Assembly: GCA_000934665.2 (NCBI GenBank)
Contig: KZ538145.1
Coordinates: 1-64,000 of the forward strand
From: Catajapyx aquilonaris
Lineage: Eukaryota
Length of the DNA: 64,000 bases
Direction: 5' to 3'
Part shown: positions 1 to 64,000 of the stretch, piece by piece
How the letters are laid out: each line of letters begins with the position of its first letter
Position numbering within the stretch: position 1 is the first letter of the stretch
Program-made: the position numbers and the translations under genes
Notes under the pieces: model-generated
What the model was told of the DNA's origin: nothing
The model's input: the letters and a program-made list of their open reading frames with translations, nothing else
Databases searched by the model: none

Positions 1-652
1 GAAAATCTATACCTACGCCCGTGCGACACTACAGGTATACTTATCTCTTTCTCTGTGTCAGTTCGGGGTAGCTACAGGGGAAGTCCAGGTTTAGTACTGC
101 GGAGTGGAGGGCCGGGGTTGGGTTACTAGATATCCAGGGATAAGAGGCAGGCAAGGAGGTGGGTACCAAGGATGTGGGACAAGGTAAGGGGGAAAGGGAA
201 GCAAAGATGGGTACCACATGTACGGACATGGTGCAACATATCCGGAGGTGGGATGGGAGGGACTGCAATACCACCACACAGTCCCGCAAGGGCATTGGGC
301 CCATACAGTCCCATGACTGCAGACCCACATTGCCGCCCACATCTGCTGGCAAATGTTACACTCTGTCTGAGGCCTAGTATCCATATCTCTTGATATTTCT
401 TCTCCTCTAGTCCTCTTCTCCTCTCCTTTTTAGTCCTTCCTTCCAAGTTCCAATCTTGCCCACCAGACGACCTTCTCGTCACAACCCTGACATCTAGCGT
501 CACAAATTATAAGCTTTCTTTAGCTAAGTTAACCTACCCGGTAATTTTGAATTCCCCTTTCAATTTTCTGGACAAATTCCTGGTCCCTCGAGTACACCAT
601 TACTTGTTCGGAGCCTCGTTACAGACATAATTAGCTTTAATATCCGATTATA

Positions 653-1047
653 CAGGGTGTATACGAATTAATCTGGCAAAATGATACGGGCGGTAGGGGG
701 TACGTATGGAAGAGTCAAGGCAGTCCGAAAGACCGGCGACGCTGTACGTCTTGGAGATGTTGCACTTTAACGTACACGATGTCTATCCTTACAGGTATGG
801 ATGCCTCCGTGTATTCCTGCATTGCTGATTGCCGGAGTCAGGCGCTCGCACTCCCAAATCACGTTTTAGACAGTTGCTCAACTGCCTGACTCCAGCAACC
901 AGCGATGCAGCATTCAGGCATGTACGGGGATATCCTTACTTGTCAGGATACACATCGTTGACGTCGACGTCGTCGCCGGCCTTCCCATGCCCTACTTCTT
1001 CCATATGCCCCCCGTATCATTTGGCAGGTGAATTCGCATATATCCTG
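653..1047. mobile_element. Tc1/mariner-type foldback MITE (~395 bp, almost wholly palindromic, diverged)
   Basis: The left end TA|CAGGGTGTATACGAATT matches the right end AATTCGCATATATCCTG|TA. The arms stay alignable (GAAGA..GCCGGCGACG, ACGATGT.TATCCT, GGAGTCAGGC/GCCTGACTCC) to a centre near 860. TA TSD. Confidence 0.8.
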
Positions 1048-4035
1048 TATAACATATCCCTGTTCGGAGACTGTACCTTCGACACATTCTGTATTGAGAA
1101 ATATGTCATGTAACAATGTCATTATTCCACGACGTGTGAAGCGTATAGGTAAAGGCGATTTGAACATAAAAATGTAACTGGTACGTCCAATCTCCCTGCT
1201 GCATTGGGACAGAAAAAGCAAGATGCTGCTGCAACGTTAACTTTCGTTAACTGCAAGTTTGTAGAAAATAAGCCTCATTTTGAGAAACAAGTTGATTTTT
1301 CCACTGTGGTCACTTCATTCGTGTTGACCGTATCGGGAATATTTGAAAATGCGATATTTGAAAATTCGTACTCAACAATGAAAATAATGCTAGAAAATCT
1401 GGTAGGGAGGTTGTAATTGGGTTGTAATTCACGCGCGCAGGGAAAAGCAATACGCGCACAGATTTCCCTACGCAATTCATGGCTGACACTCTTATGTGTT
1501 TTGGTGCAAGTATCATATAACTCTATAACAGGTTCAACTGGAACTGGGACGGTTTTCAACATATGCATTCACTACACTGTCGATGCAAGTGCATCAAATC
1601 ATACAGTAGAAAATGCATATTTTTCGGGAAATGCTTCCACTGTGCGTATCGCATACATTTTCCCAGTATTTTCTATGCGCCATTGCTCATTACCATATGT
1701 GCATGCAATTTATCACAACTAGTTACGCGCTTATTTGACCAAGGTACAAATTCGGAGTAATAACTTCTGAAAAATGAAAGGTCTTATTTCTCAAATATAT
1801 GTATATATTATGTAGAGTACATATACATACGTGTTTACAATTGTTGGTTTTTTAGAGCATGGGGATTGAGATTGCACTATGATCAAATATTCGCCCATTT
1901 CTACAGCACTAACATCTCGCCGTCTGGACAAATAAATCCCGTCAAGGGTCGTGATGAAACAATAGTACTTATGTATGTGCGCCGATATAGGGTTAGAGCA
2001 TGCAATGAGGATAATGACTGTCTGAAATGACATGCAGGCCAACCTCACAAAATTCATGACATCTAACCTGACCTCAACCTTCCTGCGCAGACATCGAATA
2101 TTAAGTTCTTGCACCACATGCTGTCGCTTGCTTTATACATGAGACATATCTAGACAAACACACAAAAATAATCCTACTGTGTTGAGACACAGGTACAAAG
2201 CGTCGGCAAAGAACATTTCATACATACTGAAAAAATAATAGCATTTGTAAGGACAGCCTCCAGCTGTTTTCCCTTTGCGACGGCATCACCATGTATATCC
2301 AAGCCTCCAGTATAGTAGTGTATTCCAGAAATAAATCTGCGGACAAAGTCCTGCTCCTGTACAACGCAGATTCCTGGCGTGTTGAATTATGGAAACATTC
2401 TCGAAGGACGAGGCTGGATTTGGTCAACACGCATGCAGGCTGCACCATTGTTCTGACCGCGAAACTATTTTTATGGAGCTCGTTGCTTACATCGGATCTT
2501 TACACCAGCATCGGGATATAGGATAGTGTAACACTGTAACTAGATACCGTACCTACGTAGTATGTACCCCAATACCCTCTCGTAGTTCAGTGTACCTCTG
2601 CAACAACTTTTGGAGTGCAATTTTATCTGCAGTACTTTGTTCGCAACTGGTCGTAAAAATCTCTTCATTTTGGTGTAATAAAAGATGCAAAGGGAAATCG
2701 TAACCATTCTTACGTATGCTAATGATGCAGCACTTAATGCCGAGAGGGGAAATTATGACCAGTGTATACTACACTCTAATGATCCCCTCAAAAAATTGCA
2801 GCACTATTCGCACACAAAAAATAATCAGCAACATGGCAGGCATGAGATCAAACAATCGCGCAGCCAGCTGTGATCTAGCCATAAAAACAACATGAATTTC
2901 CTCCGCCTTACAACCTACGTGTTATGATTTCGTGCCAAAATGGATGGCTAAGCACTAACAACCTATTAGAAGTGTGTCCCTCACTGCACCGTGCAGCTAT
3001 ACACAAAATGACACGCCGCAATCCCTTCAGATCAAAAGGGGGATAATCGTCCAGCAATATTGTTCACCTGCTTGACCCTGTTAGGAACGATTTATGACCA
3101 GATACCATTTTTGCCTTGCGCTGAGTGACAACATGATAGACTACGCCCTCTATACCCAGCTTTTTTCTCTCCTTTTGTCCTATGCAGCTACTTCGTGGCG
3201 ACGTATTGATGCCACAGAAATGACACATACTGACGTCACCAACAGACAATGGGAAGTGTGAATGCACGCAATATGACAAGTCCTACTGCAGTCACCCTCT
3301 TTTCCGGCTATTCAGATTCAACTATACCCCTGCCTGTTTCCACCACAAAAATGGGAATAACTAGGCAGCCGGGCCACCCCCATGCTACTTAAAATTCGCA
3401 GATCGAAGGAGGTACGATTTAAGTTCGTGCTCCGAATCTACATGCTTCGTCAAGTATCAGCACTGAGGCTGACGTGACACAGGGAGCCAATATTGTATGG
3501 GAGGGGACGCCTGTTTCTATAATATACGCATCTCCAGCTGGTTCCAAAAGGTAATAACGTCTCATGCAATTTTGGAAGGGGAAAAAAAGGTTACTCTACA
3601 TGCTGGTGTCCCAAATCTAAAACATTTTTAATGAATTCGGCCTGGAGTAGGGGGTGGAGGTGATAGGGGGAGGGTGGGATGAATTTCCCCCCACCTTTTC
3701 TTTGGGTAGCTTTGCATAGTTAGTGCCAGGGAGGGCGCTTGCGGACATCTGCAGCCTCCATTTCCACCCTCTCTCTCACCCTCGCTCGTTCCAACGACAG
3801 TCCTACAAAATGCCACTTGTTCACCTACGTATACTCAGGAGACCTAGTTCTTTTTCTGTCCTATACGCCTCCTTTTCACCTTATTTCCTTTTTGGACTCA
3901 AGTGCAGCCCGCACCTTCCTAATGTGCAGCTAACCATACACTGTCATGTGCATAAGTATTTCATGCGCAAATCGCCAGACAGTACCGTCACTGCTCCAAT
4001 AGCAGAAAGAGGTTCATCTCAATGTAGAGTGCAAC

Positions 4036-4069
4036 ACTTACCTAGAAGGAAGAAAAAAGGGGTTTAGTA
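4036..4069 (-). other. Candidate recursive splice site (ratchet point), junction 4042|4041
   Basis: The minus strand reads TACTAAACCCCTTTTTTCTTCCTTCTAG|GTAAGT. It has a branch-like TACTAA, 18 consecutive pyrimidines and TAG, immediately followed by a perfect donor. It is on the same strand as the CELF exon. Confidence 0.7.
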
Positions 4070-7000
4070 TACAGTCACATTTCATGCAGAGAACTAAATT
4101 ATGATGAATATCAGTTCATGACATGCCATTGCGACTATGACATCTTCTGTATGAAATATCTTCTCATAAGAAAATGCTACCATCTACACACACAAAACTG
4201 AATGCATCACCACACCCAATGTGTTGTGGGTGACAAATTCGACTGTTATCACAATATTTTTCAACAAATCCCATGGTATGCGATGTCTGGTGTGATACGT
4301 GCATTTTGAGCATCCCTACCATATACACCACGCAGCAGGCACAAAACCTGAAAGTATGGTAGTGTATTCTCAGAAAGCGTAGGAGCGTCAAGAGGGACTT
4401 TTAGAGTCCGTAAGCCCAAGAGTCCTCCTCCTACCCCTCCCCCGAAAAAAAAAGAGGAGCGGAATGCCCGTTTTGCCAGTGTAAATTCCCACAGCCATGG
4501 TCCTAATCGGCTTCCGAGACGAGGCACCAAAAGTGTTTCCCTTCTTTTCGCAGCAGCAGAAGAAGAGGTAGGTAGGCAGGTCGGGGCAGGGAGGGTCCAT
4601 GCCTGCTGCTTTTCGTCCCGGAACGATCTTCATAAGATGGCATGAGGATACATTAGCGTCGGATCCAATGGGCCCTCTGACTTACACCTATTACCGTTCC
4701 GCCTGCTCCACTTCTTAAATTACCCAAAAGGATTGCCCTTCTTCCTGCTCCTACCGGGTCTAGCTTTTTGGCTACAGATAGGCTCCCTATATATCCCCCG
4801 GATTGTGAAATTGGAAAAGCGCTAGTCGCTCGGCCAGTCGCTGGCGGCAGCCGGGGAAATCATCACTAGGCTGGGGGAAGGTGGGGGACATGGGTTGGAG
4901 GGAAAGGGGGGGAGGCCGGAATTAATCGCTGGTAATCACCGCGCTTATTGCACAAAGTTGAGAAAATCCCTGCCTCCCCATGTTAGGGCCATTTGGAGAG
5001 TGGCCGCGGGGGGCCAGACACCACCGCTGATGGGAATACTAGCGGGACGATAGACTGCATTGTTAAGCAGGTTTGGATAATAACCGGCGCACGACTTGCA
5101 ATACTTCATTCACATGGGGGAGGGAGGGGGACGCTCAACGAGGGAGGGATTCAATGCAGCTTGGCCCCCAGGCACTCGCCACAATCACTATGTGTATGTC
5201 GTTCGTGAACTGCACATTAAAGCCCCTGTCTTCCCCAATATCACATATTCGGATTAAATATTCGCTCTAAAAATGAGCGCCTGCATACTTTGATACGAGG
5301 GGAGGGTGTCCACCTATGTGCCCATACAAATAAATTGATGCGATTATCTCAGTAATGGTGCCGGATAATTTCATCTTAGAATTCGTCCGATTTGGCACCA
5401 CATTTCCACAAGCCACGAATAGTAATGCAGCAACTGAGGGTTGGAGGGCGCCTTGAGACAGCCCTTGAACAGCTTTTTCTCCGCGTGTCTGCTGTCAGAT
5501 GAATAAGGAGGGGGGTCGCCGCCGCAACACTATTTGGACCTTCCGCGCATAAAGAATGGCGACACCGCCATCATTCTTCCCCACGCAATTTCTCACAATT
5601 TGTCGCACAAAATATGTATGGGACAAGGTCGGATCCCTAGGTATGGCCCCTTTGCCCTATTCATTTTTGTTATGGATTCCAAACAGGGTGATTCGATCGG
5701 GTGGGCTAGCAGAATACACACAAGTCAAGCCCCGCCCTCATCACACAAAGGGTGTTTATGTAACACGGTAAGTGTGTTCCTTCAGGGCAGGTCACTTTGA
5801 TGGATCGATCTCGCCTGATAAGCCGACTGCTCAGCATATGGGCACATTTGTATATCCTAACCCCTAGACACCTGAAGGGCACTCTAATCAAGATATGGCG
5901 AGTCGTCAACCGGTGTTTCTGTGCACATGTATGAGACTTGGCGGTTGGGATGTCTGTCCATCATTCGCGGGTCAGCAAGCGGCAGAGTGAGGCCTGTGAA
6001 GCGAGTCCATTCGCATGGAAATCCTCAAATAAAACAGATCCTTGCGGCTCTAGCAGCCTTCACCTCGCAGCTGCCGGCCTCAAAATTTATCGGACTAGCG
6101 GGTGGGACGGGGGAGGGAGCGGGGAGGGTCTCGACCGCGCCTGACAAAAGGCCACCCACATTCCAGGACTTTTTGCCAGCCGAATACCTAAGCTTTGCTC
6201 CGCTCTGCTTCACGGACAACACGGGGATAACAGCCTTTATTCTATTTGGCAGCAACCCCCCGCGCCCCCTTCACTGGCACCGCAAATAATCCTGCTGCTC
6301 CTGCTGCTAACTCCTCTCTTTACAACTACCCACAAACGTTTCATCGCTTCGCACCTCTCAGGATTTTCAACCTCTACATCTGATCACACATAAAAGAGCA
6401 TCTCGTTGTAGACCACGTCTCTGGTATTTCTACAAAGGGGGGCGGCTAGCCGGCTACTTAAAATACTGTCACAAAGCATGTTTCATCACTACGATGGCAC
6501 CTCACTTTTAGTTCATACGGGCTGGACCAAAAATGGCGGCATCCACACGGATAAGCCTACTCATGCGCATACCTAATGGAAATCGCCGCGGTTACAGTAC
6601 CGATAAAAATAATGATGGCGATGACAGCTTGAGTTGGGAGTAACAAAGTTTTCCTCAGTATATATTTGCTCCAGCAAAAGTCCGTCGGAGTAAAAAACCT
6701 GTGGGTGGAGGCGGGTGGGGGGGTGGAATCAATCGGCCCTCGTCGAGCTCGTTACAGCGTGGCCCTGCCGGTGTCATACTTAATCAAGTGCGCTTAATAG
6801 CCGGCAGTAAATCGCGATTACCCAGAGACCTGCGCCGCCGTTACTGCCTACGAAACAGTGTCGCTTAGTTCCAGCGCCAAGCATAAAAGTTCTCCCCTAG
6901 TCGCGCTTTTTTTTTTTTATCCTGCTGCGTTCTTATGACAACTCAAACTTTATTCGCGAATTGCAGTTGGTGCGGGAAAATTAAAGTCTTCGGGCTTGGG

Positions 7001-8021
7001 GATCGGACCTATAGGTTTAAAAAAAAATAAAAAAGCAGGTGTGAGAAGGAGGCAGCGACGAAGACTTGGGTTGCAGCAGCTCAGAGCTCGCCTTTTTATG
7101 TGAGCCGAGAGAGGAATAAGCAGAGAAAGAATTCTTCCGAGAAGATCTGAAAATCCGTCCCTAAGGGATGCGAAACGAGGCTGGCTGGATAGCTCGCTTG
7201 CATGCAGCTAGACCAGACCGGACTAAAATAGGGTTAGGCTAGACTAGTGCTAGACTGTCGTAGAATGGACGTCAACCTGCACTTTTCCCGCGCACCTTAG
7301 GCCCTACCTATATATTCTACCCCCGAGCCGCCTGCCCCTGGAGACATATATGTTACACAAGACATGAATTTTGTTTTTAAAAATTTCATAGCTGTAAATG
7401 TTCATAAAATTTTTGAAATAGCCAACGCACACTTACTAAACAATGTTGTATTACGACAGCGCAATTTTATTTTCGTTCATACAACTGACGCATGTCTTCA
7501 CTGATTTAGTCGGTTCCAGGCTTTCGTTTCATGCTAGTTTGAAATTGAGTATAGTAGACGCTCTGTGGGTTCAACCCATAATAGCAGTCGGCAATCGAAA
7601 ACGGCTGAAGTTATAAGACTTTCTTTTGAGGATCTCATACGTTAGTTTGCCTGACAGCCTCGACTTCTTATTCAACAGCCACTTTTCCCTCTAATGAGTC
7701 AGATTTCATCAGAAAGTGATTCTATTCCGCAGTTGCCGGGCATTGGGAAAGTGGAAAGCGTTTCTTGGAGAGGGAAAGGTTGGTCCCAAACCCAAAGTCT
7801 CCTTTTCGCCTTCTAGGTACCAAAGTTAGGGGCGGGAATAATCAAAGTGGCATCCAGAAGGCCATTTCCCTGCCTGCTTTTTTTTTTCTTTCTTTCCACC
7901 CTTCTTTCCCTGTGTCGGCGGCGGCAAACCAAGCCAACAATCCAGCCAACCCCCCCTTGCAAATCACAGTCCTGGCATCATTTGCATGATTCGATTCCTT
8001 CTCCCCTCCAAACCCCCCCCC

Positions 8022-8055
8022 NNNNNNNNNNNNNNNNNNNNNNNNNNNNNNNNNN
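8022..8055. other. Assembly gap between poly-C and poly-G tracts
   Basis: A run of N is flanked by a C tract on the left and a G tract on the right. Confidence 0.95.
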
Positions 8056-9248
8056 GGGGGGGGAACCTGCCTTGCCTCTTTCCTTTCCTTTCCTTCCTTC
8101 CCATTTGGGCGGCAAATCCCAACGCCATGTGGCGCCATGCTCAAATGCTCCCTCCTTCTCCTCCTTTCCCTATCTCCCCAAACCATAGTAGATCCCCGCA
8201 GCAGCCTTTCCCTTCCCCGCTTTATTCTCTCGCACCTCTCTAAGCCGCACAACTTCTCCGCCAATCCCACTCGCCAATTTCATTGCCAAAGGCTCACTCT
8301 GCAGAATGTGGGGGTTTTGGGTTGGATTCAAGCCGTTTCAAATCCTACCTACATGTCACATTTGTTTTGTCACAACCTGTGCGGTATGTCATTATGTCGA
8401 TACTCCGGGGGGGGGNGGGGGGGAGGAGGATAAAAATCGAGTGAGGGTTAAGAGGTAGGTCATCATTAATCTGGCGTGTTACACGCGTTTTGTGCTCGCG
8501 TAGTCGAGAAAATGCATATTTGATCACAGCAGGGCAACTAAAAATGCCTCGTACCTGTGTAACTTAATTTGATTCGTTCCCCGTAAACAGGTTGTTTTCT
8601 GCATCGATGGTCAGTTTTATTTATTAAATTATTTACGGGTCCTTGAGGCTCAATCGAAGCCAGCGTTACGCTAAACATAGGTATATACACGTTATTAAAT
8701 GAGGCCACAGTTGAGGGCACTGATGGAGTGATTATCCCTCATTACAAAATCATAATTATCAGCGAAGGTCACTCGAACTCAGGCACAAGTGGGGGGGGGG
8801 GGGGNGGGGGGGGAGTCCAAACTAATAGGGGGCGCATGCGCACAATTCGGTTCCGGAAGAAGCTTTTTGGCCACCTCCTAACCGGATGATTGGATGGTCA
8901 ATCGAGTCGAGGTGACATGGCCGCCTCCTGCTAACGGCCCCATAAGCCATCCAAGTCAACTGGTGTAAGATAGGAAATGTCCAAGCCTAGCTTGCACGTA
9001 GGAGCAACCCGTGTCAAAAGGGCCATTTCATACAGCCAGTACGCAGCAATGATGTTTCCGCAGCAGGTCGTCGGGTGGCGTCCATTGCATACATACAATA
9101 CAAGGTCTGATAAGTGGATTCGGGTGAAGGAACAAGGCGGAAATTGGATCCTGTATCGCGTTAGGGCCCAGGGAAGAAGGACGAGGGGACTTTGTAGCGC
9201 TCCCAAAGCACTTTTCCTGCGACTCACTATCTGGGGGGGGGGGGGGGG

Positions 9249-9294
9249 NNNNNNNNNNNNNNNNNNNNNNNNNNNNNNNNNNNNNNNNNNNNNN
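9249..9294. other. Assembly gap within a poly-G tract
   Basis: A run of N is flanked by G homopolymers. Confidence 0.95.
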
Positions 9295-12200
9295 GGGGGC
9301 TAGGCTTCAACTACTCGGGGCCTCTGCTGCTGTATCTGCAACTCTGGAGCACACTCCCATAGGAGCCAGACACTCCTCGCTTCTTCCCAAATCAAATCCT
9401 CCGACACTCACTCACTCAGCCAAAACCCATGGAAAAGTTTCCCCTCCATTGCACATGTCCACCTTCCCATCATTATTAGCAGCATCTGCTCGATTCGCAT
9501 GCAGGCGACGCTGTTTTGCAACTTTTTTTTTTTTCGGAAGGATTGGACCAGCCTACAGGACTCAAAATGAACTTTTTGGAGGGGTGGTAGAATAGGACAG
9601 GAAAAAAAAGTGCTACCTCTCACCTTCTCACCTGTCAATTACCGGACTTTCAGTTGGGTGGCCAACCATTCATCATCTAGTAATAAGCAGGACGGGAAGT
9701 TGGCGACTGGCAGCAACCAATTTATAATTCTGCCTGCTTGTACTGTACAGCAACTATCCCTACNCCCCCCCCGGAAAAGAATAGTGCAAAGCAGGCGAAA
9801 GTCCTGCAGACTCCGTCCTTGTCACGACCAGTAGATGGGAAAGTTGGTGAATCTAAATCTAATTTCTTGTTCCAATACATATCAGGTGACGTATACACTG
9901 ACGTCGCATCCTAATCGGCTTTGAGGGTATCAGTCACCTTTCATAACAACGATACACTTGGCATGTCCCTGGTTGTATAAGTTCGGGGTCCTGAAATAGA
10001 CAAGGGCATTGGGCCTTGCGTCACTGTCAGCCAAAACCCAATTCATGACGCACCGACGGAAGATAATGAGTTAGAAGCAGGTACGAAGCTGGTGCTGCAT
10101 CCCATCAGCGCAGCCACCCACCGCTGGCAAATTATTTACCACAGGCAAATCTGCCGGCGTGAAAGTGGATGGACTGGGGATGGATGCAGATGGTCTGGAC
10201 CAACCCACATCAGCTTTGCAGTGACGAGGCAATTTCAAACCCCCCCTCCCCCCTCCCCCCTATACTTATTACATCTCTAGCACTGTGCTTTTAACTCCCG
10301 TTCGGATTAGCCGCACAAGCCGCATGTATGTAATCTTCTTGCCAAGAGGCCTGCCCGACACTTGTTGTGGCTGAACTCATTCCATGGACCACTTTCAGGT
10401 TTTTGGTCCCCCGAGGGAAAGGGTTAAAAAAGTGAGAAAGTTGCTTTCATATCAACAGGCAATCGTGTGTTTTACAGCCACCAGACTTACAGACGTTGAA
10501 TCATTATTACGACCACAACCGGACTCTTACTCAAAGTCTCATAAAATGCGCATCTGGACCCTTTCCCGGAAAGACGTGATATATGTGTAAACATATTGAA
10601 TTCAAACCTCCAACTACATCAATCTTTTCCTGCTTTCTGGCTGCCATAATGTCTTCTGATGGCCGGTAGTCCATGCGTACCACCGCATATACCAAATCTG
10701 TCGTGTTTAATTACAGCTTTTAGAACAAACTTGCACGCCAGTTGATTCTTGACATCCTTCTTTCTGACTCGGCTCAGTCTGGAGAGCAGCGGTCCATAGT
10801 CAAAATCCTGCTGCACATGCATTTATAACCTTGTTGGAAGTGACTTGAACCATGAATCCAGCAAATGGAGAAATCGCGTCTTCTTATCAGTCACGCGTGC
10901 AAGCCCACCCCCAAGCCCAGCCCCATTCCACAAAAAAAAAACATGCATGCATGCATCCTTGCATCCGTCCATCCATGGATCCAGCAGCCCAACATCTAGC
11001 TCAGTAGCTCTACACATTTCCCCGGAGAGATTATCCGTTTCAAGTGACTTGCTCAAATCCCACGTCCAAACGAGCGCATTTCGCGCTAAATTAGCCGCGC
11101 TCGCGCATCATTTTTATAACCCGGACCACGCCTTAGGCCCAACCGAACTAACTGCAAAGTGCGCTAATACGGACCCTGGGCCAACTTGCGCCCTGGGCCA
11201 CAACCAGGCGCCACTTGGCCGGAAATCATCCGATATTCTAGCACGCCCAATTGACGCTGGATAACTACACGATCGCAATTTTTGACGGAACTGTGCTGCG
11301 TTCACGAAACACAACAATGCTGGATTCAGTTTCCATATAAATAAATAAAAAATTGGGTCGAGGATGGCCAAACTACCCTCATAATGGCCAAATTTATGGG
11401 CCCGGAAACTACAGTTTTGACGCTGAGTTATTGCACTTGTGGCTAGGTTCGGGTAAGGAACGGCCTAATTAAGGGTGGATGCTCCGTCTTGAAACCAGCA
11501 TAACGATCAGTCCGGATTAGTGATGGATTGTAAACGCCTGCCTGATTGGCCTTTACAGAATAACAGCGCAAAAGCACGGCAATGTGATGACAGTAGGTCT
11601 GGCAGCAAACCTGTTTAGGTACATCGTACATGACTGCCAGCCCTGAAGCCCACCCACGTGACCAGGGCCCCATCATTCTGTCCACGTCCCTTCCTACCCA
11701 AACATTTATGTTACCGTAGGCCTAGAGGCAATTAATCGCGCGACTCAATTCGCATTACCCACCCCACCCACCCACCCATGCACCCATACCCCATTCCGCA
11801 AGTGGAGGCTGCAGGCTAAGCAGGTGCACACGTGTGCTGGAAACCCTGCATGCTATATATTCACTCGAATTTCACTATGCTAGTAGGTACCAAATTACTC
11901 CTAATATTGTAAATTATAAAATAATTATAATTAAAATGTTAATAGAAATGGGGCTTGCATGCAAATGTTTCATTCCGCATAAAGATTAACCCACTTCCAG
12001 GACAGCGGGTTACTGAACAGTACACGATGATAATGAACAAAAGGATTCCGTCCTGACCCGCAAAATTCCTCAAATATCGGCCCAGCCAGCAGGTTTCGAG
12101 CCGATGCTTTAAACCCGGTGCAAAAACAAATTCGATAGCATTAAATCTATTCCCTTTCGCTAACTTGTCGGTCAGTAGGCCTACTAATTTAATCAAGGTC

Positions 12201-15047
12201 CGAGTCTATTGGATGAAAGCAAGCACAGCCCTTTCAGTGGGCAATAGCATGATGCCGCCACCCATTTGGAAAACCTAATTTAATTACACTATAGGCCTAT
12301 GTTTGGAATTCTGCAATATTTGGCAATTGTTACCAGTGCGTTCCATGCTGGCCGAGCGCATATAAAACATGGGGCGTATATACAACGGGGGTGGGTGGGC
12401 TGATACTCGTGCCATTCGTGTGCATGTTCCAGGCGACTGCATCCGTTGTTTTTCCTTCAGACCCAATGTTTCGGAATACTGGCTACTGTGAATCTGCCGC
12501 CATCTCTATCGCCGAACGAGCAGGAAAACGACTGCTGATCCAATAAGGGCAAATATGCAATCCCTTCCATCCCACCCTGGAATCCAATCCCAGTAATAAC
12601 TCGAAGACACTTTTCCTCCACAAAATGTACCAAAAACGAAGGAAAAAGTTGCACGAATCGCTACAAACGCACTCGAGATGATTGGTTGTCGGAAGAGCCG
12701 CCGGCATTACCGTCCCGTTACAACCGGTACGGAAAAAAAACTTGCACGGCAGGTACCCCCCCCCCCCCCCCNTTCAAATACACCTTTCCACTTTTACTTT
12801 CAGTAGGCCAAGCTCAACACGAATTGCCTTGCTCTCTACCACTTTTTTGCAGACTCCAAACCTCGCCCCCAATTAGAATTCCTTTTCTTTTGATCTTATT
12901 TCTGGGTTGAATACACCTCTCACACCTAATACCTGGAAGTAAATGTTCGTTTGGAAATTTTTATATTTAAAAAAAATGCATATTTTCACATATTAAATGT
13001 CTCAAGGCCAGTGTGTGAGACATATCATGCCTGAATTCACCACCTGGGGGGGTTCAACCTTTATACGTCTCCTGGAAGGTGAAAAAAGGCGTGAATGCAA
13101 AAGAGCTGGCAGAGAGAACATGGCAGCATCGGAGGCTGAATGAAAGTGGCAGTTGGGCCTAAGCGGATTCCGACTCACTTGGGGAAAAGCATTGGCGGCA
13201 GCCCGGGAGGAAAATCTGCACAGGCAGTTGGCAAGACACCCCCCCCACCCCCCCCACCCCCCATCTTAGCAAAGAGCCTTCAATTCAGACGCTGCCGACT
13301 CTTGCCACCTTGTGTTACACACCCCCGCTTAATATATCCAGAAAATCCTCAGGAGTAAAATCGGTCTTTGTGGTGCCCGCTCCGGAAAAGAAGAAGGAGA
13401 AAAAAAAAACTGGGTCGGAAATGTACAAAAAAGATTGTGCCGAGGTTTTTCCCGTGGGTGCAACAAGATATTAATTTGACGGCGTGTGATGGAGCCAGTG
13501 ATTCCAAGCGGAAGGTGAATCTGGGAGCCTTCCATCTCCAACCAAGCCAGTCCAATTCCAGGCCCCTAACAAGTAAACCGATGTGCAATTTGGCATAACA
13601 AGCAACCCAGAGAGGGAGCAGTGAATAAGCCCTCTTAGTCCCGGTTTTCCGCCGGGTCCCAGCGATTCATCTCCACCGGCGCGATAAGGATCCCCCATTC
13701 CCTAACACCGCTTTGGCACAATGTTCCTCCAGCGGCACAAGCTACGGCACAAACCCCTACAGAAAAAAAAAATCGCGATTATTCATTTTCTCTTATCTTC
13801 CTGAGGATGACCCCTAATCAAATCGGCCGACTCATTTCTGGTCAAATGATCTGCAATGTAATCAACGTCTCGGTAATCATTACCCCAGCCCTTTTGCTCA
13901 GCTTCCCTGCCAGTAGTAATTATTCTCGGAGCTAACGTAGCGAACCCTGGCCAAATGATTGGAACATTAAAAATATAATAAAATCCAGACTAGCAGCCAT
14001 GCGCAAAATTAAGTTTGGATCAAAAAAATGCTGGCGGGGAGAGGGAAGGTTGGGGTCCAAAAAGTGTATAACTGGCCGCGTTCAACAAGTGAATTATTAG
14101 TCGCCCAGGTGAAGAGCACTCATCTCCAATCTTCCGGATGCACAAGCCTAATGAACAGAGGCCCGGAATTATTCTCCGGCGAAGCTTGCACACTTACATT
14201 ATGGCACCCACACACCCTTGCCATTAAATTTTAATTAAAACAGCTTTTCATATCAAAATGTCATTAATTACAAAATTAAGGTCATAAAACCCTCTTTCCG
14301 AGAAACCTTTCGACAAAGGCAACGAAGCAGGTATGCAGTAATTGGTGTAATTTGGATCCGGGCAGGTGCCCTGCTTGCTGCAGCATCTAGACCAGGGTTG
14401 GATAGAGGGCTGGCGTGTATAATACACGACAATGGCAATAACAATGCAGGCATGATGCTCATCAGTGCGGCTCGCACCCAGACCGATGCGTATGTGAGCC
14501 ACACCACATGCATGGATGACCAGGAGGGGAAATGAACACGGACCTGTTGCACCGGAATCAATGACACATTACGTATGATAGAGTACATCCACACGTTACA
14601 TTCATAATTGTTTGCAATTATATTGCAGTCAGAGTTAAGCTTCCAAGGCTGCTGCGTCCCATTGTCGACAATTAGCGGCCCACATGTGCAGTGTGCCGTA
14701 TGCTAACGCCTCATTTTTCAAGCTTACCTGGACGGGTCGGAATCTAGGGAACGCCTATTCAGTTTGGCCATCCGAGAATAAAACGAGCATTTTATGTGCT
14801 CACTAAGGGCCGGTTGCATCAACTAGGTAAACCCAGAACAAGTGACTGATCCGTGTTATTCATACAGGATTAATTACGTGTTCAGTATTTGCCATCCTTG
14901 ATGCAACCCAGCGTAAACCATTTTTAACATGTCTTCTCGAGCCCAAATTATCTCCAAAATATGCATCTGTCTGTACTAACAATTTAAATAAATCATTTTT
15001 AAATATCAGATCAGATGTCGGTGTATCTAAACATATAGCCATAGTTA

Positions 15048-15216
15048 CGATCACGGTCTTAGAAGGAGAGGTCGGGAAACTCGCCGCCATTTTGCGTTCC
15101 GTTACTCATTCCCGCCGTGGCGCTGACTGGAGGTGGCCATGATGTGACCTGGATCGTGAACATCTCCATATTGCGGCCATCTTGGTATACGCTATCGGTA
15201 GCTAAGACCGTGATCG
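15048..15216. mobile_element. Small inverted-repeat element (possible MITE remnant)
   Basis: A perfect 15-bp inverted repeat, CGATCACGGTCTTAG (15048-15062) / CTAAGACCGTGATCG (15202-15216), encloses GCCGCCATTTT and GCGGCCATCTT motifs. There is no clear TSD. Confidence 0.45.
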
Positions 15217-15217
15217 G

Positions 15218-15271
15218 TAGTAATCGGGAGGGGGGTCGCTGATAAACCTAGTAATCGGGAGGAGGGTCGCT
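15218..15271 (+). repeat. Direct repeat, 2 x 23 bp (period 31)
   Basis: TAGTAATCGGGAGGGGGGTCGCT (15218-15240) and TAGTAATCGGGAGGAGGGTCGCT (15249-15271) are 22/23 identical. Confidence 0.85.
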
Positions 15272-17109
15272 ATCGTCGCTATAGTTGTTATGGCGAATGA
15301 ACGACACGCACAGCGAGATTCCATTGTTTTACTAGCGCCGCTGCGGGAAGGAATAACGGATCGGCCTTTTCTATTGCGCTGGGATAGAAGTGTCCATGGG
15401 CTGGTTACGATCAAAAACTTCCTGCTGACTACCATGGACTTCGATACATGCTATCTCGTAACGGACTTCTTGGGATCATGCGCCTGATACCATCACCATG
15501 TGGAATTTAAAACCTAAATAAGAAACGTAATCTAAGACTGTCACTCTAAAATTCTTATCCATCATGAGACACCTTCTTCCAACCACATAGTGATAACACT
15601 GAGTCATCACAATTCCATCAAGAGCCGAAACTGACTCACTTGAAAATCGGATTTTTCACGACGAATGAAGCATTTCATGGACCAAGACATATCTGTTACA
15701 CATGACAAAATCCATGCCTGGACTTTGTTCAGGGCTGCAAACTGCATAATATACACAGCCTAGATTGCAGTTTAATTTTTCCTTTAGTGCACCATGTGTC
15801 CACATGTGTGAATAACGTTACCTTCTTGAAAAGTAAACCTCATTATCTTTCGCAATGCACTATTGTGCAGTATATTAGGGGCGATGTACGTTATACAGTA
15901 TATTAACTGCTGCAGCATATAGCCCCCGGAATTTATATGTAACTCCTCCCTATCTTTTTCAATATTTCATGCACCTACTACAAGCTATCGAGTCAGTTAC
16001 TTTCCTGCTCAATCTATAAAAATTTCAAGGGCTACTTAGCCTCCGACGGTGCGGGTCAACACACTTAAAGGTGAGCTGACAGACCCCCCCTATACATACT
16101 GACATGCACGATGCACTCGTGGGGAATAAATAAATCGTGACCCACAAAAACTGATGACCTTACTCCTAACCACTTACTACACCCTATAGTGTAAGGCCAT
16201 CCCAGAAAATACATCGACACCCCGGACAGTTGACTACTTGAGACACAATGGCGCCCACGGAACATTTGAGAGCTACGTAACGCTTTTGCTTATACTGCCT
16301 CAAGTGTCGATAAGTATGTCACCTTCGTGCCACAGAAGCTCGTCCATCAAGAAATATTGTCGATAAGTCGAGGCTGGGAGAGCCCAAGGTGGTTCGAATT
16401 ACGCCTTCAGCTACAGGCTCATGCGAGTGAGTCAGCCCAATGGCAGCAGCATATGGCTTGTGTCAGGTTTAAATCAATGGTAGGAAGCCCACTCTTGTGA
16501 TTGTCTCCAAGTTAAGTGCAGGCTGCCCACAATACCCTGGATAAGATAAAGCCTGCAGCATCTGGACATCCCGACCGAACATGCAAAATTGAATAGGGCC
16601 GTCTGTTTACCACAAGATTTGTCCACCGCACTTCCAAGAAAATTGCATCCAATTTACCCTCCAGCCTCAGTTGACCCAAGCCCCCTCTCAAAAAATTGTC
16701 AAAAAAAGATGATTGCGCCCATAAAGAGCGGTGGGTCCAATTAACAATGATTCTCCGTCGTTGCCATCCGACAGCTTTAATTGGCAATATTGCCTACCGC
16801 TGCACTATACACACTAGTGTGCTTTCCAAGCTCAGGCAGGTGGTCCGGGTAAACAACCGGGAATTTTGTTTATCCCCTGTCTCTCTTTTCCCCCTCCTCT
16901 CCCTACCCTACCCTACCCCCAGCTCCCTGCTGAAATTAGCCGCGCGTCCGCAACTACAGCCCTCTTATGACTTTGCTCCATGCAAATAGGGATGAACTCA
17001 GCCACTTCCCCCACCAAATATTTAGTATCCCCCGCCTACAGTCTGACCTGGCTATTACTCTTCCCATTGTGGAATCTCCAGATATACCCAACCGCTCCCT
17101 TCCCCCTGC

Positions 17110-17149
17110 AACGAACGAACGAACGAACGAACGAACGAACGAACGAACG
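17110..17149 (+). repeat. Microsatellite (AACG)10
   Basis: Perfect tetranucleotide array. Confidence 0.97.
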
Positions 17150-19820
17150 CCTAGAACTTGCTAGAACGTAGTTCATGTTTCCAATAGGACTCAAATAAGA
17201 TTCAGGCTTCTAATGATGGCTGGAAATTCTACTCTCTTCCCATTATTGGAACAATGGCATATACTATCCCCCCAAAAAATCAGCACCGGTTTTTGAAGGC
17301 GGTTCGTTTTTTTACTATATACTGATGCGGTGGCGGTCAAAGGCAGGGGTAAGAAACCGAAAGAGAAATATCGGCTGTGAATTCCTAAATTGACTCCAAA
17401 TGGCGTCCATAATGTGTGCCCGGGGCGATATATCTCAAGTCTGGCTTGAGTGCAGGCCCCAGTCTGAAGGGGCCGGACACTTTTTGGAACCACATGGATC
17501 CTGCCCCCGAAAAAGCAATTTGGCACTGCCTAGCCAAGAAAACCCCCTCTTCCTTCATCTAATGAATATGCCCCTTTCTTATAGGGGCTAGTCTGGAAAG
17601 GGGGAAGAAAATCGGCCGCATCTATTTTGGGCAGAGGCCAGTACACTTGTGAGGATTCTTTTCCGGACAGTGTGTGTCATAAATCTAGTGGAGATTCCAA
17701 CCTCTCTCAGATTTACAAGTTCATAAGTGGGCCCTTTGCGCGCAAATGTGTCAACGCGTGCACACACTGTTTCTTGCGTATCCTCTGGAATTGCAATTTG
17801 CAGCCAAGCCGGCCTGTAAATCAGCCTGTTCTTCCCTAATGGCCAGCCCTAGCTGCTAAGGGATATTCGGGTGTCCCCTGTACCAGGGTTGACAGGCACG
17901 AATGCAATTTGCCCGTGTTTAATGTACATCAACATTCGTCATCACCTGTTCCGCCTCTGAGAGCATAGCCGCGTTCACATTTATTACTTTTTTTTTGGGG
18001 GGGGGGGGTACCCGGAGTGTGGGTGGCCCGGGGGCTGGGTGTAATCTACGACCTGTTACTTATGGCGGGCAGACATTGTGCCATTGTAATGACCACAGGT
18101 CACCGGGGAATGCTCGCCCCTGTTACGGTGAGTCTACTTTCATGATGTGCAGTTGCAAACGCCGCCTATTAATAGGGCTCTGCGTACTTTGCACTAAANC
18201 CTTCTCTGCTATGTGTATGCCCCCCCATGCTGCATTCTAAACGAGGTGTTCAGTATCATTTCCTGAATATATCCCAGAGGTTGGATGACACATCTTCCAA
18301 GTTGTTTCACATCAAAAGTGCCGGCACAGGGTGGTCAAACTTTGCCAATATTAAAATACATTGGATATATTTGGACATAGGCGGAGTTAGGGATACCATA
18401 AAGTACAGTATGTGACGCTTTTGGCCCACAAAATGATTTGGTTGTATACAATATGATAATTTTGGGGCAAGCTGTTCTAAGCAGTGCAACCTGGTTTTGC
18501 GAAAATAGTTTCAGCTATATCGGACGGAACTAAACTATCTATAGAGTAAACAAGTGCCTGCACTTTTTGAACGCCGAATTTGTGTCGGCAACGGTAAGTG
18601 ATGACCAATAGCCGCTTACTGTTTACTGTAACCTTTATAAAATGGTTTGTTGCAAAATTCTGGTTGGAGCGTGCTTCAAATGGATCATCATATATGAGCA
18701 TCCATAGACTATAGGTTTCAGTTAATAATATGACCTCACTTCTAGACGGTTCCTTTCGTAGCCATTTGAGGAAAAAAATGCAACTTGGCTATTTTCAAGG
18801 CCCGACTTCCCCAACGCAGAAAACCGAGTTTCCTTTTTTCATCTAATACTATTAGGAACAAGTCCCATCACACTAAAAACTATCGTCTGACGCAGCAAAA
18901 TCTATCCACTTTTGTAGAAACTGGCTTGATCTACCAGAACCTCTAACGACACCTATAAAAATATGAAGACTTTTCATTCAACCTCACCGCAACTACAACT
19001 TTGAGCATGACATTACGATCCTGGACTAGTAAATGGCCTAACCAGTCAGACACCCCCTAACATGAGCCCAGCCAAACGTAGGTCCAATGATCCCCCGGTG
19101 ACATTATGGGTCACCTTGTATATAGCAGCGGAACGGCAACCACACTGCATGCAGCAGCTCCGCTCCATCCCCTTCCTTCCTTCCAATTGACATTCATGGC
19201 GTTCGCACTGCCCACCCGAACTCCATTAAATTTAATGACGCGGGAAAGCAGTTTCGACAGCTGCCCCTTGCCGAGGCAGGGGACGGGGGAGGAGAGGGAG
19301 GTTGCGGGTAGACAGCCAACCCGCCATGTACAGCACTGCGTGTGTTTCCTATATGGCGCCTCAACGTGCCCTGACTTACGACTATCCAATCACCCCATTC
19401 ACACAGTCATACTCACCTTAATGTAATTCGAAACATAGCAAAATTATCGCCATTGCTATACAATAATATGATTACACCCCGACTCTGAATACAAGGGGGG
19501 CGGAGACACCCCCCCCCCCCNNNNNNNCCCCCCCCCCCTTCCTAGAGCTCTTCCTTGCAAACGCCTGATTAGAGACAATGCAAGATTCGTTTTGTTGGAG
19601 ATAAGGTTACTGTAATCAGATTGCATTCTCTTTTGTGCGAGTCACTGAACGGGGCGCCACATCTACGCTCACCAACAATGTTACTTCCACTCACCCTCTC
19701 CCTTATCCCCAGATGCAGTAATAGCATTTGCAATATCCTATTGGGGACTACAAAATGCGCCTTTTCCTAAATTAGGCTCGACTAAAGTCCGGAGCAGCCC
19801 TTATGCATCACATCCATTAA

Positions 19821-19999
19821 AGCGGCGTTTACATGTGAGCGATTTGATGGCGCGATGAAATCGCCGAGCGATAACAACGCTGAGTAACCAGTATTATATT
19901 ATATTATATTATATATTTATTTAAACCCTTAAAACCTCAAACAATATTGGTTACGTCGCTCCGCTTCGCTCGTCAAATCGCTCATATGTAAACGCACCT
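19821..19999. mobile_element. PIF/Harbinger (Tourist-like) MITE, 179 bp
   Basis: The ends read TAA|AGCGGCGTTTACATGTGAGCGATTTGA and TCAAATCGCTCATATGTAAACGCACCT|TAA, with a 3-bp TAA TSD. An inner inverted repeat GTAACCAGTATT/AATATTGGTTAC surrounds an (ATATT)n core. Confidence 0.8.
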
Positions 20000-20684
20000 T
20001 AATTCACCTCCGTCATGTCGTGCCGATATAAAATTTGGGGAGCCAGCATACGCCATCTACATATTTCATTCCCAACGTTGTCTCAGTGTGTCGCATTTGC
20101 CAGCATTTCAGCTTGTACTGTATGTCGCATAATTATGGCAATAGGTGTTTTTAAAAATCAATCAAATAATTTTATTAAAATAATTAATACAAAAATATAT
20201 GTGGATATAATATAAATAAATGCATAAATACAAAATATAAACAAATAAAAATAATTAAAATGAAACATATCGACAATACTTCAACACGTTACTTCGAACA
20301 CAAGTTTCCACCGACCCATTTCCCGTCACCACAATTCCACCTTGCCATACCACTCACTCAACAATGCGGCTGCCCTTTACGTATCGCCACACGCGACCAA
20401 AGCAAGGAAAATCCTTTCCTTTCGGCTTCACATGTCAACCCGGAGTAGGCCGCAGGCTTGCTTACTCTTCCCAGCCCCCGAACTAAACCCGTGTCAAGCC
20501 TACCGTACACTGCACAAATTATCAGATTTTCCTCCGACCTGAGCCTCGACACCTAAGCCACGTAACCACCCCGCAAAACTCGCCAACCACACTCATCCAC
20601 ATACATTTGCATTGTCGCCTCAGCAAACAAAGCCTAAAATTGTTACAGAAAAAAAAGTCTGATTGTTGGGGAAAAAAGGGTCTG

Positions 20685-20698
20685 CCTCTAGGGGGCAG
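20685..20698 (+). promoter_or_regulatory. CTCF-like motif
   Basis: CCTCTAGGGGGCAG has one mismatch to the consensus CCASYAGRKGGCRS. This is a motif match only. Confidence 0.3.
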
Positions 20699-21906
20699 TT
20701 TGGGACGTTTTGAAACCGCGAACGAAGTGGAGACAGCCGCTCCATAAATCTTCCTGGGCAACCTAGAACACTAATTCATGCGCAGACAATTAGTATTTGG
20801 TGGCGCAGTCCTAGGTAACACGGGCACAACTTTCCCAATTAAGTCTGGAAGGATAGGACTCAGATTTCCTCTTACTTAAAAACCGGTCGTCCGTAATTGC
20901 ACTCAACCCAAACGTCAGCTTGTTAAAAGATTATTAACGATTCTTTTCTCGAAAAAAAAATTTCCTTCCAAATTATACTGTATAGAGTTTTAATGGGGCT
21001 TCTCTTGCAAATTGTCTGCAGCCACAGTTCGCTTATCTGTACGGAGTTTGAACCCAGGTTATCTGTGGGCAAACACACCTGCTTTGGATACCTGATAACG
21101 AACACTTCACCTTTCTGTCGTTTCACCACCACCCAAAATTCCGGCCAAAGGTCCTACCTACGTGCGACACTACAGACCTTGAGAAGTCGTAACACCCAGG
21201 CTCAAAGACCCCGTTTCCAAAAATACAGTGTCGACCGAGAATCTTTTTTTGGTTCACCTTCCTCCAGCCTGCAAAGGCATCGTTTCGCATATCTAGCAAA
21301 ATGCACGCTAATAAAACGGGTGTCACGTGTCCGGCTCTAACTATTATATGCGTCAGGCCAATGCTTGATTAACCGTTTTTCACTTCCGCCACCGGAGCAA
21401 GGTCGGCCCCAGAATAGTCAACAATGTTTTACCAAATGCCTTCAATTTTCTCGACCTTCACCCCAAAAAAGTAGGGTCATGCGTCATACGGGCTCGGATT
21501 TGCGGCCAACAATTGCAGGGCAGGTGTGTAGATAATGAGCCTTATATGACTGCTGTGCGAACCACATGTCTAACTGCGCAATCCAAGGTATGTCGAGGTC
21601 TCATATTCCAGAAATCTGATTGACAATAGGGTTGCGACAAGTGTATACACGAGACCTTGAGCATGTGACACAATTGGGAAGGCTGCAGGAGGAGTATGAA
21701 CCCAGGCTCTTCTTATCTCCCCTCTAGAGTTTATATCGCTGAACTTTGACACTAGAGTGCTTCAAGGTCTGCCTGATGGTTACAAACACGGGGGGTAGAG
21801 GCAGGGCCGGTTTTGAACTTGAAAACTGCACAGGTACATCCACCCTTGACAAATCGGGCCCGGATCCAAAAGCACGTGCCAGCCAAAATAGTTGTGTGCG
21901 CCGATG

Positions 21907-21912
21907 ACTTAC
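21907..21912 (-). other. 5' splice site (GTAAGT) ending the CELF exon; starts an intron longer than 21.9 kb
   Basis: Forward acttac at 21907-21912 reads GTAAGT on the minus strand, directly after ...CCC ATC AA. I found no exon encoding IKMFVGQ or GCCFV between 1 and 21900. Confidence 0.85.
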
Positions 21913-22214
21913 TTGATGGGACTGAGAGGCCCGGTCTCAGCGTCGCTGCTGCTGCTCTGACTATCGTTGGGACTAGCGGAGCGGACATCGCAGCTGTTGT
22001 CTGCCCCGTTGTTCAAGGGCGGGCTATTGTTGTTATTCTGGTGATGATGATGATGATGTTGGTGTTGGTGGTGATGCAGCGTCGGGTAGTGGTTGTTCCG
22101 GTTCTTCGCCGTGGCCAACTTGGACGGCGAGCCGGTGGTCGTCGCGACACTGTCCCCACCAGGAGAGATCTTCCCAGCCAGCGCGTTTAGAGAGTTCAGC
22201 ATCTTCAGGCTCAT
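21913..22214 (-). CDS. bru1: First coding exon (N-terminal low-complexity region, 100 codons + 2 nt) of a CELF1/2-family RNA-binding protein (Bruno/arrest ortholog); the RRM exons lie outside the window
   Basis: The ORF reads MSLKMLNSLNALAGKISP...HHHQHQHHHHHHQNNNN...ETGPLSPIK, and the ATG is in an ACAATG context. The frame ends exactly at a consensus donor (ATC AA|GTAAGT, phase 2). MLNSLNALAGKISP matches my recollection of arthropod CELF1/2/Bruno N-termini, where ...KEQPDxDxIKMFVGQ (RRM1) follows. The family assignment is from memory, not from a search. Confidence 0.75.
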
Positions 22215-22467
22215 TGTCCGTCCCAGATGCCCCCTAACTGTACGAGTAGGACACTGCGGGTAACACTGTCAAGGGGCCAGCACGTGCGGCCTGAGAACCG
22301 ATCGGCTGTGCAGCCAAACGCAGTCTGCCGGCCCCCCACTACTGGCCATCCGCCCCTTGGCACACCCCCCTATCAGTTTGCACTTTGCCCCGCAACCAAA
22401 CACGTCATATACTCCTCATACACGCACTTCCACTACAAGAAGGTTCCAACTTGCAGTCAGCAAAAGC

Positions 22468-22495
22468 CTGCGGGGGAGGAAGGACAACAAGTCAG
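22468..22495 (-). other. Branch point and 3' splice site upstream of the CELF start codon (defines exon 21913-22467 with about 253 nt of 5' UTR)
   Basis: The minus strand reads CTGACTTGTTGTCCTTCCTCCCCCGCAG|GC. It has a CTGAC branch motif (A at -25), a pyrimidine tract and CAG, with no intervening AG. Confidence 0.65.
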
Positions 22496-22762
22496 CGCAG
22501 TTCGGTACACACTACTGGCAGGCAAGCAGGCACACACAAGCTGCTCTAGAGGCGGAGAAACAGGCCACAGCACCATGCAGCTTTCTCGACTCCTCTAGCT
22601 AGACACATGTGCACGCGACCTCGCTTCCAGCCCGACTGACGAGAAGCACCAGCTTCCAAAACCAGGAACGGCCAGGGAGACGGGGGATTGGGAATGGGGG
22701 AGACCCGCCCGCCCCGCCGCAGCGCCAAGCCAGCAGCGCCGCGACACTCCCCAGTCCTCCAT

Positions 22763-22797
22763 CACATACATACACACACACACGACACACACGCACA
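22763..22797 (-). repeat. UG/UGUA-rich simple repeat upstream of the CELF exon acceptor
   Basis: The minus strand reads TGTGCGTGTGTGTCGTGTGTGTGTGTATGTATGTG. Confidence 0.8.
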
Positions 22798-25700
22798 GCA
22801 CAAATGCCAGCCTCACTAATATCATTAGTTTCATTCACTACTACACACTCGATTTGCATCGCTCACTCACTACACACTTTTGCACTCACAAAGTGCACCC
22901 CTCCCGATTTCACTTACGTAATGAACACTTTGGGTGGGTGGGTCGGAGGGTGGGTGGGTGGGTGGGTGAGAGCCAATCGGTGCTATTGGAAGGCGACGTG
23001 TAATTAATTCGGGTGTGCGTTGCGGCTCACTTTTGGAACCCTGTTTGACTTCATTATGCACATGTTCCTTTGCGCCCCTCAAAATGCGTGTGCCCTTTCA
23101 TGTTCCGGCCAGCATATCGTTCCATCTGACGGAATACCGGCAACTGATGCATTCATCGCCATCTTCTACCTGGAGGTTCAATTGATATTTTTATTACGGT
23201 TGTGCACGCAATTCACGCGTCTTATTCAATTGCCTCTCCGTCGGATTTTCACTAGTTCGAATCATGTCATTTGTACAGTAACGTTCAGTTTTTTTTTGTC
23301 GAATGTACCTGCGGTCCCATTTGATTTTTCGGATCCGGGTCGTACCTTGTGTGTAGATGACATGAAGCAGGTGCAGTGAACAGACGCGTTATCAGCCACT
23401 GATTAGTTCAAGGTTATGATGGCGCTTTTGTTTTGCTCTCTCCTTCACTCACGGACACAAACCAATGCGGTTCAAAATGAACTTCCGTTACAACAGTGCC
23501 GGTCCCATCTAAACATTGACTAGAGTGCAGATCAACAACATTTGGTAATAACCAGCATCAGTATGTATGTGGGAACAGTGGTCGTGATGGTGAGCGTATC
23601 GACCCGTATTCGGACAGATTTGGAGGATGGAAGGATGACATGGGGGATTGAGGTACTACTGGCCAAAAAATGTGGCTAGTGGAAACACTACTATCGAACA
23701 TGGCGTTACATGATGCGCTTTTCTTGAACCAGCCAAGGTGTGTTATCTCCCAGGGACAGGTTGACATGAGGGCGATAATAGTGGCACTATCGACAACACA
23801 TGCCCCGTGCACACTGATAGTACGATGTACAATAGGGGAAAGATAATTCTGGCAACCATGCACTGCAAACAAAGGTGTAATCAGTGTTTGTCCAAACAAA
23901 TTTTTCCTTCTCAACCTGGCGCCAAGTCTGCAACTCTGGGCCGCATTGATTCCGTGAGCCCAAGCACCAGAAAGCACACGCATAATATAGGCGCACGCAC
24001 CTCCGACACTCGTCCAATAATCCCTTGTACATCTATCCCGTGAGTATACAGCAGCCTAAACCCTGGTGCTGTGGAGTTTCTCCAGCAGTGAGGAAAAGCA
24101 TGTTGGAATTGCTTCCCACGGCGAAAATTATTAATTCGACCTCCCGCCCGCTGTTCACGTGCATGAGGCTTAACTTCGACTCTCAACTGAAGAAAATCCA
24201 CTGGAATATGCAGACTTTGTTGCCTTCCAGCTGTATACGCACTTGCAACTTTTGTCTTGCTCTTTTGATATCACCATGACAATCATGTGCAGGGAGTACA
24301 AAAGTGTTATTCAACCATGCTGGCCATATTTGGATATTAATATCCAGGGAATTACCTGTGTAGGGTTCAATCGCATTAAAGAGCTGTTGGCAATGTAGGC
24401 CACTTTTTGCCACACTACTGTAACTACTATAATGCAGGCCATTTCAATACAGGCACGATATTCATTTTTAACTAGGAGAGAGTTTCTAAAAAGAGCAACG
24501 TTGTTTAACATGGATATGACAACTTGGTAGGCTACAAAGCAAAATTATACAGCCTACTCGACGTGGGAGGGAAAATGCGCCTGTATCAGCATAATAGCAC
24601 AAGACAGTATGAAATCAATATTACAATATGTAGGCGAAAATTCTAAGCCATATGCAGTCGGTGGCACAAAAACAGCGGTTTATTATTTTACCATTCGCAT
24701 CAAATAGGCATCACACATCACTCTGCAATTTTAACACCTGCAAGCCACGCCCCTGTTAATGGTTCCTGCACTTCAGGTACCAGTACATGAAACGCTGTCT
24801 TAACCAACTTAAATAAATTGCAGCTCTCGACGCGGCTAATTTATATATTTAAGCGGTTACTCTAGTTGACGTAACCAGTAAAATATGCATCATGCCTTTG
24901 TCACATCCACTGACCACACTTCGGAGGATGCCACGTGATGGATTTTTCTCTTCCGCTATTTCCGCAGCAGCCAGCAAATGTAAGACATTACATAATGACT
25001 TACTCTTATCATAATAAGCAAATTCTATTGGAGCACTTGTTTATTATGATAGTGCTCCACATTTCCATGCCATCTTACTCCGGTGCCAGGCGCCTATACC
25101 TGCTTGCATGTGACGTAAGATAGCCCAAAGAGGATCACGCCAAGTGTACAGTGCAGTAAATCTCCAACACACCTTCAGCACTTCCTTTGTAGTAGCTTCA
25201 ATAAGGAAATATCCTCTTATATGAAGAGGGGAACAGTACGTACTGTACTGCAGGTGGTTTCGATTGGATTTACACCCATGGCAGAAAATCCCCTAGCAGA
25301 GCACACGTGCCTAGATTCCCGTCGATATATTCCCACTGACCACTTTCAAAGCCCGAATAAAAATTCATCTGACGCAACAATTACCAAACCAAAGTACCTG
25401 TCTGTCTCTGCCCAACTTTCACTCCCAGAGAACTCCATCCCATTCGGGGGCATCCCGGCTTGAAAACCCTTGAGCTAGGCTACACCGCAGCACTTTTCAA
25501 CCTCCCCACCTCCTCCACCTCCTACCCACTCCACCTCTCCCCAATTCATGCACACAAATTGATACTCCGGAAAATCTCGACGCACCGGGACAACGGTGGC
25601 GTATGCAAATTTCGAGAGTGTAAGTCTTGCTGACCCACTTGCCCGCTGAAAGCAAACATACTAAGTGGGTTTGGCGAAAACCGGAGCGGGCAATCAAGCC

Positions 25701-25852
25701 CACCCACTCCCCCCCCCCTCTCTCCCCCCTCCCCAATTTGCCCAACTTCCCTTCCTTCCTGCAATCACCAACTCTACTCTGGCTGCTTACTACCACTGCA
25801 CACCACCAGTCACGAAACATGTTGCATCAACTCACAAAAAATTCTGCAAAAG

Positions 25853-25995
25853 CGAAATATTGCAAATATCGATATATTACAACCAAATTGGAAATCCACA
25901 TATCTGTTGAAACCAAATATAGTAAATCGATACTAAATATCGGTTTTTTGATATTTTTCAACCGTGGATTGATATATCGAAATATCGTAGCTCTA
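25853..25995. mobile_element. Degenerate hAT-like MITE remnant with ATATCG/ATCGAT subterminal repeats
   Basis: The right end reads TAGAGCTACGATATTTCGATATATC on the minus strand (a TAG-start terminus), and ATATCG/CGATAT motifs recur. The left terminus and TSD are not resolved. Confidence 0.35.
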
Positions 25996-28900
25996 TATGC
26001 AGCCCATTTCCCCTGAAGCAGCCCAGCCAGCCAACATGCATGGATTGCAGCGGGAGCCCCATCCCTTTCGAATCTTTTAGCGGGAGCTATTTTTTTCAAA
26101 GCCCCCTAGGATCCAGCCAACGCATCAATTCCGCCTTTCAATTAATGGCAGCAGGCGAGGAATGGCATTTAATATTTCACCATCCCTCACTCCTATCAAT
26201 GAGGCGCACGCGTTTCGGGCAGAGGCCGAAAAGAGGCTCAAATAGGGAAACGACCGGGGGGGATAGAAGCTAGGCTATGTGATGAATGTTGCGATACCTA
26301 CGTCTATATACCAATAAATAAACTCAATCGGCGTACAGTGTTTCCTGGCACAACATTGCCTTTTTTTCACATTATCAGGTGCCAAGTTAGTCAACAATTA
26401 TTCATGAACTTTTGACGCTTGCCGCTACCTTTTTCGAGTCTAAGTGCTCGTAACTTGATTGTGGGCGTTATCAGGGGGTTGGCTGGTATGGATTTTTACG
26501 TATAGAAGCTCAACGGGTTCTTTTAACGCAAAATGGCTGATGTCACCGCAACACTAAAGAGGTTTTCAAAATTTCATTATTTAACGCTTTTGATGTCCTG
26601 CTCAAAAGCTTATGGTGAGTCAAACTGTTGGAAATCACACCAGCTGACCAAAGAAATATTTGCAAGGTATGTAGGGCAAATACTGTACCTGGCACCATAA
26701 TCAACAGGAGCAGTATCAAGCCAATTCATCACTCTGGAAGTCCGTTTTCCTATTAGGCTCGGAGAAACAGGGTGCCCATGGCGATATGCCAGTTTTCTCA
26801 TCATCCCCCCCAAAGTTTCTGCAAACACAGATCAAGTGTGTTGTCAAATGCAGTTCTAAAGCTTGGCTGCGTGAAAGGGGAATCAAGCTTAAGCGCATCG
26901 GAGAACTGGTGCGAGAGAAATGCGGCAAGTGATAGAGTGCAGGGGCTCAAGATGGCCAACTGAAGTCTGCCGACACCTGATAACTAAACCATTTTTCCTG
27001 GCTCCCAGCCGCTTCTTGGGGAAGACAGAGGATAGGATTCAGACGGGGGAGAAGGAGGGAGGACACTTTCCCTCCTCCTCCCCATCATCGGGTCCTACTA
27101 TTCTACCAGCGCCTACAAAAGCTTTTATCCCGGCATTGTCTCCTTCTCCATTATTATTGTAACACGTGGTGCTCTGCCACAATGGCGCCAACTTACTGCT
27201 CCGAAGAGTGACGGAGGAGGAGGAGACCCCCCCTTCTTCTCGTCTTCCTCCATTCAGTACTCAATTACCAAGTTGCCAACTATAAGCCGGAGGCTTTACG
27301 AATCGTTCGTTCTAGATTCGGACCCCCTCCCCCTCCCGCCCCCCTCTCACGAAAAAATGCCACTATATAAAAGGAAACTTGCTCTTCCTTCAAGAATATC
27401 GACTAAGAAACTGTACGCAGTAAACCGTTCACCTCGTCAGCAACTGTGGCATTCACTATTATTTATTTAGGGTTCAGCAAGGCGCTAACCCAATCTAGCA
27501 TGCATAAGCGGAAAGTGAACTTGAAAAAGGAAGGCCTTTGTGCACGGAAAAAATAACTGGAAAGGAATCCTAGCTCGTTGTCAATATTTCTGACTGACTG
27601 GCACGAGAAACGCTCACTGCCTCAAGCCTTTGCATGCATAATACAACATTGCAAGTTGGAACAAGGAGGCTTACCAACATTAGTTTCGCCATCGATGAAG
27701 TTCAACCAAGTTTTTTTATTATTATTTATTTAATGGTGTCAATTTGCGCTTCTAATGATCTAGTAGCATATAGCTTCTAGCATCAACATTGCAATGTATG
27801 ATCGAAGTGTCGAACATGGTTTGACATATCCTTCCCAAATATGGAGCTAAAATGATCCCTCCTGGTGTATTAAAGGAGGACGGATATTGCGAATTCTGGT
27901 TGTCAAAATCGAACCCCGAAGAAGTGCGGTAGTGGAAGCCATTAGGTGTAGGAAATGTATCTGAAGCAGGTTTGGGCGTGGATAGGAGAGCGATAAATCC
28001 CGGCCATTTGGCAGCAGTTATTGCGGAACAAGTTCTCCGCCATGGTATGCCGTTAATTACTAGCCTTGCACACCCGCCTCCCCCCCCCTTTCTGTGCTTC
28101 TGCCGAGTATAGACGCTGATCAGCCATGAAATAAGCCGGCCAGCACACCAGGCAAAAGCGTGCCAAGCAAGAAGACGAGGCGCCGGCGCCATTGGGCTCA
28201 TGCCTTTTTCGGACCACGTCATCCATATATACCTGTAACTTCACCCGTCTCCGGAATCAATTGATGGGGACGTCGAAATCAATACGATCTAGTCCGTTCG
28301 TATCCTCTGCTCCAGGGTCAGCAGCACCGGACAGGTGCAGACTGCTACAAGATTGTCTTCGATCAAAGGAGGCTTGGAAAATAAACCATTGCAATTTTGA
28401 CAAACTTGTCCAACTATACCGACATGCTCAGTGGCACCCATCTTGCCGCAGTAAGACGCTGTAATTCCTCTAGTTTGAATGGAAATCCTGGGCTCGGGCG
28501 CATTTAACCGCGGACTAAACAGGTATAATTATCAGCCCTGTCGAATGCCTAATTATATCACAAACACTTTGGGGCTTCTCGAGTTGCATTGGAGGCGGGT
28601 ACCTACCATCCATCCATCTATCCTTCTCTCTATTCATTCCCTTTCCCCATTCATACACACCCAACTTCCTCTTTCTGATTTGGGCTGCCAGTCGCAAATA
28701 GATCCCAGCCCCATGCAGCAGCAAAGGCCCGATATAGCAGATGGTCCAACCCCGCCACAGAAATGTATATACCAAGGGGGGTGCAAAGTTATCGACGAGA
28801 AAACTTTGTGCTTTAGCGTGCTGTACCATGACCTCAATTCCCCGCCGTCTTATACAATAGCAGCAATCACATCGATGCTTCCATTCCGTGCAGATTAGAC

Positions 28901-30992
28901 AATGTGGCGTAGATACGCATAGGACTATCCCGGGACAGAGGAAATGAGGTCGGCAGGACAACCGGTGTGCACGCGACCAACCGCTTCTTTCAATTGCTGC
29001 TGGCAAAACCCAGTGGGTCGTGCATCATCCCTAGGATTTGGGGGGGGGGGGGACTTGAAGCATATACCCANTCGGCCTCTTCTGCAGAATAGGCCAGAGC
29101 TCTCTCTATCCTCGTGTTTATATCCCCGGCTCTCAAAATAGACCGCCACGTGCAATTCTTCTTCAACCAAGCCAGAACCCCCCTCTTGATTTTTAACCAA
29201 GGTTGCGTCTTAGGTGGGTGAGAATTGCTAATGAATTCTTGCGTGGAAAATTCAGATGCCAGATAAGCTTTTCCAACCTCAGGCAAGCATTGTAAGAGCC
29301 TCGATATGGCCATTTTCAGGGGGGGTTGAAAGTGGGAGCGTCTTCGGGGATTGGAACCGACAAGCCTGGTTGGAACATGGCCACCGCCAAGGTGCTGCTG
29401 CCGCTTCTTGCTTTTGCTGCCTGTGCCATCCCCGACCTTAGGATATTGATTGCTGCGCCGAATGGAACCAGGAGACGAGGTGGAGAAGAAGACTAGGGGG
29501 GGAAAAAAACGAGGACCCACATTCCTGACTCTCAGACCAAAAGAGGATAAGGACACATCATTTCCATCTAAATATCTTTTGCATTTCCCCCACACACGTG
29601 TAACAAATTTTCAACATATAGCCCACCTTCCTCATGGGTGGTTGGGTATCGGGTTATGGTAGAGGGCGACGCCACTCATATTTGGAGTCAGAAGCATAAA
29701 GGCACCCCACCAGAAAAGCTCCACGACATTCTATTCCGTCCTCGCAGCTATAAAAGTACAATCGTGGAGCAGCAGAAAGCACACCGCAATATTCCTCCCC
29801 AAGCCAGAAAAGGACGACTTTCTCGCCCCAATTGGCATTTTTCAGAGAGAGAGAGAGAGGGGGGGGGGGGGNGGGGGGGGGGGGGGGGGGTAACTTCGTC
29901 ACGCAGCTGCCCCATTCCCCTCCCCTCCTTCCCCCAACCCACCCACCATATTATTAAATTACGCGAAAGGACGGGAAAACCCAGAGAAGGGTGGGGGAGT
30001 TGCGAATTGGCAGCACCAGAAATAACGAAATGGTGTTTTCTAGCTCACCAATGGGCGCCTGAAACACTAAAAAAAAACGTGGCTCCCAAAATTATTCCCG
30101 AGTCTTGTTTCCCCCGGATATTTCTGCCAATATTCCAATCTACCAGGTAGCTGGTTCAATTCAATATTCATCGACGGCATCGCGCTTTGATTAGGCCGCA
30201 CCCCCCCCCCCNCCCCCTCGAAACACATACGGATTCCCACAATGGAAACCCTAGTTTCTCATTAACCTGCTGGATTCCACAGTCTTCGCCCTTCCCAATT
30301 ACGCCAGCTGGGTCGAAAAAAGGAACCCAGCCCTGCACCCAAAAGACCACTAATTGCTGCTACACTGCAGCAATGGGCGTCGAGCGAAAAAAAAGGATCA
30401 AAAATGGTGGTTGTGCCAGCCAGACAACCCAACCTAAACCAAGAAATGGGGATAATTATAGCGTAATGTGTTTCTAGCAAATGGGCTAGTGTTAAGAATG
30501 CCTCGATGCATGTGGGCAGGGGGGGGGGGGGGGTNGGGGGGGGGGGGTCTGTCATGGGTTGCCAACTACTGTAGATATAGATATAATCAGCAGCCGAAAC
30601 GTAACTACTCTCAAAATGAGTTACAATTTTTTTTATAGATCGAACAGTTGAAACAGATCCTTCTGATGCTTGCAGGCCACTAGCCTTTTGCTGACTCCAT
30701 CACCGCGTTTGGGGTGACACAGTATTTGCTGACACACACGAAACCCTGTACACGTCCAGCTGCTATACCGCAATTGGCTATATGCTCTCAAGCGTTCAAC
30801 TGACAGTCGCTGGCCTCAGAAAACCCCCAGAAGTGCTGCTACTGGCAGTATTATTCACTGTTGAAAAGTGGTTTGCGAAACAATTGGATCTTTTTTGTTT
30901 GCCCCATTGGAGGGAACGAAGCCCTTTTTAGGGGGATGGATTACCACAATTTTTTCTTACGAATTTTTCTTTCGCATTTTTCTCTCCGGTTC

Positions 30993-31320
30993 AGGGATAA
31001 GGATAGGGATTTGTGTGGAGGGGACACTGGTGCAATGTTGGGGGTCGTGTGCAGTCCCCCTGGGGGTCAGGTTTCAAGACAACAGCCTGTAGGTGCGGGT
31101 CAGATACTCCCCGCCGACACCGCACCTCCCCAAGGCTGGGTCAAGGAAAGGAAAGGAAGGGGGCTGTGGCCTATTAATTACAGAAGCGACCCCGGAATTT
31201 TCCTGGGGGGACCGTGGGAAACCCCAGAAAACCACGATCAGGATCGCCGGCCCCGAGACTCGAACCCAGGACATCACGATTAGCAGTCGGACGCCTTGTC
31301 ATTCCACCAACCTGCTTCGG
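30993..31320 (-). mobile_element. tRNA-derived SINE, apparently full length (~328 bp)
   Basis: On the minus strand there is an A-box TGGTGGAATGAC (31298-31309) and a B-box GGTTCGAGTCT (31256-31266). The body contains GTGGTTTTCTGGGGTTTCCC..., followed by a stem-loop-rich 3' part and an (ATCCYT)-type tandem tail near 30993-31012. A second copy of the body lies at 33122. Confidence 0.8.
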
Positions 31321-33121
31321 TAACAATCGGTAGCCTGCAGAATAAGAACAATGCCTTTTTATATAGATTGGGAACAACAAAGAGCGAGGTGAAATCTCTT
31401 AATTCTTTCATATACTTATAACTAGATACCAGGATTGTCGCATGATCATTGTTTTTATAGAAGCTTTGTATTCCAACAATGGAAGATACTACAGCCAAAT
31501 AATACCCTAAGTACAGATAATCCCACACTAATGTTACCTACCAAATGACCCAGAAGATGAATAAAGTGAGCACATTTCTGGCAAAAACCAGCATCATCCT
31601 GAGTTCGTTCCTCCCTTCCCCTCCTTCCCCCGAATATGATTCCCTTCCAGTGTAAATAACCGGAGAAAACAAACTGGAAGCAATCTCCTAGAAGAGTGCC
31701 AAGTCCTCTCATCCGCCCCGCGGGCTGGGTATTATGGTCCCGACGAATTAAAGCAAACACGGCCATCCTCTAGAAAAATGTCGGCACCGATAAGCAGGTT
31801 AGCCCCCAAAGCTGACTGTCAAAACTTGGCCTCTTATCCTAATGTAAAGCTTCTCTCCCCGCCATGTAGTTGCCCATCCTCCAATATAAAATAGAGCGCA
31901 TCTCTCACATTGGAGGGGCTGAGAATGGATGCGATGAACCTGCAAATCAATCAATGGCCTTCCTGGGGAAGCCCAATTACCAAGATTGCTTATCTGGGCC
32001 ATCTAGCAACGGAATTTTATGGGATGGAATAGGTTGTGTTGTGCATGAAGCGCCACCGATTAGCCACCACTATCGCTTCCTGCCTCTATCAGCAATAAAT
32101 CCTACCGATAAACAGGAGATAACCTCCCGCAAAACCGACACTGTATAGTACTAGAGTGTACAACGCACGCCGCTATGATTTACAAGCTCGCAAAATTATC
32201 ATCCGGGTTTTGGGGCCTGCCAGCGCCGCAGGAATTTATGCTAAACCTTACCCTTCGACTGGGTTGCAAGAAAACCTGGCCGAAAAACCTGGCCAGGAAA
32301 AACAACCGAGCTGATTGATGGATGTTACACTATATCTGTATTATATCGGCCTGGCAGTGTTATTCTATTCAGCACGTTGCAAGAAACGCCCACCGTCGAC
32401 TGCAATTTACAACGCCGCTAATCAAATAAGTGGACTAACCGCCTCCGAACTCCCCCCTCATCCACCCTTTTCCTCCAGACAAATTGTACAAGTTCATTTC
32501 CTGAAAAGGAACTCGGCGTCGGCTGCTGATTTAGCGAAGAAAATTCCGGGGCCATAAATCCGCTCCTTGCAACTCCAGGCCCCCCCACCTCTGCTGCCCA
32601 ACTTGTGTCCCGACACCTTAAAAATGACTGTCTAAATTGAGTTATGTGGAGAAGCCGGCCTTTTAGTAAGAAAACCCCCCCTGTACCCCCCCCCCCCTTA
32701 ACTGCCACCTTTCTAGTGGCGGAGGAGACAAATTCGCAAATGCTCTCTCCGCCACGATCATTCCTTAACTTAGGATCAACTTGCTCTACAGAACCTTCCT
32801 TGTAATCACAGGATGCACCACCAATAGCCTGGATACCCATTATTAACCTCAGGTTCCAGCAAAATTGCAATTCCAGCAAAAGGATTCAAGATGGCGGCGG
32901 TCATAGACATAGCCGACTCGACTCAAACGGGATGGAAATTTTCGTTGTTTCTCTGACGCCCGCACTAGATGGCGATGGATGGAGACCTGGTGTGGCAACA
33001 TGTGTATTTATCTATCTATTTATTTTATTTATATTACCCCACTGCACTGGGAGAACCGGCGCTCCATTTACCACCATTTTACCACTCATTTTTTTTTGAA
33101 ATTTTCTTCACACATGGATGA

Positions 33122-33210
33122 GGCCAAGGGAAGGAAGGAAGCGGCTATGGCCTATTGTACGGAAGCGATCCCAGAATTATCCTGGGGGGACCATGGAAAA
33201 CCACGGTCAG
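33122..33210 (-). mobile_element. Headless SINE fragment, same family as 30993-31320
   Basis: ggccaagggaaggaaggaagcggctatggcctattgtacggaagcgatcccagaattatcctggggggaccatggaaaaccacggtcag aligns with 31139-31241. Confidence 0.8.
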
Positions 33211-36200
33211 CAACCTGTGTATTATTGAACCACGACAATGACTGTGGGGTCAGGAGAGACGACCTAAGGAGGTCAGATTTATCACTGAGTTTTGAAAAAG
33301 AAGCGGTTGTGCCATTTACACAATAGCTTGCTGATAGGAGCTCCATTAGTGTAATAGATTGCATTATCGAGACTTTAAGCACACATGACCAACCCAATTC
33401 CTGACATATCTATGTGCGCTAAGTTAACACACCTACTTCAGTGCGTCCTTCATGTCTCAAAATGGATTGGAGGGTATCGGATTAGCCGGAGTGCGTCGTG
33501 CTCTCATTCACTTACGTACATATTAAGCAATCTATTTTTAAGACACTTTTTGGGAGATTACTCTCTCCAGAATGATTAATAGCCTACTGCCAATACATGC
33601 CAAAACATGTCTCATCAAAATGATAGCGCCCGTACTATACATAGAAGAATATTATGGAGAGAGCCAAGTTGCACCAAAATGATAACACTTAGAAATAACT
33701 CACAAGTTGGATAATACAGGAAGATTTCCTCCCTTAGAAATAATATGCGCACAAAGTTATTATTCTATGCCTGGCAATGAGTCTCGCTTACAGTGAAAAA
33801 ACTGATTAGAAAGTTCAAGTTTGGTGAATCAACTTCTGCAGTGGTATTCACCCTGCTGAGTAGTAGTCAAAATATTAGCCTAGCGGAAACATTGTGGGCA
33901 TGCAACTTTACACTGCCACAGTAGCATGTTTGATGTGCAGCAAGGAAAAGATAACAATAGTCATTCTGGGAAATGGAATGGTATTATGAGAACTCCCCAG
34001 AGGCCGCAAGTCAATAGTAGCCTACATGAGTCATTCAAAGCTTTTGACGTCCAACTCATTGTTGTGGTTTGAGCAAGTTTAGGCAGTCAGGCCAACATGC
34101 GAACACTACAAAAAAAAAAAATAGTTGAATAACCCCCAACCATAGCTTCCTAGAGATGACTTGCAATATTTAGGAGTTTGTCAGGTTAGGGCCAGCCAGC
34201 GCTGCATCGGCTTTTTGAGACCCGTACATGTTCGGTCCATCCATCAAAGTCTGCAGAAATCTGGAAGCTGGTCGAAGCAGCTTGCTTTGCCAGCACTGGT
34301 GTTTCAGGCAGGCTTAAGAGATGACACCCCCATGCACTGCACGTGTACTTGGCAGCCCCCATACTCAGATGCCGCATCGGGTGGGTGTTCCCAAGAAAAC
34401 TGAACACTTCCTTGCGAAAACCTGCTGGACCTATATACCCAAAGCCCGGGGAGCAAAAATCCATGTGGCGGGCCCTTAAATTATGTCAAGATGCGAGGAT
34501 AATGCTGCGGAAATGCTTTACTACGGAAGCGTGATGGGGAACTTAACCGTGGCTCAAGGAAAGTGCTTCTGCGGCGATGCTTCTTACCCTCTAGAGACCT
34601 CCCCCCAAAAAAGTGTACACACAACCGGATCATGTCACATACTGAATTGTTCGCGTGCAATCCGTCTGCCCACTTTTTATTTTTCATTTGGGCTTTATGA
34701 CCGCTGGGTATTGCCGCGATGAATAATAAGCCGCGCGTTTATTTGAAGTTTTTACCCTCCCACCCCCCCACCTCCTCTCTCTATTTTTTTGGGTCCTCCC
34801 CCCCCCCCCCCCCCCCCCCNGGCCCACAGCAATTCATCCCAGTGCAATTTACAGCGGCCGCACGCTCAAAATAATGCCCCGGTCGGCGGTCGGTTGTAAA
34901 CAAGCATATGACTCTTCCTTTGAAATCGAATTCGCGCTATCGTGACTGCTGCAAATGCGTTCGCATGCAGAAATGAGAGTCCCACAACGCATCATTGCCT
35001 TTCGCGAAAATCTGCAATTTCCCTCCCACCCAACCCCTGGCCACCATTATCTATCGCAAAAAAAAACGCGTTTCATTTGCAGCCATAAACGCTGCTTAGG
35101 TTTCAATCAAACGCATCGGCATTTCTTTTCCTAGGGATGGAACCCGAGCAATGTGTGTTATTAAGCGGCATGCCACCTCTTTTTTTTCATATATTATGAC
35201 ACACGACCCACTTGCTATTTTCCATTTCGCCGGTCAACCCTTGGCTCTCAAAGTGGTACAAAATGCGGAATTTAAACTGCCACAATGCTTTTGTTCCGCC
35301 ATAAATTAATCCGGACTGCATGCATTCCAGATTAATTTTTTCCGTCAGAACGCGCTGGATTGTTCAAACTAATAAAACGGTGTGGTATTTGTGTATTGTA
35401 GTAGTTAGTGTCTCGCCTTGACTTTGGCCCAGATTTGGGTCCGGCCCCAATTAACCCTGGAGGCGTCCTAAGGAGCAGAAGCGAGCAGAAGCCATCTGCA
35501 CGAGTTCCAAAACCTTCCGGACGTGACTGAGAGTGCGTTCCAAGCCCTGCAAATATAATGGAGCTGCTTATTAAGGGTGGCGGCATTCCAGTTTGGCAAA
35601 ATCTCATCATCTGATGCCAGTCCACTCAAGCCAACCCTTTTGACCCTACCTATCTTTTCTTGGCGTTCTAAGAAGGCGCTAAAAAACAAACAGAAACCAA
35701 AAGTGCCTGGGGGGGGGGGGGNGGGGGGGACCATTAGGCCTAACTTTCCCTCAGCATTGGCATGGATTTTTGTCCCCTTTGTTGAGCAAACACTCCTTTA
35801 TTGTGTGGCTTCCCTCGATGAATCCATCGGGCGGCCTTACTCGCCTAGGCTTCACCTCGGACAATACCTTATTGTGCTTTAATCCCAGTCGATAATGTGA
35901 AGTGGAGGTCGTCACACAGAACAAAGGACAGCTCTCATAAATTATTCCGACAATCGATCTAGGGATCGATCGCAACCCGGTGGTTGCAGCCGACAACTAA
36001 ACAAACGCTCAAAGAAGTAAACAAATATCGGATGGGGGGGATATCATTCAGGGATCTTCAACGGACACATATTCGGGCATGACAGTAATAGGCTCTAATG
36101 ACGGGACAGTGGGGAACAAAATGTGATTTTGAAGTATTTGAACATGCGTGTAGTGGGGATAGATAGTCATCGTTCATTTAGGGGTAGTCGCTTAATACAC

Positions 36201-37615
36201 ACGTTTACGCAAAATTGAATAGGCCCGGTTGTTTTTGTGTGCTGATGATCAACCTGATCGAATTAACGCCAAATGTCTCATGTTTGTAGCTATTTCGAGT
36301 CAACCTTTTTTTTCTATTTGCCCCAGGAAGCGTAACAACTTTCATGTAACTTGGATTCCTTTTAAGGAAAGTAAATACTCTCCTGTTCTGATTTTGGACT
36401 AACTACATATTACCTTTCAAAGATGATCCTGGATGAAAGGATAAGAAAGTAAGTATGGGAACCTGGTGTGTATAGGGAGGAAAAACTGGGGCAATCGCAG
36501 GCTAGAAGTAAATAGAGCCTCAACTCCAAAATTAGTCCCTTTAATGAGCCTGTGCGACTACGAGTTCTGGCAACGACTTGCCGGATGTGTTCCTTACTCA
36601 CACCCCTAAAACTACCAGGTCCAATTAGTTTAAAGCCTGTCTTACTGCCAGACCACAAAAATACAACTAGTGACAAATTTTCAGTCACACATAACATGAA
36701 TGACAATAGATGGCCACTAGCAAACTTTGATTTCATACATAATTCCCTAGATAATTCCATAGCGGAACCCACATTGATCACATGAAACATTCAACAATTC
36801 TTGGAAACGACAGTATTTGATGGGGGCTGGTAATGATTATTGGCGTGTAATGGGATGAGATGGCAAACTACCCAGAAAAGCCGACCGACATGTATAGCCT
36901 ATATTTTTTTGTCTGCAAATACCCAGGCCATAAATCCGGATCTAATTTATAAATCTTTCATATTACACAGGACAGGCATCACATGTCATTTATAAACAGT
37001 GTTTGGCAAATTGTACTCGAACCAACCGCATCTTTCTTTCTTGACGTAACGCACAATGAAGCGTTCGCAAATGCAATTACTGTACTGATTTGAAAAACAG
37101 TGTGAATTGTGAATGAGCCGAGCTGGCTGTCACAGTTACACGTTTGGCGATTCGAATATTTCAGAGCCCTGTAGGGAGAGACTGGCAGTACGTATCCCCT
37201 TCCCTGCAGTACACTGTGTATGTGGATATATGAATGATTTGCGGGCACTGATCTCCATTGGCAAAAGCCATCGACGTTTAGGTCCGGAAAATAACGTCAT
37301 TAACTCGTCGAATTCAGCGAGCGAGGACCCCCTCCCCTACCCACTACCCCCTCCCCAACTTAGGCTACTAACAAAGCGGCGCATTTGGCGGTTGCAAATG
37401 CCAGAAAGGCCGTCGATTTCATTACGTTACTGTTTGCAATTACAACCGGTGAACGGGTCATGACTAGAATGCAATTTGAATACATCACGACTCGATAGTG
37501 TCTAATTTCCAGGCTCGCTGTTTAAATAAAATTAAACGCCGACGGGATTGCGAATTTTAACGAGGAAATGAACAGCACTTGTCTTTTTCCGAATGTCGCT
37601 CGACACCCAAAGCAT

Positions 37616-37663
37616 TTCCTTCCTTCCTTCCTTCCTTCCTTCCTTCCTTCCTTCCTTCCTTCC
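37616..37663 (+). repeat. Microsatellite (TTCC)12
   Basis: Perfect array. Confidence 0.97.
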
Positions 37664-40600
37664 TACATTCCGTCCTCGTGTATAGTCCCAACCCTGCATG
37701 TATCAGCTGGCATCACAGCACCAGCTTCCTCCCACGAATAAATTAAATTCCCCGACTGGCATTTACCTACTTTCCCAAGCTGCTAGCTGTCTCTATGCCC
37801 ACCTTCACCACCCCCTACCACCACCCATCAGCATTAAAAAACGACAAAGAGCCCTGGTGCCACCGGTTTGCTTCATTTTGACGGTCCCGGATGGAAATTT
37901 TGGGCTAACTTTTTCTCAACCATCCGCCGCATCCCCACTTTTCCTAGGGGGGTTTATGCATTAGTAAGTACAGTACAGCGTACTGCACCTTGCACAATCA
38001 CCGAGGCTAGTCAAACAAGGCCATCATCACAGAAAACGTCAATTGTACTGTCTCATTACGCTAGTTGCAATTCTGACTCGGAACACACAAAAAAAGGACG
38101 TTCGATTTCCATTTCATTACGTGAATCGATGTATAGGACGGCTTTTTTTTTGCTGGGTCCTAGGAACAGGTTTCAAACGATAAGTCTCCTTTGATTGGGC
38201 CAATCGCCTTACTTGACTCCCCCTTAGACAAGAAGATAAGTTCGAGACGAGTAGGGCCTGGTAGTTACTGCAGGCTGCAGCACCAAACATCGATAGTCAT
38301 TTTTAACGTGGAGTTGACTCAAGAAGCATGAAACTCGCATTAAATGAGGGTATTGCAGAAAGAATCATTGCAAAAGTGATAAGTTATCGGATTCGTACAT
38401 CATGCAAATGGCAGCTCTCAGAGTCAATTACTGTTTGTATGTAGTTCGTGCCAGTCTGAAAATTCAATTTAAGACCTGCAAAATATATCTTTTGCCCTGT
38501 TGAAAACGACCCTTATGCTAACAAATGGTGGGCCCTGATACATTATATAGGGGCACAATACATGCACCTGCCCTTGAATAAACCAACAGCCTACACCCAA
38601 CCACATAAACAAACCCGAGCACTCCAAAGACAATAAGGCGGGTGCGTACATAGGTCATAATGCAGTTAGGGATATTCATGGCTTAGCAGGGGTAGCCATC
38701 TCTTATAGGTTATCCAGGCGCCAAAACAAATCACTTCCGGCCATGGAGCGCGAACGAGAGGCTTCAGGGCAAGCAGATTCGCAGCATCAAGGCCGGAAAG
38801 GAATCCTTTCTGGACCTGACGTTTCCAACATGACAATCTTGGCATGAGAAATGAAGGGCTGTCATAAAACGTTCCGGGCGCCGCTCCAAATGGTATTGCC
38901 GCCCACTCATGTGAGATATACCCAGAGCTGGAAAAATAACCACGGCTGTCCGCTTCCATCTGCTCTTTTCTAAAGCCCCTCCTTGCTTCCACCCCCTCTC
39001 TTCAATATACTAGACTGCTGCCATAAGTCATGTATAGCCAACCACACATTTCCCAGCCAGCTCCTTACGGTTAGGCCACACAACAAACGGGGGGGTTCAA
39101 ATCAATGCTAGGTCCGGGTTTGTCGATAAGCCAGGTCCCCACTGGTTTTCCCCCTAAAAAATAGAGTCTACTGTACACGCGCGTTCCATTGTGATTGATT
39201 TGTCGCTGGATTTCAGCGGCGATGATAGATAGCCGGCGCTGACACTGCGAATGCCAACCCCTGCAGTTAACCTGTAAATCAACAGCCGCTTCCCATCCCC
39301 CCAACACTCCGGTTTTTTTTTTTGTGTGTATGTGTGTCTGCATATGCTTTTCCCACTCCTTTTTTTCCCCCAACATGTGTCAGCTAGTACTATCGGATAG
39401 CCCCGTAGTATTAATATTTTCCGCCCATTCGTTGCACGTCTGTTGATAACATCCTTTTCGCACACGCTGTACCACGGACGATGACACAACCGTTTTAATA
39501 GCATCAACACGTTATTATCTGTATATAATTTGTTAAACCACTAATGAGTTAAATATAACTTACTGATTGCAGCATATTACGGATATAACAATATCCAAAT
39601 TATGATGGACATATTCTTGGGCTGCATCCAATGATGGCTGATTTTGGAATTGTTTTCCCAGCTGGATCTAGACGCAACAGCCAGAGTGTCCCGGGTCTGT
39701 GTAGCTCTCTCTTTCGGACGAATGGCGTGAGTGAATGAGCGCAGTGAAGTTATCCCTGGGCCATTGTAAAAGGCCTTAAAGTGGCTAGGCTGGCGCGTGG
39801 ACTCCATTGTTGAGCTCCCCTTTGTCCTCTAACTTCTCCTTCTCCCCCAGCAGCCAAATTTCGGTCTCTTATATTGGGTCGGACGTCGGAATTATCCCGC
39901 GGACAAGCATCCATTGGCGCAGGAGGAGGAGGTGAAGAGAGCCTCGTTTGTCAATCCAGAAGGAACCAGGAAGAACGAGCCCAAAGGGAATCAAAACTCG
40001 CAATCAGGATCTTCTTCCCTTTTTCCCCCCCCCCCCCTCCCACCATCTCCACCACCTTCTCTCTCCTTCAACTTCCTCTCTGCACACACACCGTAGATAC
40101 ACAGGATGAGGTCCCCAAGATTGGTCACGGGGACCGGCCAAAAGGGAATACATTTCAGACTCAATTCCGCAACACAGAGCATGTGCTGAGCTCCAGAAAA
40201 TCCTGGCCATTAAATGCCCGAGATGTCCGAAAGAGTCGGGAAAGTTTGCAAGTTATTAGGGGACGGGCCGGGCTTAAGATTAAACTCGAAACCTGGTGTG
40301 TTGCAGATAGATTACAAAGTCCGCGACTTTTTTTTTATTATATCCCCGCATGGGCGCTTAATTAAAGTTATGGATGGCATGCAGGGAGTCGTCATTAGGA
40401 GAAAAGACCGGCGTTGAAATAAAGGCTGGAGAGCCAGACTCCGATGCAACTTGGTGTGTTTCATTTCAGAATTCCTATTATAGGAGAGGACATTGTTGGG
40501 AGGGAGGCCGCCTGCACAGAGGCGTAAATCTTCTCCTAACCCCTTTATGCATGATCGTCTATTGTGGAAAATTTTCCGCCGCATCCTAATTCCACTTTCC

Positions 40601-40972
40601 GGTCATTACCCGTCCTTTCTTTTGTCCCCTCTTAAGCCTTTAATTGCACTGTAGGATTACCTGCTCCTTTTCCTCCCCCCTTTAAAAAAAATACAGCAAT
40701 AAGGTCGCAACAACTTTGAAGCGCGTTGCTCAAGCAGTGAATCTCCAGGTATAAAAATGCTGCAGAAAAGGCGTCACCTGGTCCGTAATTACTCATTAGA
40801 ATAAAACCTTGGTGAAAAAACTCCAAGTTGGTTTTATAAAAAACCTCGAGTTGGTAAAAAAGAAAGTGGAGAGCTCCACTTCCTTCTGCTACGCCAACCG
40901 ACTAAGTATAAGTAGTTGCAAGTAATTTCCACAACAGGCAGAGCTTCATAATAGCAGGCGAGCCCTGCTTTT

Positions 40973-40978
<6 letters not shown>

Positions 40979-41032
<54 letters not shown>
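40979..41032 (+). repeat. Microsatellite (CT)27
   Basis: Perfect dinucleotide array. Confidence 0.97.
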
Positions 41033-41039
<7 letters not shown>

Positions 41040-41988
41040 GGCTATCTCTCCCTGAACATTAAGTTCATTACATCACTTGGGAAGTTTCACACACCGGCTG
41101 CGCTTAAAAGCGGAATAGTGTAAGGTCGATAGGAAACTAGAGGCAGTTGGACCGCAACGGAATGAATCCCTTCCAAAAGCCAGTGCCATCAAATGTCCAA
41201 AAGTGCTCTCCGGCAGCCAACGCCTTTTGCTGCTCTTCCTTCCTTTAACGCCAAACAAGGATTTTTCCCTAATCACACCAGAAGGAAACCTCGTTTTCCT
41301 CCGGCTTCGGAAAAGCAGCCTGGCCCCTGCCATCCACTCATCCCTGCATCACAAAAGAGACACTTGGGTTGCGCGGTATCCAGGAGGAACTTTCCCAACG
41401 TCTTATTACTAGGAGGCCTGCAGAGAGTGGGGACTGTTGAGTATCCCTGAGCTTAACTGTTTGAAAACTGTTTTTATTGCAAAACTTTTGAGCAACCTTG
41501 TGTGAAAACAGAGGCACAAAGATAATTCCTGCTCATGTGCCCGAAATCTCATCTGTCACGTAGATGAACGGACAGGTCTTGCATCCAGCCTGAGGATAGG
41601 CAAGCATTAGACAGATCCGAATTCGCAGGTTAGAGCTGTTTTAGTGCCCAGGAAGACAGCACTCTGGTGTCCCGTCTCCTGAGCATAATCGGTGATAAAC
41701 GAAGACAAGCGTGAGCTACGACTTGCAGCCGTTGACACCATCACACGCTGCAATAAAGCCCCATTGCCCAACCTGCACATCTCAACCTTCCTCTATCTGC
41801 AGCTGCCCACTAAACTCGCCTATCATTTCTATCCCGCTGCGGGCAAGCTTTGGGGGGAAAAAACTGGTGCCTTTGCCATACCGCTAACTGAGCTGCATTA
41901 GAGTGTATGATAGCGCTGGTCTTAATAGAATCCAAGTGGACCGCGCGATAAGGTGTGTTTTTTTTTCCAGGGAGGAAATGCATCCTAC

Positions 41989-42061
41989 CTGTTAGCACGG
42001 TGGGTAGCCAGGTATAACCCGCGAGGATGATAGACACACACCCCACCAAGTTCTCACTCAC
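41989..42061 (-). other. Putative 73-nt cryptic RS-exon downstream of the 42061 ratchet point
   Basis: The segment runs from the acceptor at 42062 to a donor-like CAG|GTAGGA (forward tcctac, 41983-41988). Confidence 0.4.
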
Positions 42062-42086
42062 CTGCAAAGAGAGAATGACGTTAGAA
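42056..42086 (-). other. Candidate recursive splice site (ratchet point), junction 42062|42061
   Basis: The minus strand reads TTCTAACGTCATTCTCTCTTTGCAG|GTGAGT. It has a CTAAC branch motif (A at -20), a pyrimidine tract and CAG abutting a perfect donor, with no AG between branch and acceptor. Confidence 0.7.
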
Positions 42087-44100
42087 TGTGCTCGTAAAAT
42101 ACATGAGCTTCAGAAAAGCTAATAAAGCAACACCAATATAGCGCCATAAGGATTTACTGCTGGACATAAAAGCCGCCAAAATGCGGTTTCAAAATGAACG
42201 CCGATGATATCTATCTATACCGACGGCCCAGAAATTCGGTTTATCGCCCGCACATGGCCCCGGGGGCAATGCAGCCCCTGGGCTCTTTCACCCTCAAGAA
42301 TCTGCCGCTTGCTAATTCGGCTACTTGGCTATTTCCAGTTGATCCTGCGATAGGCTATGACGCCCAACATATCTACCCTCTCGCTGTATATGCTTCCCTT
42401 GTGACCAGAGACCGTTTATATCCTAGAGACCATCTAAGCAACACGCTTCAAAAATTATTAATACCGGTTGCATCTTCTCAAAATGCTGACTCTTCCCAAC
42501 TGTTTCACTCGATACTATTGCAAAAAAACGGAGGTCGTTGAAACAAAAGTGTTTTTGCACCCTAGGTGAAAAACACTGCCATAGACAAGGTTTTTTTTGC
42601 CACCTCGATTTCCGTCCTGCATGGTATTGCAGCCATCTGAGCGCGATCACCTGCATTCAATAGACTGGAACACATTTAGAATTCGTGCGTGTTGAACAAG
42701 ACGCCTAACAATCGCGACAAGGCCCGTAATATAAAACGACGCTGCGACCCAAAAGTGTTCCCTAGCGATATTCGCGAGAAGTGGAAGAGTTGGCATCTGC
42801 AGTTCCATCTGGAGGAGTAGTTCCAGATCGGACCTAAAAAAAAGAAGAGGAAAAAAAAGAAGGTCCCGCCCCAGGTTAGGAAAAGAAGAGACTTTCTTCA
42901 GACTGCATGGAAGCTTAGGCGCGAGGAAATGAAATTCGTGTCTGGAGCGACCTGGAATTAGGCTGCGCAGATATACTCGGCCATTCTCCATCAGCACGGC
43001 CCCCGAATAATATCATCTGAGAGGGAAGTTGGGTGGGTGGGTTGGGTGGAATCGTGCTGCGATTGGAGCCAGGCAGACAAGAGAGCTAGGAGGCTCTTCT
43101 CTTCTGTGCTCTTCCTCGCCTCGAGGGATGTGGTGCGTGCCACCAACCGATTGCCACCAATCCACTTTTTTCCCCCTTCTTTTGTCGCCGCTTCCGTGAG
43201 GACACTGCCACCAGCCTGCTGATTGATAAGCGCACTAAAGCTCCGAGAGAGGGAGACTCTGGATCAGAAGGATCGCTTCTCCAGAAAATTACTACCTTCA
43301 CCTACTATACTGCACGACTAGGCTCTTCCACAGGTTATAAAAACAACTCTGCTTAGAGATGGCGGCACGTGCAAGCCTCTGCGGTTGTGCTGCCACCTAT
43401 CGACTAAGCTCTTCATATTTCATACTGCTTTCTAATTATATGAATTAATAACAGAAATACGTGGTGGGTTATAGCTATAGCAGTATAGTCTGAAGTAGCT
43501 AGTTAGTTCCCTGGGCAATAAACACATTTGACTTAGCATATTCAGTACATAGTCCACCGAAATAACGTTAGGGAACAAGCAGAATTCCCCCTCTCCCGCA
43601 AAGCTAGGAGGAATGCCCTAACCAGATTATACGCCGGCAAAGTTTTGCCATTCCTTTGCTCTCATGGATACTAAATGCACATAGTGTAACAACAATAATC
43701 GGGAGGGAACAGAAGGGACAATGTTTACAGCAAGCGCCTCCTATTCTCTTCTTTATAAGGATTTAATGACCTCTTAGAGTCCCTCCGCAGAGGCCATTTA
43801 CCACGCTCTGCAATTGCACTGATTGCAGGGGCCCGCCTGAGAAAATATGATCAAAGTCTCCACCCTCGTACCGGCTGTGGGACGCATAAAAGTTACAATG
43901 TGAGCAGAAGTTACTTCGCCTTCTTCCGACACACATTAAATATTTTCTCCCAACTTGGCTGGGAATTTCTCTGCCGCCACATTTCTTCACAATTGTGACT
44001 CAAAGAATACGTTGCACTTTAATGTAGGGTACTGTATACAGCGCAACAACAAATTGTCGTACTTCAGTCAAGTTGACATCCGGCAGAATTTTCGATTCAG

Positions 44101-44539
44101 GGGGTGGATTCATCAAATGTCGTAAGTCAAATTTTCGTCGTAACCGGTAGTAACTCTAGTCTATATAAATAAAGCCGTTTGTGAGTCTGTCTGTCTGTTT
44201 GTCCGCCTGCCAACAGTCATTTGCCTGCCATCTGTGCTCCACCCTCAAGCCGGGAGAGGATGGAGGTGTTGGGGGTTGACTACAGATGGCAGGCAAATGA
44301 CGGTTGCCGTTATACAGGCGGGAGAGGTTGAAGGTGGAGTAGCAGGACCACATATGGCAATGGTGGGCGGACACACAGAAAGACAGACAGTTGACGGGGC
44401 TACTGGCAGGTGTTTTCCCTTCATTCATTTCTTCCCGGGCAACGCCGGGTGCCGCAGCTAGTTACTAATAATTAACTAACTATGGTTACGACCGGTTATG
44501 ACGAAAATTTGACTTACGACATTTTGATGAATCCACCCC
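44101..44539. mobile_element. PIF/Harbinger-like palindromic MITE (137 bp when empty) interrupted by a Helitron
   Basis: The ~54-bp TIRs GGGGTGGATTCATCAAATGTCGTAAGTCAAATTTTCGTCGTAACCGG... (44101-44154) and 44485-44539 differ by 2 substitutions and 1 indel. A 3-bp TSD, CAG, lies at 44098-44100 and 44540-44542. Confidence 0.85.
44160..44461 (+). mobile_element. Non-autonomous Helitron (~302 bp)
   Basis: It has a 5' TCTATATAAATAAA, a (TCTG)n microsatellite near the 5' end, a 3' GC hairpin CCCGG-GCAACG-CCGGG (44434-44449) and a CTAG terminus followed by T. There is no TSD. Removing it restores the host MITE palindrome. Confidence 0.85.
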
Positions 44540-44949
44540 CAGTTTTGCAAATGACAGCTCCAACGCTATACACGGTATGTAGGGTGCAATCGCTATAACT
44601 GAGAGAAGAACATGCCTCGGACTGCATGAACCGTTAATGAGACCAAATTAATACAAGTTATAATATATTCAGTTGATGTGTTCACAAATATCATTGGCAA
44701 ACACCAATCAAGCGAGTAAACAATAAAATCATTAAATAATAAAATCAACGCCAGCAGGCCCTATTTCCGATATTCAACCAGAGGGTTTGCACTTGATCAC
44801 TTGAATGATACAGTCACACCAACTAGCCTTTTGGTGGTTGGCCAGGGGGTATGGGTGCTTGGCCTGCTCACGACCTCCGCCCTTGCCGGTTTTGTAGATA
44901 TGGCTTTTTTCATTGGGACGGCAGCTTTGTACAGGCTTTAAAATAACCT

Positions 44950-44983
44950 AATTATTAGCTGATAATATTATCAGCTAATAATT
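44950..44983. repeat. Perfect 34-bp spacer-less palindrome
   Basis: AATTATTAGCTGATAAT|ATTATCAGCTAATAATT; the two halves are exact reverse complements. Confidence 0.95.
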
Positions 44984-45039
44984 TTGATAACCATTGACAG
45001 TAACTTTGCAAAAGTAACTACCAAATAAGCAGTTTAGTG

Positions 45040-45067
45040 TCAAAAACAAGTATTTTGGATCACCCTG
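45040..45067 (-). mobile_element. Solo Tc1/mariner-like terminus
   Basis: The minus strand reads TA|CAGGGTGATCCAAAATACTTG. The partner end is uncertain; there is a weak candidate TA|CAGGCTTTAAAAATAA at 44932. Confidence 0.35.
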
Positions 45068-47287
45068 TATAGTTTCAGAATAGCTTCGTTAACTCCTAGA
45101 ACCGGAAAAGTACTACAGCCGTGATAAACCGACTGACAGTTTTTTTTAAAGAAACTGATACTCTTCACGCCTGAGTTGCCTGAGGTGACAAGATATTACA
45201 TCCCAAAATTCTGCCTTTCCAACCTACATGTATAAAATATTGGTTTTTCAATCTAAAATTTTCCGATCAAAATAATCCTCGGGCTTCAACAATAATTGTA
45301 TTAAGCTCCCAAAAATTGGAAACATTGTGCTCCAAGCCCGTAATATTCATGATAATGAGACTTTTTTTTTGCCACGAAATCGGAGCAGGCAGCAATTAGG
45401 TACGAAAACAGTATCAATACTCTGAAAATGCGGCAAGTAATGTAATACTCTCTGTTTATTTAAAAAAAAAAAGAGGCAAATAAGCAAAATTTGCGAAGCA
45501 ATTTGCGTTGGCTTCCTTGTCGGACCAGACGGTATATCAGATTATTTATTAGTGGTGCGCTGAAGTGAAGCACATAACTAACAGAGTACAACGCAGAGAG
45601 TGACCTGTACACCGCCGGTCTTCATTTGCCAACAAGGCCTTGTTATTGTTATACCAACATGCTGCAAAGTGACTAAAAGCAGAGAGGGTACAAAATAATA
45701 GAAAGGGACATGGTGAAGTAACTCTGGTCGCTCTGATGTAAACAGGCGTATTTGGTGCGTCGTCTCCATTAGTTTAGTGGAGTTTGAGTAGGTCCTATAG
45801 AGTGGTATATATATATATATAGGAAGGCAGAGAGCAAAGTGCAGCATCGCATCACATGGCAAGGGGTGGGGCCAGCAGCTAGACACCTTCGGGCTTTTCC
45901 CAGTTTCCGGATTGCAAAGTGTTGTAAGCATGTCAGCTTGTCAGAATGCAAATGTTACTGGAAAGGGGGGGGGAGGTCTAGGCAAGAGACAAATGAGAGG
46001 GGCAGTGTGGGCCACATTCCTGCAAGCCCAGGATTTGCGCCCAACTTGCAGCTTGCGGCCTGCCACCGACTAAATGAACCGCATTTCTCCTCCGGGACGT
46101 CATCCGGAAACTAACTAATGCACTCCTTACTCTGCTTCTCACTCCTGTCACTTATGCCACGACTCATAGTCACCACCCTCCTATAACACTTGTTTACCTA
46201 CTCGCCCAAGACTCTTTCCAAGTTGCTCGTTAGTGCCGTCTATTCACTTTTCGACAACTTGGCAACTTCCCACCATAAACCAGGTTAATAAATATCCTAA
46301 CGTCTATCATACTGCCAGGCAGAATTTCTGTTCTTATCTTAGAATTCCTTATAGAATTCCTAGATTCCGATACGAGCTTGCAATCCAAGCCTGGGTGGCT
46401 AAAACCGGGTGCTTGAGCCCAAGTGGATCCAAGTGGGGCCGAGCTAGCAAATGGATGAGCCAATACCGTGCAGCCAGGGAAGTCCTAATCCAAAGTCCCC
46501 CCCCCCCCCCCCCCCCCCCCCCCNAGAGAAAACCTTTCCTTTCCTTACCACCCCCAAGCCCTCCTTCCCTCTACAATATCCGGCCACAAGTTTTCGATTG
46601 AAACCAAACCGCGCATTACAAAGTCTCATTTCTCCGCGACAAGGAACATCCGCAGGACTCTGAATCTCCTTCCCCACGTTTTCTCCAGGGGATTTCTGGG
46701 GCCTTCCCTCCCTACCTCCCTCCTTGCTCCACCCACCCCCTTGGTGTTTACTGGGCCGCGCCATCCAAACTCTCAATTCCGCTTCTTCCTCCAGACTACT
46801 AACCACACAGCAAAAATACCAACCAGGAAAACTTCCTCAGACTGCCTGTATAGACAACCTTTAGTGTATAGTGTGAACCAAAACTCGGGGGGACCAGAGT
46901 GGCTCTAAAAGCGGATTTGAAGGCTACTTCTCACACACTAGAGGGTATTCAGTTGAAAAAGTTTAGTGGAAGGTCTCAATGCCATAGGTCACTCAAAATG
47001 TTTCTTTTCAACTTGGCTTACATGGACCAACGAATATGTTGCAGGGATGTGACTTGACTGGAATAATGTCGTGGGTTTACAAGTGAAATCCCCACTAGTC
47101 CACAAAATAATGCAATTTCTTAACACGCTTGCTGGCTCATTATGAATCTTTCGGATTATGGACTATGGACTTCATCAGGCGATACAAGATTAACCCAGAT
47201 ATGCCAGAATAATTTTTTGTTTTACATTTTAAATATTTTATGAGCAAATGAAGAACTTACCTAATTACTAAAAATCTAACAATTGTA

Positions 47288-47759
47288 CTATCGGGCGCAA
47301 TTAGTTCCGGCCACTTTTTCCTGGTCTTGAAGCAACCCTTCCCACAGGCCCCAAGGTGTACCTGTCTTCAATAAGCTGTGCGGTCGGAAGTAGTTGTTTT
47401 TACTGTAACTGTGGGGACTTTCACTCATCTGTGGGGACATTTTCCCCACTTGCGGGGAAGTTTACAGTCCCCACAAGAAAATTGCGGGTGTGCTTTTGCA
47501 GTAGTGGGGACAAGTCCCCACTATTTCCAGTTGTAGGGTTTTAGAAAAGTCCATTTTTCTCAGCCTAGATTACGTAGGGTAGGGTAGGTTATGTAGGGCA
47601 GGGTAGGGTAGGTTAGGTTCGTTAACACTAGCTTTGAAAAGTTGTCCTTTTCACGTCCCCACACCTAATAGGCCGCAGGGAGTGTGTGAGGAGGTCTGTG
47701 TGTGTGAATGGTTGCTTCAAGACCAGGATAAAGTGGCCGGAACTAATTGAACCCGATAG
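47288..47759. mobile_element. Tc1/mariner-type MITE, 472 bp
   Basis: The 50-bp TIRs (47288-47337 and 47710-47759) are 47/50 identical, with a TA TSD on both sides. The interior has GTGGGGAC/GTCCCCAC repeats and a (TAGGG/TAGGT)n tract. Confidence 0.9.
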
Positions 47760-47771
47760 TACAAGGCATAT

Positions 47772-48016
47772 GAGGCGCTTAGAACAAAAGTGGCCCATTT
47801 ACGCCACTTTCGAGATACGACCGCCATTGCGCTCAGAAGGCTACTCTAAGTTGGTGCAAAATTAGTGTAACTCATAAGTTGGATATTTGGCCAATAGTTG
47901 GCATAATCTTATTTATGCTCCAAGGAGAATTGCCTACGCTAGCGCCATGGAGCATTTCAGGTCAATTTTTGTAGCTTTTTTTTTTGGACTTGTGCCACTT
48001 TTGTTCTAAGCGCCTC
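47772..48016. mobile_element. MITE with GAG...CTC termini (Sola-like), 245 bp
   Basis: It has perfect 23-bp TIRs, GAGGCGCTTAGAACAAAAGTGGC / GCCACTTTTGTTCTAAGCGCCTC, flanked by ATAT on both sides. This fits a 4-bp TSD; a TA-TSD reading with 1-bp-longer TIRs is also possible. Confidence 0.85.
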
Positions 48017-51000
48017 ATATCTGGGTTAAAAATAGCTCAAAACGGCCAAAATTCACTGGTATGCTCACAAAGTAACAGGTCTCCAACGCCATGTTGCCAA
48101 CACAGATTCCCAAATTTAACGTCTATAAAAGTCGGAATTCCCTCCGTTTTTTCTCCTAGAAGCATGATAGCCCCTAGCAAGTTTGCTAGAGACGTTTACA
48201 GTCGAACCTTTCACTTTCTTGGCTAATTAGCAAGCCGCCGCAACTTTGAAAAAAAAACCAACTTTTTACACGTAAAAAAAATCATTTTCACATATTTTCC
48301 GTTTCAGATCTCACAAGTCAGATTCACTCCGAATCTGCTTTTATTCAGGCGTATCTGGCATGTTTTTTTTTGTTCGCTTACCCCCTCGAAGCTTTTTATA
48401 TATTTTTTGCGAACTGGAATGGAATTTGGGCAGTTGCATGAGTGGTCCGGGAAAGGGAATGCTGGATGCGGTTTTTCTGGGCACCAGGTCAGGAAGGGGT
48501 TGAAGAGTATGGGGGTTAGGGTAGAAGCAAATAAAAAGGGCTCGTTCGGCTGCTAACACGCGTGATTACCGAGGGAGGCGCAGATCATTGCTAGAATGGA
48601 AATTGGGCTTTTTATTCCAGACGAGTTAGAGCGAAGTTATAATGGCCTAGTGTAAAGTAGATTGCTCCAGGCGTTTATTGACTGCGGTGCCCACAAAGAC
48701 GGCTCACTTATAACTCCGGTGCCAAGCACATACATCTCCCTATTGGTCAAAGGTTCCGTCTGGTATGGTGCTATGATTGGAACCGGCAGTAATTAAATCG
48801 GAAAATTTTGGGGAGCAAAATTGGCATCTTGGGTCGAACAGCACGCAATGGGGCGTGTTGGGGGTTATTTTATTACTACAAGTTCTGTCTCCAGGATGGA
48901 CTCCAAGTGGACCAATTCAACACGGTGGTCCGGATTTTTTGCACCCTCTCCAAAGCTCAAACTGTATAGCTTTGGCTGGGGATGTGTGCGCCTGCGGTTT
49001 CCACCAAAAATTGCTCATTAGCGCGATAATGCGGACCTTTATCCAGTCTGCATGTGCACTCCGATCGTAATTGTGACAACAGCAATTAATTTCCTCTGTT
49101 AGGACCAAGGTGCGTAATTACCTCCATGCGGCGGGGAGAGTTTTAAAAAACACGCCTCCACTCTTCAGTGTTTTTTTTTTGGGGGGGGGGGGGGGACCAG
49201 AATTGCTGAGTAGCCGATGTCAAAATGATCACCCATACTACCCGGTCATGAGCCTTTGTCTTTTTTTTCCTCTCTCTACAGGAGAAAGTGGTTGTAATAT
49301 TGGAACGCCAGGTTACATGAGATTTGAGTGACACAAATCATAGGTTAGGTTGAAGAGCAAGTGGCTACGGCGCATACGCTAGCTTACTTATTCCATACCC
49401 TTTCGATGGACAGTCGCATTCCCTGTAGGATTTGTAGAGTCAGGCAGTAATAGTTTTTAATATTGTATGCGCCACAAGAATGGTTGTACTTGCAAAATTG
49501 CCTGCTGACAATCACTTGGGTCCAAATTCAGATCTTCTATTTCAAATGCGATCCGAATATGGAATGTACAATTTGCTGATAAACTACACTTTTCTACTAT
49601 TAGATTTCAATATTTTGAAAATAAGGCCAAACCTATAGGAAGATTTTATGTCGCAACATGGCTAATATCCATATCCAAAAATTGAATCCTGGCGTCCAGC
49701 AAAAAACTCATTTCCCCTGAAAATGATACACGATCCCAGAATTCATTTGCCCCGCATCTCCCCCATCCAAAAAAGGCAAGTCTTGTATACTAGTATTTGG
49801 GTCGTGACGTGTATCGAAAAGGTAGGATCGATTGGATTCTCATCCTGATGGGGCTTCGCGTGATTCCACGGCCCCTCCCTACACCCCTCCATCCCCCTTC
49901 CTCCCCGCTACTCCCACCCTAGCTCTCTTGCCCGCTCATGGAGATGAACTTGTCAAAGCGGAAGAAATCTAATCTGCAAGCGAAGCAAGAAAAACGCATG
50001 ATTTGGCTGGGTCCCTGCTGGTGCAATAAACGTTGCGTGTGTGCGTGCGCATGCGTGTTCCCTATGGAAATGACATACACTTCTTAACGTGCCCCCTGGT
50101 TGACCATCCTATAATCCGTCCCATTGGCCATCAAAAGAGATTAAGATTGGATGGATGGACGTTTCCTTTCCGATCCACTCTGGTTGATTAGGTTGAACCT
50201 CAGGATTGTTGCGGCAGGCAATGTTGCGCTGCGTGTACGGAAATGTGGCCGGATATTCCATGTTTATAGGGAAGGTCGGGAAGAGGTCGCTGGAACGGTT
50301 AAGAAACGGCTGTTTATGACAACTAATTGAGTTACAGCGTCATTGATGACGAAACAGGGAAAATATCCAATTACTTTGGACAAGACGGAATAAATGTGAT
50401 TTATGGAGCTGTATAAGCCTGTCAGGTTCGTTTACAGTGTCGTACTGCATGCATCAAGACGGTTATTGAATCATGCCACGTTTGACCTTTCATTTTTATA
50501 GCAACAAACTTGATTCGAAAACACTTGCCCATGGGAGGGGGGTGGTAATAAATTGAAGGCATAACTCAAACATTAGGAGTAGAACCGCTGAGCCGGACTT
50601 TGATAACACCTGTCGCCATGCACGTACCCCTCGCGATTATTTTGCCTGGCGCCCGTTGATTCAGAGGCGTTGATCAAGTGCTATTCATCCGATCCCACTC
50701 ATTAATATCGACCTCCATCCATGGCTGCAGACTATCTCGCTTCAGGCCTCGGGGGAAAGCTGTCGGTTAGAGTTTATCAATTTTCACTATCCAGCGGTTA
50801 GGTATTCAGCGACGTGGGCCATTACAAGCCCGGCATTTTCAGAGTCAACTTCCATCACAAGACGAGGGAACCAAGTAACGACCGACATCGTTCGCTCATC
50901 CGTCATAACGAATGCGGACTCCTATTGAGAGAAGCGGAAAAGGAAACCCAGCACTGCCTGCTGCTGCTTCATTCCATTCCCACCGGTGGAAATCGGTACG

Positions 51001-54000
51001 TACCTGCTGCTGTCTACCAAAGCAAAAGAAAAAAAAATAATGGGGGCTAGAAGGTGGTGAAAAGACTGGAGGGGGTGGAATAGAAACAAAAGAAAGGCAG
51101 ATCGGGTCTGGTGGAGCAAGAATGCGTGAATGTTTGCAGCGTCGACCGCCCCCTCAGGATGCAAAAGAAAACACATCGCCTTTCCCTTGACAGCCTTTCC
51201 TTATACAGCCGCCTCTCTCCGTCCTCTCAACGGAAATCGATAGTCAGCTACGTCTTATAGCCTCTCCTATACCATACCAAGTATTCACGCCATCTATGCC
51301 CTATGTTCTGGCTCCTGGGGATGACCCCCTCTTCTCTCCATCCCCCAACACACCACATGCTTGGGGGACAAGGCAGTAATAATATTCCCCTCAGCAGTCA
51401 GTTCCATTCCTTTCAGAGGAATAAGTGCGCTCCTAACTCATCCTGACAGCTCCATTCTTCTTCCCGCCGCTTGTTTTCACACTCTCTCGGGCAAAACAAG
51501 AATACGCCTGACTATCTCAAGTTTATCAGCGGATACCACGCAAAAACGGGACAATCGTCTGTGCAACGTGCCAGGTGACACTTTATGCCAAGATGGCAGC
51601 AACCCATGGTCACTCCCCCTCCATACTCACACATTTACATGTTCCGGCACATAACCCCCGGTCCCTCGGCTTTCAAAAAAATATATAGAATAAAAAAACC
51701 CCTGGCGAGAGGGTCAGTCGTCGTAAATCAAGTGCGAGCGCCACCCTTTCTCTCCTAGCCCCTGTAACTAACCCTCCCATCATTTTCCGGAAGTGTCGTT
51801 AACGTTTGTCCAACACGGAAGGCCCCAGGACAGCAGCAGGCCGCAGTTATTACCTACTAACACTGCCAACCAAATTTCCTGCCCGCTTCTCCCTTATTAT
51901 CTGACCCTTCTGTTGGATAAGCAAGCAAGTAATGCGGACTTCCCTATTTCATGGATTATTATCGCTAAATGGGTTATCGTCACACTCCATGCTATTGGAA
52001 GATTGTTTCCCGAAATTCGATTCTGCTGGCTGCTGACTAAATATGCAATGAGGATTGTTGTCGACTTGGCTCTTTGGATCTGTCTATTGCAGCAATGATC
52101 AGAGAGCATTCCAAATCCAACAATTTATTTTACCTTGCCATAAAAAATACTGAACGTACCAATGGCAAAAAAAATAATGGAGCTCGTGAATGCTATTAAA
52201 AGCAGTTTAGTTATTTTAAGCTACATATTCCATACAGATAGTTTATTGATACATAACACGAACAAAACCAAGTCGATTCTTTGCACATAAATGTTCCACT
52301 GTCCACCCCTTTAATTCTGTTTGTTTCCTCAATTTTTGAATGGTGTACACTGCCCTCAGACACTTAGTGGTCTAATCACTGCGATGGGATCTCCTCAAGT
52401 TAGGCTTTTACGGCAGCGGATAGCATTGTCAATAACTTTCGCTAATGGAAGATGCTAAGTAAACATGTTGTACACTGAACCAGACAGTAAGAGTTAACAG
52501 TCAAAACAAGAATTCCGGTCAGGTCCCCCACGGATCCAGATAACATCCAACCTGAGTGCTTCTCATCACCTAAGGTAAGCTTTCGAGAGAAACAATTCTG
52601 CACATTGAATACCTTATCAGAGCGTGTCTAATCATACACGATATTCTTATATGCTATACCCACAATCATATAACCCCTGCCGAATTATTACGAGCATAAC
52701 ATCCGGCTAGTGGGGGATAAAATATAACTGCTGCGTCATTCCTGTGTTTGAACTCCATGCACGTGATTGGGATTTCCACTCCCTTCCCTTTCCTCCGCCT
52801 CCCCCCCCCCCTTCCCCTGGAGTCATGGACCCTAATGTTTACCTGCCAACTCCACAAACATTCCTGGTCCTGGCCATTATGCGGCCTGCATGAGACTTTT
52901 CCGTCCGCCAACGCCCCAAGTGGCCCAAGGAGATAACGCCAAATGAGGTTTCACTGGGCCTATTTACGTGAAAACGATCTCACGGATGGCTGAGGCCCGT
53001 CCCCAAACTTTTCGCCCAAAAAGAACCAAAAAGGAGGTGGAGGAGAAGAGGCCAAAAAGCAAGTTAGGCCTGTATGCCTTACTTTCCAAGGGGGGGGGGG
53101 GGAGTGGGGGTGCCACTTTGCTAGGGGATTTATCACAAATTTCCACACTCCTTTTTCCCCAGCCCACTTTCAAGTTTTCGTGATTCAAGTGCGCCGGGGA
53201 TCTCCCCCTGTAATAAGCACGTCAAAATTAACTGTCTCTCCAGTTAAAAGCTACTCTCCGGCTTCCAGGACCAACTTGCAAGACAAACTTTCACGCTTCA
53301 CTCTTGTTATCTCCGGCATATTTCTTACCCACCAAGGCCTCCCACTTTACCATCTCAAAAATTATGCAAACTGTAGAAAGTTACCTCTCCTAACAAAATA
53401 CCACCAGCCTCTCCTTCCTTCCCTCCCACTAAAAAAAAAGTCGCAGGGGTAGGAGGGGAGGCCGCTTCAGCCGCACCTGCTTCAACATTGTCACACTTTT
53501 CTGGAAATATGCATGGCGCAAACAAGTCTGATTAAGCCGACTTGGAAAGTCCACCTCCAGTTTGCAGGACGGAATATTTCGCGATAAGCTGGCTATGAAA
53601 CGGTGGGAAATCCCCGTTACGCGAGCGCAAAAGTGCCAGTTTTTTTTTCTCTCCAAATTTTAATTTAAACATTTTTTACGAGCAGAACTAGCACAATAAT
53701 TGTGAGACGCATGCGCGAGTGACGCCATGTTGATCACACCTTGGAGTAATCCCATGCGTGCTATGGTAAACATCATCCGACCATGTTCCAAAGTGAGGCC
53801 CGTCGTGGAGGACGTAAAGCTGAAGCTAGAAATGGAGGGTAAGTTTGAAAGTGAGACGAGGACAATGGTAGGGGCTGTTAGTGCGCGCACACCCCAATGG
53901 AAGGAAGAGCATCAAAATGGCCTCCTGTGCAGGAAATGCTGGCCCGAAATAGAGGCTCGTAAATCGGAAGAGCGCTGTTAAAAGGAGGCCTTCTGGAACA

Positions 54001-57000
54001 TTTTTTCCTCCCCCCCATCCCTAGCCCCCCCGTCGCCACCGACTTAATACGGCGAATCTGTCCGGAATCCGCGGCGGAGAGACAATTTGCCACCACATCA
54101 ATGACAAGCTCCAAAGTGCCTATCAGGCTGCGATAACCGGAGAGAACAGGCACCCTCTCCGGGCTTTTAAGGAAAGCTCATCACCATGCTGCCTAGTAGG
54201 CTATACGGACGTGCTTTTCACGCTCCCTGCTTGTGCCTGCTTTCCATCAGATTCACTCCACACACGGACACCATTACACGCTCCACACGAATCAAAAACA
54301 GAGGACAAGACTTGAAGTAGTCTATTGAGAAGAAACACGGTTGGATGAGTTGGGCGGGAGGGTTCTGCATTGTGGAAGTGGTGAACGAGGAGGAAATAGA
54401 GTTGGACAGTCAGATTGATGTGCGGGAGGTGTAAGATGAGGCGGAGCAGAATTTGCGTGCAATTCCGCGAGGCTCTGTCAACGTCTCCTCTATGGGCTCC
54501 CTCCTTACCCTCACTGGATTCATTGGAGCCGTCGCCTAACAAAGTGGGGAGAGGAGATCATCCGGACCTTTCGCACGTTAATTCATTTCAATTAATCCGA
54601 TTATCGAGTGGATTAGCCCTAGAGTCACCCAGAGAGTAATGATCGGTGCCCAAGTCTACTGGAAAATATATGTTATTCTTGGTACGGTGGATACTACTAG
54701 TGGCAGGGCCCAGTTTCCTAATCCATATTAATAGTAGCATCCATCACAAGCATCACGGTAGAGCCTGAGGCTAGTATAGCTTAGCAATAATCGGTGGGTG
54801 GATTAATTAACTTCCTATTTGTTTCAACGACCCCGGCGTCCGATGCGAAGGAGACTAATGAGATACCATGCTTCATATTGGCACCCCTGACAGGCGGAAT
54901 TTTTAATCAGAACGACTGTCTCCTCTCTGAAAAATTGCAGATGCCTACACAATGATTATGGCTTTTATTAAGCCCGGATTTTCAATCTAGTTTTGTGATC
55001 GTCTGGATCGATCCATCAACACTCTTTTTTTCTCCATAAATTCCACACGTCAAATAAAACGGCTTGGAATACTGTAGTGCCGGTAAGGCATCTAACTCCA
55101 GCTCTCCCTGGTTATTATTAATTATCCAACTTGACGTTGGGTGGGAAGACTGCGACGGATCCTTTTCATGCAAATTAGATAGATAGGCAGGGTCCGCAGT
55201 GTAATTAGTTAGTGAGCCAGCCAGCAGAACTTGCTCTCCTAATACAGTACGTAGTTGGTAGCCTGCTGCTGGTTCCTGTACATGGCAGCCAACACCAGAG
55301 AAAAGAAGTTCACACTCTGCTGCTTGTTCTCATCAAGTATTCACTCTCCATCTGGCCTTCTTCCCGCCCCCCATTTTTCCTATTCTTTTTTCTTTTTCCC
55401 CGGAATAAAATCATCTGTTCTCTTATTGATTCAAAATCATTCCTGAATATCAACAAAGTCCTTGCCACCACTGCATATCTTGCAACCACCTTCTGAATGA
55501 GCTGGCTCTGGGTGACCCCTATCAGCAATATTATGAGCGTGTATGGCGTCGTGCGAGGGATGCGTAAGGTCACGAGAGATCGCGTGAATGTCACCTTCTT
55601 CCACGTGCCGGCCTGCCTGACTCTGATTAACATGCTTCCTGCCTGCTGGCCCCCACCTTTCCCCTTCCCAAAAGGAATCTATCCCGCCCTAGCACGCCGA
55701 CTCAGGTCGAGATGACATTTTTTTTAAATGTAAAAAAAATATATAGTGGCCAGCAGAAACTTCATATTATTACCGTACCCTTTGACAGGACAATGCAATT
55801 CATAAAGTTGATACCGTTCAGACAGTGCATTAACTGCTTGAGTATCCGTCTGGTGGAGTGGACAATGCAAGACAAGGTGGGTCAGCCAGAGAGTGGACCT
55901 TGGGCATTTAGAGTGCGGGCGTGCACTCCTTGCACCTGGCCGCCGTGTCATTTGGGTGGAATGGTCCAATTATCCGCGGGCCAGAAACACTTGCCTTGCT
56001 CCATGGGAAGGTAATTGGGCCGATAGGTGGTGATTTGGGTCGGCGGCACGGAAGTCATCAATCACCACACGTACCCGGGGGCTCTTGCAGGCTCCATGCG
56101 ATGGCTGGGCTGCTGCTGGCCTAGTCATCCTCTACTATTCTTTTATTATCAGGACCCCCAGTAGTATAGCAACGATTGTGACTGCAACAAGGCCCTAAAC
56201 ATATGCAAAATGCATGGCTTGTATGGAAGATATATTTAAACGTGGGCAGGTTTGCACATGAAAAATGCAGGCGGATTCCAGATACAGTACACAGCAACGC
56301 TCTACTTTTTTCCTAAATTAATTACGCGCTTGAATTTTGCAAGCCTGCCTTGTAGGGCGTAACAATAATGCAGAATATGCCAACAATATCGCGAATGCAT
56401 ACCTTTTACCCGGATTGTCAGTGATATTCAAGCGGATCCGGAAGCTAAGCCGAGGTGAGGTCCAAAACAAGTGCATGCACACAGAGGCTTGACGGTTCCG
56501 GTTAATGAAGCCCCAGAAACATGGTGCCTTAGGTGGGCTGGCCTCAGACTCCCAAGAGTCACCTTCCAGAGCGAACCAACACGTAGAATAAAATAAGGCA
56601 AGAGGCTCCGGACACCCACAGAAGAGTGAGTCGGATGCAAGGCAAGCCAGCAGGAAGAGAACTCTTCCTTCCTTCATCTTATTCTTCTCAATCTGGTTCC
56701 AAATCTCCTTCTCCAGGCTTGCAGAAATGGGATTCCGGGGACTCCTCTCGGCAGCCCCTTTAATGAGCATTTTTACGGCCTTTCTGGGCTTGATTTCGCC
56801 CCTTCGATACTCAACTCTCCCTCTTCTACCCCCAACCCCTTCTTTTCCCTTCCAAGCTTAAGCCTATAGTCCTCAATTCCTTCTTCAAACTCCTTTTTTT
56901 TGCGCTGCATTCACCTCGCTCGGACATAACTCACTTTACTTCGGTTAGTGCAAATCTTCTTTCGCTCTATACAACTCGAGTAGTTGAGAGAGAAAAGTAC

Positions 57001-60000
57001 CTCGGATCTGCTCCGCTGCTGCTTTCCCATTCCAGTAATCACTTCATTCGACTATAGCAAGTAGAGTACATCAAACAGACATGGTCGGGATTTGGAAAAG
57101 GATAAGAGTGCCCCTGGTTGGTAGGCATACCATTTGGCAGAGAGATGAACTTGCGGTTAACCCCATCTAGCTGCAGGTGGAGTGAGTCCCCGCAAGCGCT
57201 TGTGAATCAACATGTAGGGATAGGTCTGGCGCACACAATGGCGGGCCAGCCATCACTTTGTCGGCCGTGCCGACGGTGTCAAGTGTAAATGGCGCTCTTT
57301 TGTGTTGGGCCGTCACATAAAAGCCGAAGCTGCAACTAGACAGCGGCAGCCTCCTGCATCAAGCGTCAACCCATCAGCCAAGGGCAGGGATTATTTTGCA
57401 CCTGTATGCCGCAACGTTGCTGATTTGCATGCGCCTGCCACATTAGTCCTCTAAAGAAACGGTAGAGTCGTGTGAGTGATATAGGCCGAGTGGTCACGTG
57501 AATCGTAACCGTTGATCTGCCCCGATTGATTTTGTCATGAAAAATTAATAACGGTGTTCAGGGGTCGTTTCGACTTGGGAATTCTATGGCCGTGCAGTAA
57601 CCGCACACGACGCAACTCATAATGGGACACTGCATGGTATTCTTTACGATGCGAACTTTTCTGAGAGATTGATTTTCAGCCGAGCAGAAAACGCATGTGA
57701 AGTTCCCCGAGTAATTTGCGGGCGGCTACATGGGGCCGTAAATACGCTTCTCGTGTACGTGCGTCCCATTCGTCACGATTTATCTCGACCATCGTACACA
57801 TTACACGAGTAAGCCCCCGCCGGCTCACTGCTGTGCACCGCACCTACGCGGTATAGCACGCACAAATCTACTCACGTTATGCACTTCGACCCAGCGACGG
57901 GGAAAATTATTTAGATAACATGATCTCCGCTGATCACGTCCCTTGTTTACACAACGGCCTGTTTTCCACGGAATCGGGATTCGGTTGGGGAAAAATAATA
58001 ACCGCCTGTTCACATCCCTCAGAAATGCCCACACGCACGTCTGCGTATTACCGGTATTATAGCACCGGGGGACGCCCATTCAGGCTTCATTCAAAGTACA
58101 GGCTCTTCCAAATCAATCGCCTCGTTAGGGTTCAAGCTTTGCCACTCAACCGGTTTTTATTAAGCAATCATGCTGTAAAAATATAGAGTTACGGTACATT
58201 AATCTATAAATTTAATATATGGTCCCGAATATAAATAATTTTCTGGAATATTGTTAGAATCTACATTCTAAGAAGTACCACCTGCAATAAAGTCAACTAT
58301 GATTAAGGTAGCCTGTAGAAAATTTTCCACTCATTTTTCTCTCGACAGTTTTTACATAAGGACCCCACCGTCATAGCAACGTCTTTGTCATGCTCTTTGG
58401 CAAACACAAAGCAATCGCAACGATAACTACATGACAAACATCGCAATGATAAGTCATATGTGATGCATGCGAGTTGAACATAATTCATATGTTTCTAACA
58501 GTGTGTATTAATTATCAGGTGTTTCTGACTCCAAGCTCACCCCCATTACTGGTTCTAATGTGACAGCACCTGTGCGATATTCTGGCTGTTGATGAATAAC
58601 CCAGACCGGATGTGAGGGGGATATGAAAGTGTGACAAAGTGGCGAGGTGTCTGACAAGTCCTGCGCCACACACACACACCTTTCCTGCACACACTCAGCC
58701 CCTGACGTCACTTTTCCCCTGGCCCTTCTGTAGTGGCGTTCGGGAGAAAATGTTTGCGGTCCACTCGTCGCGCTAGATTTCAGTGTCGGCAGTGTTGACT
58801 TTGAATCCAACTCGGTAATGGTCAGAGGGAGCCAGCGGGGAGCTTGCCTACTCGCAAAGGAACCATCTAAATTACCAAGTCCTCCACCATGTTTGCCCAG
58901 CTTCCCCCCTTCATTCTCCCAGGGTCCGCGTCCACTGCTATTTTGTCGTCCAGCCTCCCCGCCCTCCCCCTAATGAATATCTGCACCCAAAATGCATCCA
59001 ACATGGTCACCGGAGGACAAGTAGAGGGGAGAATAAGAGGAGGATGGTTGGGGTAGAGAGGAACATGGGGGGGACCCCTGCCTGACTGCCCTTCTGGGAA
59101 GTGGCCAACGAGCCCTGCCAAACTTCTAATCTGCGCCAGGATACACTCTGATGGAGAGTTATGCCCTCCAACTACTCTCACGATGGGCTCCCGCAGATAC
59201 AGAGTTGACCCCAAGCACTATTTTCCAAACCAACTCCCTCGCAATTATTTTGGTGCCTCTAACTAGAATGGACTGCAAGTGAAACACTTGACAAGACTTT
59301 AGGAGGTAGCCAGGAAAATCCGGAAAAAGTTTCAAGTAGTACCGGATCCACTTTCTGAAACACTGGCTGTGCCAAAAAATTCCTAATTGGCCATTTGGTA
59401 CGAGACAGACTGAAGTAGAACGCATATTTTTAACTATGGTCCGGCTATAATTCCGATATACATGGACATGGGTTGGCAGCATAAGTAGAGCTGCAAAACC
59501 TCCCGAAGTTATTTCTCGTGGAACTGTTCCAGGGAGGGGCTAGTGCTTCGTGAATTAGAGGAACATCACTGCTGGGCAAAAATAAAATACGAATGAAAAC
59601 ACACAACAGTGGTGCTTTGAGGGCAGGAAAAAAAACACACTAGTGCCACTTCCAGGTCCAACAAGCTTGCCAGAAACACAATTCGTGGACTAGTTGCAAT
59701 AAATCAACTCTACTTGTTGCTCTTGAAACTGCGGTTTGGGGCCACATTCGAGCATGTAAGGCAACACAAAAAAAAATTGCAAACGAGCACAGTGGTACGT
59801 TTGCACCCCTCAAAAACACACACAGATTATGTCCTACCCTAATTTAAATTGTCAAGTAGAGAACTGGGAGTATACAGGGTTGGAAATAATACCTGTTGGT
59901 AAGAAGGATTCGGACGTCCCAGGGAGACAATCACGTGTCCCTTGGCTTGTTTACATGACCTGATCAAATGAGCAGTGCTCCTCCGGTCAAAGAGAGAGCC

Positions 60001-62878
60001 AGAAGAGAAACAGTTCGTTACGCATTCCAGAAATGTATTACCCCAAAGAGTTGGCACGCCACCCGGGTAATTACCTTGGCACGCGAGCCAAAGGCACACA
60101 AACTGAGAATTACTGTAATGTCCTCAGATAGAGCAGCCCTACACGTTGACTTATCGGCCGCATAGAGAGCAGAGGGGGGGAAAAAAGAGGAACGAGCAAA
60201 GTATCCGGTGTTGGGCGCCCTAAAGCTATTTGTCAGGCTGGAAACGTGGCAAAGTCCATCTAAAGAGTCCTTGGTTGACTTGGCACTTCCCTTGGGTTTT
60301 AATTTTTTTGATTGAAAAATGCGAAACCGTCAAAGAAGGTCCTGGGATGAATCAAAAGTGATGATAAGCAAGCAAGGGTTGGGGTGGTATAGAGGGTTGC
60401 AGGCGCCAAACGCTCTAATTAAACACCAATAAAGGGAGTCTTTGCATCCGAAATGGATGTCGCGCATATATTCCGTCCGACACGGCGTCCCGAAGGCAAT
60501 CTCGTGCGTCAATGATATGCGAAAGGCATCATCTTTGAAAGTCAATAGACTGCCGGCATCCTGCGAAGTGTAATCGCGCCGGAAGGAAAATATGATTATG
60601 GAAGACGGAATCACATCAGCAGCCTTTGCATGAGAACCGTGGAGGCTGCCGCCGCCTCTGCTTGATGCTTCGTTTCCAGACTTTTGCCAAGGAAGAAAAA
60701 AAAATGGACAAAGAGCAAAAAATGGTCCATTAGACATACATTCCCGCCGCGGGACAAGCCTTCCAAATTTTGCACGTCTCGGCCTAACTGGCTCTTTCGC
60801 GGGCCTAGCCCAAACTCAAAGGCGGCTCTTCCTCCTTAAGACAATAATATCCGGTGCTTCAGAGCTTTCTTCTCTAATCGCGTTACCCGTCAAGAAGCCT
60901 CCTCCTCTACCTCCCCTTTTTACTTCATTTCCTTCCCACATTTCAGGATGGTGGCGGTGGTGGATGGTTGGCTTGCTTGGTGGGTTGCGTCTTCCTAATG
61001 AAGCTTTTACCAGAAACCTCCCTTACCCCTGGGGACCTAAGAGATGGCGTTAGAGTCGAACTGACTGACGGCCATCTTCTTTTTGAGCCGGACACGAGAA
61101 TAGATAACGGCTCGTTTACCAAGTGCCGCTACGGAAATTAACTACCCGGAATCTTAAGAAACCCTGTGGGCTGGAGAAGCAGATTTCTATCTGGCTGAAT
61201 GACAAGAGGAAGGAAAATGTAGAGAGAGAAGAAAAGAGCAGGGGGGGCCTGAGAATGAAAAAAAAAGAAGAGGGGGGGAGGGGGAGGGGGGGAAAGGGCC
61301 TAAAATTCCATCGCTCGCTCTGCGTATCATTATTCCCAAAGTTGGCGTCGCAGGAAAGGAATTCCGAAAATATTCCGGCAGAATTCTCCTGGGAAACTGT
61401 GCAGAAGGAACAGCGAACTAATTTCCGACCTGAGAGCTCCCGAACAAAATTCGCCTACAGCAGGCTGCACAAAGTTGGGCACAAAAGAACTGCTTCTGGG
61501 CCGTGTCATTACCCCACCCTTCGACCCCCAACCTTGCACACCCACCACTGCTTTCCACCATTTTGCGTACAACCAGAAACCATTTCTTCTTAATACCACC
61601 CCCTCCCTTTTAAAATGGCAACATGCTCTACTTGCTTGTTTGGCACTTCAAACTCGAATAATACAATATCAAGAAGTAGGGCGCATTAAAAAAAACAACA
61701 TGTTATTCACTGCAGCTACGACCTAGCCTTGTACAAATATGGCGAGAAAAAGGTACGTGCTTTTCGGCTCAATGCGATTTTCTTCAGAAGAGAGAGAGAG
61801 AAAAAAAATCCTGCAAGTTCTAAAGCGGAAAAATCCGACGCAGCCTGTAGGCGGAAAAACACGTTAGTCTAGAGCAAATGGCAGCTTCCGTGTCGGAAAT
61901 TTGTCAACTATTGCACCTTCTGCTGGCCAAATCGGATTGGAAGGAGAAAGGCCGTCCACTTTGGCGCCCTCAAACGGCCTTTCTCAAGCCCTACCCGCTA
62001 GCCCCCGAAACCAGCAGAGCTCATTACCCTAAGCTGCATCCCGGCACGCAAAAAAAAAAAGAAGAGGAAAAAATCCGGAAACTGACCAACTAACTACCGT
62101 ACATACTGCATGTAATCTCCCAAGTCAGGCTCAAAATCAACTCACGGCTTATACAACCAATTTGCATCATGTCCAAACTTTTGCAAATTGTTTTCTAATT
62201 AGGACATCATCATAATGCCATACGTGTCAAAAATGCTAGACAGTACAGCATGTGTGGGCGATGTTGACGTATATAGCACACACTAGAAAAGCTCAACCCG
62301 TCGCTTGCATCATATAGGCTATTAGGTATGTGGTTTGTGGTACATACTGTACAGTCCCCGACTCTGTGAGGCTGAAAATTGTAGCGTACATGTCACATCT
62401 TGACTCCATCAGAAGTTGGGCGTGATAATGATGATAATAATAATTGCGCAACCGTACAAGGTTGAAGGGTTGAGCACAAGCAAAGGGCTGATGGTGGTGA
62501 CCCCTGTTGGAGCCGCACAAGAACACTAAATTCGATCCTTTCCCTTTTCCGAAAATTGCCTTTGAGGCGGTGGGGGCATTATTATGGAAGGCCAGACATC
62601 CTAATTCCCGTTTCGCGATAATCCACCAATTAGTGTCTTCCTCCTGCTCGCCAAATTGCACCCAAACCTCCCTCTCCAACACAATTTGCTCTCGCCCTTC
62701 AGCCTTAATCCACCTCCGTCATCTCTTCCCTTATTCCTTACATCCAAGATCAAAGGCGTGTAAGCATCTTATTTTCCTTGAGTTCCACAGACTACTCTTC
62801 TGGCAAGAAAACCCATCCATGGCTGGATGGCGCCGGTACTTCAATGAAGAAACGGAATGAAGAGCCAGCCTGGCAACA

Positions 62879-62905
62879 TTGCTTGCTTGCTTGCTTGCTT
62901 GCTTG
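62879..62905 (+). repeat. Microsatellite (TTGC)6+
   Basis: Perfect array. Confidence 0.9.
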
Positions 62906-64000
62906 TCGCTAATGGCGAGAGACTTTACCCCCACCGCCTTATTTGGCATGCATTTCGCCAAACGAGTCGGCGGTGAAACTCTGGGAAAAGCGCCGAATTA
63001 TTCTTCGGGAGAAATTTTTGCTTCCCGAACAAACTCATTTACGGAGAACAGCCTCGCGTTATAGATTTTCACTTCCAGACACCACCTCCGAATTCATAGT
63101 CGGCTTCGCAACAAGGTTATTGGCAAAGCTGTCACTCCTTCCTCCCCCTCTACTACAACCCCCCCCACCTACACCTTATTCGGATCCTGCTTCCTTTCCC
63201 ACGTCCTGCATTTCGATTATTATACGTGTCGCTTTGTGCTCGTCTATACCTTCTGACTTGCACCGCCTGACTGACTTCCTCATGTAATTACGCACCTTAT
63301 CTGATCTCACTCCGACAATATCTACACACTTGGACAAAACAGTCTATTTCCTACATTCATAGGTCACACTCTGAAACTTTGCTCAGCCAGAAATCGGGCA
63401 ACTATGGCAAAAGAATCGACAGCAATGCCTGTAAAGATAGAAAGTAACATCTCAATTTCCCTGCCAGTTACGACCGACTTGGTAAGTGCATCGCCAAAGG
63501 ATGAAAGTGCAGAATCTCTTCAGGGATGTCAGCTAATGGGAACATATCCTGGCAATGTCAAAAACTGCCGTGATATGACCAAAGAAGGGAAACTGAGCGG
63601 CTTCCAAACTCTGGTCCTTGCCAACAAAAAAGGTAAGAAGGTGGAGGGGGGGAATATTCTCAGAAGGAATATCGAAGCAGATAAGAGAGAGCGGGAGCAA
63701 GCAAGCGAGTCTTCCAAAAAGTTTGTAGATGGGTGCCATTTATCATTTGATAACTGCGGTGGGCGCCGAACGGCTATTGTCAACTGGGAATCGGGCGTGT
63801 CTCCAAAAAAGAGAGTTAGAAAAGGGAGAGAGAGAGAGAGAGAGACAGAAAAAATGAGTATCCCCTGTAGGCCATCCCTATGCCCACGTCGAAGGGAAAT
63901 GTATGGGCGCATTTCTACGTGTTGCTTGCTGCTTCCCCTCTAGAGATATATTTGCTCCAAACTCGTAGAACGAGGGCAGGCCACTCCACCACCACCACTA

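Follow-up and report, generated by a model that had tools for sequence, protein, structure and literature searches.

Putative ratchet-point-type recursive splice sites on both sides of a coding-looking exon in Catajapyx aquilonaris

The window analysed here is the stretch of 64,000 nucleotides that opens contig KZ538145.1 of Catajapyx aquilonaris, with a GC content of ~47%. Its minus strand carries an exon that looks truly coding and, on either side of this exon, a candidate site at which an acceptor is directly joined to a donor (table 1). In the test based on the GC content of third codon positions (GC3), this is the only coding-looking frame of the window. Its GC content at codon positions 1, 2 and 3 is 0.53, 0.47 and 0.74, respectively, and 0 of the 144 open frames of at least 90 aa reach its GC3 excess. 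The exon begins at 22467, one base off the 22468 implied by the preliminary description of this locus, behind a strong acceptor (...ttgtccttcctcccccgcag/G, with the AG at 22469-22468). Its start codon ATG is located at 22214-22212 and the exon ends in phase 2, followed by the donor CAA/GTAAGT (G1 at 21912).

Table 1. Features of the locus, with positions counted from the first nucleotide of the window
Feature	Position	Strand	Description
Exon between the two sites	21913..22467	minus	555 nt: 5' UTR, ATG and 100 2/3 codons
Intron segment, exon to site 1	4042..21912	minus	17,871 nt; would be removed first
Intron segment, site 2 to exon acceptor	22468..42061	minus	19,594 nt; excision would start from the regenerated donor
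Candidate ratchet point 1	4036..4069	minus	Putative; read directly from the sequence
Candidate ratchet point 2	42056..42086	minus	Putative; read directly from the sequence
Candidate cryptic RS-exon behind site 2	41983..42061	minus	Predicted; 73 nt (42061-41989) and a weaker donor
Third bare TAG/GTAAGT	47255..47275	minus	Boundary 47261/47260; not counted as a candidate

The locus had initially been assigned to a CELF/Bruno gene, a label for which no support was found. The 100-aa product of the exon matches no CELF/Bruno protein, and word-seeded searches with longer lengths, near lengths and residues 1-45 returned no homologues. The phmmer search against 1.84 billion representatives gave only two hits, both in proteins of great length (7924 and 2846 aa) with 17 matched stretches per protein and both read as low-complexity matches. 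Nothing usable came from the ESM Atlas; the product belongs to a low-complexity N-terminal exon, a kind of sequence in which homologues are difficult to recognise. A regex search for RNP-1/RNP-2 detected no RRM-like motif in any of the six reading frames of the window, beyond which RRM exons may still be present. Similarly, no Pfam family reached its curated cutoff among the 150 longest stop-free frames (at least 89 aa) of the 536 frames of at least 55 aa, a scan that could miss small exons, its shortest frames being of 89 aa, and no Pfam-recognisable coding frame was found inside either of the two intron segments. PRIMA1 (18.1 against a cutoff of 38.6 bits) and Autoind_bind (16.1 against 23) stayed below their cutoffs and are read as chance matches. 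Rfam gave 0 matches at gathering thresholds. The name "bru" and three FBgn numbers of bruno genes did not occur among the recursive sites that Pai et al. 2018 list for S2 cells, a negative result of little weight as these cells may not express bruno genes. Exact 25-mers of each site gave 0 matches to metagenome contigs, a collection unlikely to hold relatives of this animal.

Read from 5' to 3', site 1 consists of TACTAAA (4069-4063), an unbroken run of 19 pyrimidines, TAG (4044-4042) and GTAAGT (4041-4036), and its AG/GT boundary (TAG/GTAAGT) is located at 4042/4041 of the minus strand. TT occupies positions -5/-6 (4046 and 4047), and all 18 of the 18 positions upstream of the YAG are pyrimidines. 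The branch-like TACTAAA places its branch A at ~-23; it ends in A (CTAAA), one base off, and fails the strict yTRAy. Donor strength was assessed by consensus matches and by the energy of the duplex with U1, represented by its 11-nt 5' end. By this measure the donor half of site 1 pairs with U1 at -12.4 kcal/mol, and 3 of the 3767 GTs of the minus strand are equal or better.

Site 2 has the same order, with TTCTAAC (42086-42080), a pyrimidine-rich tract, CAG (42064-42062) and GTGAGT (42061-42056), the boundary CAG/GTGAGT being at 42062/42061 of the minus strand. Here too TT is found at -5/-6 (42066 and 42067), and pyrimidines fill 14 of the 18 tract positions. TTCTAAC is a branch consensus with its branch A at -20, and site 2 is one of only two minus-strand acceptors that combine the tract, TT and yTRAy. 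It matches MAG/GTRAGT in 9 of 9 positions, and its donor half (-13.0) is the best among the 3767 minus-strand GTs. Each of the two sites is unique within the window.

These positions and this strand confirm the two motifs of branch, polypyrimidine tract and YAG/GTRAGT given in the preliminary description, and measurement bore out its distances of 17.9 kb from the exon's donor to site 1 and 19.6 kb from site 2 to the exon's acceptor. In introns of a long minus-strand gene, both probably act as recursive splice sites of the kind called "ratchet points" in Drosophila. With regard to the initial reading as CELF/Bruno ratchet points, the consensus, the TT and the rarity agree with ratchet points, and so, broadly, do the branch distance, the strand and the spacing, whereas the gene label is not supported.

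The motifs, their rarity, strand and spacing are observed; from them we infer that the sites are used, in which order the steps occur and how far both introns extend. The giant introns of the exon would probably be removed stepwise through sites 1 and 2. The exon ending at 21913 would first be joined to the AG at 4042 with the removal of 17.9 kb, setting its last bases directly before GTAAGT (4041-4036) as a regenerated donor, which would then be spliced to the next acceptor, beyond the start of the window. On the other side, an upstream exon, probably of 5' UTR, would be spliced to the AG at 42062, and the donor GTGAGT regenerated there would be joined to the acceptor of the coding-looking exon (22468), which would take out 19.6 kb. 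The recognition of site 2 would probably be aided by the candidate cryptic exon of 73 nt behind it; the weaker donor at the end of this exon (41988) would lose the competition with the ratchet-point donor, so that no trace would be left in the mRNA. Transcription would start upstream of 42 kb, as the preliminary description had also proposed, in agreement with the strand-composition asymmetry across the whole window. The intron lengths are a lower bound, since their far ends lie beyond the window, and they assume that the segments contain no unrecognised exons.

In the least unlikely alternative, site 1, site 2 or both form the 5' boundary of an ordinary expressed exon (cassette, poison or alternative 5'-UTR) whose first bases happen to be GTRAGT. 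Site 2, for instance, could open a 73-nt exon (42061-41989) present in some mRNAs and not be only a zero-length stepping stone. The donor at +73, CAG/GTAGGA (G1 at 41988), matches the consensus in 7 of 9 positions and shows a fairly strong pairing with U1 (-10.7). Expressed RS-exons do exist, like the Ubx microexons, and number fewer than 50 in Drosophila according to the available part of PMC8605326; moreover, the "nonsense" exon 4a of bruno-3 arises at presumed recursive sites, as stated in the portion of PMC2767349 that is available. However, the ratchet-point donor of site 2 is the stronger one (-13.0 vs -10.7), which in the published model favours skipping. Behind site 1, consensus matches and U1 pairing revealed no convincing donor within ~100 nt, the best being weak ones at +127 (-5.7) and +162 (-6.9), and if the sequence were kept in the mRNA the frame would read AA/G TAA, an immediate stop. 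Expressed exons are considered unlikely here, and as they overlap mechanistically with recursive splicing, they do not exclude it.

It is also improbable, and slightly more so, that the splice signals are real and the gene model is wrong, so that the sites do not subdivide the introns flanking the exon. Their source could be a different minus-strand transcript, such as a non-coding RNA or an alternative-promoter isoform, or else the remnant of a lost exon or an inserted element that brought splice sites with it. No homologue of the exon was found and the far ends of both introns fall outside the window, which leaves room for such arrangements. GC content is high (0.57) in the 500 nt that precede the exon, and an internal promoter just upstream of 22467 is possible, in which case site 2 would be outside the intron of that isoform. 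On the contrary, the strong acceptor of the exon implies an exon further upstream, and the strand asymmetry runs across the whole window: G exceeds C on the minus strand in 29 of the 32 2-kb bins, and does so through nearly all of the segment between the exon and site 1. A repeat origin of the sites was rejected, as no repeat family spans either of them, their flanks are unique in the window, without any element-like open frame, and elsewhere in the window only chance matches of at most 18 nt occur.

The frequency of the motif bears on the remaining alternative. The plus strand contains no YAGGTRAGT and the minus strand three, of which the third (47261/47260) was not counted as a candidate ratchet point, having pyrimidines in only 10 of 18 positions and AA instead of TT at -5/-6. 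For the bare 9-mer 0.65-1.17 occurrences are expected per strand, compared with 0.017-0.067 when at least 14 of 18 pyrimidines are added. The observed count with the tract was two for the minus strand and 0 for the plus strand; of 300 simulated sequences at each Markov order (1, 3 and 5), 0 reached two such sites. A second estimate, which multiplies the 20 strong minus-strand acceptors by the GTRAGT frequency (34 per 64,000), leads to ~0.01 expected juxtapositions. A relaxed scan (YAG/GT, weaker donors allowed, at least 13 of 18 pyrimidines) yielded sites 1 and 2 as the only ones of the minus strand, together with a single weak plus-strand site (1027).

That both motifs are chance, unselected and unused sequence resembling juxtaposed splice sites is the least probable of the alternatives: splice-like sequence is common (on the minus strand, 31 sites resemble strong donors and 20 resemble strong acceptors), the bare 9-mer can be a product of chance, as the third motif shows, and the rarity test was set up once the sites had been picked, with a consensus published earlier, but two sites stand against 0.01-0.07 expected, the coding strand carries both and the opposite strand none, both have TT at -5/-6 with donor halves in the top 3 of 3767, and the antisense background in the available part of PMC2773006 (0-0.12 per 100 kb) amounts to at most ~0.08 per window.

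Recursive splicing is a mechanism well known from fruit flies, and the gain of the present locus is incremental, given that the mechanism is well described and that a 2009 publication already showed its motif to be enriched on the sense strand of long invertebrate introns (PMC2773006, available part). If the two sites are used, the locus would extend the stepwise excision of long introns by one example beyond the species with demonstrated cases, and the fly signature (tract, TT at -5/-6, strong donor and steps of ~18 kb) would be enough to pick such sites from raw sequence. A more specific and rather doubtful suggestion is that, in a species other than a fly, ratchet points with the fly-specific TT lie at nearly equal distances (17.9 and 19.6 kb) on either side of a first coding exon that is taxon-restricted and has no detectable homologue. 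If true, the full Drosophila-type code of zero-length recursive splicing, including the step of ~18 kb, would have a greater age and a wider distribution than is evident from the model species that display it, and it would be readable from the genome sequence alone.

The zero-nucleotide ratchet points of Drosophila reportedly go back to Hatton in 1998 and Burnette in 2005, and the cryptic RS-exon model in vertebrates is said to be that of Sibley in 2015. Like the fly sites, both candidates have a prominent pyrimidine tract, TT at -5/-6 and a strong GTRAGT donor, and they are located on the strand of the coding-looking exon, as the fly sites are on the sense strand of long introns. In Drosophila, TT at -5/-6 is present in 196 of 197 ratchet points, compared with 43.76% of all introns, and the recursive segments have a mean of 17,953 +/- 9,039 nt and a median of 16,368 (Duff et al., 10.1101/006163). 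The segments found here (17,871 and 19,594 nt) are near this mean; fly introns with ratchet points span 11.3-132.7 kb. Most recursive lariats of the fly have their branch point from -36 to -21 (Duff et al., 10.1101/006163), a range just outside of which the branch A of site 2 (-20) is placed. In further difference from the fly sites, those described here are candidates read from sequence motifs, in a window with the GC content given above. The 47 motif rows of S1 Table of Pai et al. 2018 (part 1 of 11) have the same shape as the present sites, and several of the rows in that part contain CTCTTTGCAGGTGAGT, as does site 2.

In the cryptic RS-exon model, as set out in the available part of Joseph et al. 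(PMC8605326), two donors compete, and the RS-exons are frame-breaking and roughly 50 nt long. Site 2, with its 73-nt candidate exon and an end donor weaker than the ratchet-point donor, resembles this description in the part of the article concerned. So does the sequence behind site 1, whose inclusion would disrupt the reading frame immediately, whereas its weak donors at +127 and +162 are beyond the roughly 50 nt described there.

With the bruno-3 gene of Drosophila the locus would share a UTR-only first exon, a start codon in the second exon and introns of tens of kb, as far as the available text of PMC2767349 describes them. In a 36-kb intron of that gene, splice-site pairs are thought by its authors to act in recursive splicing (same source, available text). 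The likeness to the gene described in that text is one of architecture only, without evidence of a bruno/CELF gene here.

For the locust, the available part of PMC8892266 reports a site predicted from the fly matrix and tested by U2AF65 immunoprecipitation. The same kind of evidence, namely sense against antisense enrichment of the motif, is given by Shepard et al. 2009 (PMC2773006), whose available part includes Table 2. The ratchet-point consensus quoted in that article is the one that both candidates follow. There, the fly has 2.196 motifs per 100 kb on the sense strand vs 0.101 on the antisense strand, and mosquito, bee, beetle and sea urchin show a 4- to >10-fold sense-strand enrichment. 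The antisense background in the same part of the article is 0 per 100 kb in mosquito and 0.066-0.122 in the other 12 species. In vertebrates the enrichment is only 0.9- to 1.5-fold (PMC2773006, same part), so a motif match would often be due to chance there. The genome-wide statistics in that part of the work differ from the present single locus, where two sites are placed symmetrically around one exon; the density found here (2 sites per ~63 kb of sense strand, none on the antisense strand) is similar.

On the minus strand of the window, a complete acceptor directly abuts a consensus donor at two places, sites 1 and 2, between which lies an exon-like stretch of 555 nt on the same strand. Direct reading of this strand returned the coordinates that the preliminary description had given for both motifs, as well as its distances of 17.9 and 19.6 kb, more exactly 17,871 nt between the exon donor and site 1 and 19,594 nt between site 2 and the exon acceptor. 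The first exon base is 22467 and not 22468. Since both introns leave the window, their lengths are lower bounds, i.e., at least 21.9 kb downstream and, if 42-64 kb is exon-free, at least 41.5 kb upstream.

Functional ratchet points (intronic recursive splice sites, acceptor YAG directly abutting donor GTRAGT) are defined by RNA evidence, that is, junction reads, saw-tooth coverage and lariats, together with conservation. Judged from the sequence, recursive splicing at both sites is the best explanation of the motifs, and a reasonably probable one.

Candidate splice-site features of the minus strand (a slash marks the junction)
Feature	Position	Strand	Sequence elements	Basis
Site 1	AG 4043-4042, donor G 4041 (4042/4041)	minus	TACTAAA, 19-nt unbroken pyrimidine run, TAG/GTAAGT	direct reading
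Site 2	AG 42063-42062, donor G 42061 (42062/42061)	minus	TTCTAAC, pyrimidine-rich tract, CAG/GTGAGT	direct reading
Exon	AG 22469-22468, first base 22467, ATG 22214, last base 21913	minus	acceptor ...ttgtccttcctcccccgcag/G, donor CAA/GTAAGT	direct reading
Third bare motif	47255-47275 (47261/47260)	minus	TAG/GTAAGT, tract 10/18 pyrimidines, AA at -5/-6, 5.2 kb upstream of site 2	

According to PMC8605326, ratchet points are recognized through a short cryptic exon (RS-exon), whose donor is weaker than that of the ratchet point. Site 2 fits this model, with a downstream donor CAG/GTAGGA at +73 (-10.7 vs -13.0 kcal/mol for the ratchet-point donor), whereas site 1 is followed only by weak donors, at +127 and +162. 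An expressed RS-exon, or a cassette exon, at one or both sites is a reading that we consider unlikely; with the sequence behind site 1 retained in the mRNA, the reading frame would run into an immediate stop (AA/G TAA). The donor halves of the two sites rank first and third among the 3767 minus-strand GTs in pairing with the motif that we take to be the 5′ end of U1.

Two other very strong donor-like sites of the minus strand, without a juxtaposed acceptor, are found 2.2-2.5 kb downstream of the exon donor at 19416 (AAG/GTGAGT, 9/9 consensus) and 19694 (AGG/GTGAGT). Exons that have escaped recognition may use them as alternative donors, or they may be decoys. Downstream of site 2, at distances of 1.0 and 4.4 kb, are the microsatellites (CT)33 (40974-41039) and (TTCC)15 (37616-37676), whose minus-strand sequences are the purine-rich repeats (AG)n and (GGAA)n.

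That the gene model is mistaken, or that the sites are part of another transcript, is slightly less probable than an expressed RS-exon or cassette exon. The frame from the ATG at 22214 to 21915 has a GC content of 0.53/0.47/0.74 at codon positions 1/2/3, and its third-position excess is matched by 0 of the 144 open frames of at least 90 aa in the window (null 0.001 ± 0.062). This frame very probably codes for protein. An internal promoter is possible within 22469-22968 and, if true, would alter the assignment of site 2 to its introns. These 500 nt upstream of the exon acceptor are GC-rich (0.57) and carry a (TGGG)n array at 22931-22968.

On the minus strand, G exceeds C in 29 of the 32 2-kb bins and T exceeds A in 23 (the plus strand mirrors this with C>G and A>T), an asymmetry that in mammals identifies the sense strand of transcribed regions and may not do so in this organism. 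It extends from end to end, as if a single transcription unit on the minus strand spanned all 64 kb.

The preliminary description had assigned the gene to CELF/Bruno, a label left unsupported by the exon product and by the window, where no RRM-like motif was found. The product (100 aa) is of low complexity and includes a run of His as well as segments rich in Asn and Ser. Word-seeded homology searches with it gave no match and the ESM Atlas no usable one, while exhaustive phmmer against 1.84 billion representative proteins returned only two matches, both to very long proteins and each made up of 17 stretches; these are read as low-complexity matches. The coding part (21915-22214, minus) combines a very strong third-position GC excess with no detectable homologue, and as none was found among the 1.84 billion representatives, the product may represent an N-terminus that evolves rapidly or is confined to its taxon. 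Its phase-2 end, ...SPI(K), would be compatible with what we take to be the start of CELF RRM1, IK/MFVGQ. In Drosophila bruno-3, as described in PMC2767349, exon 1 is UTR-only and exon 2 carries the start codon; the introns measure tens of kb, and the authors believe that certain splice-site pairs serve recursive splicing. The architecture here is therefore compatible with a bruno-type gene as so described, but it is not diagnostic. Pending a transcript or a downstream exon that demonstrates it, the CELF label is best abandoned.

Apart from this exon, no part of the window looks coding. Among its 150 longest stop-free frames, no Pfam family, transposon-like or other, reached the cutoff, and Rfam families gave 0 matches in the window, which appears as unusually clean, unique non-coding sequence. 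It contains 99 N in 15 runs (8022-8055, 9249-9294, 19521-19527 and 12 single positions). Several single Ns lie in stretches whose translations are runs of G or P, which suggests, as read from these translations, unresolved homopolymer G/C runs.

The analysis confirmed the two sites, whose occurrence does not look like chance. The minus strand has three copies of YAGGTRAGT and the plus strand none. By itself this 9-mer is no rarity, with 0.65-1.17 copies expected per strand, and the third copy is probably a chance match. With a tract of at least 14/18 pyrimidines, the expectation falls to 0.017-0.067 per strand, and no sequence with two tract-bearing sites arose in 300 simulations for each of three Markov orders. 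A second, independent expectation is about 0.01, from 20 strong minus-strand acceptors (pyrimidine tract and TT at -6/-5) and a GTRAGT frequency of 34 per 64,000. With donor and tract relaxed, the minus strand still yielded sites 1 and 2 only, and the plus strand a single weak site. No repeat of the window overlaps either site. In Table 2 of PMC2773006, the antisense background of these motifs, across the long introns of 13 animals, is 0-0.12 per 100 kb (0 in mosquito, 0.066-0.122 in the others), which scales to at most about 0.08 per window. Chance resemblance is the least probable alternative. As a caveat, the rarity test was framed after the sites were chosen, on a consensus that was already in print.

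That long introns of fly, mosquito, bee, beetle and sea urchin are enriched in these motifs on the sense strand was published in 2009 (PMC2773006), and the mechanism of recursive splicing is already well worked out in flies; the candidate sites thus add to a known phenomenon and are not surprising, but they merit checking should RNA data be available. In the preprint of Duff et al. (10.1101/006163), TT at -5/-6 is present in 196/197 fly ratchet points as opposed to 43.76% of all introns, and it is common to sites 1 and 2. Fly branch points mostly lie at -36 to -21 (10.1101/006163); the branch-like A is at -23 in site 1, in a motif one base off yTRAy, and at -20 in site 2. Fly recursive segments measure 17,953 ± 9,039 nt on average (median 16,368; 10.1101/006163), compared with 17,871 and 19,594 nt here. 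In the table of validated fly sites by Pai et al., the 47 rows compared look the same as the two sites of this locus.

Follow-up and report, generated by a model that had tools for sequence, protein, structure and literature searches.

A candidate Drosophila-type ratchet point, with a putative 73-nt cryptic exon, upstream of a start-codon exon in Catajapyx aquilonaris

Introduction

The ratchet points of Drosophila, as described by Duff et al. (10.1101/006163), are 3′ splice sites fused to 5′ splice sites and accompanied by a prominent pyrimidine tract, and 196 of 197 of them carry TT at positions -6/-5, against 44% of ordinary introns (10.1101/006163). Fly recursive segments are typically ~9-15 kb in length, with an enrichment of recursive sites among first introns (Pai 2018; PMC6110457). 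The cryptic RS-exons of flies measure ~50 nt, and in the usual case it is the regenerated donor that wins over theirs; where the regenerated donor is strong, the cryptic exon is mostly skipped, and expressed RS-exons are described for Ubx, msi and ps (Joseph et al., 2021; PMC8605326).

The ratchet point of Bx (Beadex) lies in a ~31-kb 5′-UTR intron of the isoform made from a distal promoter, and the Bx isoforms, the splicing intermediates and the effects of mutating the donor have been shown experimentally (PMC8605326). In bruno-3, a CELF gene of Drosophila, exon 1 consists of UTR only and translation starts in exon 2, and Kandul and Noor (2009; PMC2767349) described a ‘nonsense’ exon, 4a, within an intron of 36-41 kb; it has conserved splice sites on either side, which they ascribed to recursive splicing. 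The recursive sites of vertebrates have the form YAG/GT (a slash marks the splice junction here and below), and the contest between the regenerated and a downstream donor leads to a binary decision between inclusion and skipping (Sibley et al., 2015, via PMC5126111); fly and human recursive sites differ in composition (PMC5126111).

Here we analyse a stretch of 64,000 nt of C. aquilonaris DNA (GenBank assembly GCA_000934665.2, contig KZ538145.1, positions 1 to 64,000), referred to as the window, in which a reading of the letters had predicted a minus-strand recursive site near 42 kb together with a 73-nt RS-exon, placed in an intron upstream of the start-codon exon of a CELF gene.

Results

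Anatomy of the fused splice site at 42061

The window is almost entirely non-coding, with a GC content of ~47% and a CpG observed/expected ratio of 0.74, and no Rfam family was found in it. It contains 99 N's, single or in short runs (for example at 8022-8055, 9249-9294 and 46524), and those that we looked at sit inside long G or C homopolymers, such as the one beside the C27 run of 46497-46523, hinting at a problem of assembly or sequencing in such stretches. Runs of at least seven C (27) or G (31) are common.

Each of the elements named in the original prediction (TTCTAAC with an A at -20, GCAG/GTGAGT, the overlapping GTGAGA and the downstream CAG/GTAGGA) was present on the minus strand, and the coordinates 41983-42086 proved exact (Table 1). 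CTAAC is the branch consensus, and the interval between TTCTAAC and the acceptor contains no AG when read on the minus strand. The tract and acceptor, TTCTCTCTTTGCAG, end at 42062, with the acceptor AG at 42063-42062, and the minus-strand reading across the site is ...CACATTCTAACGTCATTCTCTCTTTGCAG/GTGAGTGAGAAC... It can be seen that CAG/GTGAGT (42064-42056, minus) matches MAG/GTRAGT at 9/9 positions, and sites of this quality occur only twice on the minus strand of the window and not at all on the plus strand. The overlapping GTGAGA pairs weakly with U1 (-4.6 kcal/mol in a crude U1 pairing model). The 42061 site is absent from every repeat found within the window.

Table 1. Features on and around the candidate ratchet point, with coordinates of the window
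Feature	Coordinates	Strand	Remarks
Branch-point-like TTCTAAC	42080..42086	minus	A at 42081 is the candidate branch point (position -20)
Pyrimidine tract and acceptor GTCATTCTCTCTTTGCAG	42062..42079	minus	14/18 pyrimidines at -20..-3; TT at -6/-5
Regenerated donor GTGAGT	42056..42061	minus	abuts the acceptor AG; ratchet point proper at 42062/42061
Overlapping second donor-like GTGAGA	42052..42057	minus	4 nt downstream of GTGAGT
Candidate cryptic RS-exon, 73 nt	41989..42061	minus	no ATG; one open frame; length not a multiple of 3
Candidate RS-exon donor CAG/GTAGGA	41983..41991	minus	GT at 41988-41987; 7/9 consensus, G at +5
Putative start-codon exon	21913..22467	minus	acceptor TTGTTGTCCTTCCTCCCCCGCAG/ at 22468/22467; ATG at 22214-22212
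Second, stronger ratchet-type site ACTAAACCCCTTTTTTCTTCCTTCTAG/GTAAGT	4036..4068	minus	AG at 4043-4042, GT at 4041

Comparison with described recursive sites

The acceptor of the 42061 site ends in TTGCAG and thus carries TT at -6/-5, like fly sites. Scored by eye, rows 1-47 of Table S1 in Pai 2018 have TT at -6/-5 in 47/47, TTGCAG/GT in 23/47 and GTGAGT in 15/47 (PMC6110457), and two validated fly sites in that paper, ...ACAG/GTGAGTGAGTGG and ...TCTCTTTGCAG/GTAAGC, come close to the core of the 42061 site (PMC6110457). Since validated fly sites match it almost letter for letter, the core TCTCTTTGCAG/GTGAGTGAG can be called a textbook fly motif.

In common with the Drosophila ratchet points, then, the site has the AG/GT juxtaposition, TT at -6/-5, the TTGCAG/GTGAGT core, a pyrimidine tract and non-coding surroundings. 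The stretch from the junction to a downstream 5′ splice site, a candidate one here, is short in both cases (~50 nt in flies, 73 nt here). The spacing to neighbouring splice sites, at 18-20 kb, is longer than the 9-15 kb typical of flies, and the Drosophila ratchet points, unlike this candidate, have been validated experimentally. Bx is resembled in the proposed position within a 5′-UTR intron that only transcripts with a distal start would contain, in a cryptic exon that would be neutral for the protein and in the competition of two donors, although the distal start site is hypothetical here. The likeness to bruno-3 would lie in a putative cryptic non-coding exon within a very long intron, and the layout of a UTR exon 1 followed by a start-codon exon 2 is the one that the original prediction had assumed; however, exon 4a measures 454 nt and has coding exons 4 and 5 as its neighbours, whereas the candidate described here would lie upstream of the start codon. 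If the host gene were a bruno orthologue, the predicted arrangement would thus have good precedent. As in vertebrates, two donors would compete and the choice between inclusion and skipping could depend on the upstream exon. However, the 42061 site has the fly-type signature of TT, long pyrimidine tract and GTRAGT, and vertebrate RS-exons usually carry premature stops in coding regions, whereas the candidate here would sit in a 5′ UTR.

The fused acceptor and donor are far beyond chance

Ratchet-type sites were counted under a rule that requires AG/GTRAGT, a pyrimidine content of 70% or more over -20..-3, and TT at -6/-5. The TT and GTRAGT elements of this rule come from the fly literature and are carried over to this window by analogy. 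Across the two strands of the window (128 kb) only two sites passed, 42061 and 4041, each of them on the minus strand; the plus strand has none. Minus strands were simulated 400 times for each of the Markov orders 1, 3 and 5, and gave on average 0.01-0.0125 sites per strand under the TT rule, rising to 0.09-0.145 when that rule was dropped, figures that are somewhat generous because the 70% pyrimidine threshold was fixed after the site had been seen. Two or more sites under the TT rule arose in 0/400 simulations at each order. On a graded score the two minus-strand sites reached 31 and 27, with the 4041 site the higher, against a maximum of 21 among the 197 AGGT sites of the plus strand. We conclude that the fused acceptor/donor at 42061 is far beyond chance, and that the ratchet-point motif is significant because sites passing the rule are so rare in the simulations.

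A second site at 4041 and other look-alikes

The site at 4041 has 18/18 pyrimidines, TT at -6/-5 and the highest combined score in the window, and the tract of the 42061 site, with its 14/18 pyrimidines somewhat interrupted, is weaker. The 4041 site lies 17.9 kb downstream of the donor of the start-codon exon, and the best donors beyond it are found only at +107 (6/9) and +127 (7/9). Judged by position, the 42061 and 4041 sites together would divide the introns on either side of the start-codon exon into segments of comparable length.

A further fused site, TAATTAG/GTAAGT at 47262/47260 (minus), was rejected as a ratchet point, as it lacks TT at -6/-5 and has 10/18 pyrimidines. It stands 21 nt from one arm of an inverted-repeat pair (47283-47346 and 47701-47764; 64 nt, 92% complementary), and the pair within 47260-47764 looks like a small MITE-like element. 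A second inverted-repeat element, with 46-nt arms that are 91% complementary and 318 nt apart, was noted at 44115-44524. A very strong acceptor-like sequence, CTTTTTTTTCCTCTTCTTTTTTTTAG/GTCCGA, with 18/18 pyrimidines, is present at 42833-42860 of the minus strand, 772 nt upstream of the 42061 site; this could be the opening of an exon or a mere T-run. The sequence ‘TTCATTTTGAA..CCGCATT’ that appeared to be shared between the regions near 42.19 kb and 23.48 kb was discarded, as it gave one match at three mismatches or fewer, which is not above chance.

When metagenomes were scanned, the 24-mer core of the 42061 site gave 0 matches and a 20-mer core was found in four contigs (L001-L004), the flanks of which align to the window over only 20-29 nt; because the flanks fail to align, these contigs are not orthologues. 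One of them, L002, carries at 940-1080 the sequence TTTTCTCTCTTTGCAG/GTGAGT followed ~47 nt later by CGCAG/GTAAGA, which is the same architecture within unrelated flanks, and on this likeness it is possibly a recursive site with cryptic exon of another eukaryote in the metagenome.

The downstream donor and the 73-nt piece

The downstream donor stands in the context CTAACAG/GTAGGA, 73 nt past the acceptor AG. The claim of a 73-nt RS-exon was thus right in its arithmetic, the interval 42061..41989 being 73 nt, but the donor that defines the exon does not exceed chance: when 20,000 random positions of the minus strand were examined, 11.8% had a donor of at least 7/9 with G at +5 within 30-120 nt downstream, and 6.4% had one within 30-80 nt. 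Because a downstream donor of that quality is common by chance, the 73-nt exon is compatible with the observations and no more, and we regard it as plausible on the layout of its splice sites and statistically not significant.

In the crude model, the pairing of U1 with the downstream donor GTAGGA amounts to -10.7 kcal/mol, and that with the regenerated donor to -5.7 kcal/mol for the intronic part alone and -12.4 if CAG precedes it. The winner between the two donors hinges on the end of the upstream exon, so that some isoforms may well retain the 73-nt piece. As the piece has no ATG, its inclusion in a 5′ UTR would be harmless. A (CT)33 microsatellite, (AG)n on the gene strand, occupies 40974-41039 of the plus strand, ~950 nt downstream of the candidate RS-exon.

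The start-codon exon and the identity of the host gene

The one convincing coding exon of the window is the start-codon exon, which is on the same strand (minus) as both ratchet-type sites. From the ATG it comprises 100 codons and 2 bases, up to the donor ATCAA/GTAAGT with its GT at 21912, and its product is rich in His, Gln, Asn and Ser and ends in ...GPLSPI, followed by the split codon AA/. The strong acceptor at 22467 is the best within 3.8 kb upstream of the ATG, and the 42061 site lies 19.6 kb upstream of it on the same strand.

The assignment of the host gene to CELF found no backing in the window, which contains no RRM exon and in which the start-codon exon is without homologues. Two word-indexed searches with the 100-aa product (P0001), including one against longer proteins, returned no homologue at E<=0.01, and a 118-aa ORF had no match among proteins of near length. 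An exhaustive search with P0001 gave only two matches, both to very long proteins and over 17 stretches each, and these we read as low-complexity. Nothing credible was found when RNP1 and CELF-type RRM1 peptide motifs were sought in the six frames of the window. No Pfam family reached the cut-off in 201/308 ORFs of at least 70 aa, the start-codon exon included (135/143 on the minus strand and 66/165 on the plus strand); matches below the threshold were seen in three ORFs (DUF2300; DUF3915 and Atrophin-1; PRIMA1). RRM exons could sit beyond the window, so that their absence from it does not exclude CELF. The end of the start-codon exon, ‘...SPIK/’, presumably resembles the ‘...AIK/MFVGQ’ junction of CELF. 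Neither ‘bru’ nor ‘aret’ occurs in the supplements of Pai 2018, and the same is true of three FlyBase ids taken to be those of bruno genes.

Transcription above 42 kb

The minus strand has an excess of T over A of 2.6% and of G over C of 5-8%, and each third of the window shows it. In Drosophila introns the coding strand is described as having T>A and C>G (PMC5786239), and the skew is therefore ambiguous: T>A fits a coding minus strand but G>C opposes the pattern of fly introns. With its two components in disagreement, the skew was rejected as a sign of transcription above 42 kb. Counts of AATAAA (48 plus, 33 minus) and of donors of at least 8/9 (21 plus, 24 minus) were likewise rejected as strand indicators, neither showing a clear asymmetry.

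A cluster of donor-like sequences (TTACGTAAGT, TTTGTGAGT and GTGAGTGAGC) is present at 22870-22930 of the minus strand, ~400-460 nt upstream of the acceptor of the start-codon exon, and adjoins CACCC repeats and GT repeats. From these motifs, the cluster at 22.87-22.93 kb may represent a proximal first exon or a promoter. Were a proximal first exon to lie there, 42 kb would fall outside the main transcript, and the site would be present only in transcripts begun at a further, distal promoter. A distal promoter or exon above 42 kb, as foreseen in the original prediction, is something that we only infer.

Discussion

On balance we lean towards the reading in which 42062/42061 (minus) is a Drosophila-type ratchet point in a long non-coding intron, upstream of the start-codon exon, a reading drawn from the letters of the locus. 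The anatomy of the site speaks for this part of what had been predicted, as do its strand, its resemblance to fly sites and the scarcity of such motifs; the boundaries of the RS-exon, the CELF label and the distal promoter do not share that support.

That the motif has no function, and is a product of chance or a relic in untranscribed or antisense DNA with transcripts starting near 23 kb, we consider rather unlikely. Such a start would agree with the possible proximal first exon at 22.87-22.93 kb, the GC skew runs opposite to the fly intron rule, and there is a selection effect in that the best-looking motifs of a window are the ones that get picked. However, the whole-window simulations allow for this picking of the best site and still give P(>=1) of ~0.01 per strand, a second, independent site is present on the same strand with none on the other, and the 42061 site stands outside the repeats of the window.

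The two remaining alternatives accept one half of the fused site as functional and take the other half as incidental. Should the acceptor be the functional half, 42061 would open an expressed alternative 5′-UTR cassette exon, present in some or most mRNAs and reaching to 41989 or to another donor, and the GTGAGT at its start would be a coincidence; the site would then belong to an ‘expressed RS-exon’ or to an ordinary exon and would be no silent ratchet point. Strong acceptor signals and a usable donor at +73 agree with this, as do the harmlessness in a 5′ UTR of a 73-nt piece without ATG and the existence of expressed RS-exons in flies (Ubx, msi and ps; PMC8605326), and the downstream donor at -10.7 kcal/mol beats the regenerated one unless the upstream exon ends well (-5.7 to -12.4). 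Nevertheless an ordinary exon has no need of a perfect GTGAGT directly after its AG, for which ~0.01 sites are expected per strand with the TT rule, and fly sites that have strong regenerated donors mostly skip the cryptic exon (PMC8605326), so that we hold a cassette exon to be unlikely. Should the donor be the functional half, 42061 would be the plain 5′ splice site of an upstream non-coding exon, either an alternative first exon beginning at most a few hundred bases away or one opened at 42833, and the tract would be a coincidence. CAG/GTGAGT does score 9/9, and the same strand bears the very strong acceptor-like CTTTTTTTTCCTCTTCTTTTTTTTAG/ 772 nt further upstream; but a plain donor requires neither a branch match at -20 nor an AG-free tract nor TT at -6/-5, and the TT rule alone cuts the chance expectation about ten-fold, from ~0.1 to 0.01. 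In addition, an internal exon of 772 nt would be unusually long, and the scanned ORFs of at least 70 aa from 42.1-42.9 kb, on either strand, were without a Pfam family. We consider this explanation very unlikely.

If 42061 is a ratchet point, U2AF and U2 would recognise TTCTAAC and TTCTCTCTTTGCAG, perhaps aided by exon definition that involves a 5′ splice site further downstream, with CAG/GTAGGA at +73 as the best candidate. The upstream exon would then be joined to 42061, so placing GTGAGT directly behind it and regenerating a 5′ splice site, and the regenerated donor would be spliced to the next acceptor, most plausibly the one at 22467, 19.6 kb away. In this last step the remaining intron would be discarded and the 73-nt cryptic exon along with it.

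A more far-reaching view, built on the arrangement of these motifs and one to which we give little credence, is that this would be a conserved recursive site in a non-Drosophila invertebrate, acting as a promoter-dependent switch and, together with the 4041 site, pointing to regular processing, in steps of ~18-20 kb, of a long gene for a neural RNA-binding protein (possibly a CELF/bruno orthologue). A distal first exon that ends poorly would then regenerate no strong donor and the 73-nt exon would be kept in the 5′ UTR, and with other first exons the ratcheting would leave no trace in the transcript.

The 42061 site would belong to a well-described class, of interest to annotators and to those who chart recursive splicing beyond Drosophila, and would not surprise a specialist, and the understanding of the mechanism would be left unchanged, as all of the observations fit the published fly model. 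In gene annotation, a 73-nt cryptic exon or ratchet junctions may be taken for genuine exons or dismissed as noise. Use of the site would imply an unannotated distal promoter or 5′ exon of the host gene, and would add a recursive site, and together with 4041 a pair of them, outside D. melanogaster, which bears on how widely fly-type recursive splicing occurs.
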